64,000 nucleotides of DNA from Chitinophagaceae bacterium. Its GTDB lineage: Bacteria; Bacteroidota; Bacteroidia; Chitinophagales; Chitinophagaceae. Shown here one piece after another: positions 1 to 64,000 of the stretch. The number at the start of each line of letters is the position of its first letter. The stretch's first letter is position 1. The translations under genes were made by a program, and so were the position numbers. A model generated the notes under the pieces. That model worked only from the letters and a program-made list of their open reading frames with translations. It had not been told where the DNA came from and ran no database searches. The stretch is from positions 575,723 through 639,722 of the forward strand of contig OZ257130.1 in NCBI GenBank assembly GCA_965279015.1. Reading direction: 5' to 3'.

Positions 1-608
1 TAAATAAAATCCCGCGACTCCTGACCGGTTCCGAAAAGTTCTATCACTTCAAAGGCGGTAGCTTTCTTATAGATATCCCAAAACAATTGTTTTTTTAATC
101 CCGGGCCATAGGCCGAGAATATTCGTACTGAGCAGCTGGGAATTTTATAATAGTTATAAAATTCCCGGGCAATTAGTTCAGCCTGAAATTTATGCTCGCC
201 ATAAGGAGAAACAGGTTGTGGCACCATCATTTCATTTACTGGCAATTCAACTGGATTGCCATAAACAGCGGCGCTGGATAAATTCAAAAATTTACAGCCT
301 GGCTGGTGGATACGTATCGCATCAAGCAATTTGAATACATTGAAGGCGTTTAGCGTGTAATCACGCAGTGGATTCATAAGCGAATCACTTACGTTTGCGG
401 CTCCGGAACAATTGATGCAAGCGTCAAACCGGAAATCACGGAACAGGCTATGATAATCGGCATTCGTAGCATCGATCAGGAAATAATTCTTCCGCGAATA
501 ATCCACGGCTACATCGCATTCAAATACTTCGTATCCGAACCGTGGCGGAAACTGAGAAGCTACCGCGCTTCCGATAAATCCTTTGGAACCTATAACAAGA
601 ACTTTCAT
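1..608 (-). CDS. NAD-dependent epimerase/dehydratase, partial (runs off the window start; absent from the ORF track)
   Basis: Manual translation from ATG at 608: MKVLVIGSKGFIGS (GxxGxxG), later LSSAAVYG, PYGEHK (YxxxK) and RIFSAYGPG. Lies directly downstream of the flippase. Confidence 0.9.
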   Translation of the reverse strand, partial: MKVLVIGSKGFIGSAVASQFPPRFGYEVFECDVAVDYSRKNYFLIDATNADYHSLFRDFRFDACINCSGAANVSDSLMNPLRDYTLNAFNVFKLLDAIRIHQPGCKFLNLSSAAVYGNPVELPVNEMMVPQPVSPYGEHKFQAELIAREFYNYYKIPSCSVRIFSAYGPGLKKQLFWDIYKKATAFEVIELFGTGQESRDFI

Positions 609-618
609 AATTTAATTG

Positions 619-2019
619 TCAGGAAAGCCAGATCCCTTTAGCCTTGCCTGATAGTATTTTTTTTACCTGTACAATACATAATAAAGATCCCGGCAACAAA
701 CTCATCATATTAGCTACGCAAATACTGGCTAATCCAAGCTGGGTATGACGAAATAGAAAAATGGTTGCGGGTACAGTGATAATTCCCCCGCAAATCGCCG
801 AGTATAATTGGATATTCACTTTTCCAATAGCATTTAAAAAATATGAAAGGATATTATTAAACGCCGCGTGAAAATTATACAGGATCAACGTAATTGCGAA
901 TACAGGTGTAAGACTGATTGTTTCCGAAAGCCACCATTTGCTAATTGGTTCATAATAGGCAAGCATTACAAACCCCAATAACAACAAGCCAATATTCAGG
1001 AACACCATTTTCCGGATCATGTTGGCGATCCAATTTTTATCTCCCTGGTACCAGGCATTGGTAAATGCACCCCATAGTGGTGTGAGAATTATCCCAAATA
1101 ACATCAGGGATACTCCGTAATAACGGCTGCCGATATTAAATAGGGTTACTTCTTCCATAGAAAATAATTTGGCGATAATAAAATTGGAAGAAGAAAACAT
1201 TATCAATGCGGCTATCTGCACAAGGAAAAACTTTACGCCCAGGCTGAGCAAATCTTTACGCAATCCATGATCTACCATTCGGTGAGAAGGACGGAGCCAT
1301 TTATATCTTCCCCGGAAAAGTACATAGGTATATCCCACAAAAACCAATACGGGGGCCGCGCAAATGGAAAAAGTGATCAAATAAAAATTTGCGATTCCTG
1401 AATGATAAAAAAAATAAATCAATCCGAGTGTTAGCAGGTTAGAAACCGGCATGATCACATCGTTGAGATAGGATTGCTGATCCGCCAGCAGAATAACGCC
1501 AATCAATTGCAAAATGAAACGAACAATGAACAATGCGATCAGTAAATACATGCAGGAGTTAAGCCCTGGAACATCTGCCCTGTTTATACTCAGGGTATCA
1601 TACCAATTTATAAAAGGATGTGCTATTGTGTAAAGCAATAGTATTCCTAAAAAGATAGACGCGATATAGAAGTAAGCGGTACTGACATATTTCCGCCCCA
1701 GCATCCGGTCATTTTCCGCAATGCACTTGCCTAATTTGGTGCGTAACCCATTCCCCATTCCAATATCAAAAAAAGCGATCCAGTTAACCACCGATGTTAT
1801 GGTTAAGATGATTCCATATTGTTTTTTCCCAACTGCTTGTAAGCTGATAGGGACGAGTATAAAACTTACCACGATGGAAATCCCTTTCAGGAAAAGAGAA
1901 AGAAAAGTATTACGAAGCACGATGGCAGTCCTGCCATTAATGACTAACCTGCTATAAATTGCCTTGATCATACTTCTTTTATTTGTAAGAGGAGCGACTC
2001 CATTACCTGGTTTTTTCAC
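619..2019 (-). CDS. wzx: Polysaccharide flippase (Wzx/MATE-like); start possibly 1971
   Basis: About 12 hydrophobic segments, DxGxGNGLR motif, located in an EPS locus. Confidence 0.85.
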   Translation of the reverse strand: MKKPGNGVAPLTNKRSMIKAIYSRLVINGRTAIVLRNTFLSLFLKGISIVVSFILVPISLQAVGKKQYGIILTITSVVNWIAFFDIGMGNGLRTKLGKCIAENDRMLGRKYVSTAYFYIASIFLGILLLYTIAHPFINWYDTLSINRADVPGLNSCMYLLIALFIVRFILQLIGVILLADQQSYLNDVIMPVSNLLTLGLIYFFYHSGIANFYLITFSICAAPVLVFVGYTYVLFRGRYKWLRPSHRMVDHGLRKDLLSLGVKFFLVQIAALIMFSSSNFIIAKLFSMEEVTLFNIGSRYYGVSLMLFGIILTPLWGAFTNAWYQGDKNWIANMIRKMVFLNIGLLLLGFVMLAYYEPISKWWLSETISLTPVFAITLILYNFHAAFNNILSYFLNAIGKVNIQLYSAICGGIITVPATIFLFRHTQLGLASICVANMMSLLPGSLLCIVQVKKILSGKAKGIWLS

Positions 2020-2032
2020 AATAACTACTCTG

Positions 2033-3064
2033 TCACGCGTAGTGAGGTTCTATTTTTTCTAGGCGGTACCCTGCCCGTTTCAAGAGTTTTACCAGGCCAA
2101 TCACAAGCTTCATCTGTATTCTTTTTATCCGTGTTGGATTCTGTTGACGATGGTGATAGATCAACCGATCGTAATTTGAATTGAGATAAGAAACGATATA
2201 TGTATATACGGAAACATCGTGATTCATTTCCGAAAATTCAGTTTTAACCAAAACTCTATTGTCATTCATTCTCTTTTCCTTTTGCTCAGATATTCTGACA
2301 TCCTGTAATACCCATTCCTTGTGAATAACCGGCAACTTGGTATAAAATTCCTTTATATTGATCTGTTTAAGAGGCAATACTACGCTGCAACTATGGCTGG
2401 GTTTCCGGTAAAGGTTGAGATGATACTTTTCCGCCAGCAAGGACATCACAGACTGATCGTGCCGATGTTCAATAAAACCTGCCAGGTTTCCCTTCCCATC
2501 CACATTCGGGCTATCGGTAAGAATGTGGGCATCTTCACAAAATTTCATCCATTTATTTAAAATGTGCAAGGTGAATTTTGTTTTCCGGAAAAGCATAAAA
2601 GCCGCATCGCATTGCAGGCTAAACCAATAACGCTCGCTATCACAGTCCATCCGAACAAAACAATCCCTCTTGGTAAAATGCGCATTGAGGAAATTATGAT
2701 TGGCGAATAAAAGAACCGGCTCCTTCTCTCTGCAAAGATCTATCAAGGGTTGAAGGTTATCGATGATCTCAATTCCGCAATCTGAATAAATGACAATATC
2801 ACCATCATTCAATGACTTCATTACCTCCAGTATGATATAGGGCTTCCACAGCCAATAGCCGATCCCTCTTTTCTGTGAAAGAATGGATTGATGCCTGGTA
2901 TAAAAAGGAGTAGTAAGAATATCTTTTTCATAATCAAAAGTGCGGATATCCTGTATCCCAAATTTTTTCGCCGACCGGTTTAAATTTAGCCGGCTCTTCT
3001 CAAACGGCTTGTTTGATAAATTGGCAAGTACAACTCGCATATGGTTAGGTTTAATGGGTATCAA
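2033..3064 (-). CDS. Putative glycosyltransferase-like protein (WKPYII / YxDxG / HRHDQS family)
   Basis: Motifs GYWLWKPYII, VIYSDCG and EHRHDQSVMS; EPS locus context. Confidence 0.6.
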   Translation of the reverse strand: MIPIKPNHMRVVLANLSNKPFEKSRLNLNRSAKKFGIQDIRTFDYEKDILTTPFYTRHQSILSQKRGIGYWLWKPYIILEVMKSLNDGDIVIYSDCGIEIIDNLQPLIDLCREKEPVLLFANHNFLNAHFTKRDCFVRMDCDSERYWFSLQCDAAFMLFRKTKFTLHILNKWMKFCEDAHILTDSPNVDGKGNLAGFIEHRHDQSVMSLLAEKYHLNLYRKPSHSCSVVLPLKQINIKEFYTKLPVIHKEWVLQDVRISEQKEKRMNDNRVLVKTEFSEMNHDVSVYTYIVSYLNSNYDRLIYHHRQQNPTRIKRIQMKLVIGLVKLLKRAGYRLEKIEPHYA

Positions 3065-3103
3065 TTACAATATGGCAGGATCCCTTTCTTTATGCAACTC
3101 TTT

Positions 3104-4480
3104 TCAAGCGCCGGAAAATTTAAAAAAATACCAATACAGGAAATAACCTATCCCTGCAATTGTCATGGCCACAGGATAGAGCCATCCGGTTTCTTTCATG
3201 CGTGGTAAAAGCAATAAGAATAAGATCATCATCAATCCCGACAAATGACGTTCTCCTATTTGTGTATTAAATGAATAAGCCAACAATAAAAAGGCAACGA
3301 CAGTAAGCAATGCAAAATCTGAATGCGACTTCAGTGATTTTACTAACTCCACAAATACAAGTATTCCCAACATAGTGAACCCTGTCATCAGGAAAGAGGT
3401 AATAAAAGGCTGAATTTTTCCGGGAATGGTAATAAGATGAAAAACAAGGCCAGTAAACAGACCAGGGCCCTGGTAATCGCTGTATATTGGTTTGAATGCC
3501 AGTACCAGCAGGGTTGATAAAAAAAGAGAAGCAATCGCTTCCATCCGTTTAATTTTCTTTCGCCGGAAAAAAATATACGGTGAAAAATAGAAACCTGTAA
3601 CGAAGAGAATAGCTACAACCGTAGAGGGATAAAACGCCAGTGAATGACTGCGGAAATTGGGATGTGTCAATCCACCCCAATAAAAGAATAATGCTAGTGG
3701 TAATAATAATGGTATTGCCAGTAATAAATTGGACAAGAATAATTGTTTAAACGATTGCCTTCGATTCTTTTCTTTTCCAATAAGAAAAGAGAGCCCGCGG
3801 CAAGCAATGATCGCGAAAGGAATTACGATGAAAAATTGCTGGCAAAGTACCGCCATGGAAAAAGAGAGTCCTGTTAAAAATTCTCCGGACAAAGAAACTT
3901 GCTTTTCCTTTTCTGTTTTTTGCCAAAGCCACAATGCGAGTGCCAGAAAAAACAATCCATAGTTGATTGCATAAAAGACAAACGCGTTGACAAAAAAATA
4001 AGGGTAAAGAAGAACGGAGAATGAAAAATACTTTGAAACTTTATACGACTCCAGCAATTTTACAAATAATAAAAAAGTCGCGAAGGAGATGAGTGCAGTA
4101 ATAATTCTTGCCAGTGCCAGCGAAGGTGAAAAGAGTTTAGCCATTACCGATACAATAAAATACGGCAAGGGGGTATTGGCGGCTGAATAATGTTCGTTGA
4201 ATAGGGCCTCCCAGCCATTATTATAAAAATTCAACAGGTTAGGATAATGAAATACTGTTTCATCAAGAGTATAGTTACCTACTTTCAATAGGGATAACAA
4301 CAGGAAAAAAGAAAATATTCCCACGCTCACTCCGAAATAATTCCCGGATAGCTTCCTGCTGAAACCGTCTTGTCCTGAAAAAACTGATAAAGCTCGGGTC
4401 TGTATCCCGTTCGACTGCCGGATAATCATCTGGAGTAACTTGTGTTTAGTAAGATAGTAGTTCAGATAACCGGTAGTCAA
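3104..4480 (-). CDS. Polytopic membrane protein, GT-C-like glycosyltransferase or polymerase
   Basis: More than 10 TM segments; DETVFHYP motif after the first TM; EPS locus context. True start may be downstream (about 4429). Confidence 0.6.
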
Positions 4481-5549
4481 CGCTCTTTGTTTTAAAGAGG
4501 GTGATGTCGCTCTCCATCATCTCTTTAATCAACTCTTCGAGATTATACTGCGGTTCCCATCCTAATTTTGTTTTGGCTTTTGTTGGATCCCCTATCAGCA
4601 ATTCAACCTCCGTTGGACGGAAATACATTGGATCAACGGCCACCACTTCTTTTCCGATAGGCAGGTTAAATTCTTCGTTATCGCAGGCAACAACGATCCC
4701 TCTTTCCTTAATTCCTTCTCCAATGAATTCTACTTTTATCCCCGCTTCCGCGAAAGACATTCGAACAAAATCACGAACCGGTGTAGTAATGCCGGTTGCG
4801 ATTACATAATCCTCCGCTGTATCCTGTTGCAGTATGCGCCACATGGCATCTACATAATCTTTGGCATGTCCCCAATCTCTTTGTGAATCGAGATTACCCA
4901 GGTATAAGCAATCCTGAAGACCCAGCGCGATAGCCGACACGGCTCTTGTGATCTTACGGGTTACAAATGTTTCTCCACGTATAGGGCTTTCGTGGTTGAA
5001 TAATATTCCGTTGCAGGCAAACATTCCATAAGCCTCCCGGTAGTTTACCGTAATCCAGTAAGCATATAATTTAGCGACCGCGTATGGACTGCGTGGATAG
5101 AAAGGAGTTGATTCTTTTTGAGGAATCTCTTGTACCAGTCCATACAATTCGGAAGTGGAAGCCTGGTAAATTTTAGTTGATTTTTCCATACCCAGTATAC
5201 GAATGGCTTCTAATAACCGAAGCGTTCCGATACCATCGGCATTAGCTGTATATTCCGGAGTATCGAAACTCACTTTTACATGGCTCATGGCTGCCAGGTT
5301 ATAAATTTCATCAGGTTTTGTTTCCTGTATAATTCTTATCAGGTTGGTGCTATCGGTCATGTCGCCATAATGCAGTTTGAAGCGCAGATTTTTTTCATGA
5401 GGGTCGGCATAGAGGTGATCAATACGGGCTGTATTGATCAGCGACGAACGTCTTTTAACACCATGCACCATATATCCTTTTTTCAATAACAACTCCGACA
5501 GGTATGCTCCATCCTGTCCGGTAACGCCTGTAATTAATGCTGTCTTCAT
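4446..5549 (-). CDS. gmd: GDP-mannose 4,6-dehydratase
   Basis: [42 protein letters not shown]. Confidence 0.98.
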
Positions 5550-5572
5550 TCAATATAATTTTAGTGTTAAAA

Positions 5573-6529
5573 TCAGGCCACCAGTAAGGCGGGCCCTTTT
5601 TGATTGTACTGTGCGAGAAAATTCGCATAAGTCCGGTGTAATCCCTCGATAAGTGTTGTCTTATGTTTCCATCCCAGTCCATGTAATCGCGAAACATCAA
5701 GCAGTTTACGAGGAGTTCCATCCGGCTTTGATGGATTAAACTTTATTGCCCCGCGAAATCCGATTATTTCTTTAATCATCCACGATAGTTCTGTTATAGA
5801 GATATCAGTTCCAACACCAATATTCACAATACCTGCATCATTATAATTATTCATGAGATAAACACAGGCATCCGCCAGATCATCGGCATATAAAAATTCC
5901 CGGCGCGGCGTACCAGTTCCCCATACGATTACTTCTTCGCTGCCATCGATTTTCGCTTCGTGAAATTTTCGGATAAGCGCGGGTAAAACATGGGAATTAT
6001 TAAGATCGTAACTGTCGTTGGTACCATACAGGTTGGTGGGCATAACTGAAATGAAATTGGATCCGTACTGTTCACGGTATGCTTCGCACATTTTTATACC
6101 CGCGATTTTTGCGATGGCATATGGTTCATTACTGTGCTCAAGCAAACCACTCAACAGGTATTCTTCCTTAATGGGCTGTGGGGCCAGTCTTGGATAGATG
6201 CAGGAAGAACCAAGGAATAATAATTTCTTTACTCCCGTTCTGTACGATTGATGAATGATATTATTCTGGATCGCCAGGTTATCGTAAATAAAATCTGCAC
6301 GATACGTATTGTTTGCGTGAATTCCCCCGACTTTCGCTGCCGCTAAAAAAATATATTCCGGTTTTTCGTTTTCAAAAAATTTCTCTACTGCCTGTTGATT
6401 GCGCAGGTCCAGTTCGGAGGAAGTTCGTAGAAGAATATTTTTATATCCCTCCGATTCAAGTCTGCGCAGGATGGCCGAGCCAACCATACCCCGATGGCCG
6501 GCTATATATATTTTATCGTTTTGCTGCAT
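5573..6529 (-). CDS. fcl: GDP-L-fucose synthase
   Basis: [31 protein letters not shown]; adjacent to gmd. Confidence 0.97.
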
Positions 6530-6543
6530 ATTGTTTCATTTTT

Positions 6544-6644
6544 GCTTGCCTTCGCGTAGCCGCTACGGCGAAGCGAGGCCGGTAAGACGGGAAGGTGGTA
6601 AGTTATTTTTCCAACTAATGAAAACGTCTTCCCGTCTTCCCGGC
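6544..6644. repeat. REP-like hairpin plus 8-mer (GGGAAGAC) inverted-repeat element
   Basis: cttcgcgtagccgctacggcgaag hairpin, then ccggtaagacgggaag ... gtcttcccgtcttcccgg; homologous to 17624-17789. Confidence 0.8.
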
Positions 6645-6674
6645 TATTGTCTTTATGCTTTTTTTCTATTTGTT

Positions 6675-7205
6675 TTAGGAGGCAATTGGGTTTTGTATTT
6701 TGTATTTGCTGATTACCTGGATATTTGTTTTATCCACTTCCGCCAACATTTGGTAACCTAATGATGGCAGGTACACTTTTACAGCGCGATTATTAATATG
6801 CAGCACATCTCCTTCCATGTTGGAAAGGGGTCCGCTGGTTACCCGGATACGATCGTGCAGGTTAACATCGGCTTTTTCCAGCTTAACATTTTCATGTTCG
6901 TTTAGGAAATCCTTGATTGCATCAATCTCATCATCCTTGATAACAGCGGGATTGCCTAACCAATAAACAAAATTTATTACGCCATCCGCTTGCTTGATCT
7001 CCTGGTATTCATCATTAGCCGCCCGAACAAATACATATGAATTAAACAACGGCTCCATCAAGGTTTTTTTCCGGTCGGACCACTGCCGCACTACTTTTGT
7101 TAGCGGGCAATATGCGTCAATCTTTTTTTGCATGAGCAAACCGGTTACCTTTTTCTCCCATTTTGGTCGGGTATAAACCGCATACCATTTTTTTGAATGT
7201 TCCAT
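6675..7205 (-). CDS. upxY: UpxY-family (NusG paralog) transcription antiterminator
   Basis: WYAVYTRPKWEKKV, PLFNSYVFV, C-terminal KOW (VTSGPL); EPS locus. Confidence 0.92.
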   Translation of the reverse strand: MEHSKKWYAVYTRPKWEKKVTGLLMQKKIDAYCPLTKVVRQWSDRKKTLMEPLFNSYVFVRAANDEYQEIKQADGVINFVYWLGNPAVIKDDEIDAIKDFLNEHENVKLEKADVNLHDRIRVTSGPLSNMEGDVLHINNRAVKVYLPSLGYQMLAEVDKTNIQVISKYKIQNPIAS

Positions 7206-7222
7206 AGTAGTATATTTTGAAG

Positions 7223-7264
7223 AGCTGCTAGCTGCTAGCCGTTAGCTATTAGCTGCTAGCTTCT
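7223..7264. repeat. Six tandem 7-mers (AGCTGCT consensus), single arm
   Basis: agctgct agctgct agccgtt agctatt agctgct agcttct; related to 23550-23664. Confidence 0.8.
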
Positions 7265-7319
7265 TCGGTTATAATAATTCTTCTGACTATTAATTATTTT
7301 TCTCTGGCCGATATCCCAT

Positions 7320-7372
7320 CCGCTATCGCTTCATTCTAAAAAAGGCTTCGCCCATAACAGCCACATCGGCGA
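7320..7372 (-). promoter_or_regulatory. Possible pause/attenuator leader of upxY with an ops-like motif
   Basis: Minus strand: short GC hairpins (tcgcc...ggcga, ggcgaagcc), a T6 run, then AGCGATAGCGG, which resembles RfaH ops GGCGGTAGCGT. Inference. Confidence 0.35.
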
Positions 7373-7417
7373 CTGAGCAATTGAAAATCATTCAATAAAA
7401 CTGTACAGAAATAATCG

Positions 7418-9781
7418 CTATGATCTCACCGGGTCGGCCTTTCTTCTCCGAGGAATTTCTTTCCGTACTTCATAATAATGACCATACCCATAACCATAGC
7501 CATAACCAAAATTATTCTTCGCGAACCCACGTGAACGGATACCGTTAAAAATAATAGCCGGGTTTTTCAGATGAACTGTTTTATTATCTTCATCCATACG
7601 CTGCACAACTATCTTAGGCGTGTATTTGTGCCTGATGATATAGAGGGTAGCATCGCATAAATGGGATAAAATATAGGGGTCGGATGAGGGGCCGGCAGGC
7701 GATGTATCAATCACTACATAATCAAATATTTCATCGAGATAAGATAATAAATTTTGCAAGCGTTCGCTCATGAGCAGTTCCGATGGATTATCCGGTAAGG
7801 AACCGGCAGGCATAAAAAATAAATTTTCACTTGATTCTACCCTCTTGATAATCTCTTCCGGTTCCACATCACCCGTCAAGTAGTCGGCCACTCCAGGTTC
7901 ATCATACTTCAAATAATTAAGTTTCTCACCCAGCGTTGGATTTACCAGGTCCAGCTCAACCAATACTACTTTCTTACCCGTAATAGCAATTGATAATGCG
8001 AGATTAGCGGAAACAAAACTTTTTCCTTCTCCTGAAATGGTAGAAGTAACCAGAATTTTTTTTCTCCCTGTTTTCGCTGATATGCCCATATGTGGAAGTG
8101 TTGCTCTTATTTTACGGAATTGCTCAGCAGCAAAGCTTCTTTTATTGGTACCAATTATCAACCCGGTGTTCGATTTTTCATATACCACTTCTCCGATCAC
8201 CGGTATAGAAGTAGACTTTTCAATTTCATTGCGATATAGGATCTTTTGGTTGAATAATTCATTAACAGTGAGCAAACCAAGCGTAATACCCAATGCTAAA
8301 ACCAATGCTGCCAGGTAGATCAGTTTTTTATTAGGACTGATAGGAGCGGTGCCCGCAACTGCTTTATCAACAATGCGGCTATCCGCAACAGTAGAAGAAT
8401 GCGATAAAGAAGCTTCTTCTCTTTTTTGCAGAAGAAAAGCATAGATATTATTCTTGGTGTTCTGGTCCCGGCTTATTTCCAGTAATTCCTTTTCTTTTTG
8501 AGGAAAAGATTGAAGCGAAGAAGAATAGCTATTATTAGTTGCTGATAAATTCCGCCGGCTTGCTTCCAAACCATTGCGCTGGCTTTGTATATTCTCCAGG
8601 ATACCCGGTTTTATTTTCCTAATCTGATCAGCAATGGAAACTACCGCGTAATTGTTTTCTCCGGTGGTTCTTACTCTTTTTTCATATTCGAGTTCCAGCG
8701 AGCTTAATTTTTCCAGCATTTGCGTTAGCAATGGATCATTTATCCCCATCATAGAAGGAACCAACCCGCCCTGATTATTTTTCGATTGAACGTGTTGCTC
8801 TACCTGGCCAAGTACCGCCAATTGCATGTTGATGGATCCCAGTTTCTGGTCGTTCTCACTCACATTTTGCAAAAAAAGTTTGCCTTGCGTGCTGATATCG
8901 ATGGCTCCTTTGCTTGTTTTAAATTTCTGCACTTTCTTTTCAATCGAATCCAGTTCGTGCACAACATAATTCAAGCGATCTTCTACAAATGCCAATGTAT
9001 TAATTGCCAATGAATTTTTATCGTTAATAGAAGCTTTGTTGTATTGTTCGATCAGTTTATCCAATATTAATTTTGCCCGGAACGGGGAAGCATCACTGAT
9101 CTTTAAGCTAATAACTGTTGAAAGTTTACTTACAGCCGATACATTCAATCTTGCCAGTAAATCGCCGGCTATATCTCCGGGGTTCGCAAGGAAAAAATAC
9201 AATTTACTATGGTTAGCGCATGCTCGTTCTGCTGTTTGAAACCGCAATTCCCCGTAGGGCGTTTGTACCCATTCGTTCATTGGATATGCTTTTCCTCCTG
9301 TTCTGATGAGTTGCTTTACTGAATCGTAGGAGAAAAATACTTTACCACTTCCGGTAAGAGAATCCGGATTTTTAGCAACGATGGATACCGGAGGAATAAA
9401 ACGGGCAATGGCTTTTACCGGCAATCCATCCTGTGAAACTGCCGCATATAAATGCAATTGTTTTACCACATCGCTCATCAATGAACGCGAACGAAGTATT
9501 TCAATTTCATTTTCAATAATTTTTTTGGTATGCAATAAGTTGAGTGACTCCAGCATTTTTGAATCATCCATTCCCTTCTTTTCATCTTTAATAAGCAATG
9601 TGGCTCCTGCCTGGTAAACTGGAACTTTAAACCGCAGGTAAAACCAGGCCCCGCCGATACTCAACATCAGGAAAATGATGAATAACGGCCAATAGGGAAA
9701 ATACCGGAACCATAATTGCGCCAGCATATTCCCCTCTTCCTGCTTTGTATTTCCCAAATTGTTTTGCATGTTATTAATCAT
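7418..9781 (-). CDS. wzc: Polysaccharide co-polymerase / tyrosine autokinase
   Basis: Wzz-like TM region, Walker A GEGKS, C-terminal Tyr cluster FGYGYGYGYGHYY. Confidence 0.95.
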   Translation of the reverse strand: MINNMQNNLGNTKQEEGNMLAQLWFRYFPYWPLFIIFLMLSIGGAWFYLRFKVPVYQAGATLLIKDEKKGMDDSKMLESLNLLHTKKIIENEIEILRSRSLMSDVVKQLHLYAAVSQDGLPVKAIARFIPPVSIVAKNPDSLTGSGKVFFSYDSVKQLIRTGGKAYPMNEWVQTPYGELRFQTAERACANHSKLYFFLANPGDIAGDLLARLNVSAVSKLSTVISLKISDASPFRAKLILDKLIEQYNKASINDKNSLAINTLAFVEDRLNYVVHELDSIEKKVQKFKTSKGAIDISTQGKLFLQNVSENDQKLGSINMQLAVLGQVEQHVQSKNNQGGLVPSMMGINDPLLTQMLEKLSSLELEYEKRVRTTGENNYAVVSIADQIRKIKPGILENIQSQRNGLEASRRNLSATNNSYSSSLQSFPQKEKELLEISRDQNTKNNIYAFLLQKREEASLSHSSTVADSRIVDKAVAGTAPISPNKKLIYLAALVLALGITLGLLTVNELFNQKILYRNEIEKSTSIPVIGEVVYEKSNTGLIIGTNKRSFAAEQFRKIRATLPHMGISAKTGRKKILVTSTISGEGKSFVSANLALSIAITGKKVVLVELDLVNPTLGEKLNYLKYDEPGVADYLTGDVEPEEIIKRVESSENLFFMPAGSLPDNPSELLMSERLQNLLSYLDEIFDYVVIDTSPAGPSSDPYILSHLCDATLYIIRHKYTPKIVVQRMDEDNKTVHLKNPAIIFNGIRSRGFAKNNFGYGYGYGYGHYYEVRKEIPRRRKADPVRS

Positions 9782-10586
9782 TAATTACGAGATCCAATAT
9801 AAGTACCGTCAGGGCCATACTGCTCAACATGATAGGTACCCACTGCTGGCCGCGACCGGCACCGGCTACCCTTGCTTTATTGGGTTCCACATAAATAACA
9901 TCATTTGATTTCAGGTAATAGAACTCGGAATCAAATAGCTCATTAGAATTAAGGTTGAACCTCCGTGATATTTTAACTCCATTATCTTCCCGTATCAACA
10001 ATACATTATCACGTTTTCCCCAAGCCGTAATATCGCCCGCTAATCCAATCGCTTCCAACATTGATATTTTTTCACTGGGTACATTTATTACTGAAGGACG
10101 GCCCACTTCACCCAATACCGTCACCCTGAAATTGAGATGCCGTACCACTACAATGGGATCCTTAAGCAATTTGTTTTTCAACAATAATGCTGTGATACCT
10201 TCTTCTAATTGTTGTTTGGTAAGACCCGCTACTTTGATCTGCCCCAATTCAGGAAACTTAATATAGCCTTCTGTAGTTACTAAATAACCGGAAGAGCTGG
10301 TAGAAGTAGAGGGCAATGAAACGGGGCCCGATGTTGCTGTACTGGTTAAATTGAACATCAATGTAGCCTGGGGATCGGGACTACTCACCGTTATACCTAA
10401 TAAATCATTGCTTTGAATTTTTGATACCGGTATGGAAAATGAAGTGCGGAGTGTATCGTTCTTTATATCGGGGAAGTATACCGACTTTTTAGTGTTGACA
10501 CATGCCGTAAACAAAAGCATGCACAACAAAATAATAGTGCCGAAATGGACGAATAAGGTTTTAGGCGGTTTCCTGCTGAGTACCAT
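9774..10586 (-). CDS. wza: Polysaccharide export lipoprotein
   Basis: Lipobox-like LFTAC, Poly_export region NDLLGITV, SLBB region VLGEVGRP and EAIGLAGD. Confidence 0.92.
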   Translation of the reverse strand: MVLSRKPPKTLFVHFGTIILLCMLLFTACVNTKKSVYFPDIKNDTLRTSFSIPVSKIQSNDLLGITVSSPDPQATLMFNLTSTATSGPVSLPSTSTSSSGYLVTTEGYIKFPELGQIKVAGLTKQQLEEGITALLLKNKLLKDPIVVVRHLNFRVTVLGEVGRPSVINVPSEKISMLEAIGLAGDITAWGKRDNVLLIREDNGVKISRRFNLNSNELFDSEFYYLKSNDVIYVEPNKARVAGAGRGQQWVPIMLSSMALTVLILDLVIND

Positions 10587-10796
10587 AAAATTTACATTTT
10601 ACGAACTTCTCATACAGGCAAATCAAATCGCTATATAAGATTCTTCAGAACATATCTGGATTGACTAATCAGTATAACCATGGCAAAAGCGATTTTATTC
10701 ATTTACTTAACAAGTATTTCATAGGTATAAACTCATACGTAAATTAATTTATAATATTGTCATCATGTTGTTCATTTCAGTTCTTTGGCACATTGT

Positions 10797-10815
10797 TTAT
10801 TAACACTGTTAATAA
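10797..10815. promoter_or_regulatory. Perfect palindrome TTATTAACA-C-TGTTAATAA upstream of wza (operator candidate)
   Basis: 9-bp inverted repeat with a 1-nt spacer seen directly; function inferred. Confidence 0.35.
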
Positions 10816-10828
10816 GTATGCGACAACG

Positions 10829-12031
10829 TTATAAGGTGGATTCAAAAATGGTAAAACCGGTTTCCCTGATTAAAGAACTGAGCGACTGTCGGTAACGGAT
10901 ATTCTTTCTGCGCAATCCCGCGGCGAGATAATGATATAGTATACCAGCGAACTTTTTATTAATGAACAGAAAATCGGAAGGCTTTATTTCATCGAATATA
11001 AATCCTGCTTCTGGTTCCCGTCCCAATTTATACAGGCATAATGCTTTCAACAACTTGTAATTCTGATCGGTAAAAAAGGCCAGGTGCATTGATTTGTTTG
11101 ATAGAGAGGGATTTGTTTGTCCGAGATAATACAATGCTTCCAGGTAATGCCCCGTAAGCGCAAGCGCTTCTGCAATTACATATTCAAAATGAGCTCGCTG
11201 ATAGGCATTAGTGTCCTTATTAAGCGCCGCATGGTATCGGTAAATATTAATAAGCGTCTCATTGATATTACCGGCAGTAGCGTGTGCATGGTATAATATA
11301 GCAGCGAACTGGCGGGCACAAACAAAATATTTTTGCGCACTGCAACCCGTTTCGTTTAATATACTTTCCGCGTGTTGTTTAAGTTTTTCAGGCTCGGCAG
11401 TGAGCCAGTATTTGAATACAAGCAATGAGTTGGCAAACACGGTTGCTTCCGGAGTTTGTTTTTCATTCAGGTAATACCGGAGTCCGTCGCCATAATAGCC
11501 GTTGAGCTTATCAATATTTACAAATTGTTCGAAATAAACATCTTGCCCATTGCGTGTTTTTGAGATCATCCGCTGAAATCGATCCGCCACTACTGGGTTA
11601 TTATTGAGAAATTTAATGGTGTGTTTTACCACCGTGAAAAAATGTTTATCGTAAACATCCCTTAGCGGCATCTCCCGAAAAAGTGAATCAAAATAATAGA
11701 GAAGGCTTTCCTGGTCAATTGACTCATCGGTTGCTTTTGCTTTTTTTTGCTTGTAAGCGTCTTCTACCGAATAATAGCCACAATATTTGGAAAGAATAGC
11801 GAGTGTTGACTGAGAGGCGGGATACTCAGCCTTTACCAGGCCAAAGAAGCGCCGGAGTGTATTGGGATTTAATTGTTGTTGCGTCCGTTTATATATTTCT
11901 TCGCTCAGATCAATACAATCCCGCGAAGAAATAATGGATCTGCCAAAAACATGTTCGATCTCGTGCCGGAGGACAGCCTCCACTTCACTTCTCATTGCTA
12001 AAATTATTTTCATCATAAATAATTTAAGCAA
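10829..12031 (-). CDS. Hypothetical protein with N-terminal HTH-like domain and helical C-terminus
   Basis: 400-aa ORF; LSEEIYKRTQQQLNPNTLRRFFG resembles a Bacteroidota HTH-like motif; no signal peptide. Confidence 0.6.
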   Translation of the reverse strand: MLKLFMMKIILAMRSEVEAVLRHEIEHVFGRSIISSRDCIDLSEEIYKRTQQQLNPNTLRRFFGLVKAEYPASQSTLAILSKYCGYYSVEDAYKQKKAKATDESIDQESLLYYFDSLFREMPLRDVYDKHFFTVVKHTIKFLNNNPVVADRFQRMISKTRNGQDVYFEQFVNIDKLNGYYGDGLRYYLNEKQTPEATVFANSLLVFKYWLTAEPEKLKQHAESILNETGCSAQKYFVCARQFAAILYHAHATAGNINETLINIYRYHAALNKDTNAYQRAHFEYVIAEALALTGHYLEALYYLGQTNPSLSNKSMHLAFFTDQNYKLLKALCLYKLGREPEAGFIFDEIKPSDFLFINKKFAGILYHYLAAGLRRKNIRYRQSLSSLIRETGFTIFESTL

Positions 12032-12460
12032 TCAATCGCTTTCAATCTTTCGGTAGATAAAGGAATAAGGTTTGGGCGGTTTGGGTAGTGGATTAAATTT
12101 CTTTATGCACGAGAGGAAAATAAACAATGAGATCGGGAAAGGATTATGCAGACCGTATTTCCTGCAATTCGTATTGTAAACTATCTACTTTATTATGAAA
12201 CGAATTGTTCATTATTGTTCATTCAGGTCCGTATTGACTCCTACAAGATACTGCTTTTCCAATTACCATCCTTCTATCTCCTTTCATTTCATTCAGTTCC
12301 GTATCAAGTTCAGAAATATTGTGTAAAACATATATGCCCGGAAGAAATCTTTGGGAATAGTTTTTGTACTTATTAAGACTGTGCATCTGAATTCTTACCG
12401 GTTGTTGTACATTCAAAACATGTTTACATTCAACCGGTCAAAAAATCCAAAATACCCGGT

Positions 12461-15400
12461 ATGAAAAGCATATTACTGCTATTGACAATTCTAAGCAGTT
12501 CATTTGTTGAGGCTGCTACTTATTATTTTTCTACTTCTATTGGTGACGATAGTCGTACCAGCACACAAGCTCAAAATTCACTTACTCCCTGGAAATCGCT
12601 TTCTAAACTCAATTCATTTTTTTCATCCTTACAACCAGGCGACTCCATTCTGTTTAATCGGGGAGAAATTTTTCCAGGGCAAATTACTGTTACCAGGTCG
12701 GGCAATAATACAAACTATATTGTTTTCGGTGCCTATGGTAATGGCAACAGCCCGGTTATCTCTGGCCTTACTACTACAGGAACCTGGACGAATATTGGAA
12801 ATGGTATATGGGAAAGTGCTTGTTCCAATTGTGGAATCAATGTAAATACGGTACTCATTAATAACAGCATTAAAGCAATGGGGCGTTATCCAAACAGCAA
12901 TGCCCCGAATAAAGGATACCTGAAATTCGAATCGCATACCGGTAATACCGTAATCACTGATAATGAACTGACCGCTTCACCCAATTGGACCGGATCCGAA
13001 GTAGTAATCCGTAAAAACTATTGGACCCTTGATCGCAATTATGTAACTCAGCATAGCGGAAACACGGTTACATTTATTTCCCCTACTGGACATCCATTGC
13101 TGGATGGATATGGCTATTTCTTTCAAAAGCATATTCAAACACTCGATCTGCCAGGGGAATGGTATTATGATGCCATACAGAAAAAGATGAAAATTTATTT
13201 TGGCACCGGGGGACCGGGATCGGATATCATTAAAGTTGGCGTAACCGATACTCTTGTAACTATTAACGGAAGGAATTATTTAAGTTTTCGTGACCTGGTA
13301 TTTGAGGGTGCCGATACCACCGCTTTTGCGATCAACAATGCTTCCAATATCAATCTTCAACGTTGCTCATTTATTAATTCAGGCATCGATGCTATCAATG
13401 CGCGTAATTCAAATGGAATACTGATTGAGAATAGTGTGTTTGAGTATACCAATAATAACGCGATACGGATAACGGATTGCAATAATTCAATAGTCAGGCA
13501 GAATATTATTCGCAATACGGGGATGATGGCCGGGATGGGACTTAGTAATAATCAGATGTATGAAGCTATTTATACAAGGGGAACAGCCAACACAATAGAA
13601 TTTAATGAAGTGATCAATACCGGTTATTCCGCTATCACTTTTTCCGGCAACGATGCGATTGTGAAAAATAACTTTGTTGATAATTATACGATGGTGCTGG
13701 ACGATGGAGGCGGTATTTATGGTTGGGGCGATTATGATAAAACCGGTCGTGTGATAACCGGAAATATTATACTGAATGGAACAGGGGCCCCGGAAGGAAC
13801 AGACGTTACCGTTGGCGGAAACTCCAGTGGTATTTATTTAGACGATCGCTCCGCGAATGTAGAAATAACCAATAACACAGTTGCCAATGCCAACCGGGCC
13901 GGTGTATATCTTCACAATTCGCATGAAATATCTTTACGTTCAAATACCTTATTTAATAATAGTAGCCAGGTATCCATGGTGCACGACGATCTTGAACCTG
14001 CGGATCCAATCCGGAATGTAGCGATGCAGGATAATATCTTCTTTTCAAAAACAGATAAGCAATCGGTATCCAATAGCGCCAGCCGATTGGATGATATTGC
14101 CAGTTTTGGACCCTATAGTGCTAATTATTATGCACGGCCAATTGATCAGCACGGAATCATTCAAACAGATCACCGGAACGGAAGCGGAGAATATATAAAT
14201 CTCCGGCATAACCTCACCGGTTGGAAAGCCCTTTATAATAATGATGCGAATTCATTACCGTGTCCTGTTTCAATACTGCCCTATTTTGTTAATAACACGA
14301 TTGGAGCTAATCGTTGCAGCAATGGTTCTTTCGCTGCTACTATTAATGGGGTCTTTTGCTTGTCATCACCAGTAACCTGTGCTACCACCTGGAACAGTGG
14401 CGGACGATTGGATGGAGGCGCATTGGAAATAAAATCAACGGGTGGCGCTACCAATATCAATACGCATATTTCAATTGGCTCGGTGCAGGCAGGTAAGAAC
14501 TATCGTATAAAATTCAGTTTATTGGGATCGAATCTTTATCAAACCGTGGGAGTTTTTGTGCTTAAGAACGGGGCCCCGTATAACGCGCTTTCAGAAAAAA
14601 AATATTTCTCTCTCAGTACCACCCGTAGTGAAAATGAATTCGTATTCAGTTCCGCAACTACTGAAACTGATGTATTGTTAATTTTCAGTATCAATAACAC
14701 CCAACTTCCTTTTTGGGTTGATAATATCGATGTCCGCGAAGCCAATGTAACGTTCACCAACTTAGATGATCATATCCGTTTTGAATACAATGCTACAAAT
14801 GTTCCGAAAACGATCATTCTTGATGCGGCTTATATTGATGTAAAAAGCACTCCTTATTTAAATACGCTCACTCTTGCACCGTATAGTTCAGTAGTGTTGT
14901 TGAGGGTTGCCAATCTATTGCCATTGCGTTTCATTGAGATCAATGCGACAAAAAAAGTCATATATACCGAAATAAACTGGACCATCAACAATGAACAGGA
15001 AATCGCTGGTTATGAAATTGAGAAATCGATCAAAGGGGGACCATTTAAAAAAATCGCAGTAGTACGCGCCAGAAACCAATCCGCGATTGTTGATTACAAA
15101 TACAATGATAGTGTTATGGAAGAAGGTGAAATCTGTTACCGGATAAAGGCAATGAAAAGAAGTTCAGGTTATTCATATAGCCAAACTACCTGCCTGCGTG
15201 TATCCACCGGATCACGCGTCGCCACTATTTATCCCAACCCGGTAAGTAACCAGTTAACTATTTACCTGGATTCCTCCGCTGATGATCACACTGCCGAACT
15301 ATCTGTGTTTGACAGTAAAGGGATGGTTGTAAGGAAAAGCACCGCGATGATGACAAACGGAAAGATCGTGATAGATATTTCCTCGCTTCCCGCTGGGATA

Positions 15401-15463
15401 TATATCGCTCAAATCAAATCGGGAGACACGCTCAATATTGAAAAGTTTATTAAGCAGTTGTGA
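12461..15463 (+). CDS. T9SS cargo protein with right-handed beta-helix repeats and a carbohydrate-binding-like module
   Basis: Signal peptide; Asn-rich beta-helix repeats (DDGGGIY, GIYLDD); C-terminal IYPNPV...SLPAGIYIAQI...KFIK (type A CTD). Confidence 0.85.
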   Translation: MKSILLLLTILSSSFVEAATYYFSTSIGDDSRTSTQAQNSLTPWKSLSKLNSFFSSLQPGDSILFNRGEIFPGQITVTRSGNNTNYIVFGAYGNGNSPVISGLTTTGTWTNIGNGIWESACSNCGINVNTVLINNSIKAMGRYPNSNAPNKGYLKFESHTGNTVITDNELTASPNWTGSEVVIRKNYWTLDRNYVTQHSGNTVTFISPTGHPLLDGYGYFFQKHIQTLDLPGEWYYDAIQKKMKIYFGTGGPGSDIIKVGVTDTLVTINGRNYLSFRDLVFEGADTTAFAINNASNINLQRCSFINSGIDAINARNSNGILIENSVFEYTNNNAIRITDCNNSIVRQNIIRNTGMMAGMGLSNNQMYEAIYTRGTANTIEFNEVINTGYSAITFSGNDAIVKNNFVDNYTMVLDDGGGIYGWGDYDKTGRVITGNIILNGTGAPEGTDVTVGGNSSGIYLDDRSANVEITNNTVANANRAGVYLHNSHEISLRSNTLFNNSSQVSMVHDDLEPADPIRNVAMQDNIFFSKTDKQSVSNSASRLDDIASFGPYSANYYARPIDQHGIIQTDHRNGSGEYINLRHNLTGWKALYNNDANSLPCPVSILPYFVNNTIGANRCSNGSFAATINGVFCLSSPVTCATTWNSGGRLDGGALEIKSTGGATNINTHISIGSVQAGKNYRIKFSLLGSNLYQTVGVFVLKNGAPYNALSEKKYFSLSTTRSENEFVFSSATTETDVLLIFSINNTQLPFWVDNIDVREANVTFTNLDDHIRFEYNATNVPKTIILDAAYIDVKSTPYLNTLTLAPYSSVVLLRVANLLPLRFIEINATKKVIYTEINWTINNEQEIAGYEIEKSIKGGPFKKIAVVRARNQSAIVDYKYNDSVMEEGEICYRIKAMKRSSGYSYSQTTCLRVSTGSRVATIYPNPVSNQLTIYLDSSADDHTAELSVFDSKGMVVRKSTAMMTNGKIVIDISSLPAGIYIAQIKSGDTLNIEKFIKQL

Positions 15464-15488
15464 TAAATTTATAAAAACAAAATTCTCA

Positions 15489-17525
15489 TTAGTACCTAAT
15501 AAGTTTCTCAATAGTTTCTTCTAACCGTGCTTTGGCCATAAATGCTTTTTCGAGTTCTATATTAAAAGGAATAGGTGTATCCATCGAGGCGCAACGCATT
15601 ACCGGCGCATCCAGTAATTCAAAACAATGCTCGCCGATCCAGGCAGCAATCTCTCCGCCAATACCACCGGTTAATGTGTCTTCATGTAACAACAATACTT
15701 TACCGCTTCTTGCTACCGCTGAGCGGATAGCCGCGTAATCCAATGGCAATAACGTTCGCAGATCAAGAATATCAATTGATATTTCGGGATGTTCATCCGC
15801 ATACTCTTCGGCCCAATGCACAGCAGCTCCATAAGTAATGATGGATAGTTCTTCTCCGTCCCGAACATGACGGGCTTTTCCGATTTCAATTTCATAATAC
15901 TCTTCGGGAACCGGACCCGTTATGCTTCTGTACAATGCCTTATGTTCAAAATATAAAACCGGGTTGGGGTCATTGATCGCCGCAATCAATAATCCTTTTG
16001 CATCAATTGGAGTAGAAGGGTATACCACTTTCAATCCGGGGGTATGTACAAACCAGGCTTCATTACTCTGGCTATGAAAAGGACCGGCCCCCACTCCACC
16101 ACCTGTTGGCATTCTTATAACGGTATCTGCGTTCTGTCCCCAGCGATAATGTATTTTAGCAAGATTGTTTACGATCTGGTTAAAACCCACGGTTACAAAA
16201 TCGGCGAACTGCATTTCCATCATACTCTTGTATCCCTCTAAACTCAATCCCAATGCAGCTCCCACTATAGCATTCTCGCAAAGTGGCGTATTGCGCACTC
16301 TTTCTTTCCCGAATTCATTTACAAATCCTTCTGTTATTTTAAAGGCGCCTCCGTATTCAGCAATATCCTGACCCATGAGTATTAGATTCGGATGCTGTTG
16401 CATGGATTGACGGAGGCCGTCGCTGATTGCATCGATGAGACGTTTGTCGTGAGTCGTGAATGGTGAGTCGTGAGAGGTCTCTGAGTTATCGAGAACTCTG
16501 ACTTCAAACTCCTGACTCCCGACTCCTGACTCCCGACTTACTGCCGACTCCGCATACACATCATTGAATTCTTCCTCTTCATCTGCAACAACCACCGGTA
16601 TATTAAATCCAATTGCCAGTTCGCTTTCAATCTTTTCCTTGAATTCCGCCCGGATATTTTCAATATCGGTATCGGTTAACAGTTTCTCGGATTTCAGGTA
16701 TTCTTCATATTTTTTTACCGGATCTTTTTGTTCCCATATCTCGAATAAATGTTTGGGAACATATTTGGTTCCGCTTGCTTCCTCATGTCCGCGCATACGG
16801 AAAGTCATGCATTCGATTAAATAGGGTTTTTGATGTTCGATACAATAATCACGAACCCCCTTTATAGTATCGTATACGGTAAGAATATTATTGCCATCGA
16901 TCTTGATTCCTTCTATTCCATAACCAATTGCTTTTTCTACGAGGCTATCGCAACGGTATTGTTCATTCACCGGTGTACTCAATCCATATCCGTTGTTCTC
17001 AATAATAAAAATAACAGGCAGATCCCATACAGCCGCCGTATTCAGCGCTTCATGAAAATCTCCTTCGCTGGTGCCCCCATCACCGGTAAATGCCAGGGAT
17101 ACTTTTTTTTCTTTACGAAGTTTATGTGCCAATGCTACTCCATCGGCAATAGCCAGTTGAGGACCGAGGTGAGAAATCATCCCGCAGATATGATGTTCCT
17201 TAGAACCAAAATGAAAACTTCGTTCACGCCCCTTGCTATAACCTTCGCGGGCGCCCTGCCATTGCATGAATAGCTTACTGAGCGGCATGCCCCTTGATGT
17301 AAATACACCGAGGTTACGATGAAGTGGCATGATCCATTCGTCCTGATCCGTTGCTAATGCAGCACCAACCGCAATGGCTTCCTGGCCAATACCACTGAAC
17401 CATTTACTGATCTTTCCTTGCCGTAGCAGCACCAGCATTTTCTCTTCAATCATCCGTGGCCAGAGCAGGTTCCTGTAAAAATTGATAAGCTGAGCGTCGG
17501 GCAGTTCTTTACGATGGAATTGCAT
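15489..17525 (-). CDS. 2-oxoacid (branched-chain-type) dehydrogenase E1, fused alpha/beta
   Basis: TPP motif GDGGTSEGDFHEALN, FRMRGHEE, transketolase-like C-terminal domains (TPLCENAIVG). Confidence 0.95.
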   Translation of the reverse strand: MQFHRKELPDAQLINFYRNLLWPRMIEEKMLVLLRQGKISKWFSGIGQEAIAVGAALATDQDEWIMPLHRNLGVFTSRGMPLSKLFMQWQGAREGYSKGRERSFHFGSKEHHICGMISHLGPQLAIADGVALAHKLRKEKKVSLAFTGDGGTSEGDFHEALNTAAVWDLPVIFIIENNGYGLSTPVNEQYRCDSLVEKAIGYGIEGIKIDGNNILTVYDTIKGVRDYCIEHQKPYLIECMTFRMRGHEEASGTKYVPKHLFEIWEQKDPVKKYEEYLKSEKLLTDTDIENIRAEFKEKIESELAIGFNIPVVVADEEEEFNDVYAESAVSRESGVGSQEFEVRVLDNSETSHDSPFTTHDKRLIDAISDGLRQSMQQHPNLILMGQDIAEYGGAFKITEGFVNEFGKERVRNTPLCENAIVGAALGLSLEGYKSMMEMQFADFVTVGFNQIVNNLAKIHYRWGQNADTVIRMPTGGGVGAGPFHSQSNEAWFVHTPGLKVVYPSTPIDAKGLLIAAINDPNPVLYFEHKALYRSITGPVPEEYYEIEIGKARHVRDGEELSIITYGAAVHWAEEYADEHPEISIDILDLRTLLPLDYAAIRSAVARSGKVLLLHEDTLTGGIGGEIAAWIGEHCFELLDAPVMRCASMDTPIPFNIELEKAFMAKARLEETIEKLIRY
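16446..16552. repeat. 7-mer (GAGTCGG/T) inverted-repeat element in-frame inside the E1 alpha-beta linker
   Basis: gtcgtga gtcgtga atggtga gtcgtga ... actcctg actcccg actcctg actcccg; translates as SRESGVGSQEFEVRVLDNSETSHDSPFTTHD. Confidence 0.8.
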
Positions 17526-17623
17526 AAATGAAATAATAAATCAGTCGTGAAGTTAACTCAAAACTGGTCAAGTGAGTGCAACCAGAACAGTTATTAACCT
17601 GAACTTATTCAACGTATTTTTTC

Positions 17624-17789
17624 GCTTGCCTTGCGCCACCGCTGAAGCTAAGGCGGCACGCGGTCGCGTAGCCGCTATGGTCGTTTGCGCCATAGCTTCA
17701 GCGACGGAGCGCGAAGCAAGGCCGGGAAGACGGAAAGACGTCTAAAAAATAATTCATTTCAATACTTCCCGTCTCCCCGACTTCCCGGC
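17624..17789. repeat. Composite REP-like element with two nested inverted insertions plus GGGAAGAC arms
   Basis: Colinear with 6544-6644 apart from inserts at about 17631-17663 and 17681-17711. Confidence 0.8.
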
Positions 17790-17817
17790 AAATGATCCGA
17801 AAATTATTTGTGCACGT

Positions 17818-18171
17818 TCAATCTGTTTTTTCTTTTGCCGGCTCTTCTTTATATAATACTGCGGTAACAATGGAGAGCAGCAAACTAAAGAGCAGTGCCC
17901 ACCAGAAACCATCAACAGTAAATCCATCAATAAACTTATCAGCCAGCAGAATAATGGCCGCGTTAATGACAAAAAGAAATAGACCAAGTGTAATTACGGT
18001 AATAGGGAGAGTAAGTATTATTAAAATAGGTTTTAAAAGCGCATTCAATACCGCTAATACAACTGCGAGGATGATGGCTGTCCAGAATGAATCGATCTTA
18101 ATCCCTTTTAATATATAAGAAAGCCCGAACGCTATGACGGAGGTGACGATGATGCGCATTATGAATTTCAT
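17818..18171 (-). CDS. YvlD-like / phage holin superfamily IV membrane protein
   Basis: LNALLKPILIILTLPITVITLGLFLFVINA motif. Start moved to 18171 because the ORF-track extension reads through a repeat. Confidence 0.85.
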   Translation of the reverse strand: MKFIMRIIVTSVIAFGLSYILKGIKIDSFWTAIILAVVLAVLNALLKPILIILTLPITVITLGLFLFVINAAIILLADKFIDGFTVDGFWWALLFSLLLSIVTAVLYKEEPAKEKTD

Positions 18172-18335
18172 AGTTTGAAGTTTGTGGTTTTTAGTTTGTA
18201 GTTCTTCAGACATAACTTGCAAAATGAAATACTTCACCCTGCTGTTTTAAGTCCTTTTATTTTTTGTATACAAGCTTGTTTACTATTACTTAAAAATGAT
18301 AAACCTAAGGAACTACAAACCACAAACTACAAACC
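18171..18335. repeat. 7-mer (TACAAAC) inverted-repeat element
   Basis: tagtttgaagtttgtggtttttagtttgtagttctt ... aaggaactacaaaccacaaactacaaac. Confidence 0.85.
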
Positions 18336-18336
18336 A

Positions 18337-19653
18337 TTAAACTACTACAAGCTCATAAAACTCTTCCGGCTGCAAATATTTATTCGCTAATTGCTGCAAT
18401 TCTTCAGCGGTAATGGTTTTTGCTATTTCAATCCCTTTATAAAAATACGCTTCATCCAATCCATTCAGGAGTAAATTTTTCCATCTGCCGATTACCTGGA
18501 AGGGACCGTCCATATCACCCAGCACGGTTCCGATCATATAATTCCGGATCATCTGTAATTCTTCTTCGTCAACTGGCTCTTCACGCAACAATTGCATTTC
18601 TTTATATACTTCATTGATAGTGGCGTCGCTAACCTCTCTCCCCGCTTCGGTGCTGATCATCCATCCGCTTTCTCTTACCTGGTTCATTATATAACTATAA
18701 ATCCCATAGGTATATCCTTTGTCTTCCCGGATATTGTTTGATAGTCTCGAACCAAAAAATCCACCAAATACATTATTTAATACCAGCACTTTTTGAAAAT
18801 CAGGATGTAACCGGTTCGGAAAAGGACGCACAATACGGATAGCCGCTTGCACTCCATTGGGATCATTCGTGATTACATATTTTTTCTGCGCCGCAGGCTG
18901 TAAGGGATGAATGATTTCGTTTCCTGCACTGTGGTGGGAGTGAATGGGAAGTTTTCCAAAATGATTTTCCAATTGCTGTTCCAGATCCGCGGGAATTTTA
19001 CCAGCAGCGAAAATGATACAGCGACCACTTTTATAATACTGGTTGTAAAAAGAAACCAGTTCTTCCCTTCGCAGAGCAGCATAATCTTCCAGGTTATTAT
19101 AAGTGCCGTAGGGATGCTTTTCGCCGAATAAATATGAATCAATAAGACGACCCGCTACAAAATCATTTTTTTGCAGTCCTACTTTTAAACGTTGTTGTGA
19201 ATTCTGACTATAAATGGCCAGCTCTTCTTCAGGATAAACCGCATCAGTAATCATCTCTGCTACTACCGGTAATACTTCGTTTAAATGTTTATTGAGACAA
19301 TGCAGTGTTATCTCCGCAGTTTCGCTATGGCAGCTACGACTAAGATAGGAACCATAATATTCAAAATGTTCGTTGAGCTGGAAAGCGGTTTTTTGTGAAG
19401 TGCCATTCTTAAACAGGTAGTTCGTAGCGGAAGCCACCGCCTTTTTCTCTTCGAACCAATTGCCAGCACTAAACACCCAGTTCAGCATCAGGAGATCTTC
19501 TTCTCCCAAATTCACGAAATATACTTCCACCCCATTGGAAAGCGTAAATTTTTCACAGGGTGGTAATTTAATATCAAAATCAACCGGTTCTTTTATAGCC
19601 GGAGGTATAGCTCTGTTGATTTTACCAGCTTCACTGATCTTAGTTTTCACCAT
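18337..19653 (-). CDS. M16 (pitrilysin) family peptidase, non-catalytic subunit
   Basis: FGSRLSNNIREDKGYTYGI; no HxxEH. Start reassigned to 19653 (MVKTK), overlapping the upstream stop. Confidence 0.9.
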   Translation of the reverse strand: MVKTKISEAGKINRAIPPAIKEPVDFDIKLPPCEKFTLSNGVEVYFVNLGEEDLLMLNWVFSAGNWFEEKKAVASATNYLFKNGTSQKTAFQLNEHFEYYGSYLSRSCHSETAEITLHCLNKHLNEVLPVVAEMITDAVYPEEELAIYSQNSQQRLKVGLQKNDFVAGRLIDSYLFGEKHPYGTYNNLEDYAALRREELVSFYNQYYKSGRCIIFAAGKIPADLEQQLENHFGKLPIHSHHSAGNEIIHPLQPAAQKKYVITNDPNGVQAAIRIVRPFPNRLHPDFQKVLVLNNVFGGFFGSRLSNNIREDKGYTYGIYSYIMNQVRESGWMISTEAGREVSDATINEVYKEMQLLREEPVDEEELQMIRNYMIGTVLGDMDGPFQVIGRWKNLLLNGLDEAYFYKGIEIAKTITAEELQQLANKYLQPEEFYELVVV

Positions 19654-20878
19654 AATAATAAAGCGTATTGGAATTGTTAGTATCGAAAATCGTACGACTG
19701 TATTGGTGGATATCATCCGCTGTGATAGCAAAATATTTATCGCGGTCGGTATTAAATAATGCAGCGTCACCCAGCAATTCATAAAAGGCGATGCTATTTG
19801 CCCTTGCCATAACACTCATATCTTCAAAGGCGATAGCGGACTCCGTTTTATTTTTGATCTTGGTAAGTTCCTTATCGGTTATACCCGTTTGTTTTAATTT
19901 CTCCAGCTCTTCTTCTACTGCCTTGTCGGCATCTTCCATTTTTACGCCTTTTACCAGTTTGCCTTCAATGGCTAGCAGACCCGCATCCACTGTGCCGTAC
20001 TGATAACATTCTATATTGCTGAATAATTTTTTCTCTTTCACCAACGACTGAAACAAACGACTTGACCCACCTCCGCCTAATACTTCGGTAATAAGATCGG
20101 CCACATAATATCCTTTACTTAACCGATCTTCCATATGCCAGCATTTGTACAATGCATCCAGTGGTACTGTTGATTTTATTTCCTTTTTACGCGGAGCTGT
20201 TTGCCGGGGTTCGGGAAGAATATTCCGAATATATTTTTCACCGGCAGGAATATCACCAAACCATTTTTCTGCCAACTCCTTAACTGCTGCTGTCTTAACA
20301 TGACCTGCCACCACCAATATCGCGTTCTGTGGCCGGTAATGCTTAAAGAAAAAATTCTTTACATCTTTCAATGAAGCGTTTTCGATATGTGAAAGGTCTT
20401 TTCCGATCGTCATCCACTGATAAGGATGCTGCGTATAAGCCATCTGCCGAAGATGGAACCATACATCGCCATAAGGTTTATTGATATAATGTTCCTTAAA
20501 CTCTTCTATCACAACTTTCCGTTGCACATCGAGACTTTTTTCACTAAAGGCCAGTGAAAGCATGCGATCACTCTCGAGCCAGAAAGCTGTTTCGATATTC
20601 TCGGCAGGAAGTTGAATATAATAATTTGTAAGATCGTTGCTGGTATATGCGTTATTCTCTCCGCCCGCCATTTGAAGGGGTGTTTCGAAATCTGGAATAT
20701 TTACCGATCCCCCAAACATGAGATGTTCAAACAGGTGCGCGAAGCCTGTCTTGCCCGGATCTTCGTCTTTTGAACCCGCATCATAAAGCACGTTCACTAT
20801 TGCCATAGGAGTAGAATGATCTTCATGCACTACCACTCTAAGTCCGTTACTAAGAGAAAACTTTTCTAAATGTATCAT
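19640..20878 (-). CDS. M16 family zinc peptidase, catalytic subunit
   Basis: GFAHLFEHLMF (HxxEH). Start reassigned to 20878 (MIHLEKF); TATTTTTG promoter element at 20898-20905 on the minus strand. Confidence 0.95.
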   Translation of the reverse strand: MIHLEKFSLSNGLRVVVHEDHSTPMAIVNVLYDAGSKDEDPGKTGFAHLFEHLMFGGSVNIPDFETPLQMAGGENNAYTSNDLTNYYIQLPAENIETAFWLESDRMLSLAFSEKSLDVQRKVVIEEFKEHYINKPYGDVWFHLRQMAYTQHPYQWMTIGKDLSHIENASLKDVKNFFFKHYRPQNAILVVAGHVKTAAVKELAEKWFGDIPAGEKYIRNILPEPRQTAPRKKEIKSTVPLDALYKCWHMEDRLSKGYYVADLITEVLGGGGSSRLFQSLVKEKKLFSNIECYQYGTVDAGLLAIEGKLVKGVKMEDADKAVEEELEKLKQTGITDKELTKIKNKTESAIAFEDMSVMARANSIAFYELLGDAALFNTDRDKYFAITADDIHQYSRTIFDTNNSNTLYYYGEN

Positions 20879-20910
20879 TGAAAAAAATTCAGAATAGCAA
20901 AAATAAGTGA

Positions 20911-21059
20911 AGTTTGGGGTTTTGGTTTGTAGTTTATGGTTTATAGTTTGTAGTTCTTTTGGTGCTTTACCCAAAACTGATGTCACCCTACTTTCTAGGT
21001 AAAAAGGTGATTACTTGTTAAGATGAACTTAAGGAACTACAAACCACAAACTACAAACT
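20911..21059. repeat. 7-mer (TACAAAC) inverted-repeat element
   Basis: Right arm shares 29 identical bp (21030-21058) with 18306-18334. Confidence 0.85.
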
Positions 21060-21063
21060 TCTC

Positions 21064-22287
21064 CTACAAAATACTCTTCACCTTCAGCGTCAACAACAAC
21101 GGTCCGTCTTCGCGCAGTACCAATATTTTCAGCTTGCCACCTGGCGTTTGGAGCAACGTTTTATACGCCTGAATATTATTGGTGAAGTTGTTCTCGATTG
21201 CCATTACAATATCGCCTGGTTTAAACCCGGCAGTTTCAGCGGGTGATCCGGGCATTACGTCGATCACTCTTATTTCACCATCGATCACATACATACCCAG
21301 CCCTGTATAGGAATAATCGAATGGTTCACGCAGGTGAGAATTGGGCATCAGGTAAAGATCGCGCCGATCATAATTAATGATAATATTGAAACGGCGGAGC
21401 AGGTCATTTCCTATTAAGCCACCCAGGTAAGGGTATGAAGTGACATTAAAATCATCTTCAAAAATATAGGTGGGTACATTGCGGAATTTATAGGGACCCA
21501 GTTTCATCATCTTCAATACACCCTGTTTCATCGGGGCCTTTCCGCCCAGGCCCTCTGCCTGTGTTGCGTACCATTTGCGACGTGGGTTTACAAAATTACT
21601 GTCTTCAACAAAATCACTAGACAGCAACAGGCACATGCCGGCGCCTGTATCAAAGTAGTAGCGGTTCAACACTTCACGCTCGTCTTTTACTGTTGTGCTG
21701 AATACTGGTATATTAATAAGTAAAGGGCGTATCAGGAAACCACCCCGTGGGTATTTCATCGTTCCCTTGGAATAAACGAATATCCGTAAACTGTCGTAAT
21801 CAATTTTAACGATATAACGGGACAAAAATGAAAATCCTATAATACCATCGATCTTTTCGCCATAAGAACTGGTTAATACCTCATAATCGTTGATATGAAA
21901 GTTAAGACTGTCGACTGTAAGTTTTGGTAAATGCAATTTCATGTTGTACGCAAACCGTACCTGTCTGATACCGGCAATTCCACGGATAGTACGGTCACTC
22001 ATTTCGGATTTAATCTGTAGTCGGTCGGCTGTAGATGAATCGAGTGAAATTCCCCCGCTACCGGTATCCAGTATAAAGTTGAGTGTATCCTTATGATCCC
22101 CTACTTGAGCCTTCAGCGTTACGATTCCACCAGTAAGTATCTTGAAACGAAAGCTGGTGATTAATTTTGAGGGGGGAGGTATAAACTCTTCCTGTGCTTG
22201 TAACAGGTTACAAAACAGCAAAGCGATAACAAGTATCCTTGATAACTTTAGCATGGCAAGCAATTGAATCAACCTTTTCAGAAACAA
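21064..22287 (-). CDS. Retropepsin-like aspartyl protease (two DTG domains) with C-terminal PDZ
   Basis: LDTGSG, FDTGAG, GLIGNDLLRRF, PDZ region GSPAETAGFKPGD; signal peptide. Confidence 0.9.
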   Translation of the reverse strand: MFLKRLIQLLAMLKLSRILVIALLFCNLLQAQEEFIPPPSKLITSFRFKILTGGIVTLKAQVGDHKDTLNFILDTGSGGISLDSSTADRLQIKSEMSDRTIRGIAGIRQVRFAYNMKLHLPKLTVDSLNFHINDYEVLTSSYGEKIDGIIGFSFLSRYIVKIDYDSLRIFVYSKGTMKYPRGGFLIRPLLINIPVFSTTVKDEREVLNRYYFDTGAGMCLLLSSDFVEDSNFVNPRRKWYATQAEGLGGKAPMKQGVLKMMKLGPYKFRNVPTYIFEDDFNVTSYPYLGGLIGNDLLRRFNIIINYDRRDLYLMPNSHLREPFDYSYTGLGMYVIDGEIRVIDVMPGSPAETAGFKPGDIVMAIENNFTNNIQAYKTLLQTPGGKLKILVLREDGPLLLTLKVKSIL

Positions 22288-22401
22288 TAACTTTATTTGA
22301 TTTGCTGCTCTTCGCAGTCCGGTAAATTACTTTATTTATTGTAAATGGCCTTAACCGCTGGTAGAATTATAAACAAACTATGCTGTCAATTTTTCCTTTA
22401 G

Positions 22402-22409
22402 TATTTTTG
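22402..22409 (+). promoter_or_regulatory. Bacteroidota sigma-A -7 element (TATTTTTG)
   Basis: Matches TAnnTTTG, 16 nt before the mqnC ATG. Confidence 0.5.
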
Positions 22410-22425
22410 CGTTTCAATAGTTATT

Positions 22426-23550
22426 ATGGATTTGCAGCAGTTATTTCATCGCGTTTTAAAATTCGAATTTCTTTCTGTTGAAGAGGGTATGTTTCTATTT
22501 CAGCAGGCTCCGCTGGCTGAAATAATGTTTGTTGCGGACGAACTACGCAAAAAGCAGGTTCCGCATGGAAAAGTAACTTGGCAGATCGATCGCAATGTGA
22601 ACACCACGAATGTCTGTATCGCCAATTGTAAGTTTTGTAATTTCTACCGCATTCCAGGCCATGCGGAAGCATATATAACAGACATTGCCACTTATAAAAA
22701 AAAGATAGAAGAAACCATCCGTTGGGGTGGTGACCAATTATTGTTGCAGGGCGGGCATCATCCAGAATTAGGCCTCCGCTTTTACACCAACCTGTTCCGG
22801 CAGCTGAAGGAATTATATCCATCTATTAAACTTCATACTCTTGGTCCTCCGGAAGTAGCGCATATTACCAAACTTGAAAAATCGACCCACCGTGAAGTAT
22901 TAACCGAACTGAAAAAAGCCGGAATGGATAGTTTGCCGGGAGCAGGCGCCGAAATACTGATTGACCGTGTTCGCAGACTTATTTCTAAAGGAAAATGCGG
23001 GGCGCAGGAATGGTTGGATATAATGCATGAAGCGCACAAATTAAATATCACCACATCGGCTACTATGATGTTCGGCCATGTGGAAACCATACAAGAAAGA
23101 TTTGAGCACCTGGTGAAACTACGGGAAGTGCAAAGCCGCAAACCAGAGAATGCTAAAGGATTTCTTGCCTTTATTCCCTGGACCTTCCAGGATGCGGATA
23201 CTTTGCTGGCCCGTATCCGAGGTGTACACAATCTTACTACACCTGAAGAATACATACGCATGATTGCAATCAGTCGAATAATGCTTCCGAATGTAAAGAA
23301 CATACAGGCTTCGTGGTTAACCGTGGGTAAACAAACGGCGCAGATCTGTTTGAATGGCGGCGCTAATGATTTTGGAAGTATTATGCTGGAAGAAAATGTG
23401 GTGAGTGCTGCCGGTGCCCCTCATCGCTTTACTTATAAATCCATACAGCAAGCGATCCGAGAAGCCGGGTTTGAACCACAACTACGCAACCAACAATATG
23501 AATGGAGGGAATTGCCGGAGGTGATAGAGGAGCAGGTGATTGATTATTGA
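22426..23550 (+). CDS. mqnC: Cyclic dehypoxanthinyl futalosine synthase (CofH/MqnC radical SAM)
   Basis: TNVCIANCKFCNF (CxxxCxxC), LLQGGHHP, SLPGAGAEIL, ATMMFGHVE, GANDFGS. Confidence 0.85.
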   Translation: MDLQQLFHRVLKFEFLSVEEGMFLFQQAPLAEIMFVADELRKKQVPHGKVTWQIDRNVNTTNVCIANCKFCNFYRIPGHAEAYITDIATYKKKIEETIRWGGDQLLLQGGHHPELGLRFYTNLFRQLKELYPSIKLHTLGPPEVAHITKLEKSTHREVLTELKKAGMDSLPGAGAEILIDRVRRLISKGKCGAQEWLDIMHEAHKLNITTSATMMFGHVETIQERFEHLVKLREVQSRKPENAKGFLAFIPWTFQDADTLLARIRGVHNLTTPEEYIRMIAISRIMLPNVKNIQASWLTVGKQTAQICLNGGANDFGSIMLEENVVSAAGAPHRFTYKSIQQAIREAGFEPQLRNQQYEWRELPEVIEEQVIDY

Positions 23551-23664
23551 AGAAGCTTCGAGCCTTTAGCCACGAGCTGCGAGCTGCTTCTGAAAACATA
23601 AACGATATTTCAATTTTTAACCGGACGTTGCTAGTAGCTCGAAGCTAGCGGCTCAAAGCTTCTT
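23550..23664. repeat. 7-mer (AGCT-type) inverted-repeat element
   Basis: aagaagcttcgagcc ... ggctcaaagcttctt terminal inverted repeats with gagctgc-type units. Confidence 0.8.
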
Positions 23665-23666
23665 AA

Positions 23667-23951
23667 ATGACCAAGCTCTCCTTACTACGCAAAGCAGGCA
23701 TCGCCGAGGGAATATCCTTTCTTGTATTGCTTCTTATAGCTATGCCGCTAAAATATTTCTTTCAGCAACCCATGGCAGTAAAAATTGTAGGTTGGGCACA
23801 TGGGGTTTTATTTGTATTGTTCCTGCTATTGGCATGGGTGGTGAAAACGGATCGGAACAAATCTTTTAAATGGATGGCGCTGGCTTTTGTAGCCTCCATA
23901 TTACCAGCAGGAACCTTCCTGTTTGACAGGAAATTGAAGAAAGAAAATTAA
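23667..23951 (+). CDS. DUF3817 family small membrane protein
   Basis: AEGISFLVLLLIAMPLKY, GWAHGVLF, ASILPAGTF. Confidence 0.85.
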   Translation: MTKLSLLRKAGIAEGISFLVLLLIAMPLKYFFQQPMAVKIVGWAHGVLFVLFLLLAWVVKTDRNKSFKWMALAFVASILPAGTFLFDRKLKKEN

Positions 23952-24152
23952 GAACAGGCAAACCCCTCCTCCTGTATGGTCTCTAAATGCAAAGAATATC
24001 TGTAAAAAGCCTATAAACCGGGCTTTTTATAAGAATTTTTTTTTAACTTAACATAACATCATACCGCCCCCTCCCCCCATGTAACGCTTTCCGTATCATT
24101 TCAGTTTTAAAAGGCCCCGAGGTAGCAATTAATTTATTGCTAAACTATTGTT

Positions 24153-24854
24153 ATGCTTGAAATTGAAATCTATTTACAGCATAAAAATGAGCTACAAAAG
24201 AAACTGGTAGACCTTCTCGCCCGGCAAATAGATGCAAGTGTAGAAACCGAAGGCCCATATAGAAACGAGATACGAAAAACAGAACGTCTACTCAGAGAAG
24301 CCGATGAAAAAGTTGCTAAGCTCTCAAAAGAAACAATATTTAAAGATGAAATAATTGTAGCACCCGGCGCCATCAAAACAATTAAAATATTTCTTGCTTC
24401 CTCCTCGGAATTAAAAACAGAACGCGATCAATTTGAAATATTCATAAACCGGGAAAATAATGAACTAATCAATAAAAATGTTTTTTTAAGATTGGTGGTA
24501 TGGGAAGATTTTATTGATGCTATATCTGAAACAAGGTTACAAGATGAATACAACAAGTCTATCCAGCAATCGGATATCTTTTTAAGTCTTTTCTATACCA
24601 AAGCCGGGAAATACACCGAAGAAGAGTTTGATGCGGCACTGACCAATTTCAAAAAAGAAGGCAAACCCCTTGTCTATACGTATTTTAAAAATGTTCCGGC
24701 GGGCACGCAGAAATTAAGCGAAGAAACCAGCCTGTTAAATTTTAAAAAAAGACTTTCGCAGATCGGGCATTACCTTACCTCTTTTGAAAATATATATGAC
24801 CTGAAATACCAGTTTAAAATGCAATTGGAAAAAATCATCCCTCAATTCATATAA
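24153..24854 (+). CDS. N-terminal helical domain plus TIR-like (DUF4062-like) domain protein
   Basis: KIFLASSSEL...LVVWED...QDEYNKSIQQSDIFLSLF...KYTEEEF: flavodoxin-like beta/alpha pattern with a conserved Glu. Confidence 0.7.
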   Translation: MLEIEIYLQHKNELQKKLVDLLARQIDASVETEGPYRNEIRKTERLLREADEKVAKLSKETIFKDEIIVAPGAIKTIKIFLASSSELKTERDQFEIFINRENNELINKNVFLRLVVWEDFIDAISETRLQDEYNKSIQQSDIFLSLFYTKAGKYTEEEFDAALTNFKKEGKPLVYTYFKNVPAGTQKLSEETSLLNFKKRLSQIGHYLTSFENIYDLKYQFKMQLEKIIPQFI

Positions 24855-24857
24855 TAC

Positions 24858-25667
24858 ATGACAGAAGAACTCAGAATACAAGAAGCGCATTTAAAAAAGC
24901 TTTATAAAAACCTTGAGGAACTTCTGGAAGGGCAAAGGAATGCAGGTCCTGGGACAGAAGGCGATTATAAAAATCTAATCAATACAAATGGTAATGATAT
25001 TTCCGCTACGAGGAAAAAAATCGAACTCCTGAAAAACCAGGAACAAAACAATAAACCCGAAACACTCTTTATCTATATTATAACCAATACCAATGAGGGA
25101 ATTCGCTCTGCCATTGGTGCAGATTTGTTTGAGGTGTTGAATCCAACTAATCATGATGACGAGGATTGTTCAAAGTGGATCCCATTTACCAGAGACATGA
25201 ATAGCATTTGCGAACTTATTAACGAGTTAAGGAACAGGGGATATGTATTTAAAGAAGAGTATCTGACCGGCAATATAAGCGCGCAAAAGGAAGTGAGCAT
25301 AGAGGACGATTTACAGATCAGTATCGCTGTAATCGATCTGCTGTCTTTAGATAAAGAGAATGAAAAAATCGCGGGCATCTTTAATAACAAACTCGCCTGC
25401 AGTGTAATTACTCCTATTGCTGATTCTTTGCATGAAAAGGTAAAAGAATTTATGATTCAAAAAAGAAAGGCTGTTTTTACGAGGCTGGAATATCGAATAG
25501 CCAATTTGGACATTGATAGTTATAACCCGGAAATCGCAGGAAAATTAACTTTTATTAATATTCTTCACAGAATTTTCAAAACGAAACAACCTGTTATCGG
25601 AATTATTAAACCCGATGGTTCTGATATTCGTGCCCGTTTGAGTACACAAAACAACCCATCCATTTGA
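24858..25667 (+). CDS. Uncharacterised protein: N-terminal helical domain shared with 24153..24854, FxsC-C-like C-terminal domain
   Basis: N-terminal similarity seen directly; KWIPF, IAVIDLLSL and SVITP recall the FxsC C-terminal domain (inference). Confidence 0.6.
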   Translation: MTEELRIQEAHLKKLYKNLEELLEGQRNAGPGTEGDYKNLINTNGNDISATRKKIELLKNQEQNNKPETLFIYIITNTNEGIRSAIGADLFEVLNPTNHDDEDCSKWIPFTRDMNSICELINELRNRGYVFKEEYLTGNISAQKEVSIEDDLQISIAVIDLLSLDKENEKIAGIFNNKLACSVITPIADSLHEKVKEFMIQKRKAVFTRLEYRIANLDIDSYNPEIAGKLTFINILHRIFKTKQPVIGIIKPDGSDIRARLSTQNNPSI

Positions 25668-25679
25668 TTAAACTGCTAT

Positions 25680-28556
25680 ATGAAAATAATTTCTTTTTAT
25701 TCATACAAAGGAGGAGTTGGCCGGAGTCAGCTCTGCTCAAATATTGCCGCTTACCTGTTCTATCATAAAGGGAAAAAAGTGTTGCTATGGGATTGGGATT
25801 TTGAAGCGCCCGGTCAGCATTATTTTTTTGGACTTAAGAATAAGGATATTCAAAAAGCCGGGACACTCGAATTACTCGAAGAATATATGATTACCATGCG
25901 CAAAGGAGGGGAAATAAAACCTTCGGATCTTACTTATGTTACCGCAGAAAAAAATATTACCCCACTCCGATTTCCTGATAGTAGCAATACTGGTAAAACA
26001 GGTTGTATAGATTTACTGGCCGCCGGAGCATACGAAAATGATTTTGGGTACCGGGCAAATAACTTTGATTGGTTCGAGTTCTACAGCATGATGGATGGTG
26101 CCAATTACATAGAACATCTTAAAGAACAATTGGGGACCCTGGGATACGACTATATACTCATTGACAGCCGAACCGGTATCAGCGATTATTCCGGTATCTG
26201 TAATATTCAACTCCCTGCAATTAATGTTCTGGTTGTTGCGCCGACTCTTCAAAATTTTGAGGGCTGCAAATCCATCATAGAAAAAATTCAAAAGGCAGAA
26301 TACCATAAGATAAAAAAAACCAAACCGCGCATTTTGCCAATACTGTCCCGGTTGGACTATAGTAATCCTAATTACAATGAATGGGTGCTTCGATTTTCGG
26401 AATATTTTTCGGCCACTATGATAAACCTGGATGACGAGTTTGATCTTGAGTTCCTGCCGGAGATATTTTCAGATGTCTATTTTAAAGATACTTTTCTTCC
26501 CTATACTCAAGCGATTTCCGCCGGTGAAAATATCCTGTTCAGTTATCAACGAACCTATACCAGCACGGATCACACAAAACCTTTCCGGAATATCGCAGAA
26601 TATATTGAAAGTATAAACGTACAGGGTTATATCAGCTTCTATAAACGACTGGATGAAGATACCTGGGTCAATTACGCAGATATTGCGGAGGAGAAAAGCG
26701 AGCACAGAAAAGCCGCCATTGCATACACACAAATTGGAATCAAACAAAACGATACTGATAGAAAACTAGAATACTTTAATAAAGCCATTTCGATCGATAG
26801 CGGTTATCCCCAACCATATTACTATGGCGGCAATAGCTATTATGTAAAGGGAAACAAGGAAAAGGCAATTGAGTTTCTCCAAAAATATGTAGACATAGTT
26901 CCCGATTATTATCTCCCCTGGTTTAACCTGGGATTGATCTGCTATGAATCAGGATTAAAGGAAAAAGCCATCGAATGCTACAATATAGCGATCGAATTAA
27001 AACCTGATTATCACCTGGCCTGGAATAACCGCGGATTGATCTATTATGAAGACGGACAAAAAGAAAAAGCCATCGAATGCTATAATAAAGCGATCGAATT
27101 TAAACCCGAATTCCCCCAGCCCTGGTACAATCTGGGATTGATCTATAATGAAGAGGGTCCAAAAGACAAAGCCATCGAGTGCTATAATAAAGCGATCGAA
27201 TTTAAACCTGATTATTACCTGGCATTGAATAACCTGGGATTGATTTATAATGATATGGGAGAATATGAAAAAGCCATGACTTATTATAACAAAGCCATCG
27301 AATCTAAACCCGATTATCACCCGGCATTGAATAACCTGGGATTGATTTATGAACGACTAGGACAAAAAGAAAAAGCGATCGAAGCATTCAATAAAGCTAT
27401 CGAGTTAAAACCCGACTATCACCTGGGATGGAATAACCTTGGATTGATTTATGACCAGTTAGATCAAAAGGAAAAAGCCATCGAGTGTTATAAAAAATCA
27501 ATCGAGTTAAAAAACGATTACCCCCTCAGCTGGTATAACCTGGGATTAATGTATGAAAAGACAGAACAAATAGATAAAGCTATAGAATGCTATAGTAAGT
27601 CGACTGAGTTAAACCCCAATTACTCACTCAGCTGGTATGGCCTGGGTTTAATGTATGAAAGGAAAGAAAAAATAGATAAGGCTATTGAATGCTATAGTAA
27701 GGCAACCGAGTTAAAACCCGAATATCCGCTAAGTTGGAATAACCTGGGATTACTCTATGAAAGGACAGAACAAAAAGAGAAAGCTATTGAATGCTATATC
27801 AAGGGGACCGAGTTAAAGCCCGACAATCACCTTCCATGGCACGACCTGGGAAGAATATATAATAGTATGTCTCAAACCGAACAAGCCATCTATTATTACG
27901 ACAAATCCATCGAAATTAAACCTGATTACTATCTTTCATGGAACAATTTGGGGGTGATCTATTATCGGCTGGGACAACAGGAAAAGGCTATTGATTGTTA
28001 CAAAAAAGCGATCGAGTTGAAATCAGATTATTTTAATTCATGGTTTAACCTCGGTTTGATTTATAATGATATGGGAGATACAAAAAAAGCAATCGAAGTC
28101 TATAACAAAGCCAGTGAACTAAATCCAACAGATTATGGTGTGTGGGTGCAACTGGCGGATATTTACAATAATTTGAAACAAACAGAAAAAGCAGAAGAGT
28201 TCTATAAGAAAAGCATCGCTTTAAATCCAACCTCGTCCGAAGTTTATAATACTTACGGATTTATGCTGTTCAAGTTGGGAAAGGCAGATCTAGCAGAAGA
28301 CTATTTTCAAAAAGCGGTGGAGTTGGGATCTAATACACATGGGAGTATGAACCTTGCCAATATCCGTTTTATCAAAGGCAACTGGCAGAAAGCAGTTGAA
28401 CTCTATAAAAAAAGTCTCGATCACTTTAAAGAAAAAGATCAATTCTGGACAGGAATCGATGGCGATTTTCAATACCTGCAACAGTATAATATTTCAAAAC
28501 AGGATTTTGAAAAAATGAAATTCGAAATTTCCCAAACTACTGTTCCGGTAAGTTGA
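25680..28556 (+). CDS. KGGVGR-variant ParA/MinD-type ATPase fused to about 16-17 TPR repeats
   Basis: FYSYKGGVGRS, WDWDFEAPG, DYILIDSRTG; 34-aa repeats W.NLGLIY...G..EKAIECY.KAIELKPDY. Confidence 0.9.
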   Translation: MKIISFYSYKGGVGRSQLCSNIAAYLFYHKGKKVLLWDWDFEAPGQHYFFGLKNKDIQKAGTLELLEEYMITMRKGGEIKPSDLTYVTAEKNITPLRFPDSSNTGKTGCIDLLAAGAYENDFGYRANNFDWFEFYSMMDGANYIEHLKEQLGTLGYDYILIDSRTGISDYSGICNIQLPAINVLVVAPTLQNFEGCKSIIEKIQKAEYHKIKKTKPRILPILSRLDYSNPNYNEWVLRFSEYFSATMINLDDEFDLEFLPEIFSDVYFKDTFLPYTQAISAGENILFSYQRTYTSTDHTKPFRNIAEYIESINVQGYISFYKRLDEDTWVNYADIAEEKSEHRKAAIAYTQIGIKQNDTDRKLEYFNKAISIDSGYPQPYYYGGNSYYVKGNKEKAIEFLQKYVDIVPDYYLPWFNLGLICYESGLKEKAIECYNIAIELKPDYHLAWNNRGLIYYEDGQKEKAIECYNKAIEFKPEFPQPWYNLGLIYNEEGPKDKAIECYNKAIEFKPDYYLALNNLGLIYNDMGEYEKAMTYYNKAIESKPDYHPALNNLGLIYERLGQKEKAIEAFNKAIELKPDYHLGWNNLGLIYDQLDQKEKAIECYKKSIELKNDYPLSWYNLGLMYEKTEQIDKAIECYSKSTELNPNYSLSWYGLGLMYERKEKIDKAIECYSKATELKPEYPLSWNNLGLLYERTEQKEKAIECYIKGTELKPDNHLPWHDLGRIYNSMSQTEQAIYYYDKSIEIKPDYYLSWNNLGVIYYRLGQQEKAIDCYKKAIELKSDYFNSWFNLGLIYNDMGDTKKAIEVYNKASELNPTDYGVWVQLADIYNNLKQTEKAEEFYKKSIALNPTSSEVYNTYGFMLFKLGKADLAEDYFQKAVELGSNTHGSMNLANIRFIKGNWQKAVELYKKSLDHFKEKDQFWTGIDGDFQYLQQYNISKQDFEKMKFEISQTTVPVS
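26800..28430 (+). repeat. Coding 102-bp tandem repeats (TPR array)
   Basis: ga(a/c)aaagccatcga(a/g)tgcta at 26961, 27063 and 27165 (period 102). Confidence 0.9.
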
Positions 28557-28596
28557 TAGAGTAATTGCAGTATTACAACAACAAAATAGTTGCCGT

Positions 28597-31152
28597 TTAC
28601 TCGCTTACCACCGCCGGCACACTAATGCTTCCTCCATAAAACAATGCATTCAGGAATAGTTTATTGGTGCCGTACCAGGTTCCGCGGAAATTAGGATTAT
28701 CTGTAAATAAAATTACCCGGCCACTTCCTTCACTTCCCACCAGTATAGACGCTGAATTGCGTACACGTTTCAACGTGGTTGGGTGAATATAGCCGCCAAT
28801 CAGCGGGTCGCTTGTGTATTGTGCTATCGTACTATACGGATTGATACTGGGCTGCAAAAAAGTTAACCCGTTACGATACACAGAAACTTTTCGATCAGTG
28901 AATCCAAATCCAAGTGGATGTGTTGTATCCAAATCAACACGAAATAATGAACCACCCATTGCTCTGGCTCCTTCAATATGAACTGCCATATCATAGTCTT
29001 TGCGTGACGGAACTCCCTTACTGCTGTCGGATGGCAGTAACTTTTCCCTTGTAAATCCATTTCGAATGGCCCAGTCGGTTCCGGATTTAATTGTAATCAA
29101 AGTGTTTCCGTTCTGCACCCAGGCTTTTAATTTATCCGCGTTATTTTTATCTATCAACGCATAATTTCCCGATACCATGATAATCGTATTGTAACGACTG
29201 AGATCGGCACGATTAATATTCAACAGATCCAATTTAGTTATAGGCATCTGTAAGCGTTCATCCAGCAAATGCCAGATCTCTCCTGCTTCCGGAGCCGATA
29301 CGCCAGTTCCAACCATCAGTGCAACATTGGGTTTTTTCAACGTGCGAACATAGCCACTGCCCATATCAATACCACCCGAACTAAAACCCGTACTTAATGA
29401 ATAAATAACAAGACCTGCGCGTTTATTAACTTCGCTCACTAAGCGAAAAAGTGAGTCGGAGGAAATGCGTTGCAGATTTACCGGCAATACAATGGAACCA
29501 TATCCAAAATTCTTTGCGACCCCTTTGATCGTTGCTGAAAAGGGACGGAAAGCCGATTGTACAATAGCGCCCCCTTCCTGCAATTGATGTATCACCTGGT
29601 GAATATTATAATCTGTCGCCTCCATTACATAAGCATAATTGCTCTTTTCGACAGATGTAATCATTCGTGTCGGTAATGCAGTCAGCCTTTTGTCTTTCCC
29701 CAATGCTGTTTTTAATTCAGCATACGGCAAATTATACGCGTGTACAAGGCTCCAGGCAGATGCATCGTAAAATGAACTATCCCGGTAGGTAATTTGTTTT
29801 TCAAATACAGTGCGAACCATAATGTAATTGTCCTGGTCGCAGGGGACATAATAGGTTTTTTTTGATTCAAATTTTTTCCCATCAACAGTTACCGCATTTT
29901 CGTTTTCATATACTTCTATTTCGTGCAATAGGAGCATTGCTACAAAGGCCCTGGTTCTTGTTTCATCATTTACATCGCCAAAAACATATCCTTTAACCGC
30001 CGATTTAGCAGCCTGTTCTTTTGCTACCCGGTAAAATTCTTTCCGCAATTTCAACAGGTTATCTTTTTCCACCAGTGAGGCTCTACATGTAGTTAATGAG
30101 GCGATGAATTGATTACGGATGGTAAAAGCAAAGCTTATTGGAATGGTAGTGGTTTCCTGTAAATGCCCCCTCGAACTGGCTTGCTCGAATAAAAAACCTG
30201 CGCCTCCATAAAAGTTGATATAACTACTGCCATAGCCCGGGTATAATTTATCGTACGCCTCTTTGGTAAAATACATCGAACCAATTTTATCCGCCGCGGC
30301 GGCAAAATATTTTGCATACGTTGGATAAATGGTTTTGTATAAATAATCGGGTACAATTGGATTATTGCTTGCGTCTTCTCCCGGATCAAAATAAAAACTT
30401 GCATTGCTTCCCATTTCATGATGATCTGTCTGTATATAGGGTCGCCATTGATGAAAGAACTTTATCCGGTTCCTTGTTTCCGGGAAAGTTCCCAGGAACC
30501 AATCTCTGTTTAAATCGAACCAATAATGATTGAATCGACCACCCGGCCAGATTTCGGTATGTTCACGATCGAGAGGATCAGCTACTACCGGGGATGCCTT
30601 GTGCATATTTGCCCAATGCGTATGTCTGTCTCTTCCGTCGGGATTAATTACAGGATCCATCAATATCACCATCTCATTCAGCCATTTTATAGTTTCCTCG
30701 CTCTCCGATGCAGTGAGATAATAAGCAGTAAGCAGGGCAGCCTCACTGCTGGAGGGTTCATTACCATGAACATTATAGCCCATATGAATGACTAACGGAA
30801 CGGATTGAGTTGATCCACTTACTTGCCCGGCAAGATGTGCTTTACGAATCTCTTCTAACTTTGAATGATTAGCGGCAGACGAGAAAATAGCCGTAACCTG
30901 TTGCCGGTGCTCATAAGTTTCGCCGATGATTTGTAGGGTAACGCGATCAGATAATCGATCCAATTCTTTAAAATACTCAACCAGTTTATCGTGACGTGTA
31001 TGATGAGTACCAATCTCATACCCCAAAAAAGCGGAGGGAGTTGGGATAGCGGGGTTCATATTTCCCGCGTCCGGATAAAAATAAGCAGGTTGTGCATTTA
31101 CAATTACGCCAAAATAAAGAGCTATTAAAGCTAGAAAAATTCTTTGCAGCAT
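28597..31152 (-). CDS. M14 family zinc carboxypeptidase-like protein
   Basis: VHGNEPS, NPDGRDR, DLNRD, DHHEMG; signal peptide from the reassigned start MLQRIF (31152). Confidence 0.9.
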   Translation of the reverse strand: MLQRIFLALIALYFGVIVNAQPAYFYPDAGNMNPAIPTPSAFLGYEIGTHHTRHDKLVEYFKELDRLSDRVTLQIIGETYEHRQQVTAIFSSAANHSKLEEIRKAHLAGQVSGSTQSVPLVIHMGYNVHGNEPSSSEAALLTAYYLTASESEETIKWLNEMVILMDPVINPDGRDRHTHWANMHKASPVVADPLDREHTEIWPGGRFNHYWFDLNRDWFLGTFPETRNRIKFFHQWRPYIQTDHHEMGSNASFYFDPGEDASNNPIVPDYLYKTIYPTYAKYFAAAADKIGSMYFTKEAYDKLYPGYGSSYINFYGGAGFLFEQASSRGHLQETTTIPISFAFTIRNQFIASLTTCRASLVEKDNLLKLRKEFYRVAKEQAAKSAVKGYVFGDVNDETRTRAFVAMLLLHEIEVYENENAVTVDGKKFESKKTYYVPCDQDNYIMVRTVFEKQITYRDSSFYDASAWSLVHAYNLPYAELKTALGKDKRLTALPTRMITSVEKSNYAYVMEATDYNIHQVIHQLQEGGAIVQSAFRPFSATIKGVAKNFGYGSIVLPVNLQRISSDSLFRLVSEVNKRAGLVIYSLSTGFSSGGIDMGSGYVRTLKKPNVALMVGTGVSAPEAGEIWHLLDERLQMPITKLDLLNINRADLSRYNTIIMVSGNYALIDKNNADKLKAWVQNGNTLITIKSGTDWAIRNGFTREKLLPSDSSKGVPSRKDYDMAVHIEGARAMGGSLFRVDLDTTHPLGFGFTDRKVSVYRNGLTFLQPSINPYSTIAQYTSDPLIGGYIHPTTLKRVRNSASILVGSEGSGRVILFTDNPNFRGTWYGTNKLFLNALFYGGSISVPAVVSE

Positions 31153-31398
31153 AGTGATGGTTTTAATCGGGTTCTCTACTAAAACTACCAAAAAATAATA
31201 TTTAAGGATTGAGCTTTTTTCAAACGCCCTGCCCCCAAATACGCTTCGCATTTCATGCGAGAATTGATTATTATCAACAATTGGCATTCCAACTACCATA
31301 TAAACCCTTACAAAAACAAAAAAACTTACCCTCATATTCAATAGAACCCCCTGTTTTGCAGTTATTTAAAATGTTAGATATCCATTGTTGGAAAAACC

Positions 31399-34300
31399 AT
31401 GAACACACCTTTCAGAAAAATACTGCGGATAGCGATTCTTGTAGTGGCTGGAGCCTTACTTTTTAATTTTTTCGGTTATTACCTGGTCTATCGCAAATCG
31501 CACGAAAACGAAAAGTTGGTTCGCTTTTCAGACATAACCGCTAAGCAACGAATGCTAAGCCAGGTAATGACGAAAGACGCGTTGATTTTGATTGATGCGG
31601 AATTACCCGAGACGGCTGATACCACATTAAGGAGTGCTCTTAAAACCGATCTGGCTTCATTTATCAGCAATAACGAACTACTGCAAAAAGAAATTAGCCT
31701 GCCCAATATACCAGTAAGCCAGAATACGCTCGAGATTAAACGCCTGTTCAACAATTCACAAACACACTTTAAAAGTATTGTAGCAGTTGCCACAGAAGTT
31801 TTGCAGGCCGATAGCCTGATGATTGAAATGAATTCCACCCTTTACAAGAGAGAATTGTTTCAAAGCGAAAATAAATTCAGCCCATTAATGGCTGAAATAA
31901 TAGAGCGTTACTCAAAAGTTATCGAAGGAAAGAACGAAGACGCTGCCGCGATTAATACCAGTAAATTTATTTCTTTAGTGATCGCCTTACTCTGCCTGGT
32001 ACTTCTTGTAATTGAACCCCTTTTCCGGAGCGGACGAAAAAATTATGAAGCATTACTCAACAATGAATTAAAATTCCGACTTCTTGCGGAACACTCGGAA
32101 GATATAATTACAGTAAACAGCATCGATGGCACCTTGCAATATGTTTCCCCCTCTGTTCAACGGGTTTTAGGATATTCCCAACAGGAAGTAGAAGGAAAGA
32201 ATATTTATGATTACGTACACATTGATGACCTGTATAAGTTTTCTCCAACCGGTGAAAGTCAAACCCTGAATGAAATAGTAAACCTTACGATCCGCTACCG
32301 GATGCGTTGCAAGAATGAAGACTATATCTGGTTAGAGACCATTATCAAACCCGTGAAAGAAGAAAATGTGGTGGTGAAACTCATCTGCACCAGTCGAAAT
32401 ATTACCGAACGCAGGAACGCGGAAAGTGAACGGGAACAATTACTTTCTGAAGCGAAGCAATCGGAAGAATTATTACGAAGCGTTATCAACTCTACACCCG
32501 ACTGGATATTTATCAAAGACCTGAGTCATCGGTATCTTCTCGTTAACCAATCTTTTGCTGATGCCATGCACCAGCCTCCTACCTATTTTGTTGGCAAAAA
32601 CGATATTGAAGCGGGCTTTCCTATAGCATTAGTAAAGGGAGATCCTGAAAAAGGGATTCGTGGATATTGGGATGATGATCTGGATGTGGTGAAAACAGGC
32701 AAATCAAGATTTTCGGAAGAAGAGGCGAATATAATAGATGGAAAAACCCAATACTTCAGCACGGTAAAAGTGCCCTTGCGTGATAGTGATGGGTATATCT
32801 GGGGAGTATTGGGGTTTGCGCATAATATAACAGATCGCAAAATGGTGGAGGAACACCTGCAACGCAAGGATTTGTTATTACAGGCTGTAACAGAAGCTAC
32901 ACACCGATTAATCAGCAACAATAGTCTCGTAGACGCTATGGGGGAGGCTATCCAGTTACTGGGGATTAAGATGCAGGTTGATATCGTGAATATTTATAAA
33001 AATGAAAGAACAAACGATGACAAATGGGTAACCAATGAATTGCTTCGCTGGGAAAATGGGATGGATGAGTTGATTCACAAAAATCCCGCGAGACAAAACC
33101 TTCTGATGAATTTGCAGAGTTCGTTATTCCGGACCTTACAAAATGAAGATACTTATTTCAACCTGGTAAAAAATATGGACGAGGATGGCATCAAATCATC
33201 TTTGTTGAACCAGGGTGTTAAATCAATAGCTGTTATCCCTATTTTCAGCTTGCATAATTTCTGGGGGTTTGTGGAATTCAGCGATTGCAAAATCGAGCGT
33301 GAATGGACCATCACTGAATTTTCTATCCTGCAATCTTTTTCTTCCACGCTTGCAGCAGCTATCGAACGGATGCAGATGGAACATGAATTGGTACAGGCAA
33401 AGAATATCGCTGAAACGGCCAGCCAGGCAAAAAGCGAATTCATGGCCAATATGAGTCATGAGTTGCGTACACCAATGAATGGTATTATTGGCTTTACGGA
33501 CCTTGTTCTCACCACAGAATTACAGCACTCCCAACGACAGTATCTGGATAATGTAAAAAAATCAGCCTTTAACCTTTTAAGCATTATCAACGATATTCTC
33601 GATCTTTCGAAAATTGAAGCAGGCAAACTGATTATCGATAATACACATTTCCGACTGGATGAATTGGTCGAAGATACTGTTGACCTGCTCACCGTAAAAG
33701 CATTTGAAAAAAAGCTACAGGTAATTTGCCGTACCGATCCAAGAATACCTTCTTTATTTAACGGCGATCCGGTTCGTGTACGACAGGTATTGGTAAACCT
33801 TTTAGGCAATGCAATTAAGTTTACTGCCGAGGGTGAGATTATAGTTACTACCCGAAGGTTAACAGATGTGTATCATAAAGAGGGTAAAAACTTTTGCGAT
33901 ATTGAATTGTCTGTAAGAGACACCGGTATCGGTATTTCCCGGGAGAAACTAAAAAAAGTGTTTGAGAGTTTTACGCAGGCCGATTCTTCCACTACCCGCA
34001 AATACGGAGGAACAGGTTTGGGTTTAACCATTTCGAAAAACCTGGCAGAATTGATGGGTGGTCAACTTACTGTTACCAGCGATATTGGACAAGGCAGTAC
34101 ATTTATTCTGCAATTGGCAATGGAGGTCGTTAATGAAAAGCCTCAGTTGCTGAGCGATCCGATTAACAACGTTAAAAAAGTATTGATCGCCGATGCAAAT
34201 GCCAGTAACCGACAGTGGTTAAAAGAAATAATTAATTATTTCGGAATAGAATGCGAGTTGGTTGGTAGCGCGCTGGAAGCCATGATACTGCTCGATAAAC

Positions 34301-34980
34301 TGAATCAAACAAATCAATTACCCGGACTTGTAATCTGCGACCAGCATATGCCGGAAATAGACGGTATTCAATTTATTAAAGAATTACGCAATCATTCTGT
34401 TTTTTCCCGCATTCCGGTAAGTCTTATGTTATCCTCCCTGGAAAAAAACCTTTACCAGAACGAAGCAGAAAAACTTCGCGTAAATCATATACTTACCAGG
34501 CCGGTTAAGCTTTATGAGTTATATAGCTTTCTATGCTCTCTTTCTTCGGGAGAAGAAATGCAGGCGGAAGAAAAACAGGGCTCTACTGTTATTGAAAAAT
34601 TCGCGGACGCTACTACCATTATGGTGGTGGAAGACGATCCCATTAACATGATGCTGATTTCGGAGGTACTTCGTAAAATGGGCTTTAAAGTAATTAAAGC
34701 CACTAATGGCAAACAGGCTCTTGAAATATTACCAAAATACGACCCGGTGTTGATTTTTATGGACGTAAATATGCCTGAAATGGATGGTTTTACAACCACC
34801 CGTCTTATCCGACAGTTACCTGAGCCACATTGTTCACTTCCGATAATTGCCCTTACTGCCGACGCTATGCAGGGCGACCGGGAAAAATGTATTGAAGCCG
34901 GCATGAATGATTATGTTACCAAGCCTTTCCGAATTGAAGAGATTGAGGCGGTGTTGAAGAATAGAACGCTTTTAGTATAA
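31399..34980 (+). CDS. Hybrid sensor histidine kinase (PilJ/NarX-like sensor, 2 PAS-PAC, GAF, HisKA, HATPase, 2 REC)
   Basis: QRMLSQ sensor motif, FMANMSHELRTPMNG, DTGIG, GGTGLGL, two receiver domains. Confidence 0.93.
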   Translation: MNTPFRKILRIAILVVAGALLFNFFGYYLVYRKSHENEKLVRFSDITAKQRMLSQVMTKDALILIDAELPETADTTLRSALKTDLASFISNNELLQKEISLPNIPVSQNTLEIKRLFNNSQTHFKSIVAVATEVLQADSLMIEMNSTLYKRELFQSENKFSPLMAEIIERYSKVIEGKNEDAAAINTSKFISLVIALLCLVLLVIEPLFRSGRKNYEALLNNELKFRLLAEHSEDIITVNSIDGTLQYVSPSVQRVLGYSQQEVEGKNIYDYVHIDDLYKFSPTGESQTLNEIVNLTIRYRMRCKNEDYIWLETIIKPVKEENVVVKLICTSRNITERRNAESEREQLLSEAKQSEELLRSVINSTPDWIFIKDLSHRYLLVNQSFADAMHQPPTYFVGKNDIEAGFPIALVKGDPEKGIRGYWDDDLDVVKTGKSRFSEEEANIIDGKTQYFSTVKVPLRDSDGYIWGVLGFAHNITDRKMVEEHLQRKDLLLQAVTEATHRLISNNSLVDAMGEAIQLLGIKMQVDIVNIYKNERTNDDKWVTNELLRWENGMDELIHKNPARQNLLMNLQSSLFRTLQNEDTYFNLVKNMDEDGIKSSLLNQGVKSIAVIPIFSLHNFWGFVEFSDCKIEREWTITEFSILQSFSSTLAAAIERMQMEHELVQAKNIAETASQAKSEFMANMSHELRTPMNGIIGFTDLVLTTELQHSQRQYLDNVKKSAFNLLSIINDILDLSKIEAGKLIIDNTHFRLDELVEDTVDLLTVKAFEKKLQVICRTDPRIPSLFNGDPVRVRQVLVNLLGNAIKFTAEGEIIVTTRRLTDVYHKEGKNFCDIELSVRDTGIGISREKLKKVFESFTQADSSTTRKYGGTGLGLTISKNLAELMGGQLTVTSDIGQGSTFILQLAMEVVNEKPQLLSDPINNVKKVLIADANASNRQWLKEIINYFGIECELVGSALEAMILLDKLNQTNQLPGLVICDQHMPEIDGIQFIKELRNHSVFSRIPVSLMLSSLEKNLYQNEAEKLRVNHILTRPVKLYELYSFLCSLSSGEEMQAEEKQGSTVIEKFADATTIMVVEDDPINMMLISEVLRKMGFKVIKATNGKQALEILPKYDPVLIFMDVNMPEMDGFTTTRLIRQLPEPHCSLPIIALTADAMQGDREKCIEAGMNDYVTKPFRIEEIEAVLKNRTLLV

Positions 34981-35068
34981 TGTAAAATATAAAATGTAGA
35001 ATATAAAATGTAAAAGTGAAGGCAACTCTACTTTTACATTTTATATTTTAAATTCTACATTTTACATT
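34979..35068. repeat. 7-mer (AAAATGT) inverted-repeat element
   Basis: aatgtaaaatataaaatgtagaatataaaatgtaaaagt ... acttttacattttatattttaaattctacattttacatt. Confidence 0.85.
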
Positions 35069-35145
35069 TCCCAGTCTTAACATCTCCTTACAACCCCCTT
35101 CTTTAATTTCACGTCTTATTTCCGAACTAAATCGACATAAATAAG

Positions 35146-35433
35146 ATGAAGAGTCAAAAAAACACTTCCCTTCTTTTTTGCATAATCATGGATCTGATAG
35201 GTTATGCCACCTATGCCGTTCCGGTATTGGGTGAAGTGGGTGATCTTTTTTGGGCGCCGGTTTCCGCAATCATTTTCTTTAATCTATTTGGTGGATGGAA
35301 AGGCGCAGTGGGTGGTATCTTCAACTTTCTAGAAGAGCTGATGCCGGGCCTTGATTTTATTCCTTCGTTTACGATGATGTGGCTATGGAGAAGCTTTAGT
35401 AAGGATCAGACAGTTGTGTTTACCCGGCCATAA
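35146..35433 (+). CDS. Small hypothetical membrane protein
   Basis: 95 aa, hydrophobic, with motifs DLFWAP and EELMPGLDFIPSFT. Confidence 0.7.
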   Translation: MKSQKNTSLLFCIIMDLIGYATYAVPVLGEVGDLFWAPVSAIIFFNLFGGWKGAVGGIFNFLEELMPGLDFIPSFTMMWLWRSFSKDQTVVFTRP

Positions 35434-35460
35434 AGTACAGATGCAGCATCCGGATAAAAG

Positions 35461-35678
35461 AACCAAGATGCCAAGAAACAAAGAAATAAAACCAAAAATC
35501 AAGAATCAAAGAAAGAATACAAAGAGAGAAAAAATTAAACCCAAAAAAGAATAAAATCAAAACGGGTCTCCGATAATTCGGAGACCCGTTTGTATTTTTT
35601 TGTATTCTTTCTTTGGTACTTGGTTTTCTTTTGCATTTTTTCTTTGGATCTTGGTTCTTCGGTTCTTGGTTCTTTGTA
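35461..35678. repeat. Long imperfect hairpin of CCAAGAA/CAAAGAA 7-mers around a terminator
   Basis: A-rich left arm mirrored by a T-rich right arm (tcttggt/tctttgg units). Confidence 0.7.
35560..35591. terminator. Bidirectional intrinsic terminator
   Basis: aaacgggtctccga-taat-tcggagacccgttt, 14-bp stem between convergent genes. Confidence 0.85.
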
Positions 35679-35681
35679 ACA

Positions 35682-36371
35682 TTAGCTCACCACAAACCTA
35701 TAGCCAATTCCTTTTATAGTAATAATCTCTATCGATTCATCTTCCTTTAAATACCCCCGCAATTTAGTAATATAAACATCCAGGTTCCTGGAATTGAAAA
35801 AGGAATCGTTGCCCCAAAGCAGGTTAAGAATATCTTTTCGATCGATTATCTTATCGCGGTGTTCGTATAATAATTTGAGTAACTCGCTTTCGCGGAACGA
35901 AAGCTTCTTTTCTTCCTTACCATTCATGAGTGTTTGCCGGGTAAGGTGAAATGAAAATCGCCCCAATCTTACCTCATCCGTAGTGCCGGGCTTTCTTCCA
36001 TCCTGTTGGTACCGTAAGGCATTCTCCACCCGAACGATCAATTCTTCCATACTGAAAGGTTTTCGAATATAGTCGTTCCCTCCGGTAGTGAATCCTTTTA
36101 CAAGGTCGGCAGTCTGTGTTTTTGCAGTGAGGAATATAATGGGCACCTTAAAATTAACCGCCCTTATTTCTTCTGCGATCGTAAACCCATCTTTATTAGG
36201 AAGCATAACATCCAATACACAAATATCCGGGTTGACACGCTTGAACACCTGCAATACATTTGCGCCATCGCTTTCCATAACAACATCAAAACTCCGGCTC
36301 TCCAGGCTCTCTTTTACAATTTTGCCCAGGAACAATTCATCTTCAACATATAATATTTTAATCTTACTCAT
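35682..36371 (-). CDS. OmpR/PhoB-family response regulator
   Basis: YVEDE, LDVMLP, FLTAK, KPF; winged-helix C-terminus SRNLDVYITKLR. Confidence 0.95.
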   Translation of the reverse strand: MSKIKILYVEDELFLGKIVKESLESRSFDVVMESDGANVLQVFKRVNPDICVLDVMLPNKDGFTIAEEIRAVNFKVPIIFLTAKTQTADLVKGFTTGGNDYIRKPFSMEELIVRVENALRYQQDGRKPGTTDEVRLGRFSFHLTRQTLMNGKEEKKLSFRESELLKLLYEHRDKIIDRKDILNLLWGNDSFFNSRNLDVYITKLRGYLKEDESIEIITIKGIGYRFVVS

Positions 36372-36372
36372 A

Positions 36373-37944
36373 CTATCCGACCTTTAGTTTTACTTTCCGG
36401 ATGGTTCTATGTTCATCGAAGCGAATAGTGTCCGCTTCTTTATAAGGAATATTTACAATAAAAGTACTTCCTTTCCCCAATTCACTTTTCACTTCAATAA
36501 ATCCCATATGCTGGTGTACAATATGATTCACGTAACTTAATCCAAGACCATATCCTTTTATATTGTGCCGATCACCACCGGGTATGCGGAAAAATTTTTC
36601 GAAGATCTTTCCCTTATATTCTTTAGGAATCCCAATTCCCTTATCGCTAACCTGGAGTGATACATGTTGTTCATGTGTTCGTAGGTAGATATCAATCTCA
36701 GGTTTCTCTTTACTATATTTCAGCGCGTTATCCAGCAGGTTGTAAACAACGCTGGAGATATGCAGTTTATCGGCCTCAATCACGAAATTATTCCCACTGG
36801 TTTCTAACGTAACGGTAGCGTTTTGTTTTTCGAATTGCAGTTTCATAGAGGCCATTACTTCCTGCGTAAGTTGAAGCAGGTCGAAGCTCTCTTTTTGCAG
36901 GGCTATTTCTTTGTTCTCAAACATAGAGAGCTTCAATACTTTATCAACGAGTAATCCAAGCCGGTGAATTTCGGAAGAAGAAATATCGAGGTATTCGCGG
37001 GTGCGTTGTGGATCATTAATGGCATTGAAATTACGTAGCGCTTCGATGGCCACCCCTACGGTAGCGATCGGTGTTTTTAATTCATGGGTGATATTACTTA
37101 CAAATTCATTTTTTAATTGGGCAAGCCGGCGTTGCTGTATGAGGTTACGCAATAATAAAACAAATGAAAAAACGGTGATACCTACCAGAAAAATCGAAAC
37201 CAAAATAGGCAATAGTAGTTTTTTCAACAGGTAGTTTCCGCTGTTTTGCAGATTAAGGGTGAACGTAAGTGGACGGAAAAACCCTACGGTAACTTCATTG
37301 GCTTCTTCCATATCTATCCTAATCAATTCATCCCGGAACCCCACTTCTTTTCGGGTAGTAGAATCATACGTAAACAATTCCTTCCGGCGCTCAACTTCTT
37401 TACGGGTAACAGAAAAAGGAAGATCAATTTTTTCATTTTTAAGCATCCGGGAATATCGATCCGTTATCTCTTTAATGGTTACAGAATCCTGCAATGAATC
37501 TACTCCCTGCAATACCTGAATCCATTCTGCCTGACCGGGGCGTGAAAAAACATGAACCGATTGCCTCATGGAATCAGGAGGGGGAGGCAACGGTTCGGCA
37601 ATCCGCGATTTTGTTAATTCATCATTATTCATTGCAATGACTACCGTTGCGTTTGTTTTCGGCATCGTTCTTACTGTATCAATATCTACCCGTTGGCGGA
37701 TAGCGTTCATCATCCCTACTGCAGTTCTTCCTGCACTCATTCTTATTTTGATATTACTGTCCAATTTCAGTTTTTCAAACTGACACTCGTTCACCACATC
37801 CCGAAACAACACATTCGTACGGATCCGCAGTAATTGTTTTTCTTCCCTATAATTTTTATTCAACCAGTATACCTGGAAACCCAGCACCGCCATAATGGCC
37901 AGCAGCATCAGTGTAACAGGAGTATGAAGTCGGCGTTTGTTCAT
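36373..37944 (-). CDS. Membrane sensor histidine kinase
   Basis: Two TM segments, NITHELKTP, NLLDNALKY, DKGIG, GYGLGL. Confidence 0.95.
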   Translation of the reverse strand: MNKRRLHTPVTLMLLAIMAVLGFQVYWLNKNYREEKQLLRIRTNVLFRDVVNECQFEKLKLDSNIKIRMSAGRTAVGMMNAIRQRVDIDTVRTMPKTNATVVIAMNNDELTKSRIAEPLPPPPDSMRQSVHVFSRPGQAEWIQVLQGVDSLQDSVTIKEITDRYSRMLKNEKIDLPFSVTRKEVERRKELFTYDSTTRKEVGFRDELIRIDMEEANEVTVGFFRPLTFTLNLQNSGNYLLKKLLLPILVSIFLVGITVFSFVLLLRNLIQQRRLAQLKNEFVSNITHELKTPIATVGVAIEALRNFNAINDPQRTREYLDISSSEIHRLGLLVDKVLKLSMFENKEIALQKESFDLLQLTQEVMASMKLQFEKQNATVTLETSGNNFVIEADKLHISSVVYNLLDNALKYSKEKPEIDIYLRTHEQHVSLQVSDKGIGIPKEYKGKIFEKFFRIPGGDRHNIKGYGLGLSYVNHIVHQHMGFIEVKSELGKGSTFIVNIPYKEADTIRFDEHRTIRKVKLKVG

Positions 37945-37987
37945 CTAGTACAAAAGTAACCCAAAGCCAGTAAGGCCTTCGGGGCCG

Positions 37988-38053
37988 TTAACCTTAATTA
38001 ACAATAAATCAAGTTGCATTAACCCGCCCTCAGCAAAGGGTATTCTAGCTTTG
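37988..38053 (+). promoter_or_regulatory. TTAAC direct-repeat operator (38 bp) plus -7 element TAGCTTTG
   Basis: 30/38 identical to the minus-strand motif at 48319-48356, with the same 20-nt gap to a -7-like element. Confidence 0.75.
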
Positions 38054-38070
38054 ATTAAAATATTAAAATT

Positions 38071-38886
38071 ATGATGAAGTCTATTGCTGTTGCCTGTATT
38101 GCTGCATTTATCTGTATATCGGTCAATGCCCAGCAAAACACAGGGAAAGTGATTTATTCAAGAACCGTGCAGATGCAGATCCGGTTTTCCGATAGTGAAG
38201 GTGGGGAGGAAAATGTATTGCCCCGTTCACGTACCGATAAGTTTGAGTTATCCTTTGCCAATAATCAAACATTATGGAAACAAATGGAGCAGGAAGAACA
38301 GGATGGCGATATGGCTTTTAATAATAACGGAGGGGGCGGTATGCAGATAAGAATGATCGGTGCCGGCGCTGATGACGTTATGTTTAGTGATCTGGGCGCT
38401 ACCCGTAGAGTTGAGCTGCGCGAACTGGGCACAAAGAAATATATAGTTGAGGACACGATCCGCCGAATGAACTGGAAACTCAGCGATGAAACAAAAACAA
38501 TTCTTGGAAAGGTTTGCCGCAAAGCCCTATCGGAACGTATCGGTACCCGAATGATGATGAATGTGGAAAACGGTAAAATGGAGCGAAAAGAAATTACCGA
38601 TACCTCCAAAATCGTAGCCTGGTTTACTACCGATATACCCGTGAGTACCGGACCGGCGGAATTCCAGGGTCAGTTGCCTGGTCTTATTCTCGAGATCGAT
38701 ATAAATAATGGTCGCACCGTTTACAAAGCACTGGAAATACAGTCTAAAACCGATGTAGCCGCTATTAAGGAACCCAAGGGGTCCAAGAAACTGACAGTTG
38801 CTGAATTCAATAAAGAACGTGATAAAATGATGGAAGAAATGGGTAGAAATAATGGGGGTTCGGGCAGGACAATTCGAATTAATTGA
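38071..38886 (+). CDS. GLPGLI family protein
   Basis: Signal peptide; AWFTTDIPVSTGPAEFQGQLPGLILE. Confidence 0.92.
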   Translation: MMKSIAVACIAAFICISVNAQQNTGKVIYSRTVQMQIRFSDSEGGEENVLPRSRTDKFELSFANNQTLWKQMEQEEQDGDMAFNNNGGGGMQIRMIGAGADDVMFSDLGATRRVELRELGTKKYIVEDTIRRMNWKLSDETKTILGKVCRKALSERIGTRMMMNVENGKMERKEITDTSKIVAWFTTDIPVSTGPAEFQGQLPGLILEIDINNGRTVYKALEIQSKTDVAAIKEPKGSKKLTVAEFNKERDKMMEEMGRNNGGSGRTIRIN

Positions 38887-38906
38887 TATTAAATAAACCG
38901 ATATCT

Positions 38907-38940
38907 GAAGCCGGCTTTTTACGAAGCCGGCTTCTTTATT
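38907..38940 (+). terminator. Intrinsic terminator
   Basis: gaagccggctt...aagccggcttc stem followed by a T-rich tail. Confidence 0.7.
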
Positions 38941-39195
38941 TCGTCGAAAATTTTTTAAAACTCTTTGGATTCAAGAGGTTGATTTGCAGTATATACACTA
39001 GAAATCGTAGATCTACGATATGCGGAAAACCACAAAAAAGCTTGCATTCATCGAAAATGAGCTATACGTTTGTATAGTTGATCAGCTACAAGGTAGCACT
39101 TAATCCAGTTCCAAAATATCCTTATGTAAATACCATCCGACCTTATCCTGAAAAACCATTCGCATCTCGATTCTTTACCCTTTGAAATTGAATGT

Positions 39196-40434
39196 ATGAA
39201 AACGAATGGTACCCTAATAAACATCTTTAAGAGCATCCTTGCTTGTATTTTGCTCTTTATCTCCAGCGATACAATTGCTCAGCGGCTTAGATTTTCAAAT
39301 CCCGTTCTGGAAAGTGGAGTAGCCGGCACCGTTGGTGCAATCTATCGTTTCCCAAGTGTAAGGCAAAATGTGGATGCCCGCATTACCATTATTGATATTG
39401 TTGGAGGTTTGACGTTGACCAATATTGACCGAACTACAGATGGCTTCCAGGAAGCTTTTCAACCTGAATATACTATCCCTGCTTTAACAAATGGATATAT
39501 TGATTTTACGATCACTTTCGTAGTAGCCGGTAGTACCAGAACGCTAAACCAGGGGATATTAGAAGTATCGGGACTTGATATTGATGGACAGACAAGAAGC
39601 GGATTAAGACTTTTTGAATTTAACCGAATTGATATGGGTGGTGGTACCGTAGATTTTGATATGATGGGTGGAGAAATTATGGTAAGTAACCAGGGCACTT
39701 CTTATACTGCTACCAATATTACCGGTACACTCTTCGGATCTTCTGTAGATACATTAGCCACCCAGGTTATGTTTACGGTTAGTAGAAATGCTGTAGGCTC
39801 CTTTTCTTACCGTGTTGGTGCTAATAACTTAACAAACGGTAATGCTAACCGTTACGCAAGTTTATATTTTTCGCCCTTTGTTTATAATAATTCTTTTTTG
39901 TCTTCTAAATCACTGAAAGATTTTAAAGGAGTAAAAAAGACGAATAGTGTTGAATTGATCTGGAGCCTGATTGCTCAGAATGATATTAAGACAGTAGTAG
40001 TAGAAAAAGCAACTACCCCTAACTCGTTTAAATCAATTGGGGAAACCAATAATAACCAGGTCCATTTTACAGATAATAATTTCTCTAGCACCAGTTACTA
40101 TAGATTGAAACTTGTTTCATTCACCGGAGCTGTACAGTATAGTAATATCATTGTGATCCGTGGTGGAACTGCTGCAACTGACAATAGCTTTAAGGTTTAT
40201 CCCAGTGTGATGAGCAGCACCGCTACTGTTTCTGTAAATGCGGTAAAAGGACAGCAAGCTACGCTTCAATTGGTGGATCTGAACGGTCGTACCATCAGCC
40301 AGCAAAATCTTAACCTGCAACAGGGAAGTAATAATCTTTCGATTAATAAGCCAGCTAATATTACTTCAGGTACTTATTTAGCTGTTATTAAAGTGGATGA
40401 TACCATCCAATCACAAAAAATTATGATCCATTAA
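39196..40434 (+). CDS. T9SS type A sorting domain protein
   Basis: Signal peptide, beta-rich body, C-terminal VYPS...LVDLNGR...GTYLAVI...KIMIH. Confidence 0.85.
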   Translation: MKTNGTLINIFKSILACILLFISSDTIAQRLRFSNPVLESGVAGTVGAIYRFPSVRQNVDARITIIDIVGGLTLTNIDRTTDGFQEAFQPEYTIPALTNGYIDFTITFVVAGSTRTLNQGILEVSGLDIDGQTRSGLRLFEFNRIDMGGGTVDFDMMGGEIMVSNQGTSYTATNITGTLFGSSVDTLATQVMFTVSRNAVGSFSYRVGANNLTNGNANRYASLYFSPFVYNNSFLSSKSLKDFKGVKKTNSVELIWSLIAQNDIKTVVVEKATTPNSFKSIGETNNNQVHFTDNNFSSTSYYRLKLVSFTGAVQYSNIIVIRGGTAATDNSFKVYPSVMSSTATVSVNAVKGQQATLQLVDLNGRTISQQNLNLQQGSNNLSINKPANITSGTYLAVIKVDDTIQSQKIMIH

Positions 40435-40505
40435 TTCATAAACGCTTTCAAAGGTTTCCCAGAGCAATTACCGATTCGTTATTCCCAGACCCTTTCTCAA
40501 AAGCT

Positions 40506-40531
40506 AAACCGCAACGTAAGTTGCGGTTTTT
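40506..40531 (+). terminator. Intrinsic terminator
   Basis: aaaccgcaac-gtaa-gttgcggttttt. Confidence 0.8.
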
Positions 40532-40551
40532 GTTATTTGTAGGTATTCCCG

Positions 40552-40584
40552 AGGGTTCCGAACCTTCGAAAGGTTCGGAACCCT
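40552..40584. repeat. REP-like perfect hairpin
   Basis: agggttccgaacctt-cga-aaggttcggaaccct, 15-bp stem. Confidence 0.75.
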
Positions 40585-40608
40585 GCCAAATCAGTTACCA
40601 AAGCTATT

Positions 40609-42651
40609 TTATCGCTTAAACGGCGTATTTGTTATTGAGAAGAATGGTATATCAATAACTACTGAAAAGGTGAATACGCTCTTTGAGTTTACCACGGTAA
40701 ACTCGGTATCGTTAGAGTAAAATAGCTTTGGAGTCATTCGCCAGCCAGGACCAAATGCAATTGGAGTTTTAGGTATAGCAAAAAAAAGTTGAACACCTGG
40801 GGCAAATATGCTCTCTAATCTAACCTCTTGCTTCAATTCCTCATCATCCCCGTTTTTCAACCTATAGGAGGCAATAGAACCTACATCAATGACTGCAACA
40901 AATAGACTCACTGCGCCACCAAATTTTTTAGATAACCCTTTGCTTACTGATATACCAACGGGCGCATATACACCACTTCCTTCGTTAATATCCCATCCAT
41001 AGCCTATATAGCCGTTTACGGAAACATTGAAGAGAGATTTTTGCTTAATGGAATAGCTGCCTGCTGGTAATGCGGCCGCTTCAATGGCATTCTGAACGTC
41101 TTCAGCCGATTCAGCTTTAATAACAGATGCAAAGAAATTACCGTATTTCAAAATGCCTTCAATCACTTTTGGATCCATCAACTTCTTTTTAGCTACCGAT
41201 AGATTCGCTGCCACAATACTGTCTACAATTTTTTTCCCATTTTTAAGCAAATATTGTTTTAGCGACAAATCAGTACTTTTTGCAATGCTATCGGCAATTT
41301 TTGCATAGACTTTTAATGATGCCAGCTCCTCTGTATTGTCGAATAACTCATCGAGAATGTGAAAGAGGTCAGTCACCGCGTTATTATAATTCTTTGTGAA
41401 AATACTTTTATAGAGATCGTTCGAGTGGCGGGCGATAAGAATGTACTTATTGGCATTCAAACCTGGCTTAATTGTATTGGCAACCTTAAAGCCATAATCA
41501 ATAATACTGATAGCTTTATTGATGTACGTATAATAATCTTCATTGGCAAGAGACCCGTTTGGCAGTTTGCTTCTTAAATCAGTAATGGTACGATCAATGT
41601 CGTTTGCAAGCAAAGCGAAATTTTCTACCAAGGAAGCTACTTGAAGTATTGTTCCTTTTAACATAAGACTGTCAACATACTTCTTTACTGTTATGCTCTC
41701 TAAATTCACTGTGAAGGAAATGGATCCAGCCCGTTGATAAAACAGTCCAAGGAAAATGGTTAGTTCAACCCGACTGTTAACAAGTGAATTCAGTTCATCC
41801 AGTTTTATCCAGATATGATCGGCAGAATTACTCCGCAAGGTTTCGGAAATTATATTCAATAATTTCCAGGAGCTACCAAGATTGGGGTGAATTTCCTCCC
41901 ATTCATTCAATGCCGCCAGATGCTTTATCACTAAAGCAGGATTTATATTGTTGTCGGTAGAAGATTGTGATAATTCACTAACAATTTTTACCGATCGTAT
42001 CGCCAATCGAATTTCCGGAAGCTCTTTTAGAAGCTCCTGATATTTGGGTAAGTCAATTAGTTGATCCAATCCAACTATAAGATTTGACAAGTCTTTTTGG
42101 AAAGCTTCGCGCAAACTTTGTATAAGCTCTGCAAAACGATAGGTGGCAATATTCCCAAAAAATTCCGACGTCGCTGGAAACAGTATTTTGCATTCATCGT
42201 GTGAATCCAGAAATTTCTTTAACCGGTTAAAAAATGCAGCGTTTAATTCCTCTTTCCCTCTTTTAATCAAAAAACGGGCAATTCCATCTGCCAGGTTGGA
42301 AATACTGACTGTTGATGGAAGTGATTTGTTCTTTGACCCACCGCTAACCAAGTCTGCGGTGGCTCCGGCCATGAGTGAATCCAATTGAGCACCAATAAAT
42401 ATATTATCCAGGTAAAACGCAAAGATTTGACCCGTCGTTAGAGTATCATCTCGAAATGGTTCCGGTAGATATTCTTTTAGAATAGCAGCTAGTTTCTTAA
42501 TACTTTGCGTATCTTTTTTAAATGAAAATTTTGAGCCTTGTACTTCTATCAGCTCCCGAGTAATATCCTTCGTATCATAATATGCCAATTGAGAATATCC
42601 CGCATTTGCGATAAATAATATTGCAAGAATGGATAAGCAAAAATTTTTCAT
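40609..42651 (-). CDS. Uncharacterised secreted protein (helical body, beta-strand C-terminus)
   Basis: Signal peptide; ATGA overlap with the upstream S8 gene; amphipathic strands after AALPAGSYSIK. Confidence 0.8.
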   Translation of the reverse strand: MKNFCLSILAILFIANAGYSQLAYYDTKDITRELIEVQGSKFSFKKDTQSIKKLAAILKEYLPEPFRDDTLTTGQIFAFYLDNIFIGAQLDSLMAGATADLVSGGSKNKSLPSTVSISNLADGIARFLIKRGKEELNAAFFNRLKKFLDSHDECKILFPATSEFFGNIATYRFAELIQSLREAFQKDLSNLIVGLDQLIDLPKYQELLKELPEIRLAIRSVKIVSELSQSSTDNNINPALVIKHLAALNEWEEIHPNLGSSWKLLNIISETLRSNSADHIWIKLDELNSLVNSRVELTIFLGLFYQRAGSISFTVNLESITVKKYVDSLMLKGTILQVASLVENFALLANDIDRTITDLRSKLPNGSLANEDYYTYINKAISIIDYGFKVANTIKPGLNANKYILIARHSNDLYKSIFTKNYNNAVTDLFHILDELFDNTEELASLKVYAKIADSIAKSTDLSLKQYLLKNGKKIVDSIVAANLSVAKKKLMDPKVIEGILKYGNFFASVIKAESAEDVQNAIEAAALPAGSYSIKQKSLFNVSVNGYIGYGWDINEGSGVYAPVGISVSKGLSKKFGGAVSLFVAVIDVGSIASYRLKNGDDEELKQEVRLESIFAPGVQLFFAIPKTPIAFGPGWRMTPKLFYSNDTEFTVVNSKSVFTFSVVIDIPFFSITNTPFKR

Positions 42652-43778
42652 GGTATTTTAATTTTTGAAATTGCATTATTAATATTTATCAATCCGTATC
42701 CCTGTTTAATATCGAAGCCAGTGTCTGTACCGGTATCGTCGCAACTATTGATCAGAACATCAACACAATCAACAGTCAACTGATGTTTTTTAGCATAAGA
42801 AAGCATCAAAGCCAAACAACCAACCGTGAACGCTGTTGCAATGCTGGTTCCATTTTCAGCTTTTGTCGTTTGACCTATGTTTGTAGTTAACACAGATTTC
42901 CCAGGAGCAAGACATCTTAAATGATTACTCCAATTTGAGAAAGAAACTAAGTTGCCGGATTCATCGAATGCGCCTATAGACAAAAGCCCATTCTTCGCTG
43001 GAAAAGCTGGACTGTAGCATGAAGGAAAAGTATTGCGGTCTGGTGTATTTACACTTGCAGGGTTATGATTGTTGCCAATTGCGCTCACTATAATTTTCCC
43101 TGCACTAACCGCATCTTGAATAGCAGCTTTGAATAATGGATTATCAAGAGTGAAAGAATAGCTGATCGATATAATATCAACTTCTGGCAAAGAAGCTGCG
43201 AAATTAACCGCCCTTGTAAAGCCATCAAAATTTGTTTCACTTTGCTGTGGCGTTGCCCGGAGTATTAAAAGTTTCACATCAGGTGATACTCCAAATACCT
43301 TATCGGTTCCATTGGCACCAATGATGCCAGCCATTCTTGTTCCATGACCATTAATATCTTTTATTTCATTATCACCTAAAAAACTCCTCGAGGAGGGGTG
43401 AATATTTGAAAAGTCATTTCCAGGTTCTATTCCTGTATCTATTAATGCTACAGTAACTCCTTCACCCTTTGTTGAGAGCTCCTGCCATATAAAAGGTATA
43501 TCGAAACGCTTATGTCCCCAACTCATTTTTTCCGGAATGAAATGCGCCGTATCCAATCTCCGTCCGACCAGGGCACCCTGACTTACCCCCCCACTCCAAT
43601 AATAATTATCCGCTTCATCCCTCAGCCATATATCTATATCCCGGAACAAATCTCCTTTATACAATTTACCATCCACTTCAATTTCACTCCCTGGCGCAAT
43701 AAACTGGAAGCAGGGGGCATTCACACTTGGTTTACCCACGCGTACATTCAGGAATTTATCTTTGACTGTTACTTTCAT
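42648..43778 (-). CDS. S8 subtilisin-like serine protease with N-terminal SH3-like domain, no signal peptide
   Basis: Catalytic triad LIDTG / HGT / NGTSIA; N-terminal LNVRVGKPS...W...NYYWSGG. Confidence 0.9.
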   Translation of the reverse strand: MKVTVKDKFLNVRVGKPSVNAPCFQFIAPGSEIEVDGKLYKGDLFRDIDIWLRDEADNYYWSGGVSQGALVGRRLDTAHFIPEKMSWGHKRFDIPFIWQELSTKGEGVTVALIDTGIEPGNDFSNIHPSSRSFLGDNEIKDINGHGTRMAGIIGANGTDKVFGVSPDVKLLILRATPQQSETNFDGFTRAVNFAASLPEVDIISISYSFTLDNPLFKAAIQDAVSAGKIIVSAIGNNHNPASVNTPDRNTFPSCYSPAFPAKNGLLSIGAFDESGNLVSFSNWSNHLRCLAPGKSVLTTNIGQTTKAENGTSIATAFTVGCLALMLSYAKKHQLTVDCVDVLINSCDDTGTDTGFDIKQGYGLININNAISKIKIP

Positions 43779-44983
43779 TATCCTACTCTTTCAATTTTTT
43801 TGACCGTAACTGTTTTCCCTTTGGCTTCATCGGGATTTACAGAACTCCTCAGTTTTATCAATTTATTCAGCAGGTCAAACCAGAAAGGAGCACCAAAGGA
43901 AATAGCTAATGCTGTTAGTATCAGGCCAGGTATATTTGCCATCTTAGGCGTTCCGCCAAGCCCAAGCAAATCATTAACGCTCTTAATTTCTTTATCCATC
44001 ATATCGGTCGCTTGCTTATATAATGAATCAGCCATTTTCTTAGCTTCCGCATACTGGTTCTGCGTTTGGACCAGCGCTTCTTTCTTTTTGGCGGTATCTG
44101 GATTGTTTGTTTTTGTACTTAGCCGGTCAATCTCGGCTCTTGTTTCTTCCAGGTCTTTTACTAAGGTTGGATGAGCCTTAGTATAAGCATCCGCCTGCAT
44201 TACCAGTTGTTCTCTCAACTTAGGATCCCGATGAAGTTTTTTTATAATCGCAAGCGTATCTACATTGAAAAGGCCAGCGATGACCAACCCCAATCCAAGT
44301 GCAATGAGTTTGGTATACTTACGGTACCAGCCCGATGACCGATCCATCATTTCGTCAAACCACTTTTCAATATGCTCCTTGAACCTTTCCACATCGCCTT
44401 GTGCATCCACCCACATGGAATTCAGATACTCCCGGGTTTCACTGTTGAAGGATACCTGATTGTCCCAGGGAAGTGCTGCATTTTCTTTAAGGCTGTTTTC
44501 AATCTCTGTGCGATGACTCTCTCCCGGCTTTACGTTTTTCCCGCGTAATAAATCGATCATCACTTTTGCAAACGTGTCCCGGGATATATAGGAAGGTTTA
44601 GTAACGAGAACATTTGAATTCGAGAGAAATTTTATAAGCGGATGCTTATAAAATACGCTACTTACTTTGTAATTGGGTTGTTGATTTGCTGGGCCTGTTG
44701 CACCGTTTGCATCCTGAGGCACAATAAGTTTTTTCTTTGTCTTATCGGATTTAAATCCATCTGCGATGGTATAAAAGAACCCAAACAGGATATGTTTGAT
44801 TCTACCTTTCCTGGAAAGCCGGATATTATCATCCAGCATCCGGCGTAATGCCAGAAACAGTACCGCTGCCCGAAGCCCAATAAGAACAGCAATGAGTTCC
44901 TGAAGCAGGGTTGCTAATAAACTATATAGTAAATAAATAAAAACCAAACCAATTACTATATCAAGCACAATATTGTTAAACAT
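43778..44983 (-). CDS. Conserved uncharacterised membrane protein (LDxxIGL...HPLI...WFDxxMxR...GAPFWFD)
   Basis: N- and C-terminal TM segments; TAATG overlap with the S8 gene. Start reassigned to 44983 (MFNNIVLD). Confidence 0.8.
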   Translation of the reverse strand: MFNNIVLDIVIGLVFIYLLYSLLATLLQELIAVLIGLRAAVLFLALRRMLDDNIRLSRKGRIKHILFGFFYTIADGFKSDKTKKKLIVPQDANGATGPANQQPNYKVSSVFYKHPLIKFLSNSNVLVTKPSYISRDTFAKVMIDLLRGKNVKPGESHRTEIENSLKENAALPWDNQVSFNSETREYLNSMWVDAQGDVERFKEHIEKWFDEMMDRSSGWYRKYTKLIALGLGLVIAGLFNVDTLAIIKKLHRDPKLREQLVMQADAYTKAHPTLVKDLEETRAEIDRLSTKTNNPDTAKKKEALVQTQNQYAEAKKMADSLYKQATDMMDKEIKSVNDLLGLGGTPKMANIPGLILTALAISFGAPFWFDLLNKLIKLRSSVNPDEAKGKTVTVKKIERVG

Positions 44984-45285
44984 ATAGATAGATTTAGTAT
45001 TACTTTTCTCACCATTCTTCAACCGTACAACAAAACGCTTTTCAATGTTATAGTAATTCATGAGTTACCCTGAATTGGGTAGGGGAAACTCAAACACTAT
45101 TCAGTTTAGGGTAAATAGTAAAAAAGAATAAAAACAACTTTGTAAAGATGGGTAACCGCCTAATTTAATTAAGCAGTTTATTTACGGGATTTTCAACCGT
45201 TATTTCACGGGGTAGTGATTTAGACGTAAAAAAAAGGTGTATAGAAAACATATTAGCTTACTTAAATATAATCCAAAAATAAAAC

Positions 45286-45319
45286 TTCACCCATACTACT
45301 ATGTGGTAGTATGGGTGAA
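45286..45319. terminator. Perfect 14-bp hairpin (terminator or REP-like)
   Basis: ttcacccatactac-tatgtg-gtagtatgggtgaa, downstream of the barrel gene. Confidence 0.65.
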
Positions 45320-45446
45320 ATGAAGTGTAATAACAGGAATTCAGACTAGCTGGTAGCTAAATAAAGGTAACCATCTAACATTCTAATTATCGATGATTAA
45401 ACCTTTATCCGGAGCGATATTAATTTTAAAGGAGTAATTTTCTTGT

Positions 45447-48266
45447 TTAGCGCATTATCATCCTTGCCCCACCTGCGCTTCCCTGCCCCAACCCATTCTT
45501 ATTCAAACTATAGGTGAAACTCAGCAGGAAGAAGCGCTGCAGGTTGCGCTGGCGGATATCCTCAACGTAGTTTTGGTTGCTGTTACGACTAACCCCCACG
45601 TTCTTGTTCAGCATATCATAGGCTTTTAATTTCAGTTCTCCTCGATTGAACCGAAGGAATTGTTTACTGATACTGGCATTCCAGAAGGGAACTTTTGCAT
45701 TAAAACCATCAGACAACTGGTTATTGATAGTATAAACAAATTCGGTAGCGAAGAAAAAGTTCTTCGGTAATTGCCAGTCGAAGTCCGTAGTGTAATGCTG
45801 CGATAAATATTCAACATCACGGGCAGAAGAAAGCGTATAATTCGTTTTGTTGTAATTTATCCCACCGCCAACGGATAAATTCGCTTTTTCTCCTAAACGC
45901 AGGTCTAACCGGATATCCGGACCGGTACTGAACGTATTACTTGTATTTTCCTCCCCGTTTACAATTTGCTTATTACGGAAATAACCTGCGTTATTACTGA
46001 TATTGATTGTTCCCTTAATAGAAGTTATGGGAAATCCGAAACTGATATCTCCGTTCAGATTATAAACCCCGTTTACATTAACCGGGTGAGTGGTTTTAAT
46101 ATTGCCGAAATACACATCGTCGTTTACGATCTTATTATCCGTTTTAATCAGGTTGAGGAACATAAAAAGATTCCTGTTCTTGAAAGGGTTGATGCTGGTG
46201 AATTGCATTCGCATGATATGACTGAATTCCTGATCGAGACCCGGATTACCGATTTTTATATTAAGCGGATCGCTGTTGTCGGGTACAGGTTGCAATTGCG
46301 AAGGTGAAGGTTGATTGGTATTGGTAGCATAATTGACTACCAGACTACGATATCGTGTAAAATTATATTGCAGTCGCGCATTTGGCAACAGGTTATTGTA
46401 TTTTTTGTAGATAACGGAGTCTTTGATTCCGGAAATAATTTTCCCTTCCAGTTCTGCTTGTTGCCAGCTTACTCCCAGCGAATAATTATATTTCTTTTTT
46501 TGCGTACGGAGTCGCAGACCTGCCTGCAAATATCCATAGGTATTTTCATAGTCGTTGGTCAGTAAATTATTTAAATCATCGTATTTGCCGTTCTGCTTGT
46601 TATAGTCAAAGGTTTGTTTTTCCGCGATGCTGCGGGTATTGCTTTTACTGGTGCTAAGTTCTATCAGCGATCGTTTGAAAATCGGTTCGGTATAAGCTAT
46701 TCGTGCCGTATAGCCATTCAGGTCTCCATTGGTGTAATAGCGTTGATTGATAGAATCGGTACGCTGGAGAGCACCATTCAAATGATTATAAAATTTATTG
46801 ATCGACTCCAGGCTTCCTTCTCCATCGGTACTATTGATGCTATTCTGCAAACTAAGAGAGAAGGTGCGACCCTTGCGTCTGAATTTTTTCCGGAACAACA
46901 GATCATTCCTGAAATTAAACCCTCTATTGTTTCCCAAATTACGACTTACCCCTTCAACACTTTGCTGTTGGAGATCCGAAAAGTTTCCATAGTCCGAATA
47001 AGAACTGGTTTTTGCATCCTGATAGCCAAAAGAAGGAGTTATTTTGAGCGAATGAAATGAATCGATAATAATATCCGCGTTCAGGTTGAGCCGATGGCTA
47101 CCCGTAATATTATCTGTATAAGAATTCTGTTTGGAAAAATAAGTGGAGTCGGGTAAAAAGTATTGCCGCTGAGAATGAGATTCGGTTTGAGGATTATAAC
47201 GGCTGTAAAAATAATTGCTCTGGAAATCGGTTTTCTTCCCAATGATATTATTATAGTTGATTCCGCCCGCCTGTGTTGAAGTAATACCATTGTTGTTTCC
47301 CCCCATTCCACCCATAGCGGAAGCATCATTGCCACTCACTGTAATATTTATATTTCCTCCGCTGCCGCCCTGGCGAAGCCGATTGAGTTCGCCACTGAAA
47401 TTAAGCATGTCAAAAAAGGAGAATCCCTCCGCGTTGTCGTTATTGGCCATACCGATAGCGGAGAACTGGCGGGCTCCTTTAAACGAATTTACATTGAAGC
47501 GCCCTTCGTACCGATCTTCGGTACCGCCACCAGCCATTGCTTTACCAAACAATCCTTTCTTTTTGTCTTTTTTTAATTTGAGGTTGATGGTTTTTTCACT
47601 GTTCCCATCATCAAAACCGGTCAATTGTGCCTGGTCGCTCTGGCGGTCATAAACCTGCACTTTATCCACTGCATCAGCAGGCAGGTTACGGGTAGCAATC
47701 TTCGGATCATTGCCAAAAAACTCCTTTCCATCTACCAATACTTTATTTACCTTCTCGCCCTGCGCTTTTACTGTTCCGTCCTTTTCCACTTTAACACCCG
47801 GCAACTTTTTCAACAAATCCTCTACACTGGCATTGGGTTGTACTTTAAAGGAACCCGCATTATATTGAATGGTATCCGCGATCATGGTTACCGGTGGAGC
47901 TTCGGCCGTTACTACTACTTCAGCTAATACTTTGGCGGCATCATGAAAAACAAGGTTACCGAGATCAACTTCCTTCTTATTATCTGTAATGCTGAAATAT
48001 TTATTGCTGTTGTGGTAATTCACATGGGTGATAAGAAGCCGGTAATCACCGTTAGCAAGCCCGCGCATTTCAAATCGACCGTTATTATCCGTCATGGAAA
48101 ATGATACCAGGGAAGAGTCTTTACGTTGCAGGATGGTGAGCGTGGCCCCTCCTACCGGTTGTTTAGCCAGCGTATCCAGCAACAGGCCTTTTATAGAACC
48201 ATTCTTTTGGGCCGATGCGCCCAGGGAAATAATAACCAATAAGAGCAATGAGTAAAAATATTTCAT
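45447..48266 (-). CDS. Outer-membrane beta-barrel protein with N-terminal carboxypeptidase-regulatory-like domain (TBDR-like)
   Basis: Signal peptide, EDLLKKLPGV, LVDGKEFFG, C-terminal FLLSFTYSL. Confidence 0.88.
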   Translation of the reverse strand: MKYFYSLLLLVIISLGASAQKNGSIKGLLLDTLAKQPVGGATLTILQRKDSSLVSFSMTDNNGRFEMRGLANGDYRLLITHVNYHNSNKYFSITDNKKEVDLGNLVFHDAAKVLAEVVVTAEAPPVTMIADTIQYNAGSFKVQPNASVEDLLKKLPGVKVEKDGTVKAQGEKVNKVLVDGKEFFGNDPKIATRNLPADAVDKVQVYDRQSDQAQLTGFDDGNSEKTINLKLKKDKKKGLFGKAMAGGGTEDRYEGRFNVNSFKGARQFSAIGMANNDNAEGFSFFDMLNFSGELNRLRQGGSGGNINITVSGNDASAMGGMGGNNNGITSTQAGGINYNNIIGKKTDFQSNYFYSRYNPQTESHSQRQYFLPDSTYFSKQNSYTDNITGSHRLNLNADIIIDSFHSLKITPSFGYQDAKTSSYSDYGNFSDLQQQSVEGVSRNLGNNRGFNFRNDLLFRKKFRRKGRTFSLSLQNSINSTDGEGSLESINKFYNHLNGALQRTDSINQRYYTNGDLNGYTARIAYTEPIFKRSLIELSTSKSNTRSIAEKQTFDYNKQNGKYDDLNNLLTNDYENTYGYLQAGLRLRTQKKKYNYSLGVSWQQAELEGKIISGIKDSVIYKKYNNLLPNARLQYNFTRYRSLVVNYATNTNQPSPSQLQPVPDNSDPLNIKIGNPGLDQEFSHIMRMQFTSINPFKNRNLFMFLNLIKTDNKIVNDDVYFGNIKTTHPVNVNGVYNLNGDISFGFPITSIKGTINISNNAGYFRNKQIVNGEENTSNTFSTGPDIRLDLRLGEKANLSVGGGINYNKTNYTLSSARDVEYLSQHYTTDFDWQLPKNFFFATEFVYTINNQLSDGFNAKVPFWNASISKQFLRFNRGELKLKAYDMLNKNVGVSRNSNQNYVEDIRQRNLQRFFLLSFTYSLNKNGLGQGSAGGARMIMR

Positions 48267-48290
48267 GACAGTCTATTTTCCTTTCGAGTA

Positions 48291-48356
48291 CGAAAATATT
48301 CTGACTGTCATTAAAAATGGGTTAAGCAGGCTTGCTTTAATGTTAATAAAGGTTAA
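48291..48356 (-). promoter_or_regulatory. Second copy of the TTAAC-repeat operator plus -7-like TATTTTCG
   Basis: TTAACCTTTATTAACATTAAAGCAAGCCTGCTTAACCC; see 37988. Confidence 0.75.
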
Positions 48357-48426
48357 TGAAGAAGGTTTGGGGTTTAAGATTCTCGGGTGTAGCTGCCTTT
48401 ACCAGATCAATCTTGCTTTGAATGCT

Positions 48427-48529
48427 GTTTGGAGTTTGTAGTTCTTGAGTGTAACAGTTTGACTTAATTAAACCTGCATTAAATTGGGGATTTAGGGTTG
48501 AGACAACCCCAAACCCCAAACTACAAACT
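48427..48529. repeat. 7-mer (TACAAAC/CCCAAAC) inverted-repeat element
   Basis: gtttggagtttgtagtt ... aaccccaaaccccaaactacaaact. Confidence 0.75.
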
Positions 48530-48532
48530 TTA

Positions 48533-49075
48533 TCAATTCACCACAAGACCATCAACGTCCTTCTCATGTACACACAGTACGATTTTCCAACCGCTGGAGG
48601 CCTGTTTTAGACTTAGTTCTACTTTCAGTTTTTGTAATCCACCGTTAGCGGGCAGCAACTGAAAAGCTATGGTGGTACTCTTCTTATCTTCTGAGGGATA
48701 CTCGTATTTACCATTCAAAATTACCGGCGACATTCCTTCAATCTTCACAATAGTATTCTTGATATTGTCGAATACTTCCTTAAAGCGTTCCCTGGATTGA
48801 TCGAAACTACCGGATTCGAATAATTCCGATTTCCAGCTATACAATTCATTGTGCTGGGTAATTACACTTGGCATGGCGCCGGGCACTTCTATTTTGGAGC
48901 GATAATCAGTTTCCTGTTGGTTCACGCCTATTTTATCTCCTATAATGTTGCGGAACTTATTAGGATAATCTTCAATTACCTTCTGCAAGGCAGTGTTGGT
49001 CTTGTTGCTGAATACTCCCTGTGCCTCAGTAGCAAGGGAAGTCAACATCAACAGGATCAAAGAGGTGATTTTCAT
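48533..49075 (-). CDS. Hypothetical secreted protein
   Basis: Signal peptide from the reassigned start MKITSLILL (49075). Confidence 0.75.
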   Translation of the reverse strand: MKITSLILLMLTSLATEAQGVFSNKTNTALQKVIEDYPNKFRNIIGDKIGVNQQETDYRSKIEVPGAMPSVITQHNELYSWKSELFESGSFDQSRERFKEVFDNIKNTIVKIEGMSPVILNGKYEYPSEDKKSTTIAFQLLPANGGLQKLKVELSLKQASSGWKIVLCVHEKDVDGLVVN

Positions 49076-49474
49076 ACGGGGCGGATTTGCAATAAAACTA
49101 TAAAAACAGGGGGGTACCTGCAATAGGAAATATACTTCTGGCTTTTACACACAATAAAAGGGGTCGTTCGTCGTTACAAAGGGTAGCATTTTCGGAAAAA
49201 CCCAAAAACCAATATTCAATGCAAAAGAACTCAATGTATTACGATACGCACCGCACTAAGATGTGCAAAGACATTTACAGGCCCTCCTCTAATATTGTGC
49301 GTTTTTTCAAGAGCCTTATGTCAGTTTTAATTGTGGGTCATTCGCCTATCAGCGATACCTCTTATGCACGACGCAAACCTCATTAAAAAATAATTTTTAC
49401 TTACGTAACGTAAAGCACTTACCTCTGAAACCACAATTGTATGTGCTGGCCCTGCTGTAAAAGGCAGGGCTTTT

Positions 49475-49571
49475 AAATGTAAAATCTAAAATGTAAAAGG
49501 GCATCTCATGCGGAGAAGCCCTTTTACATTTTATACCTGCCTGCCGACAGGCAGGTTCAATATTTTACATT
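49475..49571. repeat. 7-mer (AAAATGT) inverted-repeat element with a nested palindrome
   Basis: aaatgtaaaatctaaaatgtaaaagggc ... gcccttttacattttat[acctgcctgccgacaggcaggt]tcaatattttacatt. Confidence 0.8.
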
Positions 49572-49572
49572 C

Positions 49573-52494
49573 TTAATTTCTCTGCATTGACCTTTCTACC
49601 CTTCTCTCCATACCTGCGGGCATCTGCATTCCGCGTTGTTGCGGTTGTTGTCCTTTGCTAAGGTTGAAAGTAAAGGTGAGCATGAAATATCTTTTTAATA
49701 CCATAGAGTTAACGTCTTCGATATAATTATCTCCAACAGTACGGCGGATCGATTGATTCTGGTTCAACAGGTCATTCACTGAAAACTTGAGTTCGCCATT
49801 TCTCTTTTTGAACATCTGATGAGCAATGCTTGCATTCCATAAAGGAATTGTTTGGTTAAACCCTTCACCCAATCCGGTCATGATATTATAATCGAAATCA
49901 GTTGATACTACTAAATGCTTTATAGCAAGCAAAGTGAAATCCAATGAATAAGTCTGTGACCAATATACTAAATCTGGATCGGTACTACCTGTCTGTAACG
50001 AATAATCAACGTTGTTATAAGTAAGGCTTGCATTCAATCCAAAATTTACTTTTTGTTTGAAATCAAGGTTTACACCAACGGTTTGTGTAACCGCAATTGT
50101 CTTGGTGGTGTTTTTCTGGAAGTCAGTACCAAAATTGTAATCCTGGTCAATTAAGCTCGCATCTTTATTATAACGGATATTATTCGTTAAGTTAAAAATA
50201 CTTCCTTTCATTTTGCGAAGCGGCAACCCTACGTTTAGGTTTGAAAACAGTCCCATTATACCATCCATATTAACGGGCTTGATATACTGAACCGGACCAT
50301 TGGTTTCAATACTGTTTACGATTTTATTATAAGTATTGTTGAAGTTCAGGTTCGCATTAAAGAATTTAAATGAAGCCATGTTAAATGAACTATAGTTCAG
50401 GTTCATACTATTCGTAAATTCCTGAGCCAATCCTGGATTACCGGTTACAATTTGCAGCGGGTTGGTTAAATCCGGTACTGGCTGTAACTGTGAAGCTGTT
50501 GGCTGGTTCGTACGGCCGTTATACCGAAAACGAAGGTTTTTTCCTTGTTTGAAAGTATAGTTAAAAGAAGCTGTCGGGAAGAAATTAAAATAGTTCCCGG
50601 TAGTGGTAGTGTCTTTCCCTGTTAATGCGCGTTTGGTGCGACTTTCCAATTCAGATTGCTCTACTGCACCTCCGATTTGCCAGTTATACACTTTTGTTTG
50701 CACCCGGAAGTTAATGCCTATACGATGTGCAAAAAAATCATTCTCGAAATAGTTGGTTTGTGCCAGATTGATCTGATCATAATTCCCCGTAGAACTGTCA
50801 TATTCGTATACTACACGGTCCGAAGTGTTTCTATTATTTGCATAACGATAGTTTATTTCTATCAGCTTGTTCGGACCTACAGGTTCAGTATAGGAGGCTG
50901 TAACCGCATTGTTGTTAGACTTTGTTTCAAGAGACGAAACGAGGTCCTGGTTACGAACATATGTAATCGAACCATCCTTATTGTAAAAAGTGAGGGGTGT
51001 AAGGTTTGTACCGTCACCATCACTATGGTTAATATTGTTATTCAACCCAATAGTTAGTGTACGACCTATCTTGCCGAATTTATGGCGATACAATGCCTCG
51101 TTCCTTACACTAAACCCCTTCCGCTCATTATCATTGCGGCTGCTACCCGCTACTGATTTATAAGATTGAGATGGGGTACTTGAAATCGTTGCGTTGGAAT
51201 CAAAGCTATGTGTTTCGGAATGTTGCGCGGTAAAATTAGAAGTAATCAGGATTGAGTTCATCGAATCGATCTCATACTGAAAACGCAAATTTACCCGGTG
51301 ATTATTATTAATATTCTTTGAAGCACTCTCTGAAGTTAGTTGAGCGACAGAGTCGCCATAAAAGGTTTCACGTACACTACTGCGCCTGATTTGGTTCTCT
51401 GTATTAGAGAAGAAATAACTTCCCTGGAGTTCGACCTTAGATCCAAACTTATTGGTATAGTTAATACCAGCGTTTGAAGCACGGTTGATACCAGTACCGC
51501 CGCTACCACCACCGCCAACAGACATCGTGCGGGTTTGGCCACCACCTCCTGCTCCGCCACCACCAAAGCCGGCGCCTCCACCAATACCTCCACCACCTCT
51601 TGTTCCAAATCCTCCCATTGAACTAACGATATCATTGAATGAGAAAGTTGACTTATTAATATTATTTGATCCAGCTAATATTGACCAACGCTGATCACCG
51701 TTAAACTTATTGAAGCTTAACTGGCTTTCATAACGTTCATCGGTTCCATAACCGCCCATGAATCGCCCGAAGTAACCATTCCGCTTATCTTTTTTCAATT
51801 TGATATTGATGGTTTTCGCCCGGCTGCCATCGTCCATTTTCGTAAACTTAGCCTGGTCGCTCATATCGTCGAATACCTGTATGGATTCAATCATATCAGC
51901 CGTAATGTTTTTGGTAGCCATCTTGGGATCGGTACCAAAAAACTCTTTTCCATCTACATATACTTTCTGAACATTTTCTCCCTGTGCCGTTACATTACCA
52001 TCTTTATCAACCTGAACGCCGGGTAATTTTTTCAATACATCCTCCGCGTTGGCATTGGGTTTTACTTTAAAGGCATCAGCTTTAAACTCAACCGTATCTT
52101 TCTTAATAAGGATGGGAGGACCCTGCACCACCACTTCTTCCAGCGTGGTTCCTTTGCGGTCCATATAAATGGTATTCAGGTTAACTGTAGGGAAATCCTT
52201 GGAAATCATGAAGTTCTTGCTCCAGTTATCAAAGCCCTGGAAACTTACTACCACCTTATACATCCCTGCCGGCAGGTCTTTTATTTCAAATTCGCCTTTA
52301 TCGTTTGCAACGGTATAGGTTACTACTGATGAATCTTTGGGATTCATAACCGTAATAGTAGCTTTGGCCAACGACTCCTTTTTAACGGAATCCGCCAGTT
52401 TCCCTTTAATACCACCAATAATCTTGTCCTGGGCCATAGTACCCGAAACAAATCCTAACATCAAGAGACTCAGCAAGAAGTAGATCTTTCTCAT
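49573..52494 (-). CDS. Outer-membrane beta-barrel protein, paralog of 45447..48266
   Basis: EDVLKKLPGV, YVDGKEFFG, Gly-rich linker, YFMLTFTFNL. Start reassigned to 52494 (MRKIYF). Confidence 0.88.
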   Translation of the reverse strand: MRKIYFLLSLLMLGFVSGTMAQDKIIGGIKGKLADSVKKESLAKATITVMNPKDSSVVTYTVANDKGEFEIKDLPAGMYKVVVSFQGFDNWSKNFMISKDFPTVNLNTIYMDRKGTTLEEVVVQGPPILIKKDTVEFKADAFKVKPNANAEDVLKKLPGVQVDKDGNVTAQGENVQKVYVDGKEFFGTDPKMATKNITADMIESIQVFDDMSDQAKFTKMDDGSRAKTINIKLKKDKRNGYFGRFMGGYGTDERYESQLSFNKFNGDQRWSILAGSNNINKSTFSFNDIVSSMGGFGTRGGGGIGGGAGFGGGGAGGGGQTRTMSVGGGGSGGTGINRASNAGINYTNKFGSKVELQGSYFFSNTENQIRRSSVRETFYGDSVAQLTSESASKNINNNHRVNLRFQYEIDSMNSILITSNFTAQHSETHSFDSNATISSTPSQSYKSVAGSSRNDNERKGFSVRNEALYRHKFGKIGRTLTIGLNNNINHSDGDGTNLTPLTFYNKDGSITYVRNQDLVSSLETKSNNNAVTASYTEPVGPNKLIEINYRYANNRNTSDRVVYEYDSSTGNYDQINLAQTNYFENDFFAHRIGINFRVQTKVYNWQIGGAVEQSELESRTKRALTGKDTTTTGNYFNFFPTASFNYTFKQGKNLRFRYNGRTNQPTASQLQPVPDLTNPLQIVTGNPGLAQEFTNSMNLNYSSFNMASFKFFNANLNFNNTYNKIVNSIETNGPVQYIKPVNMDGIMGLFSNLNVGLPLRKMKGSIFNLTNNIRYNKDASLIDQDYNFGTDFQKNTTKTIAVTQTVGVNLDFKQKVNFGLNASLTYNNVDYSLQTGSTDPDLVYWSQTYSLDFTLLAIKHLVVSTDFDYNIMTGLGEGFNQTIPLWNASIAHQMFKKRNGELKFSVNDLLNQNQSIRRTVGDNYIEDVNSMVLKRYFMLTFTFNLSKGQQPQQRGMQMPAGMERRVERSMQRN

Positions 52495-52582
52495 ATATAT
52501 TATACTAGGGGTGAAAACTACCGGATTGGACGATGCCAAGGGGGAAAACTTGTACAGGCGGTGAAATTAATTTGGGGGAGGG

Positions 52583-52690
52583 AGGTTTAAAGGTTTAAGG
52601 GTTTAATAGTTTAAGAGTTCTACCATTCACAGATGCATTCCGGATTGGGATAACCTTTAAACTATTAAACCCTTAAAACGTTAAACTTTT
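52583..52690. repeat. 108-bp 8-mer (AGGTTTAA) inverted-repeat element, copy 1
   Basis: Five 8-mers, 28-nt loop, five inverted 8-mers. Confidence 0.85.
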
Positions 52691-52705
52691 CTAACTTATT
52701 ACGAT

Positions 52706-53941
52706 CTACTCATTTACCCGATAATCATAGGGCATCATATCAGCTATTCCCTCCCATGCCCAATATCCATGCAGTATTATATCCTTCGCTTCATAAAAGA
52801 AGCCAGTTGGTTTTATGAAAATGGATTTGCCGTCTATAAGTTGCAGAGAAGATGATTGAAAAGGTTTCCGTTTGTTCTGTCCCTTAATTCTTGCATATGC
52901 CGCTTCTTCTGCTTCCTTGCGGTAAACCACCCGCAATCGATCCGCGAAACTCAATTGGCCTGTACTATCCGTAATTTTTGTTATTAATGAATAAGAATAC
53001 GACTGTATAGAATCCACCTGTTCAAAAAAATCCGATTGTTGAATAATCTTATTATAATAAGTCATTGAATCCTTCTTCCTGGGATTTCCGAAAACAAAGG
53101 TTTGATTACTCCGTGGATCGGAAAATACCCGCAATCCAAGTGAATCTTCCATTACTCTTCTCACCCGGTTTTTCTCCACATTAACCTTCCACCTTTCCTC
53201 ATATATTTCAAAACCATCTTGAACAAGTTGATCATGGTAGAGTGCAAACATAAAATGATTCAACGATCCCTGATAAGTTTCTTTGCGGTTCACTTTCCAT
53301 TCACTTCTCCGCTTATTCCCTTTCAACATCTTATCTGAAAAAAAACAAAACCCTTTAAAGAATACGGCTTTAGTTTCAAAATCATAAACAAACTCTTCCA
53401 GATCGAATTGAATCGAATAACCAAGCGCCTCGTTCTCTAATTGCAACGGCACCGTTGAAATAACCTGCAACCTGTTTCCTTTATCTGTTCTTCTGAATTG
53501 AAGTGCCTCGTGGTTTTTCAATTTCGATTTTCGAGCATTCCCGGACCTGCCTATAAAATTATTCCTGAAAAGCTCTCCCCAGCGAATCCAACCATCCTTT
53601 TCAAATGGTTCAACAACTACTGCAGTTAGTTCAACCGCTTTAGGCTTTAGCCAGATTATTAAAAAGGGAATTGATTCGTCTGTGTTGATGAGTATCCGCT
53701 GCGTTTCATATCCAACGCAGGAGAAAATCAGCTCATGTTTACCGGCTGGTACATTACTCAACGTGAATTCACCGTTCTTCCCGGATAGGGTCCCAATGGA
53801 AGTCTGATTCAGGTATATACTTACCCGGATGAGTGTGTCACCGGCTATTTCACTTTTAACCTCTCCCTTAATAGTAAATAGGGATTGGGAGAGTCCAATT
53901 TTTGATAGTATGAGAAACAGGATGAATGAAACGGTTCTCAT
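52706..53941 (-). CDS. Carboxypeptidase-like regulatory domain protein
   Basis: Signal peptide; IGTLSGKNGEFTL, FSCVGYE, NEALGYSI, AWEGIADMMPYDY. Confidence 0.8.
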   Translation of the reverse strand: MRTVSFILFLILSKIGLSQSLFTIKGEVKSEIAGDTLIRVSIYLNQTSIGTLSGKNGEFTLSNVPAGKHELIFSCVGYETQRILINTDESIPFLIIWLKPKAVELTAVVVEPFEKDGWIRWGELFRNNFIGRSGNARKSKLKNHEALQFRRTDKGNRLQVISTVPLQLENEALGYSIQFDLEEFVYDFETKAVFFKGFCFFSDKMLKGNKRRSEWKVNRKETYQGSLNHFMFALYHDQLVQDGFEIYEERWKVNVEKNRVRRVMEDSLGLRVFSDPRSNQTFVFGNPRKKDSMTYYNKIIQQSDFFEQVDSIQSYSYSLITKITDSTGQLSFADRLRVVYRKEAEEAAYARIKGQNKRKPFQSSSLQLIDGKSIFIKPTGFFYEAKDIILHGYWAWEGIADMMPYDYRVNE

Positions 53942-53954
53942 GTGTTATAACAGA

Positions 53955-54062
53955 CGGTTTTAGAGTTTAAGGGTTAAAAGGTTTAAAGGTTTTTCCATTC
54001 ATGAGTTCATCACGGATTGAGGCAACCCTTAAACTCTTAAACCCTTAAACCTTTAAACTTTC
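53955..54062. repeat. 108-bp 8-mer inverted-repeat element, copy 2
   Basis: Same layout as 52583-52690; loops 19/28 identical. Confidence 0.85.
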
Positions 54063-57000
54063 TTAACTAAACAAATACTCCACATCCTCTCTCGACAAAC
54101 TCTTCACAAATCCTTCATCGTCGGTGATGAGGTCGCGGGCCAATATGCGTTTCTTTTCCTGAAGCGAGATGATCTTGTCCTCAATCGTGTCTTTACAAAT
54201 CATCCGGTAGGCGAAGATATTTTTCGTTTGCCCGATCCGGTGTGTACGGTCGATGGCCTGTTGCTCCACCGCGGGGTTCCACCAGGGGTCAACGATATAT
54301 ACATAGTCGGCAGCGGTCAAGTTTAATCCCACCCCACCCGCTTTAAGTGATATTAAAAATACGCGGCAATTATCATCATTCTGGAAACGCTGGATCGCTC
54401 TTTCTCTTTCAATGGCTGTTGTACTACCATCGAAATATTCAAAATCGATTTCCAGTTCTTTCAACTTCCCTTTGATCAGCGCCAGCATACCGAGGAACTG
54501 CGAAAAGATAAGCGCCTTATGATTACCCATGTTCTCCGAAATCTCGCGACCGATCTCTTCTAACTTAATAGAATGATTGGGGAATTTTTCCGTTTCATTC
54601 ATAATTGCCGGCGAATCGCAGATCTGACGCAGTTTCATTAACCCTTGCAAAATGGTGAGCTGCGATTTTTGGATGCCATTTGATTCGATAGTACCCAATA
54701 TCTTATCACGGAAATCGTTGCGATAAGCATCGTAAATACTGCGTTGCTCTTCCTGCATTTCGCAGAAGAGAATAGTTTCCACTTTTTCCGGAAGATCTTT
54801 CGCTACCTGTTCCTTGGTTCTCCGCAATATAAAAGGGAATAATAATTTACGCAAGTGATCCTTGCGATCGGGCTCTCCGAATTTATCAATCGGAATAGCA
54901 AATTCCTGGCGGAAGAATTCCATACTACCCAACATTCCGGGATTCAGGAAATTCATCTGCGCGAAAATATCGAAGGTATTATTCTGTAATGGCGTACCGC
55001 TTAAGCAAAGACGGTTCTTTGCATTCAACAATGAAGCCGCTCTTGTTACTTTGCTCGATGGGTTCTTGATCGCCTGCGATTCATCCAATACCACATAATC
55101 AAAAGGAATATCTACCAATAACTTTATATCGCTACGTAATGTTCCATACGTTGTGATCACAATATTCGAGCGGGTAAATTCTTCTTTCAATCGTGTACGT
55201 TCTCCACCATGATGGATATGATAGGTTAAGGAAGGTGTAAATTTTTTGATCTCATTCTCCCAGTTAAACATCAGCGTGGTAGGACAAACCACCAGGGCCG
55301 TCAGTTTTTCATGCGTCTGTTTAAAATAATGGAGATACGATAATGCCTGTACGGTTTTCCCCAAACCCATATCATCGGCCAGTATCCCACCCCATCCTAC
55401 TTCACTGAGATAATTGAGCCAATGAAAACCATGTTCTTGGTAAGGACGCAGGATATGCACGAGGTGTTCGGGAACAGGGATCTCCTTGATCTTATTAAAA
55501 TTCTTCAGTTGCTCGTATTTCTCTTCCAGCTTCACCACCAATTCTTCTTCGCTTCGTTCATCATACAATTCATCGATCACACTCATGTGGTATTTCGATA
55601 GCTTAAGCTGGTTCTGTTTTCCTTCGCCCACCCTAAACAGTAAGGAATATTTCTTTATCCACTCTTCGGGTAATATTCCCAGGGTTCCATCCTGCAAGGG
55701 GACAAACTGCTGGCGATTGGCCAATGCTTTCTTTACATCGGCAATCGTTACTTTCTGATCGCCGAATACAATATCCACCCGTGCATCGAACCAATCGGTA
55801 TTGCTGCTGATATGAATCTTTGTCTGCGGTTTAGCGGTATTGAAACGGAAGTTCTTCAATGCATCGTGTCCAAACACCGGCACTTTCATATCCCGCATGG
55901 CATCTACAAACAAGAAGAACCAGTTATTGCGTAATACTTCCGTTCCTTTTAATGCAAGTTGATTGCCCCCCTCAGGACGGATAAAATTAGAATGCAACGC
56001 TTCCAGTTTTTGCATGAACTGCAATTCTTTCTCACGATTGCGGTGAACGATCATTACTTTCTCTCCATCGGGTATGATCAGTTCATCTTTTCCGCCAGGT
56101 CTTGTTTCAAATCCTTTATAAGTGAACAGCGGTTGAAATACGAGATAATCCCCTTTCTCCTGCAACACAATTCTCTTTTCGGGATCCCCGTCTTTTATTT
56201 CGCTTACGATAGCGGGATCAAATTCAACATGGTACTCACGGGTAAGCGGTAATATGAATTGAAGCAATTGTTCGGACCAGTTCGATTTGGTGATGCTTAG
56301 TTTTCCTTTGGAATGAAACTTCATCACCAGGTTCACATCCTCCGGTTTCTGCCAGAGATATAAATTTTCTTCATAGAAAAACAACAGGCTGCTATCGATA
56401 TTATTTTCCGCTACCGATATTTCCTTGCCATTAATCTTTGCGCGGCATTCTATTTCGTATTGATTTTTTACCAGCGTAATCTTAAAATCAGGCATGATAA
56501 AATCGGCCACCATACCAATGGTTTTAAGATGTTCGGTTTTGAAAACCTTTTTTCCATTGAGATAAAACACAAACGGGCTCGTAGCTATTTCGCCAAAAAG
56601 TTTTTTCAGTTTAGGATGCAGGTATTCTACCATCAGCGACTTGGTATCTTCCGGCAGATCATCTTCTTCGTGATGAATGATATTTTCCCAGATTCCGCTG
56701 AAGGGGGAGTTGCGGTTCAGGTATTTAGTGATCTCTGTTTCATGCATTTTGCGCAAAGCAGGAATCAGTAACTGATCATTTTCATTATAGCCTTCCGTAG
56801 TGATGAATTTGCTGAGGTCGAGCCTCTCCACTTTTCCTATAAAAGCGGAAAAATCATCGTTACTTTCTCCGCTTACTGCATCCATTGCGAAGCCCGGGTA
56901 CCCCACCTGGTTAAAGTTGAACACAACCCCTACCCGTTTTGTTATACCGTTTGCTTTTTCTTCTTCGGTTGCTTCCGCCACATCCACCGGCTCGGGTTCG

Positions 57001-57827
57001 GGCAATTTGAACCGGGGTTTATTGAGATCCTGTGGTGTTACGCGTTTAATAGACATATCGAGAACGCGTAAAAACGGTTTGCCTTCTTTATAAGTAAACT
57101 CAAATTTTCCTTCGAGATTATCGCTGAGCGAATAACCGTATGCTTCCAGCAGTTTATTTTTTTCTTTATCCCAATTACGGATGGTATCAAAATAATAAGG
57201 TCCATACGCATTCAGCAACTGTATGAACACAATCACTTTCGGCAGGCAAAGTGGGTGCTGTGTATCTTCATAAGGACAACTGGTATCAAAATTTCGTTCC
57301 TCGTTCTTACGGATCACAACGGGATAGGCAACCCCATCAATCTCCACCGTTGCTTTTACCATTTCCTCTTTAGCATATTCAATATTTACCCGCTGGGTGC
57401 GCAGATAAGCTTCCGCTTCCTGGTAAGTATTGGGTGATGATAACAGTCGCAATGTTTTGAGGTCGATGAATTTCATCTTCACGACGGTATGCTTTTGATC
57501 GTAGGTGGAGTCTTGCGACTTCAGCATATTGCGATCGAGCATTTCCTGTAGTTGAATCAGTGAAGCGGCTTCATGGCGACAAATATCTCCGAGGTTATAA
57601 GGACAAGCGCAGCGAAGGGATAAGGAACGGGGGTCCTTGAACTTTTGAATATGCACTTTGTAATAAGTAGCATAGCTATCGTCCTTCACGCGGAAAGTGA
57701 CTGAATCCAGTAATTCATCAAAATCCACCAGTTCAACATAACCGATAGCGTGAATCTTCTTCCCACGACGTATCACTTCATCAGTTCCATGGGTGTAAAC
57801 ATACTTGGTAAGATGCGGTAGAGCCAT
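54063..57827 (-). CDS. SWIM zinc finger plus SNF2-family helicase-like ATPase
   Basis: CACP...CRH SWIM, LADDMGLGKT, LDESQAIKN, QAIDRTHRIGQ. Confidence 0.95.
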   Translation of the reverse strand: MALPHLTKYVYTHGTDEVIRRGKKIHAIGYVELVDFDELLDSVTFRVKDDSYATYYKVHIQKFKDPRSLSLRCACPYNLGDICRHEAASLIQLQEMLDRNMLKSQDSTYDQKHTVVKMKFIDLKTLRLLSSPNTYQEAEAYLRTQRVNIEYAKEEMVKATVEIDGVAYPVVIRKNEERNFDTSCPYEDTQHPLCLPKVIVFIQLLNAYGPYYFDTIRNWDKEKNKLLEAYGYSLSDNLEGKFEFTYKEGKPFLRVLDMSIKRVTPQDLNKPRFKLPEPEPVDVAEATEEEKANGITKRVGVVFNFNQVGYPGFAMDAVSGESNDDFSAFIGKVERLDLSKFITTEGYNENDQLLIPALRKMHETEITKYLNRNSPFSGIWENIIHHEEDDLPEDTKSLMVEYLHPKLKKLFGEIATSPFVFYLNGKKVFKTEHLKTIGMVADFIMPDFKITLVKNQYEIECRAKINGKEISVAENNIDSSLLFFYEENLYLWQKPEDVNLVMKFHSKGKLSITKSNWSEQLLQFILPLTREYHVEFDPAIVSEIKDGDPEKRIVLQEKGDYLVFQPLFTYKGFETRPGGKDELIIPDGEKVMIVHRNREKELQFMQKLEALHSNFIRPEGGNQLALKGTEVLRNNWFFLFVDAMRDMKVPVFGHDALKNFRFNTAKPQTKIHISSNTDWFDARVDIVFGDQKVTIADVKKALANRQQFVPLQDGTLGILPEEWIKKYSLLFRVGEGKQNQLKLSKYHMSVIDELYDERSEEELVVKLEEKYEQLKNFNKIKEIPVPEHLVHILRPYQEHGFHWLNYLSEVGWGGILADDMGLGKTVQALSYLHYFKQTHEKLTALVVCPTTLMFNWENEIKKFTPSLTYHIHHGGERTRLKEEFTRSNIVITTYGTLRSDIKLLVDIPFDYVVLDESQAIKNPSSKVTRAASLLNAKNRLCLSGTPLQNNTFDIFAQMNFLNPGMLGSMEFFRQEFAIPIDKFGEPDRKDHLRKLLFPFILRRTKEQVAKDLPEKVETILFCEMQEEQRSIYDAYRNDFRDKILGTIESNGIQKSQLTILQGLMKLRQICDSPAIMNETEKFPNHSIKLEEIGREISENMGNHKALIFSQFLGMLALIKGKLKELEIDFEYFDGSTTAIERERAIQRFQNDDNCRVFLISLKAGGVGLNLTAADYVYIVDPWWNPAVEQQAIDRTHRIGQTKNIFAYRMICKDTIEDKIISLQEKKRILARDLITDDEGFVKSLSREDVEYLFS

Positions 57828-57951
57828 TCTTTTTTCGATTTACGGTTAGCAGTCAACCATCCCACAGTATCAGCCATTTCTGTTCGGTTGCTCCCTGCCA
57901 GGTCTTTCAAGGCCAATTGACAAAAGTAAAGGAAAATTGGCGAGTAAAAGC

Positions 57952-58072
57952 AATTGGGGATTGGGAAATTGGGAAATTTCGAAATCGCTTAACCAGTCTG
58001 TCAAACTGCCTTTTTTCTTAGTCACTATACCTCAAGAGATTTCCCAATTTCCCAATCCAAAATTTCAAAATC
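57952..58072. repeat. 8-mer (ATTGGGAA) inverted-repeat element
   Basis: attgggaa attgggaa atttcgaa ... ttcccaat ttcccaat, between divergent genes. Confidence 0.8.
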
Positions 58073-58125
58073 TGTAAGTTTTGTAAAATCTTCCTAACAA
58101 ATCTTGGTACACCGTTTGGCAGCTA

Positions 58126-58133
58126 TACCTTTG
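58126..58133 (+). promoter_or_regulatory. -7 element TACCTTTG
   Basis: Matches TAnnTTTG, 25 nt before the M28 gene ATG. Confidence 0.55.
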
Positions 58134-58158
58134 CCACTTTACTTATAATCTAACCTGT

Positions 58159-59814
58159 ATGCTGTTGCGTTTTCTTTTTTCCCTATTCATATTATTGCCC
58201 GCTCTCCATATTGCTGCTCAAAAACTCAAAAAAGCGGATAAGCTAATAGTTACCAACCTGCAATCGCATGTTCGCTTTCTGGCTGATGATAAGTTGGAGG
58301 GGCGTCGTGCGGGAACCGCCGGGGAAAAGTTGGCGAGTGAATATATAGGAAGCCAGTTTCAGGGAATCGGTCTGCTGCCAAAAGGTACCAATAAATGGCT
58401 CCAGCCCTTTGAAATTAATGATGGCAAGCAGGTGAACTCCGCCACTCATTTTTTTATAAATGGCGCTGATCTTAGGTTGAATACTGAATTCTTTCCTCTT
58501 GTTATCAGTCCTAATAAAAGTACAGAAGCCGCTGTTTCTATAGCTTTGCCAGAGCGGGGAGTTCCCTGGTTCCTCGACCTGAAAGAATTAATGGAAGAAA
58601 ACAAAGACAACCCTCATTTTGATTTGGGTGAAGCTATCAAAACCAAGGCAAACAATATATCCGGCAAAGGAGCAACCGCGTTGATTATTTATAATACTTC
58701 CACAACACCCGATAATCTTGCTTTTAACGGAAAAGATCGCAGTGAACAAGCTACCATTCCCATATTGTATGTTACTGCCGATGCAAAGAAAAGATACCTT
58801 AGCGATCCGCAGGCAACCTTGGATATCAAACTTAAAATCGATATCGGCGATAAAAAAAGAACAGGCAATAATATTGTGGGTTATATTGATAACGGTGCGG
58901 CAACCACCGTTGTATTAGGTGCACATTACGATCATCTTGGTTATGGAGAAGATGGAAATTCGATGTTGCGGGGTACCACCGACAAGCTAATACATAATGG
59001 CGCCGATGACAATGCAAGTGGTACTTCCGCGCTGATTGAATTGGCGCGACTACTTAAAGCGAATAAAGGCAAACAAAATAATTATTTGTTTATCGCATTT
59101 TCCGGCGAAGAACTGGGTCTTACCGGATCCAAGTATTTTACGGAGAACCCAACCATTGATCTCAGCACAGTAAGTTATATGATCAATATGGATATGGTAG
59201 GAAGATTGAATGACAGCAGTAAGGCGTTAACTGTTGGAGGTTATGGAACATCACCCACTTGGGGAAGGTTGATTGTATCGGGAAAGGGAAAGAAAAGTTA
59301 TTTTACCATTAAGCTGGATTCAAGTGGAACAGGTCCGAGTGATCATGCCTCATTTTACCGGAAAGATATTCCTGTTTTGTTTTTCTTTACTGGCTTACAT
59401 ACAGACTATCACAAACCCTCCGATGATTTTGACAAGATCAATTATGCAGGGGAACTGCAAATCATAAAGTATGTTGCTGATATCATTGGAAAAACCAAGG
59501 AGCAAGGAAAGCTTGTATTTACGAAAACCCGCGAAACACAAACCAGTACTACTTCCCGGTTCAGCGTAAGCATGGGTATAATGCCGGATTATACATTTTC
59601 CGGAACTGGTGTGAGAGTTGATGGAGTAACAGATGGAAGACCCGCGCAAAAAGCCGGATTAAAAACCGGAGATGTAATTATTCAACTGGGCGATTTCAAT
59701 ACCTCTTCTGTTGAAACGTATATGCAAGTGCTGGGGAAATTTAAGAAAGGAGATAAGGCAAAGGTGAAGTATAAGAGAGGGGCGGAGGTTGTGGAGACAG
59801 AAGTTGTATTCTAA
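58159..59814 (+). CDS. M28 family peptidase with PA-like and PDZ domains
   Basis: LGAHYDHLG, GADDNASG, FSGEELG, SDHASF; C-terminal PDZ. Confidence 0.93.
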   Translation: MLLRFLFSLFILLPALHIAAQKLKKADKLIVTNLQSHVRFLADDKLEGRRAGTAGEKLASEYIGSQFQGIGLLPKGTNKWLQPFEINDGKQVNSATHFFINGADLRLNTEFFPLVISPNKSTEAAVSIALPERGVPWFLDLKELMEENKDNPHFDLGEAIKTKANNISGKGATALIIYNTSTTPDNLAFNGKDRSEQATIPILYVTADAKKRYLSDPQATLDIKLKIDIGDKKRTGNNIVGYIDNGAATTVVLGAHYDHLGYGEDGNSMLRGTTDKLIHNGADDNASGTSALIELARLLKANKGKQNNYLFIAFSGEELGLTGSKYFTENPTIDLSTVSYMINMDMVGRLNDSSKALTVGGYGTSPTWGRLIVSGKGKKSYFTIKLDSSGTGPSDHASFYRKDIPVLFFFTGLHTDYHKPSDDFDKINYAGELQIIKYVADIIGKTKEQGKLVFTKTRETQTSTTSRFSVSMGIMPDYTFSGTGVRVDGVTDGRPAQKAGLKTGDVIIQLGDFNTSSVETYMQVLGKFKKGDKAKVKYKRGAEVVETEVVF

Positions 59815-59816
59815 GG

Positions 59817-59954
59817 AATGTGAAAATGTGCAGATTAGAAAATGTGCAAATGCCTCAAGCGTACCATTCCTTATAAATCAGAATTTTACTTTTAGTCAAG
59901 AAAATTAAGTAAGAAGAATTTGCACATCTGCACATTTTCAAATTTGCTAATTTG
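59817..59954. repeat. ~137-bp inverted-repeat element (GAAAATGT/GCAGATTA 8-mers), copy 1
   Basis: 30-bp and 28-bp blocks identical to copy 2. Confidence 0.9.
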
Positions 59955-59959
59955 CCACC

Positions 59960-60394
59960 GTGAAACTCAAACTCGACTTCGAAGACCTCGCCGAAGATTT
60001 TTTTGAAGAAACCCACCTGCTGGGTATTGTAGCCCCTATCCGCGATTACCAATTTTGCTGGTTCCTCAACCATCGGTTTCGTTTCGACTTTCGCATTAAC
60101 AATGATATTGAAATACAGCTTTTCAAAAAAAAGCGTCATTATTATTTCCGGATCTATGAGTATCGTCAACCCAATAGCAGCCTCATACACTATTTATACA
60201 AAAACCAGTTTGATGGCGAATACCTGCTGCCCGAATTTAAACACCTCGATTATCTTTGGTTATTGAAAGGAGATACCATAAGTACCGATTTTTTACTCGA
60301 TCTTACTACTACCATTAAATCAATGAATGGGGTACAATTGGTGATGGAGTTGACGAATGAGAAGATAAAGAATAAGGGACATCTGATATTTTAA
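59960..60394 (+). CDS. IPExxxVDY family protein
   Basis: LLPEFKHLDYL motif; GTG start. Confidence 0.85.
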   Translation: MKLKLDFEDLAEDFFEETHLLGIVAPIRDYQFCWFLNHRFRFDFRINNDIEIQLFKKKRHYYFRIYEYRQPNSSLIHYLYKNQFDGEYLLPEFKHLDYLWLLKGDTISTDFLLDLTTTIKSMNGVQLVMELTNEKIKNKGHLIF

Positions 60395-60530
60395 ATATGC
60401 AAATGTGCAGATTAGAAAATGTGCAAATGCGTCAGGTGTAACATTCCTTATAAATTAGAGTTTTTCTATTAGTCAGGAATTTTAAACGAGAAGAATTTGC
60501 ACATCTGCACATTTTCTAATTTTCTAATTT
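60395..60530. repeat. ~137-bp inverted-repeat element, copy 2
   Basis: Direct repeat of 59817-59954, including the loop (cattccttataaat, tagtca). Confidence 0.9.
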
Positions 60531-60537
60531 GACTTCT

Positions 60538-60771
60538 ATGTGGCAAGAACAAAACAACTCCCTCTACAAAAAATTCGAGTTTAAGAATTTTTCAGAGGCG
60601 TTTGCTTTTATGACCCGGGTGGCTATTGAAGCGGAAAAGATGAATCATCATCCATTATGGACCAATGTCTGGAACCGGGTGGAGATCTGGTTAAGTACAC
60701 ACGATGCAGGAGATATTGTTACCGATAAGGACCGAAAATTGTCGCAGCGGATCGATGCTTTATTATCTTAA
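60538..60771 (+). CDS. phhB: 4a-hydroxytetrahydrobiopterin dehydratase (pterin carbinolamine dehydratase)
   Basis: AEKMNHHP.W.NVWN.V.I.LSTHDAG; ATG at 60538. Confidence 0.92.
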   Translation: MWQEQNNSLYKKFEFKNFSEAFAFMTRVAIEAEKMNHHPLWTNVWNRVEIWLSTHDAGDIVTDKDRKLSQRIDALLS

Positions 60772-60893
60772 TTTTAATGATAGAGTGTTCCGGTTGATGT
60801 CCCCAAAGGCAGAAAATCATTATTTGTATTCATCGAAAATTTGCAGAACCTTCATGAGGCAGGCAGAAACTCTTAACCTGATTTTATTACTTT

Positions 60894-61526
60894 ATGAGAA
60901 AAAAACAACTGCTCTTAATTATCCTTTCAGGATTTATTCTTTCTTCTCTTCATTCCCAAACATACCCAGACACTACACGAGCGTCACATGATGAATCGGA
61001 TCGTGAAATCAGTCGGCACTTTGGTTTAAACATTGGTGCCTGGATACCCACCGGCGATCTATCGGTATTGGGCACACACCCAAACATTGGAGTAATATGG
61101 GGTATCCGACATAAGGTTCATGAATTTAATGTGGTACTTGATTTTCGTTTCGGGAAATCAAAAGATACTTATGTAGTATCCCGGGCAGGAACCCTTTACC
61201 AGATGGATAATTACTTCGGTGGTTATCTTGGGCTTGATTATATTTTTTACCTGGCAGTTGGAAAGCGCAATGACTTTGGAATATTAGCGGGGCTGGGATA
61301 CGATGGATTTACGCTCAATAAAGATGTAGTTCCGGCACCCCCTTATGAAGTTGGATCCTTTAATTTTAATACTGGCTTCCGGTTTAACTGGTACACGAAA
61401 GGACATACTTATTTTTCTTTTCAACCAAAGTATAATATTATTAATTATGCCAATAAAGGCGGTACGAGTTTCGATGGCAACGCCATTACATTACAGTTAT
61501 TTGTTGGAACTTTCGGAGGGCTTTGA
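60894..61526 (+). CDS. Hypothetical outer-membrane beta-barrel-like protein
   Basis: Signal peptide followed by alternating aromatic/Gly beta-strands. Confidence 0.65.
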   Translation: MRKKQLLLIILSGFILSSLHSQTYPDTTRASHDESDREISRHFGLNIGAWIPTGDLSVLGTHPNIGVIWGIRHKVHEFNVVLDFRFGKSKDTYVVSRAGTLYQMDNYFGGYLGLDYIFYLAVGKRNDFGILAGLGYDGFTLNKDVVPAPPYEVGSFNFNTGFRFNWYTKGHTYFSFQPKYNIINYANKGGTSFDGNAITLQLFVGTFGGL

Positions 61527-61544
61527 TAAGAGTGATTACTATTC

Positions 61545-62464
61545 ATGCAAAATACATCTACCATCTTACTGGTTCGTCCCGCGGCATTTGGTTTTAATGA
61601 AGAAACTGCAGCGGATAATTCTTTTCAGCAAAAGATATCCACCCTCACTCAAGAAAAAATCCAACAAACGTATTAAAGGAATTCGATGGTTTTGCAAATG
61701 CAATGCTCAGGAAAGGAATTGAATTGATAATAATTGATGATACTGCTGATCCGCCAAAGACGGATGCAATTTTCCCCAACAATTGGTTTGTCACTTTACC
61801 AGATGGGTCCTTATCTGTTTTCCCAATGTTTGCACCCAGCCGGCGACTGGAAAAAAGAGACGATATCCTGCAACAACTCAATAATGAATTTAATGTAAAC
61901 CGGTTTACCGACTGGAGTGAGTTGGAAGCCGAAGGGTTTTTTCTGGAAGGAACAGGTAGCTTGGTGATGGACCACGATAATAAAATTATTTATGCGTGTT
62001 TATCACAACGCACACATCTGTCGGCCATTGAAAAGTTTTCACAGATACATGATTACCGGGCTATTTCATTTGAAGCAACTGATAAAAACGGAAAAGCCAT
62101 CTATCATACGAACGTTATGCTCTGTATCGGAAAAGAGTTCGCCGTAATAGGCGATAAATGTTTTACTGATGAGCTTGAGTGGATCGCGGTATCGCAACTG
62201 CTTCGTTCTACCGGACATAAAATCATTCCCATTTCTCAAAAGCAGGTACGCGCTTTTGCAGGCAATATGCTGCAGGTTAGAAATAATAAAGGAGAACCAT
62301 TCCTGGTGATGAGCAAAACAGCTTATGATTCGTTAACCAAAAAGCAACGCTCGCAATTATTGGAATTTAATGAGTTGCTACCGGTTAATCTTCCTACTAT
62401 TGAAACAATTGGTGGTGGAAGCGCGAGGTGTATGATGGCGGAGATATTCTTGAATAGAAAATAA
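61545..62464 (+). pseudogene. ctlX: Amidinotransferase/CtlX-like hydrolase split by a 1-nt deletion
   Basis: ATG 61545 MQNTSTILLVRPAAFGFNEETA stops at 61674. The frame of ORF 61703 continues VLKEFDGF...DAIFPNNW, LEGTGS, YHTNV, GGGSARCM. Confidence 0.8.
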
Positions 62465-62911
62465 AGAAAAATTATTGTCCAGTTGATTATTTGAAGCAGA
62501 TTATTAGTCAGGTTTTATAGTTGCCGTTTTTTTCTTAAGAATAATAAGTTTTTTCTTTTCTTTTGATCGTGTTTTTCTCATTGTTCGGGCTTCATTATAA
62601 AATATATTTGTTTCTGATTAATCCACCTATGATTTACTGGCAGGAGTAAACCATGGAGCTGCTGCCTGAATAGCTTAACAGCCAAAAATGTTGTTTGAGG
62701 GGAGTTTGGACATTGTTTCTGAGAAATCAGGATCAGTTGTCCCATTGAAGATTTTCTAAAAGTGCAGGCTGGTAGGTGGGGGCGGGCGGGCCCCGCAAAG
62801 GGGTAGTTTCATGCTAAATCTGCCGACAGCTTAAAAAATATTCCTTTATAAAATGATAAAAATCTCAATCTGACAAATCAGAAAGAGACAATCACACAAA
62901 TTATCAACTTT

Positions 62912-63985
62912 CTACTTTACAGTAACTGCATAATCTCCTTTCTCCATAAAATATCCAATAGGTTGAAGTGCATTATAGGGGAGAAATTCCTTCAATACCG
63001 CTTCCACCTTCTTCACTTCTTTAGGATCCACTGCAATCAATAATCCCCCGCTTGTTTGTGGATCAGCTAATATGCATTTGATGGTTTCTTTGCGACCACC
63101 AAATGAATCGCTGATTTTTATTTTATGTCCGTAACTATCCCAATTGCGATGCGTACCGCCGGGCACACATTGTTGGCCGATATAATATTCAAGATCGTCA
63201 CTGATTAAAGGAATCGCGGCAAAATCATTTAATGTCGCCGACAATCCACTTCCTTCCGCCATTTCGGTTAAATGGCCCAATAATCCGAAACCGGTTACAT
63301 CCGTCATGGCGGTTACTGCTTTTAATTTTCCCAATGCTTCCCCTACTTTATTCAACTGCATCATTTGCTTTGCCGCTACACCCGTATGTCCAGGTTTCAA
63401 CAATCCCTTTTTTTCCGCGGTAGTTAATATTCCAACGCCAAGTGGTTTGGTAAGAAATAGAATATCCCCTTCTTTAGCCGTGTTGTTTTGTTTGATGTTT
63501 TTGATATCCACCAATCCATTCACCGCTAATCCGAATATGGGTTCGGGTGAATCAATACTATGTCCACCAGCAAGCGGGATTCCTGCTTCCACACATATGC
63601 TTTTACCGCCTTCAATTACTTTCTGCGCTACTGAAGATGATAATTTATTTATGGGCCATCCCAATATGGCAATTGCCAGTAATGGTTTGCCGCCCATGGC
63701 ATATACATCGCTGATGGCATTGGCAGCGGCGATCCTTCCGAAATCAAAAGGATCATCCACAACTGGCATAAAAAAATCAGTTGTAGAAATCAGTGCCGTT
63801 CCATTGCCCATATCATATACTGCCGCGTCATCTTTGCTATGATTCCCCACCAGCAGGTTTTTATTATCCGGCATAGCCATACTTCCTGATAAAATTTCAT
63901 CGAGTGTTTTGGGAGATATCTTACAACCACAACCTGCACCATGTGAATACTGGGTAAGTTTTATCAATGCTTCTGTACTATTCAT
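62912..63985 (-). CDS. selD: Selenide, water dikinase (Cys form)
   Basis: [48 protein letters not shown]. Confidence 0.97.
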
Positions 63986-64000
63986 TTTGTTACTGTTTCA

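Follow-up and report, generated by a model that had tools for sequence, protein, structure and literature searches.

The ORF-less intervening sequences (IVSs) in the 23S rRNA of Salmonella, Yersinia and Campylobacter, treated by Burgin et al. in 1990 and in later work, are reportedly stem-loops of ~90-150 nt; to our knowledge, they are confined to helix 25 or 45 and are not known as builds of tandem 7/8-mers. The IVS of Coxiella has a 28-bp terminal stem with tandem GACAGAT heptamers, the number of which varies between strains; it harbors an S23p ORF, and RNase III cuts at the first repeat, excising the IVS from the 23S rRNA (PMC4990558). Intergenic TAACTGA repeats have been documented in Beggiatoaceae, Cyanobacteria and a few Bacteroidetes (PMC4679880).

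The hairpins made of 7- or 8-nt tandem repeats in the 5.53-Mb genome of a soil bacterium of the Chitinophagaceae are probably gene-less, non-autonomous, MITE-like members of an IVS-type class of stem-loop cassettes, the full-length form of which carries a TIGR02436/PF05635 gene in its loop. Neither this hairpin design nor its link to TIGR02436 was found described in a literature search.

Hairpins of the window and of the genome

The window, i.e., the whole 64-kb stretch of DNA analysed, contains the roughly 16 hairpin elements listed in the initial annotation, and Tandem Repeats Finder (TRF) gives 7- or 8-nt arrays at each of them. Folding predicts long hairpins: 11 of the 13 folded elements were more stable than all 200 dinucleotide shuffles (z -3.6 to -10.4), and element 20911 was equalled by 3 of 200 (z -2.8). 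The elements are the following:

6578..6644, no strand: GGGAAGAC-type octamer hairpin (TRF; z -5.81, 0/200 shuffles); adjoins a GC-rich REP-like palindrome (6545-6577)
7223..7261, no strand: self-complementary AGCTGCT array, 5.6 copies (TRF; z -0.88); 18 nt upstream of a UpxY antiterminator gene
16446..16549, no strand: GTCGTGA / ACTCCYG heptamer hairpin of the ACGACTC family (TRF; z -3.66); in frame within a fused PDH E1 alpha-beta ORF
17721..17789, no strand: GGGAAGAC-type octamer hairpin (TRF; z -5.52); next to a REP-like palindrome (17625-17720)
18171..18362, no strand: TACAAAC (AAACTAC family) hairpin with a ~107-nt loop (TRF; fold)
20911..21059, no strand: TACAAAC-family hairpin (TRF; z -2.80)
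23573..23640, no strand: weak AGCTGCG hairpin, a marginal member (TRF, 2.1 copies; fold); directly past the mqnC stop codon
34975..35069, no strand: AAAATGT hairpin (TRF; z -8.47); its left arm contains the stop codon of ORF 31399-34980
35461..35676, no strand: long CCAAGAA (AACCAAG family) hairpin (fold); central GC stem-loop (35560-35592) with A and T runs on either side
48427..48532, no strand: TACAAAC/CCCCAAA hairpin (TRF; z -4.80)
49475..49572, no strand: AAAATGT hairpin (TRF; z -10.41); a small GC palindrome (49535-49556) is nested within the right arm
52583..52690, no strand: AGGTTTAA octamer hairpin, left bracket of gene 52706-53941 (TRF; z -7.68)
53955..54062, no strand: AGGTTTAA octamer hairpin, right bracket of the same gene (TRF; z -5.03); adjoins the SNF2 stop codon
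57952..58062, no strand: ATTGGGAA octamer hairpin, site B (z -5.06); between divergent SNF2 and M28 genes
59817..59955, no strand: AAATGTGC-family octamer hairpin, site C (z -3.61); fills the M28-IPExxxVDY spacer
60393..60530, no strand: AAATGTGC-family octamer hairpin, site D (z -4.33); 3' of the IPExxxVDY gene

The array at 7223..7261, initially taken for a lone arm, is a short self-complementary array based on AGCT, the fold of which is no better than those of the shuffles; it is a loop-less quasi-palindrome resembling one at site D of the related genome L201. The AGCTGCT element assigned to 23550 does exist but is weak (2.1 copies, degenerate partner), and the count of about nine unit sequences is true of the window, whereas the genome as a whole uses 84 canonical units. 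No known RNA family was retrieved by an Rfam search of the window.

The pattern extends across the whole genome. A genome-wide scan for periodicity and inverted repeats yielded 2,489 merged arrays of 7- or 8-nt units, 1,469 of them with an inverted partner within 320 nt, and at least 557 strict hairpins (adjacent array pairs with reverse-complement units; about 735 under a looser test), amounting to 1.25% of the DNA. The two periods stand out in the TRF output (1,831 rows for period 7 and 835 for period 8 vs 14 for period 5 and 129 for period 6), and 1.5 Mb of Markov-random sequence gave 80 arrays and no hairpins vs 677 arrays and 154 hairpins in real sequence. Period 7 is found in 409 hairpins and period 8 in 148; the arm has a median of 4.4 units (32 nt), the loop a median of 50 nt, and the interquartile range of element length is 99-140 nt.

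The four-helix-bundle gene within the arms

All 11 TIGR02436 four-helix-bundle (S23p/Avd-like) genes of the genome are enclosed by inverted 7/8-mer arms, with 10 of the 11 loci passing the alignment threshold. The initial annotation correctly placed such arms around TIGR02436 genes and noted the absence of this gene from the window: all 11 copies lie elsewhere, and the loops of the window elements (10-110 nt) are free of a TIGR02436/PF05635 ORF. Its mention of like arms at GxxExxY (TIGR04256) genes did not hold, since the arms there differ (~12-nt period or CCACAGATTACAC-type hairpins). The only gene of the full-length form encodes a ~120-aa four-helix-bundle protein, which matches PDB 2GSC, a Xanthomonas S23p pentamer (E = 5.5e-21). 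The TIGR02436/PF05635 protein is the S23p of 23S rRNA IVSs and is related to Avd, a DGR protein; it is not known to have catalytic activity. No transposase, recombinase or adjacent reverse transcriptase was found to accompany the cassettes in this genome, nor was any recurrent cargo other than TIGR02436 found within hairpin arms. The only reverse transcriptase gene of the genome is next to no cassette, and the templated-synthesis mechanism suggested earlier finds no evidence here.

The arms and the gene form one heritable unit. Among 80 TIGR02436 loci of other genera, inverted flanks (E <= 0.003) occur at 51, including 47 with period 7 or 8, vs 5 of 150 random small genes, two with period 7/8. 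The mean protein identity declines with the unit distance from 0 to 5 (55%, 47%, 36%, 31%, 29% and 26%; Spearman -0.25, with 0 of 2,000 permutations as low). As identity tracks the unit, the constant architecture, attributed initially to a structure-reading enzyme, is better explained by many co-diverging lineages of protein and repeat, although this co-divergence could stem from co-inheritance alone and not from recognition. In 17 sampled genomes (20-100 kb from each genome other than this one), only background arrays occurred in the six lacking a TIGR02436 gene (3.5-10 arrays and no hairpins per 100 kb); the ten with the gene displayed 10-55 arrays and 0-6 hairpins, and the present genome 45 arrays and 10.1 hairpins per 100 kb.

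Within this genome, the arms of gene-less copies are common to a resident gene-bearing copy. The unit variants of the resident cassettes represent 34 of about 1,172 possible 7-mer classes, yet 357 of the 557 hairpins carry exactly one of these variants. Unit-to-cassette assignment at <=1 mismatch, a criterion too permissive for 7-mers, was discarded, as were single-linkage “superfamilies”. Each of the six largest families has its exact unit in common with exactly one gene-bearing copy. The family sizes (and genome positions of gene-bearing copies) include AAAATGT, the largest, with 92 copies (4900864), ACGACTC with 67 (1686037), AAATGTGC with 41 (730439), AAACTAC with 31 (3168244), AAATTGGG with 25 and AACCAAG with 24 (4332856); the ATTGGGAA element at 57952 has its gene-bearing copy at 3125198. 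Since all 11 genes sit within such arms, the gene-less hairpins fit the non-autonomous derivatives proposed initially. Loops as remnants of the gene-bearing interior were rejected as a general rule: matches are confined to the arms and sub-terminal repeats, and most loops have nothing recognisable in common with that interior. Hence, AACCAAG is the only family clearly shown to have arisen by internal deletion; sub-terminal repeats are common to all its 24 copies and the gene-bearing copy.

Alternatively, the hairpins could be the primary, independent elements moved by a host function, with the four-helix-bundle genes being passengers that prefer hairpin loops, like IVS ORFs in the loops of rRNA helices. 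Such an arrangement would suit a protein devoid of a catalytic domain; the loops, largely unrelated between copies, are tolerant of foreign DNA because they are highly variable, and insertions of small GC palindromes are indeed seen in arms and loops. It would also suit the families lacking a gene-bearing copy in this genome, e.g., those of GGGAAGAC and AGGTTTAA in the window, although a TIGR02436 cassette with AAGACGGG-type arms, akin to the GGGAAGAC-type unit of element 6578, is present in another genus (L161). This explanation is nevertheless unlikely: the arm unit is tracked by protein identity across genera, genomes without the gene show background arrays only, and a single gene-bearing copy per large family is improbable under random landing (p = 0.0018-0.014; 0.0018 if genes are dropped randomly into hairpins).

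Each lineage of the cassette class has a 7- or 8-nt unit peculiar to it, present 4-5 times per inverted arm. The pentameric ring protein may recognise the set of about five tandem units that belongs to its lineage, helping host enzymes to copy or insert the element, and gene-less copies might use the lineage protein in trans. By analogy with the Coxiella IVS, the ~30-bp stem of the transcript could be cut by RNase III; an insertion between cistrons would then be tolerated. Apparently without a promoter of its own, the full-length cassette would be expressed by read-through. Gene-bearing cassettes lie in sense orientation between co-directional genes, the upstream neighbour being co-stranded with the cassette gene in 10 of 11 cases here and in 56 of 64 in other genera (p = 6e-10).

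Turnover and placement of the elements

Intergenic spacers gain and lose copies, and exchange one for another, over a short evolutionary scale. The orthologous spacers in congeners are either empty (8-35 nt) or occupied by unrelated unit families. Gene 52706-53941 and both AGGTTTAA hairpins are absent from the congener G001, where 95 nt separate the receptor gene from SNF2; SNF2 orthologues elsewhere have other units or nothing at the 53955 site. At site B, the ATTGGGAA element recurs in L202, its place being taken by a GATTTTG type in L200 and by a GGGAAGGC type in L201. Five congeners have a 21-35-nt spacer at site C, where L200 and L201 carry a GTGAGTC-type hairpin; the site D spacer measures 8-23 nt in five congeners, while G002, G012, L200 and L201 display four other unit families, so one spacer has hosted five families in total. 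Replacement is seen among relatives 82-94% identical in the flanking genes. The condition named in the initial annotation as refuting its reading (elements fixed at orthologous sites and acting only as terminators, with no empty sites or associated ORF class) does not apply: empty sites, family replacement and an associated ORF class were all found. The arms are more strongly conserved than the neighbouring coding DNA and the loops drift, e.g., in the site C orthologue of L202 (arms 95-97% identical, loop 71%, flanking genes 82%). The bracketing of genes by same-family pairs was rejected as a general design: the excess is weak (20 observed vs 12.1 expected, maximum 24 in 1,000 shuffles), and the bracketed genes are ordinary.

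The elements all lie in the intervals between protein genes or inside such genes, and most of them adjoin a stop or start codon, as stated in the initial annotation (median 4 nt to the adjacent stop, interquartile range 0-14), largely because the native spacers are only 8-35 nt long. It is very improbable that they represent immobile, host-built terminators or mRNA stabilisers grown in place via replication slippage and inverted duplication. The start just past stop codons, the enrichment in convergent spacers (22% occupied vs 11.5% of co-directional and 7.9% of divergent ones) and the GC stem flanked by A/T runs in a minority of loops would be in line with such a role, and slippage is indicated by orthologous copies with different numbers of units. 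Growth in place by slippage was, however, rejected on two grounds: across 40-90 dispersed copies, the unit variants follow one another in an identical succession within the ~35-nt arms, and close relatives have unrelated families in one and the same spacer. The hairpins also occur inside ribosomal-protein operons (on either side of rpsM and rplP) and in divergent spacers. The arms of one element do not co-evolve locally, since their complementarity is no higher within an element than between different copies. A simple consensus terminator scan did not pick the hairpins up, and their ~30-bp, often AT-rich stems with a median loop of 50 nt are unlike intrinsic terminators. Selection at the RNA level was likewise rejected: neither the sense nor the antisense fold is favoured in stability (179 vs 162, p = 0.41), and the orientation of loops relative to transcription is random (32 vs 24).

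As to the cassettes and their gene-less relatives, no target-site duplication is visible in comparisons of filled and empty sites, and abutting direct repeats are at chance level, the element ends being poorly defined. Mobilisation of the REP/REPIN type, by Y1 (RAYT-like) transposases acting on single-stranded-DNA hairpins, is very unlikely: the genome does encode three PF01797 proteins, the hairpin form is in common and the ACGACTC family has a weak bias toward the leading strand (49/77, p = 0.02), but the Y1 genes have REP hairpins of a separate, GTAG type on their flanks and lack 7/8-mer arrays in their vicinity, the heptamer hairpins lack a conserved GTAG or CGTC head, and three transposases hardly explain dozens of unrelated arm sequences.

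Significance and relation to known systems

This genome ties together three puzzles kept apart for more than 30 years: the nature of 23S IVSs, the role of S23p and the existence of heptamer-rich bacteria. As a convenient test case, it combines hundreds of gene-less copies with eleven protein/repeat pairs, and it has both congeners whose sites are empty and close relatives whose elements are swapped. If the protein reads its own repeats, the cassettes would constitute a class of mobile elements without a known recombinase, as well as a natural set of orthogonal protein/nucleic-acid recognition pairs. As ~30-bp hairpins lie between many genes, including those of ribosomal proteins, they are likely to shape operon expression; some supply stop codons, and they are likely to trouble gene annotation and assembly. 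Quite tentatively, S23p/Avd-like pentamers may read about five tandem 7-8-nt units sequence-specifically, and the protein with its inverted arrays may form a widespread mobile stem-loop class without its own transposase or reverse transcriptase, relying on host replication, repair or RNase III; this would explain 23S IVSs, the heptamers long unaccounted for in cyanobacteria and sulfur bacteria, and the hundreds of gene-less hairpins described here.

Like REP/REPIN sequences with their RAYT, the hairpins are abundant, intergenic, non-autonomous partners of a single-copy gene, but their arms are internally repetitive and they show neither the head motif nor the Y1 association of REPs. As in MITEs, short non-coding copies carry the terminal inverted repeats of a longer coding copy (exact unit in 357 of 557); unlike in MITEs, the coding copy has no transposase, the loops are largely unrelated and no target-site duplication was detected, though the ends are fuzzy. 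Arms of tandem short repeats around a variable middle are reminiscent of eukaryotic Foldback elements. Cyanobacterial STRR heptamers, long simple-sequence repeats and TAACTGA repeats are similar in that they are heptamers arranged in tandem between genes, with many different units, and occur patchily among lineages that include Bacteroidetes. The arrays in question fit the STRR designation, which describes a pattern rather than a mechanism; the earlier reports dealt with direct repeats seen as possible regulatory sites, inverted pairs being essentially absent from them (BOGUAY has one inverted set), and they do not link the repeats to a four-helix-bundle gene.

The ORF-less IVSs of Salmonella, Yersinia and Campylobacter resemble the hairpins in their stem-loop form without an ORF and, reportedly, in being present or absent between close relatives. 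Another close counterpart is the ORF-bearing 23S rRNA IVS (helix 45 in Coxiella burnetii; also Leptospira and Brucella). The present elements differ from it in their location between protein genes and not in helix 25 or 45 (the 23S gene of this genome is of normal length, 2,886 nt, without an IVS), in the lack of an ORF in most copies, and in their hundreds of copies and dozens of unit families. Common to both are the long inverted-repeat stem, the heptamers within it, the S23p/PF05635 ORF in the loop (here in the 11 copies outside the window) and the embedding in a host transcript.

Arrays and hairpins of the window

The arrays of 7- and 8-nt units, which the initial annotation had read from the sequence alone, were all recovered at their reported positions by Tandem Repeats Finder (TRF), and folding of sequences from the window (positions 575,723-639,722 of one 5.53-Mb contig) returned the long stem-loops expected from the hairpin design. 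In shuffle controls, 11 of the 13 folded elements were better than all 200 shuffles (z from -3.6 to -10.4), and element 20911 reached z = -2.8 against its 200 shuffles. Element 23550 is a marginal case. The array at 7223, formerly taken for a lone arm, is a self-complementary AGCT-rich run (z = -0.88). The genome is that of a Chitinophagaceae bacterium with Longitalea, Niastella, Puia and Flavitalea among its relatives. The following features were observed alongside:

6545-6577 and 17625-17720: REP-like GC-rich palindromes (GCTTGCCTTCGCGTAGCCGCTACGGCGAAGCGAGGC) immediately adjoining both GGGAAGAC hairpins; the second copy contains two mirrored inserts, hence small palindromes nest in or beside hairpin elements.
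6675-7205, minus strand: UpxY-family transcription antiterminator gene, with the AGCTGCT array (to 7261) 18 nt upstream of its start.
15489-17525, minus strand: ORF of a fused pyruvate dehydrogenase E1 alpha-beta gene, with an in-frame heptamer hairpin (16446-16549) in its linker; the insert may have fused two neighbouring genes.
25680-28556: ORF with a tandem array at 26924-27851 (period 102 nt, 9 copies), each unit of which probably represents three TPR repeats.
31399-34980: ORF with its stop codon inside an AAAATGT arm.
49535-49556: small GC palindrome within a hairpin arm, of a kind (ACCTGCCTGCCGACAGGCAGGT, CCCCCGCGGGGG, CCCTGCAGGG) also present in copies of the AACCAAG family genome-wide; these palindromes look like a second, still smaller invading repeat.

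The periodicity and inverted-repeat scan proposed in the initial annotation revealed the same design throughout the genome. The TRF output comprised 1,831 rows of period 7 and 835 of period 8, next to 14 of period 5 and 129 of period 6; after merging, 2,489 arrays were obtained (TRF score >=30; about 300 of them may be due to chance), 1,469 of which possess an inverted partner at a distance of <=320 nt. Neighbouring arrays with reverse-complement units form 557 pairs, representing 84 canonical units. In 1.5 Mb of random sequence matched in first-order composition, 80 arrays and no hairpins were detected vs. 677 and 154, respectively, in the real sequence. The arm size is narrowly distributed (median 4.4 units, or 32 nt; 4 or 5 units in 68%), and the elements, mostly 99-140 nt long, make up 1.25% of the genome in total.

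Within one unit family, the arms span approximately 30-40 nt and display the unit variants in a common order, e.g., AAATGTGC-AAATTAGA-AAATGTGC-AGATGTGC, mirrored in the opposite arm. Most of the loops (372 of 504) match no other loop; some families retain a typical loop length or a weak loop consensus, e.g., a loop of about 40 nt in the ACGACTC family and a central GC stem flanked by A/T runs in the AACCAAG family. Comparison of the arms showed that complementarity to an element's own opposite arm does not exceed that to the arms of other copies, so it stems from descent from a symmetrical founder rather than from local co-evolution of the two arms.

With genes assigned by crude ORF calling, 22% of the convergent, 11.5% of the co-directional and 7.9% of the divergent spacers contain hairpins. 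The median distance from a hairpin to the nearest stop codon is 4 nt, largely because the native spacers, as seen in congeners, are just 8-35 nt long. Hairpins are also found between the genes of ribosomal-protein operons, on either side of rpsM and rplP, so they are not simple operon-end terminators.

The associated TIGR02436 gene

The initial annotation mentioned similar arms around TIGR02436 (four-helix-bundle) genes, and all 11 such genes of the genome do reside within inverted pairs of 7/8-mer arms, each pair with a unit of its own. Four of the gene-bearing copies are situated at genome positions 730439, 1686037, 3168244 and 4900864. The encoded protein is a match to the S23p pentamer of Xanthomonas (2GSC, E = 5.5e-21); its family, PF05635, is that of the proteins of 23S rRNA intervening sequences (IVSs), related to Avd, a protein of diversity-generating retroelements (DGRs) (PMC10053308). 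No other recurrent gene class was encountered inside such arms in this genome. The exact unit of each of the six largest hairpin families occurs in exactly one gene-bearing copy (cassette); the probability of this one-to-one match under random placement is 0.0018, and that of at least one match each is 0.014. Exact unit variants of resident cassette arms, representing about 3% of the possible 7-mer classes, are present in 357 of the 557 hairpins. A resident gene-bearing copy exists for seven of the nine unit types of the window; none carries the GGGAAGAC or AGGTTTAA unit in this genome, and GGGAAGAC-type arms accompany a cassette in another genus.

The arms of GxxExxY (TIGR04256) genes, also mentioned there, are of another kind. 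Six of these genes were located (genome positions 827937, 2342421, 5451514, 1580010, 384817 and 4438152), some with inverted arms of ~12-nt repeats (GGAACGCTAATAA) or with CCACAGATTACAC-type hairpins, suggesting that a second type of cassette exists in parallel.

TIGR02436 genes are present in 47 of the 61 Chitinophagaceae genera sampled. Significant inverted flanks were detected at 51 of the 80 fetched loci, with a period of 7 or 8 in 47; around 150 small genes picked at random from this hairpin-rich genome, the corresponding figures were 5 and 2. The arm units vary widely across the loci, and the protein identity declines steadily with the distance between units (55, 47, 36, 31, 29 and 26% at distances from 0 to 5; Spearman -0.25, 0 of 2,000 permutations as low). 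Thus, the gene and its arms evolve as a single unit. The gene lies in the sense orientation between co-directional neighbours: 10 of the 11 copies in this genome share their strand with the upstream gene, as do 56 of 64 copies in other genera (p = 6e-10), in keeping with a cassette that lacks a promoter and relies on read-through for its expression. As judged from samples of 20-100 kb per genome, the array density is at background level (3.5-10 per 100 kb), with hairpins absent, in six genomes without the gene, and amounts to 10-55 per 100 kb in ten genomes with it. The genome under study is among the highest, at 45 arrays per 100 kb and 10.1 hairpins per 100 kb.

Turnover at orthologous sites

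Nine congeners share synteny around the SNF2 gene, and three metagenome relatives (L200, L201 and L202) have flanking genes 82-94% identical to those of the window at the nucleotide level. Elements have been gained and replaced at these spacers:

Site B, 57952-58062 (SNF2 start to M28 peptidase start): AATTGGGA type in the window, shared by L202; replaced by GATTTTG in L200 and by GGGAAGGC in L201.
Site C, 59817-59955 (from the M28 stop to the following gene): 145 nt with a AAATGTGC-type element in the window, 21-35 nt in five congeneric species; L202 shares the window's element, whereas L200 and L201 both have one of the GTGAGTC type.
Site D, 60393-60530 (from the IPExxxVDY stop to the following gene): 142 nt with a AAATGTGC-type element in the window, 8-23 nt in five congeneric species; TGACGAA and AAATTTGA in the congeners G002 and G012, respectively, ATTTGTG in L200, loop-less TAGCTAA in L201.

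At site C of L201 (4159-4170), the M28 peptidase gene terminates within the inserted arm, whose first unit contributes the stop codon. Constraint on the arms is evident at the same site between the window and L202: the arms are 95-97% identical vs. 71% for the loop and 82% for the flanking genes. At site B, the unit number is not equal in the two.

A CarboxypepD_reg-domain gene (52706-53941), situated between two octamer hairpins of one family, has no orthologue in the genus (best identity <=36%); at the syntenic site of one congener, the gene and both hairpins are absent.

Nature of the elements and their known counterparts

The inferred mode of action is that about five units of the cognate lineage are recognised by the pentameric protein, which would assist host enzymes in copying the element; gene-less copies would use the cassette protein in trans, and the hairpin stems would be RNase III substrates. 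No target-site duplication was detected at the elements, whose ends are poorly defined, nor was RNA-level polarity of the hairpins found; one family exhibits a weak leading-strand bias (49 of 77, p = 0.02). The only reverse transcriptase gene of the genome adjoins no cassette. The Y1 transposase genes carry GTAG-type REPs of their own: hairpins of this type (CCCGTAGGGAC, CCCCGTAGGGGCTACC) and a ~66-nt tandem array flank the RAYT-like Y1_Tnp genes at 1413990-1414334 and 5157831-5158175 of the genome, which thus harbours a separate REP system as well.

IVSs and the heptamer repeats of the Coxiella IVS are already known, as are intergenic heptamer arrays in cyanobacteria, Beggiatoaceae and a few Bacteroidetes (PMC4679880). 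Our literature searches found no paper in which hairpins of inverted 7/8-mer arrays are presented as a dispersed family or linked to TIGR02436 genes. The contribution of this genome lies in the massively amplified gene-less form, the one-to-one correspondence of large families with gene-bearing copies, and dated events of gain and replacement. The Coxiella IVS comprises a 28-bp terminal stem, a loop with an S23p ORF and tandem GACAGAT heptamers, the number of which depends on the strain; RNase III excises it by cutting at the first repeat (PMC4990558). The same anatomy of stem, tandem heptamers and S23p ORF recurs in the cassettes of this genome. The 23S rRNA gene (1869611-1872496) is 2,886 nt long and hence without an IVS, though the genome is full of IVS-like elements. 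On the strength of the common anatomy, the elements of the window are read as MITE-like elements without a gene, derived from cassettes of the IVS type; whereas the Coxiella IVS sits in rRNA, they are located in mRNA spacers.

Follow-up and report, generated by a model that had tools for sequence, protein, structure and literature searches.

The 111-nt segment that joins the two halves of a fused E1 alpha-beta dehydrogenase is probably a translated, in-frame copy of a dispersed hairpin repeat whose arms are arrays of heptamers. The gene lies in the window, which is the whole stretch of 64,000 nucleotides of Chitinophagaceae DNA that was analysed (Table 1). Two opposed 7-mer arrays, (GTCGTGA)x4 and (ACTCCYG)x4, flank a 33-nt spacer at window positions 16446-16552. 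The initial annotation had pointed out these arms and their stop-free reading in the E1 linker, and the sequence is as it described. Its count of 37 residues between DVY and RLIDAI is also correct. With a lag-7 autocorrelation of 0.58 (z = 7.3 against shuffles), the linker DNA is periodic far above chance.

Table 1. Features of the fused E1 gene and of the repeat copy in its linker (window positions; TRF, Tandem Repeats Finder)
Feature	Position	Strand	Description	Basis
Fused E1 alpha-beta 2-oxoacid (branched-chain type) dehydrogenase	15489..17525	-	678 aa	ORF
E1 interdomain linker, residues 325-361	16443..16553	-	AESAVSRESGVGSQEFEVRVLDNSETSHDSPFTTHDK; putatively wholly repeat-derived, or repeat-flanked	
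E1 family-1 arm	16446..16474	-	+ strand (GTCGTGA)(GTCGTGA)(ATGGTGA)(GTCGTGA)G; coding strand CTCACGACTCACCATTCACGACTCACGAC, read as SHDSPFTTHD	TRF, GTCGTGA x4.1
E1 family-1 core remnant	16475..16498	-	AGGTCTCTGAGTTATCGAGAACTC; coding strand read as (R)VLDNSET	BLAST from arm into core
E1 short joint, core remnant to second arm	16499..16507	-	TGACTTCAA	Read from sequence
E1 family-2 arm	16508..16552	-	+ strand (ACTCCTG)(ACTCCCG)(ACTCCTG)(ACTCCCG)ACT and degenerate tail TACTGCCGACTCCG	TRF, ACTCCCG x4.4 (ACTCCTGACTCCCG x2.2, 100% match) at 16508-16538; degenerate tail to about 16552

The linker falls between the Pfam domains E1_dh (residues 22-303) and Transket_pyr (365-533), the latter followed by Transketolase_C (549-665). 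PDB homology to the alpha subunit stops at or before residue 327 and homology to the beta subunit begins at or after residue 359, and the linker is covered by no Pfam or PDB homology. The AlphaFold2 model of E1 was poor overall (mean pLDDT 51.5). It showed the linker without secondary structure (pLDDT 24-32), which lends weak support to disorder.

On the coding strand, the 7-nt phase of the 5' arm carries on through the short joint (TTGAAGT CAGAGTT), and the second arm is (GAGTCNG)n, which would be translated as ESAVSRESGVGSQE. The unit consensus of one arm is the reverse complement of the other's except at one position in seven, and the arms are about 70% complementary by hand alignment. Unlike in full family-1 elements, the second arm is not an inverted copy of the first and is of the family-2 type (ACTCCYG). 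Judged by its units, the E1 copy is a hybrid with arms from two related unit families, the CGTGAGT type and the GAGTCGG type. The same architecture as in the intergenic elements had been claimed for it. This holds for the left arm and the core end, but not for the second arm, and because the arms come from different unit families the hairpin is only weak, weaker than had been implied.

The left arm (16447-16474) is identical in 28 of 28 positions to several intergenic copies, the order of the unit variants included. About 158 genome matches to this arm were found by BLAST, with identical examples at genome positions 5020144, 198585, and 4205185, and the right arm has about 54. Alignments with intergenic copies run from the arm into the spacer (54 nt at 85% and 52 nt at 81% in BLAST), and the core/arm junction, TCAGAGACC joined to TCTCACG, as well as the sequence TTCTCGATAA, is common to the E1 copy and intergenic copies. 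When the spacer was aligned to the family-1 core, the mean score had a z of about 4.8, and 0 of 300 shuffles were as good. Of the 40-52-nt core, only roughly 24 nt beside the arm align; the stop-rich middle and the far end, about half of the core, are missing from the E1 copy. The earlier proposal that the linker derives from the genome's own tandem-repeat hairpin elements is supported by the arm identity, the number of matches, and the homology into the spacer.

The 5.53-Mb genome holds 1831 period-7 and 835 period-8 arrays by Tandem Repeats Finder, period 7 dominating the output (1831 of 4926 rows). Arrays form 631 inverted pairs, which represent at least 100 unit types. An element consists of about four 7-nt units, a family-specific core of 40-52 nt, and an inverted array, and is about 106 nt long. 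Family 1 (CGTGAGT/ACTCACG arms) has about 160 arms and 105 full elements. The unit of the E1 left arm, ACGACTC, is the second most common, with 67 inverted pairs. A 27-mer of the arm occurs 165 times here and 40 times in one other genus (G023); the remaining 39 relatives have 0-4 copies each. A strict link between the abundance of family-1 arms and arrays in the E1 linker was rejected, as G023, with its 40 arm matches, has a non-periodic linker. The 105 full family-1 copies are flanked by AA and TT, which extend the palindrome, and in 97 of them the flanks lack any direct repeat (2 nt or more) that would represent a target-site duplication. Neither a mobilising enzyme nor a parent IS of the heptamer elements was identified in the genome. 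Because neither target duplication nor mobilising enzyme was found, we infer, rather than observe, insertion as an event at the E1 linker.

About 50 heptamer arrays lie in frame in long ORFs of the genome, always in the stop-free orientation. Their hosts besides E1 are about 30 ordinary proteins, including PyrD, LpxB, RibF, an E2 acyltransferase, and a P-type ATPase. A proteome check for inserts resembling SHDSPFT or ESGVGSQ, suggested beforehand, was positive: about 30 other long ORFs contain peptides of the SGVGSQES-, HDSRLTTHD-, and DSRLPTPDS- types. All 17 family-1 arrays in long ORFs have the TCAC orientation and none has GTGA; family 1 is free of stops in the TCAC orientation alone. The family-2 unit GAGTCGG is free of TGA and differs by one base per unit from GAGTCGT. 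About 33 of the 80 family-2 arrays are within ORFs, versus 17 of 372 for family 1.

In a sister species (94.5% amino acid and 89% nucleotide identity, same synteny), homologous arrays are present in the E1 linker with different unit numbers. The 5' arm is about 2-3 units shorter and the 3' arm has 7 units versus 4, with the frame kept. Across the Chitinophagales, a 7-nt periodicity is seen in about 45 of 110 E1 orthologue linkers; their arrays fall into at least five unit families and turn over fast. The alignment with orthologues proposed in the initial annotation showed recurrence of arrays in this linker, but the insertion is neither private nor recent, the sister species and many family members having homologous or analogous arrays there; a recent private insertion is ruled out by the arrays already in the sister species. 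L062 and L075, which are sister taxa (path length 0.055), bear different elements in the linker. The orthologue tree is a single-gene FastTree tree with many unresolved forks, and the number of independent colonisations is uncertain. Linkers in outgroup families are plain and 16-25 aa long, in agreement with the length of about 20 given earlier for other Bacteroidota, but those of the wider Chitinophagaceae-type clade range from 16 to 74 aa. The initial annotation had held that equally long linkers without 7-bp periodicity would refute it, and the genus-mates L002-L004 have such linkers (39-43 aa). The in-frame repeat reading still stands because these contain a different dispersed repeat. Where an orthologue has a GTGA-type 5' arm, TCA stands in place of the TGA that would be in frame, and most out-of-frame units retain TGA.

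A different origin, which we consider unlikely, is a native DNS-containing linker in which local slippage or separate small insertions produced 7-nt arrays on both sides, with the inversion being incidental. At least 90% of the 50 closest homologues share the spacer's [IVL]DNS motif, which also occurs in linkers of the family that lack repeats, so it could be a native, functional motif with a separately acquired array on either side. The repeat-free genus-mates L005 and L031 still hold this motif and were rejected as clean empty sites, and the Glu-Ser codons (GARTCN) of L005 are unit-like and could seed slippage. The poor pairing of arms from different unit families also fits such an origin. 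The weak hairpin and the missing half of the core count against the reading as a copy of the dispersed repeat. However, the left arm is shared with many dispersed copies down to its variant order, together with the core/arm junction. The orthologues with GTGA-type arms keep the inverted arrangement even though stop-removing changes were needed; this is unexpected for a native linker, because independent arrays would both adopt the stop-free orientation. The same kind of hybrid, with a family-2 5' arm and a family-1 3' arm, also occurs in three other ORFs (the P-type ATPase, LpxB, and another), with loops of 5-6 nt. In the genome of L040, where we looked for an element-encoded IDNS, the family-2 copies are mostly single arrays or have short loops.

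It is improbable that the element is kept for a role, as an mRNA or DNA hairpin or as a peptide, for example in translation pausing between the modules or in linker length and flexibility. Such a role would suit the persistence of arrays in the E1 linker across many lineages, the conserved DNS, and the very strong stems of some orthologues (-52 kcal/mol in L040; stem z above 11 in L096, L064, and L073). Here, however, the minimum free energy of the RNA is -41.7 kcal/mol versus -36.2 ± 3.6 for shuffles (z = -1.54; 17 of 200 shuffles as good), the DNA fold has a z of -1.0, and the element matched no Rfam family. RNA or DNA structure was rejected as the point of the E1 copy because it folds no better than shuffles. 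The two arms of the sister species changed length in opposite directions, and unit families, loops, and lengths vary among close relatives, many of whose E1 linkers are repeat-free. A phase-variation switch, in which gain or loss of one 7-nt unit would shift the frame and toggle the beta half of E1, is very improbable: the unit length is no multiple of three and unit number differs between the sister species, but the sister species and 110 of 110 orthologues have an intact frame, the arrays, at 4 units, are short as well as impure, E1 acts in central metabolism, and many housekeeping genes unrelated to it contain the same arrays. Assemblers can be misled by short dispersed repeats, but there is a negligible chance that the E1 gene contains a collapsed repeat or a chimeric join, as the genome is a single contig with an intact E1 ORF, an independent metagenome assembly of the sister species has homologous arrays in the same place with the same neighbours, and dozens of independent assemblies have arrays in the E1 linker.

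Returning to the linker as an in-frame copy of the dispersed repeat, the E1 copy retains a single family-1 arm, which reads NNNTCAC on the coding strand, together with the core end beside it. The TGA-containing arm and the stop-rich mid-core are absent, with a closely related TGA-free family-2 (GAGTCGG) arm in their place. The element sits exactly between the alpha and beta modules and would be read as a spacer rich in Ser, Gly, Glu, Thr, and His. Most bacteria make these modules as separate polypeptides, and therefore any stop-free, frame-preserving sequence may be tolerated between them. The number of units in the arrays would then rise and fall, probably through slipped-strand mispairing, and recombination or gene conversion with other copies possibly contributes. 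Selection would purge only stops and frameshifts. More broadly, we tentatively suggest that in the Chitinophagaceae an undescribed repeat class, with hairpin arms of 7- or 8-nt units and a family-specific core, repeatedly colonises the linkers and surface loops of housekeeping proteins, replacing them and altering their size. The TGA-free GAGTCGG arm would be its translatable, strongly ORF-enriched form, and the DNS motif of E1 may be a fossil core.

By analogy, the E1 repeat is best read as a tolerated translated passenger that resembles the Rickettsia palindromic elements (RPEs) and likely belongs to a different, apparently undescribed class. RPEs are unique-sequence palindromes of about 100-150 bp in Rickettsia, with one conserved peptide per family. 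They are dispersed in frame in unrelated housekeeping ORFs, where they add function-compatible peptides (PMC10969869). The heptamer elements are likewise dispersed palindromic repeats in frame in E1, PyrD, LpxB, RibF, E2, and the P-type ATPase, and the parallel drawn in the initial annotation, new in-frame peptide from another element type, is well founded. The heptamer elements differ in their 7-nt-unit arms, in unit numbers that vary between sister species, and in their Bacteroidota host. Unlike RPEs, the heptamer arms are read in all three frames, since their units are 7 nt long. Several unrelated unit families use one architecture here, and the likeness is one of analogy in which no sequence relation is expected.

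The cyanobacterial short tandemly repeated repetitive (STRR) sequences are dispersed tandem heptanucleotides of few units, mostly intergenic and occasionally inside functional genes. They were reportedly described by Mazel and co-workers in 1990, and Vioque is said to have found them within cyanobacterial RNase P RNA genes in 1997. The dispersed tandem heptanucleotide arrays here are similar, but they belong to another phylum with other units and show an arm-core-inverted arm design, conserved cores, and in-frame presence in many proteins. The STRR units CCCCAGT, TTGGTCA, and CAACAGT are absent from the top units of the genome (AAAATGT, ACGACTC, AAATGTGC, AAACTAC, and others). Heptameric repeats are reported to be over-represented, with four units preferred and detailed literature lacking (PMC4692102). 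Our limited search for heptamer or tandem-repeat hairpin elements, including those of Bacteroidetes and Chitinophagaceae, found none described from these taxa, which is not proof of absence.

REP/REPIN sequences, which RAYT (Y1) transposases mobilise, are also short extragenic palindromes with hundreds of copies and without target-site duplications, but the heptamer elements span about 106 nt, with arms made of tandem repeats. A RAYT/REPIN mechanism was rejected, as the Y1_Tnp genes are flanked by a GTAG-type palindrome (GTAGCCCCTACGGGGCAT) and not by heptamer arrays. Of the three such genes, those at genome positions 1413990 and 5157831 have this palindrome beside them, and no palindrome flanks the one at 2160494. 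Heptamer arrays are absent within 1.3 kb of all three genes. ERIC, BOX, and Nezha are examples of MITEs, small non-autonomous inverted-repeat elements that are able to sit in ORFs, with occasional in-frame fusions (PMC10969869). The inverted arrays at the ends of the 105 full family-1 copies correspond to terminal inverted repeats, but these arms are internally repetitive and have no identified parent IS. A classical MITE was rejected for the lack of target-site duplications in 97 of these 105 copies.

To our knowledge, the RPEs are essentially the only well-documented case in which selfish repeats have colonised essential genes in frame on a large scale. A structurally different element class would do likewise in a free-living Bacteroidota lineage, where selfish repeats appear to keep rewriting protein linkers with the genes left unbroken. 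Since the arms are microsatellite-like, the length of the inserted peptide changes between sister species. Purging of stop codons is visible in the change of TGA to TCA at the in-frame unit and in the ORF enrichment of the TGA-free arm family, and different element families make use of one permissive linker in close relatives. This may provide a natural system for how linkers and loops of conserved enzymes gain new sequence. A practical point for annotation and phylogenetics is that the low-complexity inserts of Chitinophagaceae proteins, likely repeat-derived, should not be used as homologous characters. The tryptic peptides predicted from the fused E1 (roughly 75 kDa) include ESGVGSQEFEVR and VLDNSETSHDSPFTTHDK.

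Two opposing 7-mer arrays, which the initial annotation had described as a tandem-repeat hairpin element inserted in frame, were confirmed in the E1 linker by Tandem Repeats Finder (TRF) and ORF translation (see the table). Their host is a fused E1 alpha-beta 2-oxoacid dehydrogenase (ORF 15489..17525, minus strand), and residues 325-361 (AESAVSRESGVGSQEFEVRVLDNSETSHDSPFTTHDK) are the stop-free translation of the array stretch. In most organisms, the E1 alpha and beta modules are separate polypeptides. Against solved structures, the alpha-subunit alignment ends at or before residue 327 and the beta-subunit alignment begins at or after residue 359. Because domain and structure alignments stop and start around there, residues 325-361 are the joint of the two modules. 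The AlphaFold2 model is poor overall (mean pLDDT 51.5), and its linker (pLDDT 24-32, without secondary structure) lends weak support to predicted disorder. The linker DNA has a lag-7 autocorrelation of 0.58 (z 7.3). The arrays are separated by a 33-nt spacer, their unit consensuses show one mismatch in seven when compared as reverse complements, and the arms are ~70% complementary in an alignment by hand. The E1 copy is a weak hairpin: its RNA minimum free energy is -41.7 kcal/mol, shuffles give -36.2 +/- 3.6 kcal/mol (z -1.54), and z is -1.0 for the DNA fold. It matched no Rfam family.

Features of the E1 gene, its repeats and related loci (window coordinates unless prefixed G000:C1, the source genome's contig)
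Feature	Position	Detail	Source
E1_dh	residues 22-303		Pfam
Transket_pyr	residues 365-533		Pfam
Transketolase_C	residues 549-665		Pfam
Left array	16446-16474	+ strand (GTCGTGA)(GTCGTGA)(ATGGTGA)(GTCGTGA)G	Tandem Repeats Finder
Right array	16508-16538	+ strand (ACTCCTG)(ACTCCCG)(ACTCCTG)(ACTCCCG)ACT, degenerate tail to 16552	Tandem Repeats Finder
Inverted pair	18166-18341
Inverted pair	20925-21059
Inverted pair	34975-35069
Inverted pair	52583-52686
Inverted pair	53952-54063
Inverted pair	57952-58064
Inverted pair	59817-59955
Inverted pair	60393-60531
Dihydroorotate dehydrogenase		in-frame array host	Pfam
Lipid-A-disaccharide synthase (LpxB)		in-frame array host	Pfam
Heavy-metal P-type ATPase		in-frame array host	Pfam
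FAD synthetase/riboflavin kinase		in-frame array host	Pfam
Rhodanese-domain protein	G000:C1:639707-640870	in-frame array host	Pfam
E2 acyltransferase	G000:C1:3951947-3953296	in-frame array host; array in linker after E3-binding domain	Pfam
Y1 transposase gene	G000:C1:5157431-5158575 (gene and flanks)	RAYT-like; outside window
Y1 transposase gene	G000:C1:1413590-1414734 (gene and flanks)	RAYT-like; outside window
Family-1 cluster	G000:C1:1426479-1480646	at least 13 elements within 55 kb; outside window
Family-1 copy after terminator-like sequence	G000:C1:267886
Family-1 copy after terminator-like sequence	G000:C1:298513
Family-1 copy after terminator-like sequence	G000:C1:1596409

Elements of this kind are dispersed over the source genome (a single contig of 5.53 Mb), where TRF gave 1831 period-7 and 835 period-8 arrays versus 129 of period 6, period 7 being the dominant tandem-repeat class. 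Adjacent 7-/8-nt arrays form 631 inverted pairs (median gap 51 nt) of about 100 unit types, and ACGACTC, the E1 left-arm unit, is the second commonest (67 pairs). Long ORFs, called mechanically, cover ~82% of the genome, yet only 1.7% of the inverted pairs are inside them. In a family-1 element, about four units (TCGTGAG/ACGTGAA/TGGTGAG), whose order is fixed, are followed by a conserved core that falls into size classes of 41 nt and 50 nt, and then by the inverted array (ACTCACG...). In family 2, arms of GAGTCGG/GAGTCAG/GAGTTCG are paired with CCGACTC across short loops. A strict pattern search found 105 full family-1 copies (median length 106 nt), flanked by AA on one side and TT on the other; 97 of these 105 had no target-site duplication. 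The arm 27-mer has 165 occurrences in this genome, 40 in one other genus, and 0-4 in each of the 39 remaining relatives. PMC4692102 describes an over-representation of heptameric repeats across many bacteria, a preference for four units, and a lack of detailed literature; our limited literature search found no description of such heptamer-array elements in Chitinophagaceae.

The E1 left arm has ~158 genome matches, several of them 28/28 identical, with alignments extending 8-25 nt into the spacer (e.g., 54 nt at 85% and 52 nt at 81%). The junction TCAGAGACC/TCTCACG is common to the E1 copy and intergenic copies, TTCTCGATAA (LDN in the E1 frame) is also present in the latter, and none of 300 shuffles reached the similarity of the E1 spacer to 348 core ends (mean-score z about 4.8). 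The right arm has ~54 genome matches, of family 2. Since the left arm and spacer end match family 1 and the right arm family 2, the E1 copy is a hybrid, apparently composed in coding-strand order of a family-2 arm, the last ~24 nt of a family-1 core, and a family-1 arm. The dispersed-family matches favor the proposed parallel with Rickettsia palindromic elements, whose in-frame insertions have been reviewed (PMC10969869); the likeness lies in an element-derived, in-frame peptide segment. The proposal needs amending in that the E1 copy is a hybrid and a weak hairpin, is ancient, and belongs to a proteome-wide and family-wide phenomenon.

The need for an open frame offers a reason for the hybrid make-up. 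The GTGA-orientation family-1 arm has TGA in each unit and therefore in all frames within three units, the core middle (CTAAGTAATAGTGA) is stop-rich, and TCAC is the sole open orientation of the arm. Of the genome's 372 family-1 arrays, 17 are inside long ORFs, and every one has the TCAC rather than the GTGA orientation. Family 2 has no TGA or almost none, and ORFs hold about 33 of its 80 arrays; GAGTCGT (family 1) and GAGTCGG (family 2) differ by one base, precisely that abolishing TGA. This filter against stops is directly visible in orthologues with a GTGA-type 5' arm: would-be in-frame TGA units read TCA (15/15), and TGA is kept in 19 of 27 out-of-frame units. The missing in-frame TGA is a trivial demand of an open frame; the informative part is the kept 7-nt register and the single-base escape.

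Deep inside long ORFs of this genome are 11 inverted pairs and 153 single arrays. The same in-frame hybrid (family-2 5' arm, family-1 3' arm) was found in the P-type ATPase, LpxB, and one further ORF. The suggested search for SHDSPFT/ESGVGSQ-like inserts recovered related peptides in other ORFs, and array-encoded SGVGSQESGV, HDSRLTTHDS, and DSRLPTPDSRL are visibly akin. The rhodanese-domain ORF, selenouridine-synthase-like by our reading, starts 16 nt before the window end, extends ~1.1 kb beyond, and carries repeat inserts in frame at two places (ESIVSSRESGVSQESVVSS...DSRLPTPNSRL and GHSRLTTHDSR). In the E2 acyltransferase of a 2-oxoacid dehydrogenase complex, the interdomain linker carries in-frame heptamer arrays here and in a relative (L127 of genome G041), with different unit families.

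We read the E1 linker in 110 orthologues. The alignment proposed initially showed short and non-periodic linkers in outgroup families (16-25 residues), linkers of 16-74 residues in the Chitinophagaceae-type clade, and lag-7 z >=3 in about 45 of the 110. Strong stems occur in ~17 linkers (e.g., L040, -52 kcal/mol, family 2 in both arms), and unit families vary by lineage (CGTGAGT/TAGTGAA, GAGTCNG, TTTCTCG/CGAGAAA, GGAGTCT/CCCCAAA, and ACAAACA types). L062 and L075, sisters at a path length of 0.055 in a single-gene FastTree tree with many open forks, have entirely different elements. Three genus-mates (L002-L004, in genomes G007, G004, and G011) have a non-periodic 39-43-aa insert, a 30-mer of which recurs at a second genomic site in G007 and G004 only; small hairpins (CCCTCCC-NNN-GGGAGGG and CCCC-GAA-GGGG) were seen in this insert. 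The closest relative found (94.5% aa, 89% nt identity) is an independent metagenome contig, on which the gene has matching neighbours. It has the same hybrid with the frame kept, but the 5' arm is shorter by ~2-3 units and the 3' arm has 7 units versus 4. In more distant relatives (81-83% aa), the arrangement is present as such or in decayed form. From this presence and variation, the insert predates the species, is dynamic in unit number, and has been lost or replaced in many relatives. It is most likely a tolerated passenger.

The spacer motif [IVL][IVL]DNS is near-invariant in the 50 closest homologues and occurs in many of the family's linkers that have no repeats; outgroup families do not have it. 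DNS could be a fossil of an ancient element core, because the E1 spacer matches present-day cores, and we put this reading a little below an even chance. Alternatively, DNS may be native to the linker, with arrays gathering around it.

RAYT-type spread of the heptamer elements was rejected: the flanks of three Y1 (RAYT-like) genes in this genome held no heptamer arrays, and the palindromes seen there are GTAG-type instead. GTAG-type REP/Y1 repeats are a system separate from the heptamer elements. Two of the Y1 genes have classical GTAG-type REP flanks (GTAGCCCCTACGGGGCAT, GCGTTCCGTAGGAACGCC), and a tandem array of a ~55-nt unit follows one of them. In the family-1 cluster, a conserved flank (...CCGGTGAAGAGCTTGAGAAGTGAATGA) precedes many elements, pointing to a possible multi-copy gene family or cassette with a family-1 element at its 3' end. 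Several family-1 copies begin right after terminator-like GGGGCTTTTT, and AA...TT brackets most copies; their placement may reflect a bias towards terminator T-runs or a bidirectional-terminator role.

Follow-up and report, generated by a model that had tools for sequence, protein, structure and literature searches.

A cassette of three genes in a Chitinophagaceae bacterium is likely to be a ParA-centred abortive-infection system, in which a ParA–TPR protein (gene 3) acts as the switch, gene 2 as the adaptor and a NADase (gene 1) as the effector. ParA-centred immune systems of the TIR-ParA and TA-ParA types have been defined computationally (Li, Burroughs and Aravind, bioRxiv 10.64898/2026.10.19.760177, October 2026); going by the accessible part of that preprint, the general class has already been described, and the gene 2 adaptor protein is newly recognised.

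Organization of the cassette

The cassette lies in a 64-kb stretch of DNA that was analysed as a whole (hereafter the window; Table 1). The tight operon proposed in the initial annotation was recovered exactly as plus-strand open reading frames, with intergenic gaps of 3 bp (genes 1 and 2) and 12 bp (genes 2 and 3). Its local AT-richness is real but modest, since the composition differs only slightly from that of the window and the neighbours: the G+C of genes 1, 2 and 3 is 0.350, 0.368 and 0.380, whereas the window has 0.404 and mqnC 0.444, and GC3 is 0.34–0.40 in the cassette genes against 0.38–0.46 in the neighbours.

Table 1. Features of the cassette and its upstream region (positions in the window)
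Feature	Position	Strand	Basis or description
Upstream intergenic region	23952..24152	+	DUF3817-gene terminator-like hairpin, poly-C tract, presumed cassette promoter
Terminator-like hairpin of DUF3817 gene	24001-24031		
Three-gene cassette	24153-28556	+	Co-directional genes, 4.4-kb block
Gene 1, 233 aa	24153..24854	+	ORF; effector, N-terminal hairpin adaptor plus DUF4062/NIR TIR-like NADase domain (predicted activity)
Gene 1 residues 1-60, helical hairpin adaptor common with gene 2	24153..24332	+	BLASTP, HMM, hhalign
Gene 1 residues 76-233, DUF4062/NIR TIR-like domain	24378..24851	+	Family alignment
Gene 2, 269 aa	24858..25667	+	ORF; constant ParA partner
Gene 2 residues 1-63, helical hairpin adaptor	24858..25046	+	AF2 model; family alignment
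Gene 2 residues 64-250, new five-stranded flavodoxin-like alpha/beta domain	25047..25607	+	Domain-only AF2 model
Gene 2 residues 251-269, disordered tail after conserved I-x-N-x-I motif	25608..25664	+	pLDDT <50; family alignment
Gene 3, 958 aa	25680..28556	+	ORF; KGGVGR (ConB2) ParA ATPase fused to TPR array
Gene 3 residues 1-204, ParA/MinD-type P-loop domain	25680..26291	+	NF047398; motifs in translation
Gene 3 residues ~341-920, about 16 TPRs, presumed sensor	26700..28439	+	Pfam TPR_1, 16 stretches
DNA tandem repeat inside TPR array	26924..27851	+	Period 102 (one TPR), 9.1 copies, 75% matches

The effector and the ParA–TPR protein

Gene 1 had been read as carrying a TIR/DUF4062-like domain, and its family bears this out. 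Taken alone, the protein scores below threshold against Pfam TIR_2 (20.9 bits) and DUF4062 (18.3 bits); DUF4062 matches 34 of the 44 family members and TIR_2 28 of the 44. The family alignment showed that FLASS (80–84), E86, R91, W117, E118, Q130, E132, Y133, E157 and E158 are invariant, with E157/E158, which lie about 81 residues from the start of the domain, as the candidate catalytic position. DUF4062/NIR proteins form an antiphage NADase family whose catalytic Glu residues have been located (KpSwz E97, PsAvs2 E108, Vulcan E98 and Vesta E103) and which phage defence requires (2026 preprints). By homology, gene 1 is thus probably a DUF4062/NIR TIR-like NADase effector. It has 793 homologues, and in relatives the same type of domain is fused to LRR-Roc-COR, NB-ARC-TPR, EAD9 or EAD11.

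Gene 3 proved to be the deviant-Walker-A ParA ATPase with TPRs that had been proposed, matching the NCBIfam KGGVGR model NF047398 at 124.9 bits (cut-off 90). Its Walker A motif, SYKGGVGRS, carries a Lys to Arg change, DWDFEAPG provides the DxD sensor plus PG, and DYILID is the Walker B. The Walker A Arg, the PG after the DxD and the DhhhhD Walker B all agree with the definition of ConB2 in the accessible text of Li et al. Residues 1–350 are 93% identical to the closest relative, and the TPR array is 65–71% identical and five repeats longer; repeat number changes between close relatives. Elsewhere, ParA proteins of the same type carry TPR, GH25, NB-ARC, Roc-COR, CHAT and other sensors. In the literature searched, no ConB2 ParA system had experimental support, and the published models are computational as far as the accessible sources go.

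The constant partner of the ParA protein

The hairpin of gene 2 consists of helices 3–28 and 34–63 with an NAG..GDYxN motif at the turn (pLDDT 92–98 in the AF2 model). The following domain was modelled separately by AF2 with a pLDDT of 92.4 and a pTM of 0.90; W107, P109 and D160 are invariant in it, and N168, F175 and P186 nearly so. The family alignment displayed no invariant catalytic-type residue set. The disordered tail is a candidate ParA-contact peptide. Searches of Pfam, NCBIfam and PADLOC gave no match to the gene 2 sequence, an HTH or known antitoxin domain being likewise absent from the Pfam and NCBIfam results; for the domain, no sequence relatives were found in the PDB and no fold match at E<1e-3 in the PDB or BFVD (best TM about 0.4). 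Relatives of gene 2 number 74 among 1.84 billion representatives.

The initial annotation had likened gene 2 to FxsC-C, a reading that gained no support. The FxsC-C model TIGR04276 matches neither gene 2 nor anything else in the genome; within the gene 2 family it touched one member of 52 (E 0.02) and none of the other 51. No TIR structure appeared among the top 50 fold matches of either gene 2 model, receivers and G domains ranking above TIRs.

The same results bear on a possible but doubtful alternative, that of a split FxsC, in which gene 1 would be the TIR-FC, the C-domain of gene 2 a strongly diverged FxsC-C (an inactive TIR), and the hairpin the means of rejoining the halves. The cassette would then simply belong to a TIR-ParA system already published, to judge from the accessible part of Li et al. 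Its order of TIR-like domain, unassigned domain and ParA is collinear with FxsC (TIR-FC, FxsC-C) followed by FxsT as set out there, and a Pedobacter relative pairs the gene 1 and gene 2 types with a ParA-GH25 protein, GH25 being among the TIR-ParA sensors listed in that text. Like TIRs, the domain of gene 2 is five-stranded and flavodoxin-like, and it has weak nucleoside-deoxyribosyltransferase-like fold matches. However, besides the near-silence of TIGR04276 and the fold ranking, hhalign found no similarity between the C-domains of genes 1 and 2, and the gene 1 domain is of the DUF4062 type rather than a "conventional TIR".

A shared hairpin and exchangeable effectors

The N-terminal domain said at the outset to be common to genes 1 and 2 was recovered by BLASTP (16/38 identities, E 4e-4), by an HMM built from gene 2-family N-termini only, which matched gene 1 at E 1.2e-15, and by hhalign of the two families (Prob 96.4%, E 1.4e-9), where the similarity covers the first ~59 residues only. 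In other loci, upstream genes matched the hairpin HMM with E-values from 7e-19 to 9e-10, the match lying at either the N- or the C-terminus, and in six of the nine distinct other loci read the upstream gene carries the adaptor of gene 2. The C-terminus of the caspase in L022 matches the N-terminus of the adjoining gene 2 relative (E 3e-6); in L023 and L026 no adaptor was found to be common to the gene 2 relative and the effector encoded upstream of it. Pfam EAD11 replaces the hairpin in 3 of 52 gene 2 relatives. The accessible part of Li et al. names neither the hairpin adaptor nor the gene 2 domain.

The genes co-occur elsewhere: all nine of these loci have a gene 2 relative immediately upstream of a KGGVGR ParA. 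Gene 2, proposed as an adaptor, behaves as the constant partner of the KGGVGR ParA–TPR protein. Loci with a gene 2 relative next to, and upstream of, a KGGVGR or AAA_31 ParA are L001, L016-18, L019, L020, L021, L022, L023, L038 and L039. Read-through from gene 2 into KGGVG was found in P0035 and P0027, and the WxPF...IIDxxS core recurs (hhalign E 1.6e-5) in a protein encoded on a Pseudanabaena plasmid upstream of a KGGVGR ParA. Contacts between the hairpins and between gene 2 and ParA are suggested by gene order, by fusions and by homology.

The gene upstream of the gene 2 relative varies: a DUF4062 NADase in L001, L016, L019 and L038 (the last also with a gasdermin and S8 protease set), a helical protein of 163–165 aa in L020 and L021, a caspase, patatin and S8 in L022, and an LCAT-like lipase in L023. 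L020 adjoins a GAP1/DO-GTPase/TIR system. Because the gene 2–ParA core is constant and the effectors are swappable, the pattern is that of a conflict system, consistent with the original proposal. In the Hugenholtzia locus L039 a gene 2 relative and a ParA–TPR gene occur with no effector gene that could be recognised, so the role of gene 2 may extend beyond that of an adaptor.

These loci also speak to a second alternative, judged rather unlikely, in which gene 2 acts like an antitoxin, inhibiting the gene 1 NADase by hairpin pairing until the ParA–TPR protein frees it on sensing. Such an arrangement would follow the ternary logic of TA-ParA in the accessible text of Li et al., where TPR is the commonest sensor, and the cassette has the ternary layout with the ParA–TPR gene third; a hairpin heterodimer could block the oligomerisation required by DUF4062 NADases, and the lack of an invariant catalytic-type residue set in gene 2 is compatible with it. 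Yet the partners of gene 2 relatives (caspase, lipase, small helical proteins) are unrelated, and it is improbable that one inhibitor fold could neutralise all of them; the missing HTH or antitoxin domain, the effector-free pair in L039 and the read-through or fused gene 2–ParA proteins also argue against it.

Insertion at a conserved site

As first described, housekeeping-type genes flank the cassette, with mqnC and a DUF3817 gene upstream and a convergent M14 peptidase gene downstream; no known defence system adjoins it within the window. Four congeners have the syntenic mqnC/DUF3817–M14 site without the cassette, the comparison placing the left edge of the insertion near 24090. Given this empty site, the presence of the gene 2 family in 1 of 401 phylum genomes and the different neighbours around every locus read, the cassette is a mobile, rare, horizontally acquired block inserted at a conserved site. 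A non-immune ParA–TPR positioning or assembly module, housekeeping or developmental, in which genes 1 and 2 would serve as cargo or adaptors, is highly improbable: cargo positioning is a classic ParA/MinD role, TPR proteins are common in Bacteroidota gliding and secretion (NCBIfam TPR matches) and the flanking genes are housekeeping, but the cassette is missing from the congeners' site and from 400 of the 401 genomes, its partners are of the death type (NADase, caspase, patatin, gasdermin), its ParA falls within the immunity-associated Arg-Walker-A clade of the accessible preprint text, and the sensor repeats diversify fast.

Proposed mechanism

In the preferred abortive-infection reading, gene 3 would be both sensor and switch: its TPR array would bind a ligand derived from the invader, and the KGGVGR ParA domain would answer by ATP-dependent dimerisation or oligomerisation. 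The flavodoxin-like domain of gene 2, perhaps together with the disordered tail, would couple to the ParA domain, and the N-terminal hairpin of gene 2 would pair with the matching hairpin of the effector. Clustering on the activated ParA–gene 2 scaffold would then switch on gene 1, leading to NAD+ depletion and the arrest of the infected cell.

Comparison with known systems

The initial label "undescribed" was too strong, because ConB2 ParA and DUF4062 NADase defence systems are published: the former, including TIR-ParA and ternary ParA–TPR systems, in the accessible part of Li et al., and the latter in three 2026 preprints. The expectation of no PADLOC hit held for the system as a whole and failed at the domain level, where the N-terminus of PDC-S60 matches gene 1 residues 75–229 (E 1.4e-13) and PDC-M28B matches the P-loop region of gene 3 (E 3e-15). 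The PDC-S60 and PDC-M28 matches are partial, their proteins differ from those of the cassette in length and architecture, and gene 2 is unmatched.

The likeness to FxsC/FxsT seen at first is an analogy drawn in the literature too. According to the accessible text of Li et al., TIR-ParA systems, FxsC/FxsT included, share with the cassette a ConB2 (KGGxGR) ParA with a variable C-terminal sensor, an upstream TIR-type NAD+-degrading effector and a second, non-catalytic alpha/beta domain; their GH25 sensor recurs in cassette relatives, and rare variants use the homotypic adaptor domains EAD5 and EAD6. Unlike them, the cassette has its NADase, a DUF4062/NIR domain, on a separate gene, a separate ParA-adjoining gene whose domain matches neither FxsC_Cterm nor TIR folds, and a helical hairpin linking the proteins that this text does not describe; it has no STAND module, TIR-FT or FxsAB peptide genes. 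TA-ParA systems, from the same text, resemble it in their three genes with ParA plus TPR third and in a predicted ternary complex with ParA as the switch, whereas the cassette has no type II toxin-antitoxin pair or HTH antitoxin and its upstream proteins have a common adaptor domain.

EAD coupling (Kaur, Burroughs, Iyer and Aravind, eLife 2020, PMC7159879) likewise joins a core to swappable neighbouring effectors through a short helical domain, adjoining copies being most alike, and EAD11 occupies the hairpin position in some gene 2 relatives; the hairpin itself, however, matches no Pfam EAD model, and the core NTPase is ParA rather than MoxR-vWA, DO-GTPase or STAND. Swarozyc, Evangelion, Avs2-NIR, Vulcan and Vesta (2026 preprints) share the effector family of gene 1 with its conserved Glu and end in NAD+ depletion or abortive infection. 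They are single proteins or two-gene systems, unlike the cassette, with the sensor fused or with another partner (AUX, STAND-TPR, HEAT, alkaline phosphatase). A ParA switch and a hairpin adaptor are described for none of them, whereas the cassette has both, its ParA–TPR ATPase probably controlling the NAD-destroying enzyme through the gene 2 adaptor.

Organization and distribution of the cassette

The cassette consists of gene 1, encoding a short helical hairpin and a DUF4062/NIR TIR-like domain; gene 2, encoding a related hairpin (residues 1-63), a flavodoxin-like domain (64-250) and a tail (251-269); and gene 3, encoding a KGGVGR-type ParA ATPase with TPRs. The positions of the three open reading frames agreed with the initial annotation, whose anatomy of the cassette was largely correct. 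Only 3 bp separate genes 1 and 2, and 12 bp separate genes 2 and 3. The G+C contents of genes 1, 2 and 3 (0.35, 0.37 and 0.38) are lower than those of the window (0.404) and the neighbouring genes (0.42-0.44), and GC3 moves in the same direction, so that the AT-richness is modest.

Features of the cassette, its surroundings and loci carrying gene 2 relatives in other genomes
Feature	Position	Strand	Description
mqnC and DUF3817 gene			upstream of the cassette; radical SAM + CofH_C protein and membrane protein
Terminator-like hairpin	24001-24031		after the DUF3817 gene
Poly-C tract	24060-24080		intergenic, just 5' of the cassette
Gene 1	24153-24854	+	233 aa ORF
Gene 2	24858-25667	+	269 aa ORF
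Gene 3	25680-28556	+	958 aa ORF
M14 peptidase gene	28597-31341	-	convergent, downstream of the cassette; 914 aa as listed, TTG start
L001			syntenic copy of the cassette in a close relative
L016-18			DUF4062 gene, gene 2, 728-aa ParA
L019			DUF4062 gene, gene 2, ParA-TPR
L020			small protein, gene 2, ParA-TPR; adjoins a GAP1/DO-GTPase/GASH/TIR system
L021			small protein, gene 2, ParA-TPR
L022			S8 peptidase, 344-aa protein, patatin, caspase, gene 2, ParA-TPR
L023			LCAT-like lipase, gene 2 fusion, ParA-TPR
L038, Pedobacter aquatilis (GCA_030409415.1)	799-8661		gasdermin, S8, 422-aa protein, DUF4062 gene, gene 2, ParA-GH25
L039, Hugenholtzia roseola	5018-8166		gene 2-like protein, ParA-TPR only

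The site occupied by the cassette is empty in four congeneric genomes (G002, G011, G009 and G006). In G002, mqnC and the DUF3817 gene are followed by the M14 gene after 93 bp, in G011 the M14 gene lies 173 bp after mqnC, and G009 and G006 likewise lack the cassette. The sequence of the poly-C tract is ccgccccctcccccca. A similar CCCCCCAT(A/G)TAACG motif occurs in a congener whose site is empty, and this places the left edge of the insertion approximately here. Neither an integrase, a mobile-element gene nor a direct or flanking repeat was found at the insertion edges. The M14 peptidase orthologue of a close relative was called at 851 aa and congener alignments start at residues 58-83; the listed ORF probably extends too far in the 5' direction.

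Of 401 genomes sampled from the phylum, one yielded a member of the gene 2 family; none of 60 relatives did. Among 60 relatives, the cut-off of NCBIfam NF047398, the model matched by the gene 3 ATPase, was exceeded in only one other genome. This sole ParA (G041:C12:167416-167994, locus L032) is a 565-aa ORF scoring 177 bits, and no member of the gene 2 family was detected in G041.

Gene 3 encodes a ConB2-type ParA with a divergent TPR array, the presumed sensor

Residues 1-204 of gene 3 scored 124.9 bits with NF047398 ("KGGVGR-motif variant AAA ATPase"), above its cut-off of 90, and the ParA region scored 129.4 bits when the model was run on the six-frame translated genome. The translation contains the Walker A sequence SYKGGVGRS (residues 8-16), in which Arg replaces the P-loop Lys while the signature Lys is kept, together with DWDFEAPG (the DxD sensor followed by PG) and DYILID (the DhhhhD Walker B). 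In a recent preprint, the immunity-associated ConB2 assemblage of ParA proteins is marked by the Walker A Lys to Arg replacement and by PG after DxD (Li, Burroughs, Aravind, bioRxiv 10.64898/2026.10.19.760177, 22 Oct 2026). The NF047398 score, the Walker A Arg, the DxD-PG and the Walker B place gene 3 in this assemblage.

The remainder of gene 3 comprises about 16 TPRs, which form a tandem repeat at the DNA level with a period of 102 and 9.1 copies. Residues 1-350 share 93% identity with the closest relative (GCA_025450795.1), whereas the TPR array shares only 65-71% and is five repeats longer in the window. Public data contain about 5,600 relatives of the ParA region; their C-termini are mostly TPR and also include GH25, NB-ARC, nSTAND, Roc-COR, CHAT, TIR, DO-GTPase and ankyrin modules.

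Gene 1 carries a predicted NADase domain

Residues 76-233 of gene 1 gave TIR_2 and DUF4062 matches in Pfam, both below threshold; gene 1 alone scored 18.3 bits against DUF4062 (PF13271), whose cut-off is 24.7. At the family level, DUF4062 was matched by 34 of 44 close members at E<=0.01 (best 2.7e-5), TIR_2 by 28 and the NPHP3 N-domain by 11. The family is large (793 matches) and strongly conserved, and FLASS, E86, R91, W117, E118, Q130, E132, Y133, E157 and E158 are invariant across the 44 sequences. Elsewhere the domain is fused to LRR-Roc-COR, NB-ARC-TPR, EAD9 and EAD11. A search of the gene 1 profile against PDB sequences detected no solved structure.

DUF4062, since renamed NIR, is a TIR-like NADase required in phage defence (three 2026 preprints), and its catalytic Glu lies about 80-110 residues into the domain (KpSwz E97, PsAvs2 E108, Vulcan E98, Vesta E103). 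E157/E158 of gene 1, about 81 residues after strand 1, fit this placement as judged by distance along the domain.

The same-genus genome G002 encodes at L015 (6785-10875) a 218-aa protein with a gene 1-type TIR-like domain, followed by a 445-aa unknown protein and by an nSTAND1 NTPase that ends in an Lcl domain. These genes resemble a separate candidate defence operon with the same effector domain.

Gene 2 belongs to a rare family of its own

Gene 2 had no family match in Pfam, NCBIfam or PADLOC. A word-based search found only one relative; 74, mostly of 250-300 aa, were recovered when 1.84 billion representatives were searched in full with HMMER. In the AlphaFold2 model built from 52 sequences (pLDDT 90.7), two helices (3-28, 34-63) form a hairpin, which is followed by an alpha/beta domain with five strands and by a disordered tail; the domain alone was modelled with pLDDT 92.4 and pTM 0.90. 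Neither the full nor the domain-only model matched PDB folds significantly (best TM-score about 0.4), the highest-probability matches being CheY-like receivers, the CpaE N-terminal pseudo-receiver and GTPase G domains, and TIR was absent from the top 50. The domain-only model had no significant match in BFVD, and the gene 2 profile yielded coiled-coil noise only against PDB sequences.

W107, P109 and D160 are invariant in the family and no Glu is, so that gene 2 is unlikely to be an active TIR-type NADase. The idea that its C-terminal domain is a diverged copy of the gene 1 TIR-like domain was rejected because hhalign aligned the hairpins only. In two family members, P0065 and P0071 (L023, 6001-8031), the C-terminal domain lies behind an N-terminal region of about 450 residues, of which residues ~48-130 resemble positions ~158-241 of the NCBIfam 'anti-phage protein ProA' (E 2.6e-7 and 1.2e-12).

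The gene 2-ParA pair is a constant core

The contexts of nine distinct other loci with a gene 2-family protein and of one remote plasmid locus were read. The association recurs: a gene 2 relative lies directly upstream of a KGGVGR-type ParA in 9/9 distinct loci, and the flanks differ each time. In the proteins P0035 and P0027, gene 2 runs continuously into the KGGVG motif, and the Pseudanabaena plasmid protein, encoded 5' of a KGGVGR ParA, has the WxPF...IIDxxS core in common with gene 2. Given the same gene 2-ParA order at all the loci read, with differing effectors and sensors, the pair is the constant core, and effectors and sensors are both variable.

Several of these loci have features of their own. 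The six genes of L038 are tightly spaced and encode, among others, a 269-aa gasdermin, a 495-aa S8 peptidase, an alpha/beta-hydrolase-like 422-aa protein and a ParA fused to a GH25 lysozyme; this ParA may also control the gasdermin-protease pair. At L020, a GAP1-N1/DO-GTPase1/DO-GTPase2/GASH/TIR_2/HTH system (1-4605; Kaur et al. type) adjoins the gene 2-ParA-TPR cassette, and the two form a defence-island-like cluster. The 325-aa protein of L039 joins the gene 2 C-terminal domain to a longer, different N-terminal coiled coil and precedes a KGGVGR-TPR protein, with no same-strand effector gene upstream of this two-gene form.

A putative hairpin adaptor is shared by effectors and the core

Genes 1 and 2 can be aligned over their first ~40-60 residues (E 4e-4), and an HMM built from the N-termini of the gene 2 family alone matched gene 1 at 1.2e-15. 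Profile-profile comparison of the two gave Prob 96.4% and E 1.4e-9, with no alignment past the hairpin. In the gene directly upstream of gene 2, the hairpin HMM matched the N-terminus of the DUF4062 protein at L016 (7e-19), L019 (1e-18) and L038 (4e-10), and the C-terminus of 163-165-aa helical proteins at L020 (2e-12) and L021 (9e-10). At L022, the C-terminus of the caspase matched the N-terminus of the adjoining gene 2 relative (E 3e-6), and in 3 of 52 gene 2 relatives the hairpin is replaced by the Pfam domain EAD11.

The hairpin is therefore short, helical, common to the core and to diverse adjacent effectors, and found at either terminus, and it behaves like the effector-associated domains (EADs) described by Kaur et al. 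2020 (PMC7159879). It nevertheless fits no named EAD, and a comparison with the named Pfam EAD models gave no match. EACC1 was also considered as the common domain of genes 1 and 2 and was rejected because it is a transmembrane helix domain. The 163-165-aa proteins (L020, 5526-6017; L021, 5502-5999) combine a hydrophobic N-terminal helix (MDISLIATGIITAIMPYL...) with the C-terminal hairpin; they may act on membranes as effectors or serve as additional adaptors.

Proposed function

The findings fit a cassette of the conflict or abortive-infection type. The ParA-TPR protein of gene 3 would act as sensor and switch, gene 2 as constant coupler and gene 1 as recruited NADase; the steps between sensing and activation are inferred. 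Tentatively, gene 2 could be composed of two unnamed modules: an EAD/Death-like hairpin that recruits interchangeable death effectors, and a flavodoxin-like (pseudo-receiver-like) dedicated partner of the immune KGGVGR ParA, which together turn the ParA ATP switch into effector assembly. TadZ/CpaE, where an atypical receiver domain partners a ParA-like domain, is a proposed parallel for the gene 2 domain and its ParA.

Gene 2 may alternatively be an inhibitor and not a scaffold. Its domain may also be a very divergent FxsC-C, the likeness put forward in the initial annotation; the FxsC C-terminal model TIGR04276 did match 1 of 52 gene 2 relatives at E 0.02, but it found nothing in gene 2, in the gene 2 fusion proteins or, at E<=1, in the whole genome, and the assignment was not upheld. 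The distribution of the cassette and its repertoire of partners make a housekeeping role unlikely.

ParA/MinD ATPases are known from textbooks as positioning machines, and their action as immune switches has to date been proposed from comparative genomics only. If gene 2 does couple the ParA ATP switch to effector assembly, this would be a new signalling route for a ParA, and a constant partner made of the hairpin and a new domain would account for one ParA-sensor core driving an NADase, a caspase, a patatin and a gasdermin-protease. With three genes in 4.4 kb, a clean empty-site control in congeners, an effector family with recent NADase proof and obvious point mutants, the cassette makes a direct test of ParA-triggered abortive infection practical.

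Comparison with known systems

The expectation that PADLOC would give no hit held for gene 2 and for full-length matches, but not for single domains: gene 1 matched the N-terminus of the candidate PDC-S60 (E 1.4e-13) over only positions 3-167 of 906, and the match of gene 3 to PDC-M28B was limited to about positions 131-173 of 438. The general kind of cassette has, moreover, already been published as a computational prediction; bioRxiv 10.64898/2026.10.19.760177 predicts such ParA-centred systems, and the cassette can no longer be called undescribed in this respect. In the TIR-ParA systems treated there, TIR-FC is encoded upstream, either alone or together with FxsC-C, and the ParA carries sensors that vary, GH25 among them; EAD5 or EAD6, or different effectors, are found in rare variants. 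The TA-ParA ternary systems combine ParA-TPR with a toxin-antitoxin pair, usually with an HTH antitoxin.

As in TIR-ParA systems, the ParA of gene 3 is fused to a variable C-terminal sensor module, the TPR array. TIR-ParA systems also couple ParA to an upstream gene for a TIR domain with an NAD+-degrading active site; the cassette has a TIR-like DUF4062 domain with invariant Glu residues, but this is encoded two genes upstream of ParA and is not a conventional TIR. The linked FxsA peptide and FxsB radical SAM/SPASM genes of FxsC/FxsT systems were not found at the cassette, where the nearby radical SAM gene is mqnC, also kept at the empty site of the congeners. No toxin, antitoxin or HTH family was detected in genes 1 and 2. 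The cassette accordingly has the ParA features of these systems but not their FxsC-C, FxsAB or TA components. The hairpin adaptor and the gene 2 domain are not described in the main text of that preprint (bioRxiv 10.64898/2026.10.19.760177), and beyond the TIR-ParA and TA-ParA systems the cassette has a separate constant protein that joins a hairpin adaptor to an unmatched domain.

Follow-up and report, generated by a model that had tools for sequence, protein, structure and literature searches.

A rare two-helix hairpin domain shared by adjacent genes of a TIR-ParA-type operon as a candidate adaptor for immune effectors

Two adjacent genes in the stretch of DNA analysed here (64,000 nucleotides from a Chitinophagaceae bacterium, referred to as the window) encode proteins with similar helical N-termini followed by dissimilar domains. 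This raises the question of whether the shared segment is a true domain or an accident of coiled-coil composition, and what role such a domain might play in two products of one operon. The first-pass annotation had regarded it as a novel module of about 60 residues which, in the manner of the effector-associated domains (EADs) of ternary conflict systems, couples an effector to core components through homotypic contacts.

One domain in two neighbouring genes

The two genes, G1 (24153..24854, 233 aa) and G2 (24858..25667, 269 aa), are separated by 3 nt and followed, after a spacer of 12 nt, by G3 (25680..28556, 958 aa), all on the plus strand. The 5' boundary of the operon is a terminator-like hairpin at 24001..24040 on the same strand (a 12-bp stem followed by a T-run), located 3' of an upstream DUF3817 gene that ends at 23951. 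The G+C content of the window reaches its minimum, 0.362 compared with about 0.40, in the stretch from 24 to 26 kb, and the domain shared by G1 and G2 was found in none of the sampled genomes of the same family; together, these two features suggest that the operon was acquired horizontally. When 400 genomes of the same phylum were searched, the only matches outside the genome of origin were weak ones of about 23 bits, which were taken as noise.

The open reading frames and peptides quoted in the first-pass annotation proved exact, the peptides corresponding to residues 2-57 of G1 and 3-58 of G2. The domain spans residues 1-60 of G1 (24153..24332, plus strand; profile matches of 81-90 bits) and residues 1-61 of G2 (24858..25040, plus strand), the latter copy being matched by the profile and aligning to the former without gaps. 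BLASTP of G1 against G2 returned a single ungapped HSP with 16 identities in 38 positions (E=4e-4), and hhalign comparison of profiles from seven G1 and seven G2 N-termini gave a probability of 98.9% and E=2.7e-17, with 58 ungapped columns between the two orthologue groups, in agreement with the gapless alignment originally reported. A profile of G1 N-termini only, searched against the six-frame translation of the 5.53-Mb genome, retrieved G2 as the sole other significant match (E=9.7e-6, the next at 0.44), and the genome contains exactly two copies of the domain, in the neighbouring genes G1 and G2. BLASTP, hhalign, the genome scan and a shuffle control all agree that the two N-termini share a homologous domain of about 58 residues.

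Generic coiled-coil bias, which the first-pass annotation had named as the competing explanation, could be suspected from the richness of the region in Lys, Glu and Leu and from the weak, scattered matches of individual members to coiled-coil Pfam families. However, real G2 N-termini scored 18-47 bits in six of seven cases, whereas the best of 21,000 composition-preserving shuffles reached 13.8 bits. The region also carries a specific loop motif that is not coiled-coil in kind, and the helical adaptors EAD9 and EAD11 fail to align under the same hhalign procedure that unites G1 and G2. Moreover, just 57 matches were found among 1.84 billion proteins, a rarity that excludes a generic bias. The similarity is, as judged from these sequence comparisons, one of homology, and the probability that no genuine domain lies behind it is negligible.

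The figure of 57 derives from searching 1.84 billion representative proteins exhaustively with an HMM at a threshold of E<=1e-3, a step taken because word-indexed homologue searches with G2, either as a single sequence or as an alignment, had returned just one or two relatives. Four repeat proteins (P0140, P0149, P0153 and P0162), which gave only multiple sub-threshold partial matches, were excluded as artefacts, leaving 53 credible clusters with fusions of effector, sensor and adaptor type. Further loci were located with a degenerate DNA pattern for NAGxxTxGDYxNxI; among the pattern matches, a phage structural gene (L021) and four sequences that the domain profile does not recover (L022, L025, L027 and L029) were discarded. 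The domain was found mainly in Bacteroidota-type contigs.

The suggestion that the domain is novel was borne out. Neither of the two segments in the window matched Pfam at E<=10, and a Pfam scan of 56 segments from across the family, which covered the proposed comparison with EAD and Death-like profiles, matched no EAD, Death-like or TRADD-N model. No NCBIfam or PADLOC family spans the domain in full-length G1 or G2, and six full-length relatives gave no meaningful match in PADLOC, the single marginal one being to LmuB (E=0.004). A relationship to EAD9, itself a helical hairpin (about 60 aa) and fused to the same TIR-like domain as found in G1, or to EAD11 was rejected on hhalign probabilities of 0.3% and 0.2%, respectively.

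The domain is predicted to be a 58-residue antiparallel two-helix hairpin. The AF2 model of G2, built from a 23-sequence alignment (mean pLDDT 84.6), places helices at residues 3-27 and 34-63 on either side of a six-residue loop, NAGPGT (28-33), with block-mean pLDDT values of about 79-95 over residues 1-60. In the alignment of 56 members, both helices display regular a/d heptad stripes, and conservation peaks not on the helical faces but at the tip, N-A-G-[VI]-x-T-x-G-D-Y-x-N-x-I (A29 in 51, G35 in 53 and I41 in 54 of the 56); apart from this turn motif, catalytic-type conserved residues are absent. The pattern given previously, IxxxHxxxLxKxLxxLLxxQxxAxxxTEGxYxNxI, is therefore in need of refinement, the family-wide signature being L..LY....NAGhxTxGDYxNxI. 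The conservation of the tip could reflect a shared third partner, a ligand or a purely structural turn.

Domains joined to the hairpin

Behind its hairpin, G1 carries a TIR-like/DUF4062-like Rossmannoid domain, a putative effector (residues 75-233; 24375..24854, plus strand). Its Pfam matches, TIR_2 (5e-4) and DUF4062 (3e-3), both lie below the cut-off, and PADLOC assigns PDC-S60 at 1.4e-13. About 790 homologues, roughly 60% identical, were found, with W117-E118 and E157-E158 as invariants of the domain, and many of them are fused to EAD9, EAD11, COR-B or GUN4.

The corresponding part of G2 (residues 66-269; 25053..25667, plus strand) is a conserved alpha/beta domain of five strands with a disordered tail. 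It is represented by 21 clusters with W107, P109, I117, D160 and F207 invariant in the alignment, and G2 matched no family in Pfam, NCBIfam or PADLOC. Profile-profile comparison (hhalign probability 0.2%) bore out the initial statement that G1 and G2 carry C-terminal domains unrelated to each other, and the idea that the G2 domain is a decayed duplicate of the TIR-like domain of G1 was accordingly rejected at the sequence level. Foldseek of the G2 domain model retrieved generic Rossmannoid folds only, with no TIR structure in the top 50. An assignment as FxsC-C gained no support from these searches: TIGR04276 found nothing in the genome of origin at E<=10 and only one of 23 G2 relatives (E=0.02), and the Foldseek result is non-specific. 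What can be stated of the G2 C-terminal domain is that it is a constant partner, with its gene lying immediately 5' to that of the ATPase.

In G3 (25680..28556, plus strand), roughly the first 330 residues form a ParA/MinD-like ATPase with a KGGVGR motif, to which NCBIfam NF047398 gives 124.9 bits (cut-off 90), and about 16 TPR come after it (16 stretches of Pfam TPR_1). The hairpin profile gave no match in G3.

Across the family, five architectures were distinguished. The hairpin precedes a TIR-like domain of the G1 type in architecture A and the G2 C-terminal domain in architecture B (approximately 21 clusters). In architecture C (14 clusters) it is combined with EAD11 only (PF19964 at 43-61 bits, cut-off 26; 39-61 bits over the EAD11 fusions as a whole). 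Architecture D (10 clusters) has the opposite polarity: a C-terminal hairpin follows an all-helical module (about 95 aa) whose first helix is hydrophobic, and the AF2 model of a class-D protein ends in the same predicted hairpin. Searches with the N-terminal module of this class against Pfam, PADLOC and PDB folds returned no match, and we infer from its position that it is a putative effector. Architecture E comprises fusions of the hairpin to a STAND/NB-ARC NTPase, to a region marked X followed by TPR, and to TPR directly. In addition, one Chitinophagales MAG (G401) encodes four dispersed paralogues, two consisting of hairpin, EAD11 and FGE-sulfatase, one of caspase, hairpin and FGE-sulfatase, and the fourth of a 500-aa region without a family followed by the hairpin.

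Recurrent gene neighbourhoods

The three-gene module of the window recurs in eight further independent loci, giving nine in total, and the order is always a hairpin effector, the hairpin-bearing G2 and a KGGVGR ATPase with a variable tail. The further loci include a Flavisolibacter MAG (L001/L024), Pedobacter aquatilis (L002) and metagenomic contigs (L003/4, L005, L006, L007 and L026), and in every recurring G1-G2-G3 locus of this set both proteins begin with the hairpin domain. The tail of G3 consists of TPR in the window, L001 and L023, of a glycoside hydrolase 25 (GH25) domain in L002, L005 and L006, and of a TM segment with a domain without a family in L026. In a Chryseolinea MAG (L023), G2 and G3 are kept, while a class-D protein of 163 aa, all-helical and with the hairpin at its C-terminus, takes the place of the TIR-like one; judging from the gene content, this locus represents an effector swap with the adaptor retained.

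The hairpin is also found away from any ParA-like gene. Two neighbourhoods (L030/L031 and L032) contain three consecutive hairpin genes each, encoding a class-D protein, a hairpin-EAD11 protein and either hairpin-X-TPR or hairpin-STAND. A smaller one (L033), consisting of class D and hairpin-X-TPR only, is inserted between res (a type III restriction helicase) and mod (a methylase), and the absence of a ParA-like gene from this locus implies that the hairpin works without any ParA-like protein. The same absence applies to L030, L032 and the dispersed proteins of the Chitinophagales MAG. Overall, two or three copies of the hairpin occupy adjacent genes in 11 of the 13 contexts examined, several of which come from short metagenomic contigs, the exceptions being a gene neighbouring a transposase (L028) and the dispersed paralogues of the one MAG.

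A comparison of G1 and G2 hairpins in eight loci showed that cognate copies resemble each other more closely than non-cognate copies do when scored by BLOSUM (61.1 versus 45.4, exact permutation p=0.002), the difference being marginal when identity was used (p=0.057). At the same time, identity among G1 hairpins (36%) exceeds that between cognate G1 and G2 hairpins (27%), which indicates that the pair is heterotypic and old and not a recent homotypic duplicate.

A candidate adaptor between effector and sensor

Measured against the functional criteria for EADs set out by Kaur, Burroughs, Iyer & Aravind (eLife 2020; PMC7159879), the hairpin is, like EAD1-EAD11, a small, non-enzymatic and mostly alpha-helical module (58 residues, two predicted helices) that is placed at the N- or C-terminus and has copies in adjacent genes. 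As with the EADs, one copy resides on a sensor or NTPase (STAND, TPR) or on a constant component and others reside on effectors, a distribution seen across the hairpin family: core or sensor fusions are represented by STAND/NB-ARC (P0163/L032) and X-TPR (P0169/L033, L030), and effector-type fusions by the TIR-like domain of G1, the caspase, the FGE-sulfatase and the class-D module. The links extend to the EADs themselves, since the effector domain of G1 is elsewhere fused to EAD9 or EAD11 and the hairpin is fused to EAD11 in the 14 clusters described above. In contrast to the EADs, the hairpin goes unrecognised by every EAD and Death-like model in Pfam, has far fewer residues than the six-helix Death fold, possesses a unique conserved tip loop and is very rare. 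The layout in the window also deviates from the classic one in that the non-effector copy sits on G2 and not on the core NTPase G3, so that the coupling here would connect the effector G1 to G2 and not to the NTPase. The EAD-type reading thus stands as a comparative fit (small helical module, adjacent copies, fusions to effectors, core components and EAD11), but the kinship expected of adjacent EAD copies is supported in part only, the hairpin belongs to no catalogued EAD family and G3 lacks a copy.

With its NF047398 ATPase and its gene order, the operon is best described as being of the TIR-ParA type and not as a 'ternary' (vWA-MoxR) system. TIR-ParA 'apoptosis' systems, together with FxsC-FxsT, were described recently by Li, Burroughs & Aravind (bioRxiv 10.64898/2026.10.19.760177, October 2026), whose functional model has a sensor tail that detects the invader, a ParA-like domain that acts as the switch and a TIR domain that depletes NAD+. 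As portrayed in that preprint, these systems place a TIR-type gene upstream of a KGGVGR ATPase with variable sensor tails in a strictly conserved order, and the present operon likewise has a ParA-clade NTPase with a variable sensor downstream of its TIR gene, the TIR call for G1 being sub-threshold in Pfam. A receptor-like subtype with GH25 and rare N-terminal fusions of EAD5 or EAD6 to the TIR component also form part of the preprint's account; the hairpin domain does not appear in its main text. Unlike FxsC, which according to the same source unites TIR and FxsC-C on one polypeptide, the present loci have two hairpin-bearing genes, and G1 matched none of the NCBIfam FxsC models. The hairpin may hence stand in for the covalent link of FxsC, and should the G2 C-terminal domain prove to be FxsC-C, the two genes would encode the halves of a split FxsC, brought back together by the hairpins. 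On these comparisons, the hairpin is best classified as a new and rare candidate adaptor family, of the EAD functional kind, within this recently described type of system.

Given its occurrence in other proteins together with caspases, STAND ATPases, TPR sensors or established adaptors, the hairpin most likely serves as an uncatalogued 'plug' by which immune effectors are joined to partner proteins. For the window, we consider it probable, going by the sequence evidence, that the hairpins of G1 and G2 pair, tether the effector to G2 and act together with the sensor ATPase G3. The pairing would probably take the form of a four-helix bundle and would connect G1, presumed to be a TIR-like effector that degrades NAD+, to G2, the constant alpha/beta protein, which in turn would work in contact with the KGGVGR ParA-like ATPase. 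The C-terminal TPR array of G3 may sense an invader-derived signal and thereby switch the ATPase, causing G1:G2 units to be rearranged or clustered; activation of the TIR-like domain would then lead to abortive infection or cell suicide, in keeping with a putative function in defence. As the coupling would be non-covalent, the effector would be exchangeable, and the same hairpin could wire other chassis (STAND NTPases and TPR-only sensors) to the caspase, the new all-helical module and EAD11 networks.

Three alternatives to such pairing need to be weighed, each of which explains less of the data than the pairing model. The hairpin could be a self-association module working separately in G1 and in G2, for instance by multimerising the TIR-like domain, without coupling the two. 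TIR NADases generally need oligomerisation, the heptad pattern is of the coiled-coil type, and the hairpins of the G1 and G2 types form distinct orthologous groups, all of which would suit this explanation. It leaves unexplained, however, why copies lie in adjacent genes in most contexts, why proteins consisting of just hairpin and EAD11 exist and why the hairpin was retained at the effector swap in Chryseolinea, and it is at odds with the greater likeness of cognate copies; we therefore regard it as unlikely. A ParA-interaction or ATPase-stimulating element, by which G1 and G2 would each dock on G3, is suggested by the position of both genes immediately upstream of the ParA/MinD-like ATPase in nine loci, and ParA partners such as MinE, ParB and ParG commonly use short N-terminal helices. 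An element of the MinE or ParB type would be expected only together with its cognate ParA/MinD ATPase, but the hairpin occurs in the ParA-less two-gene locus flanked by restriction-modification genes (L033), in the operons without ParA (L030 and, with STAND, L032) and in the dispersed caspase and FGE-sulfatase proteins (G401), which makes docking on G3 very improbable.

The remaining alternative starts from the tip. The hairpin, and especially its invariant NAG..T.GDY.N.I loop, might bind a common third factor, such that both proteins answer the same cue; this factor could be a molecule from the host or a phage, a signal derived from a nucleotide, or else the membrane. The loop is indeed the most conserved element in all architectures, and the only protein partner common to all systems is the hairpin itself. 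Against this, a two-helix hairpin of 58 residues offers no obvious pocket, the Asn, Gly, Thr and Asp of the loop are suited to helix-capping and turn roles, and several copies per operon are not required by such a model, so that we consider a shared cue quite improbable.

Small adaptors that wire interchangeable effectors to sensor NTPases, as the Death-fold domains of animals do, are the principle behind the EADs. To our knowledge, this principle rests almost entirely on genomics, and the hairpin family, with 58 residues and two helices, would offer an unusually small test case for it. Nature has already provided several 'experiments', namely the effector swap on a constant G2-G3 chassis, the bridge proteins with two adaptors and the two-gene version without ParA. 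For the TIR-ParA systems, the hairpin provides a candidate route by which a separately encoded TIR-like effector might be attached.

A bolder generalisation, which we put forward tentatively and which may well prove wrong, is that portable heterodimerisation of a 'plug-and-socket' kind defines a small modular immune family that includes two-gene pairs and split FxsC. If so, the minimal sensor-effector pair would consist of hairpin-X-TPR and the class-D putative effector, and the hairpin would rank as the smallest EAD-type adaptor in nature and give a testable model of effector exchange between chassis. The split-FxsC part of this generalisation, if true, would mean that a non-covalent joint of 58 residues replaces a peptide bond. 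Short two-helix units that join separately encoded proteins are familiar from the class-2 docking domains of PKS and from ROP-like four-helix bundles. With such helical docking hairpins the analogy is one of mechanism only, no significant sequence or structural match having been obtained; the hairpin profile gave a weak, non-significant match to the CurG/CurH docking-domain fusion 4myy (E=0.097). Beside the hairpin, the alpha/beta domain of G2 and the helical domain of class D constitute further uncharacterised modules that merit study.

Putative effector modules and the ATPase of the hairpin loci

The TIR-like domain of G1, the first gene of the operon (residues 75-233; window 24375-24854), shares approximately 55-63% identity over about 160 residues with hundreds of proteins, many of them named from cyanobacteria. 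The fusion partners of these homologues differ, and include EAD9, EAD11, COR-B, GUN4, Macro and FGE-sulfatase domains. Such cross-phylum conservation is unusually high for a defence effector, although the scores of the domain did not reach the Pfam cut-offs for TIR_2 and DUF4062.

In class-D proteins (L033:3591-4049 and L030:201-695, both ParA-less loci, and L023:6874-7362, minus strand, from a Chryseolinea MAG), which carry the hairpin at the C-terminus, the N-terminal module displays the conserved sequence MDISLIxTAxxTxLxPYLxKxGEKxAExIGEDLW and is predicted to form five helices, the first of which is hydrophobic. No family could be assigned to this module in either Pfam or PADLOC, and no fold match was found in the PDB. 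The module sits in the effector position and may act as a membrane-active effector.

The Walker A region of G3, a putative ATPase, lies within residues 1-17 (window 25680-25730) and reads KGGVGRS, with an arginine where the KGGxGK[ST] motif has the canonical P-loop lysine. This arginine variant, as KGGVGRS or KGGVGRT, was kept in every G3 orthologue seen.

Neighbouring genes in related loci

In three sister loci whose G3 carries a GH25 tail, one from Pedobacter aquatilis (L002:4403-7987) and two metagenomic (L006:2425-5989 and L005:3182-5959), a Peptidase_S8 gene and a gene for an uncharacterised protein of about 420 residues are found directly 5' of the G1-G2-G3 module. These are accompanied by a bacterial gasdermin in L002 and L006, which is missing from the L005 stretch. 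The hairpin was found in none of these upstream proteins in the three loci. The arrangement may represent two defence systems in fixed pairing, or one larger composite system. An integrase is located close by in L002, and McrBC is also present in L006.

In L033 (397-6824), a two-gene hairpin system composed of class-D and hairpin-X-TPR proteins has a ResIII helicase gene of type III restriction on one side and a DNA methylase gene on the other, and is a defence-island insertion within an R-M operon. In a Chitinophagales MAG, the two ORFs (L020:2136-2833) 3' of the hairpin-EAD11-FGE-sulfatase gene look by eye like a putative XisH/XisI-type pair.

Origin of the cassette and its flanking genes

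The G+C content of window 24001-26000 is 0.362, the lowest in the 64-kb window (approximately 0.40), and none of the genomes sampled from the same family carried the hairpin domain. These two observations fit horizontal acquisition of a cassette that was inserted between genes of housekeeping type: upstream, a gene for DUF3817, and downstream, on the opposite strand, a 914-residue ORF (28597-31341) read by eye as a putative M14-like carboxypeptidase.
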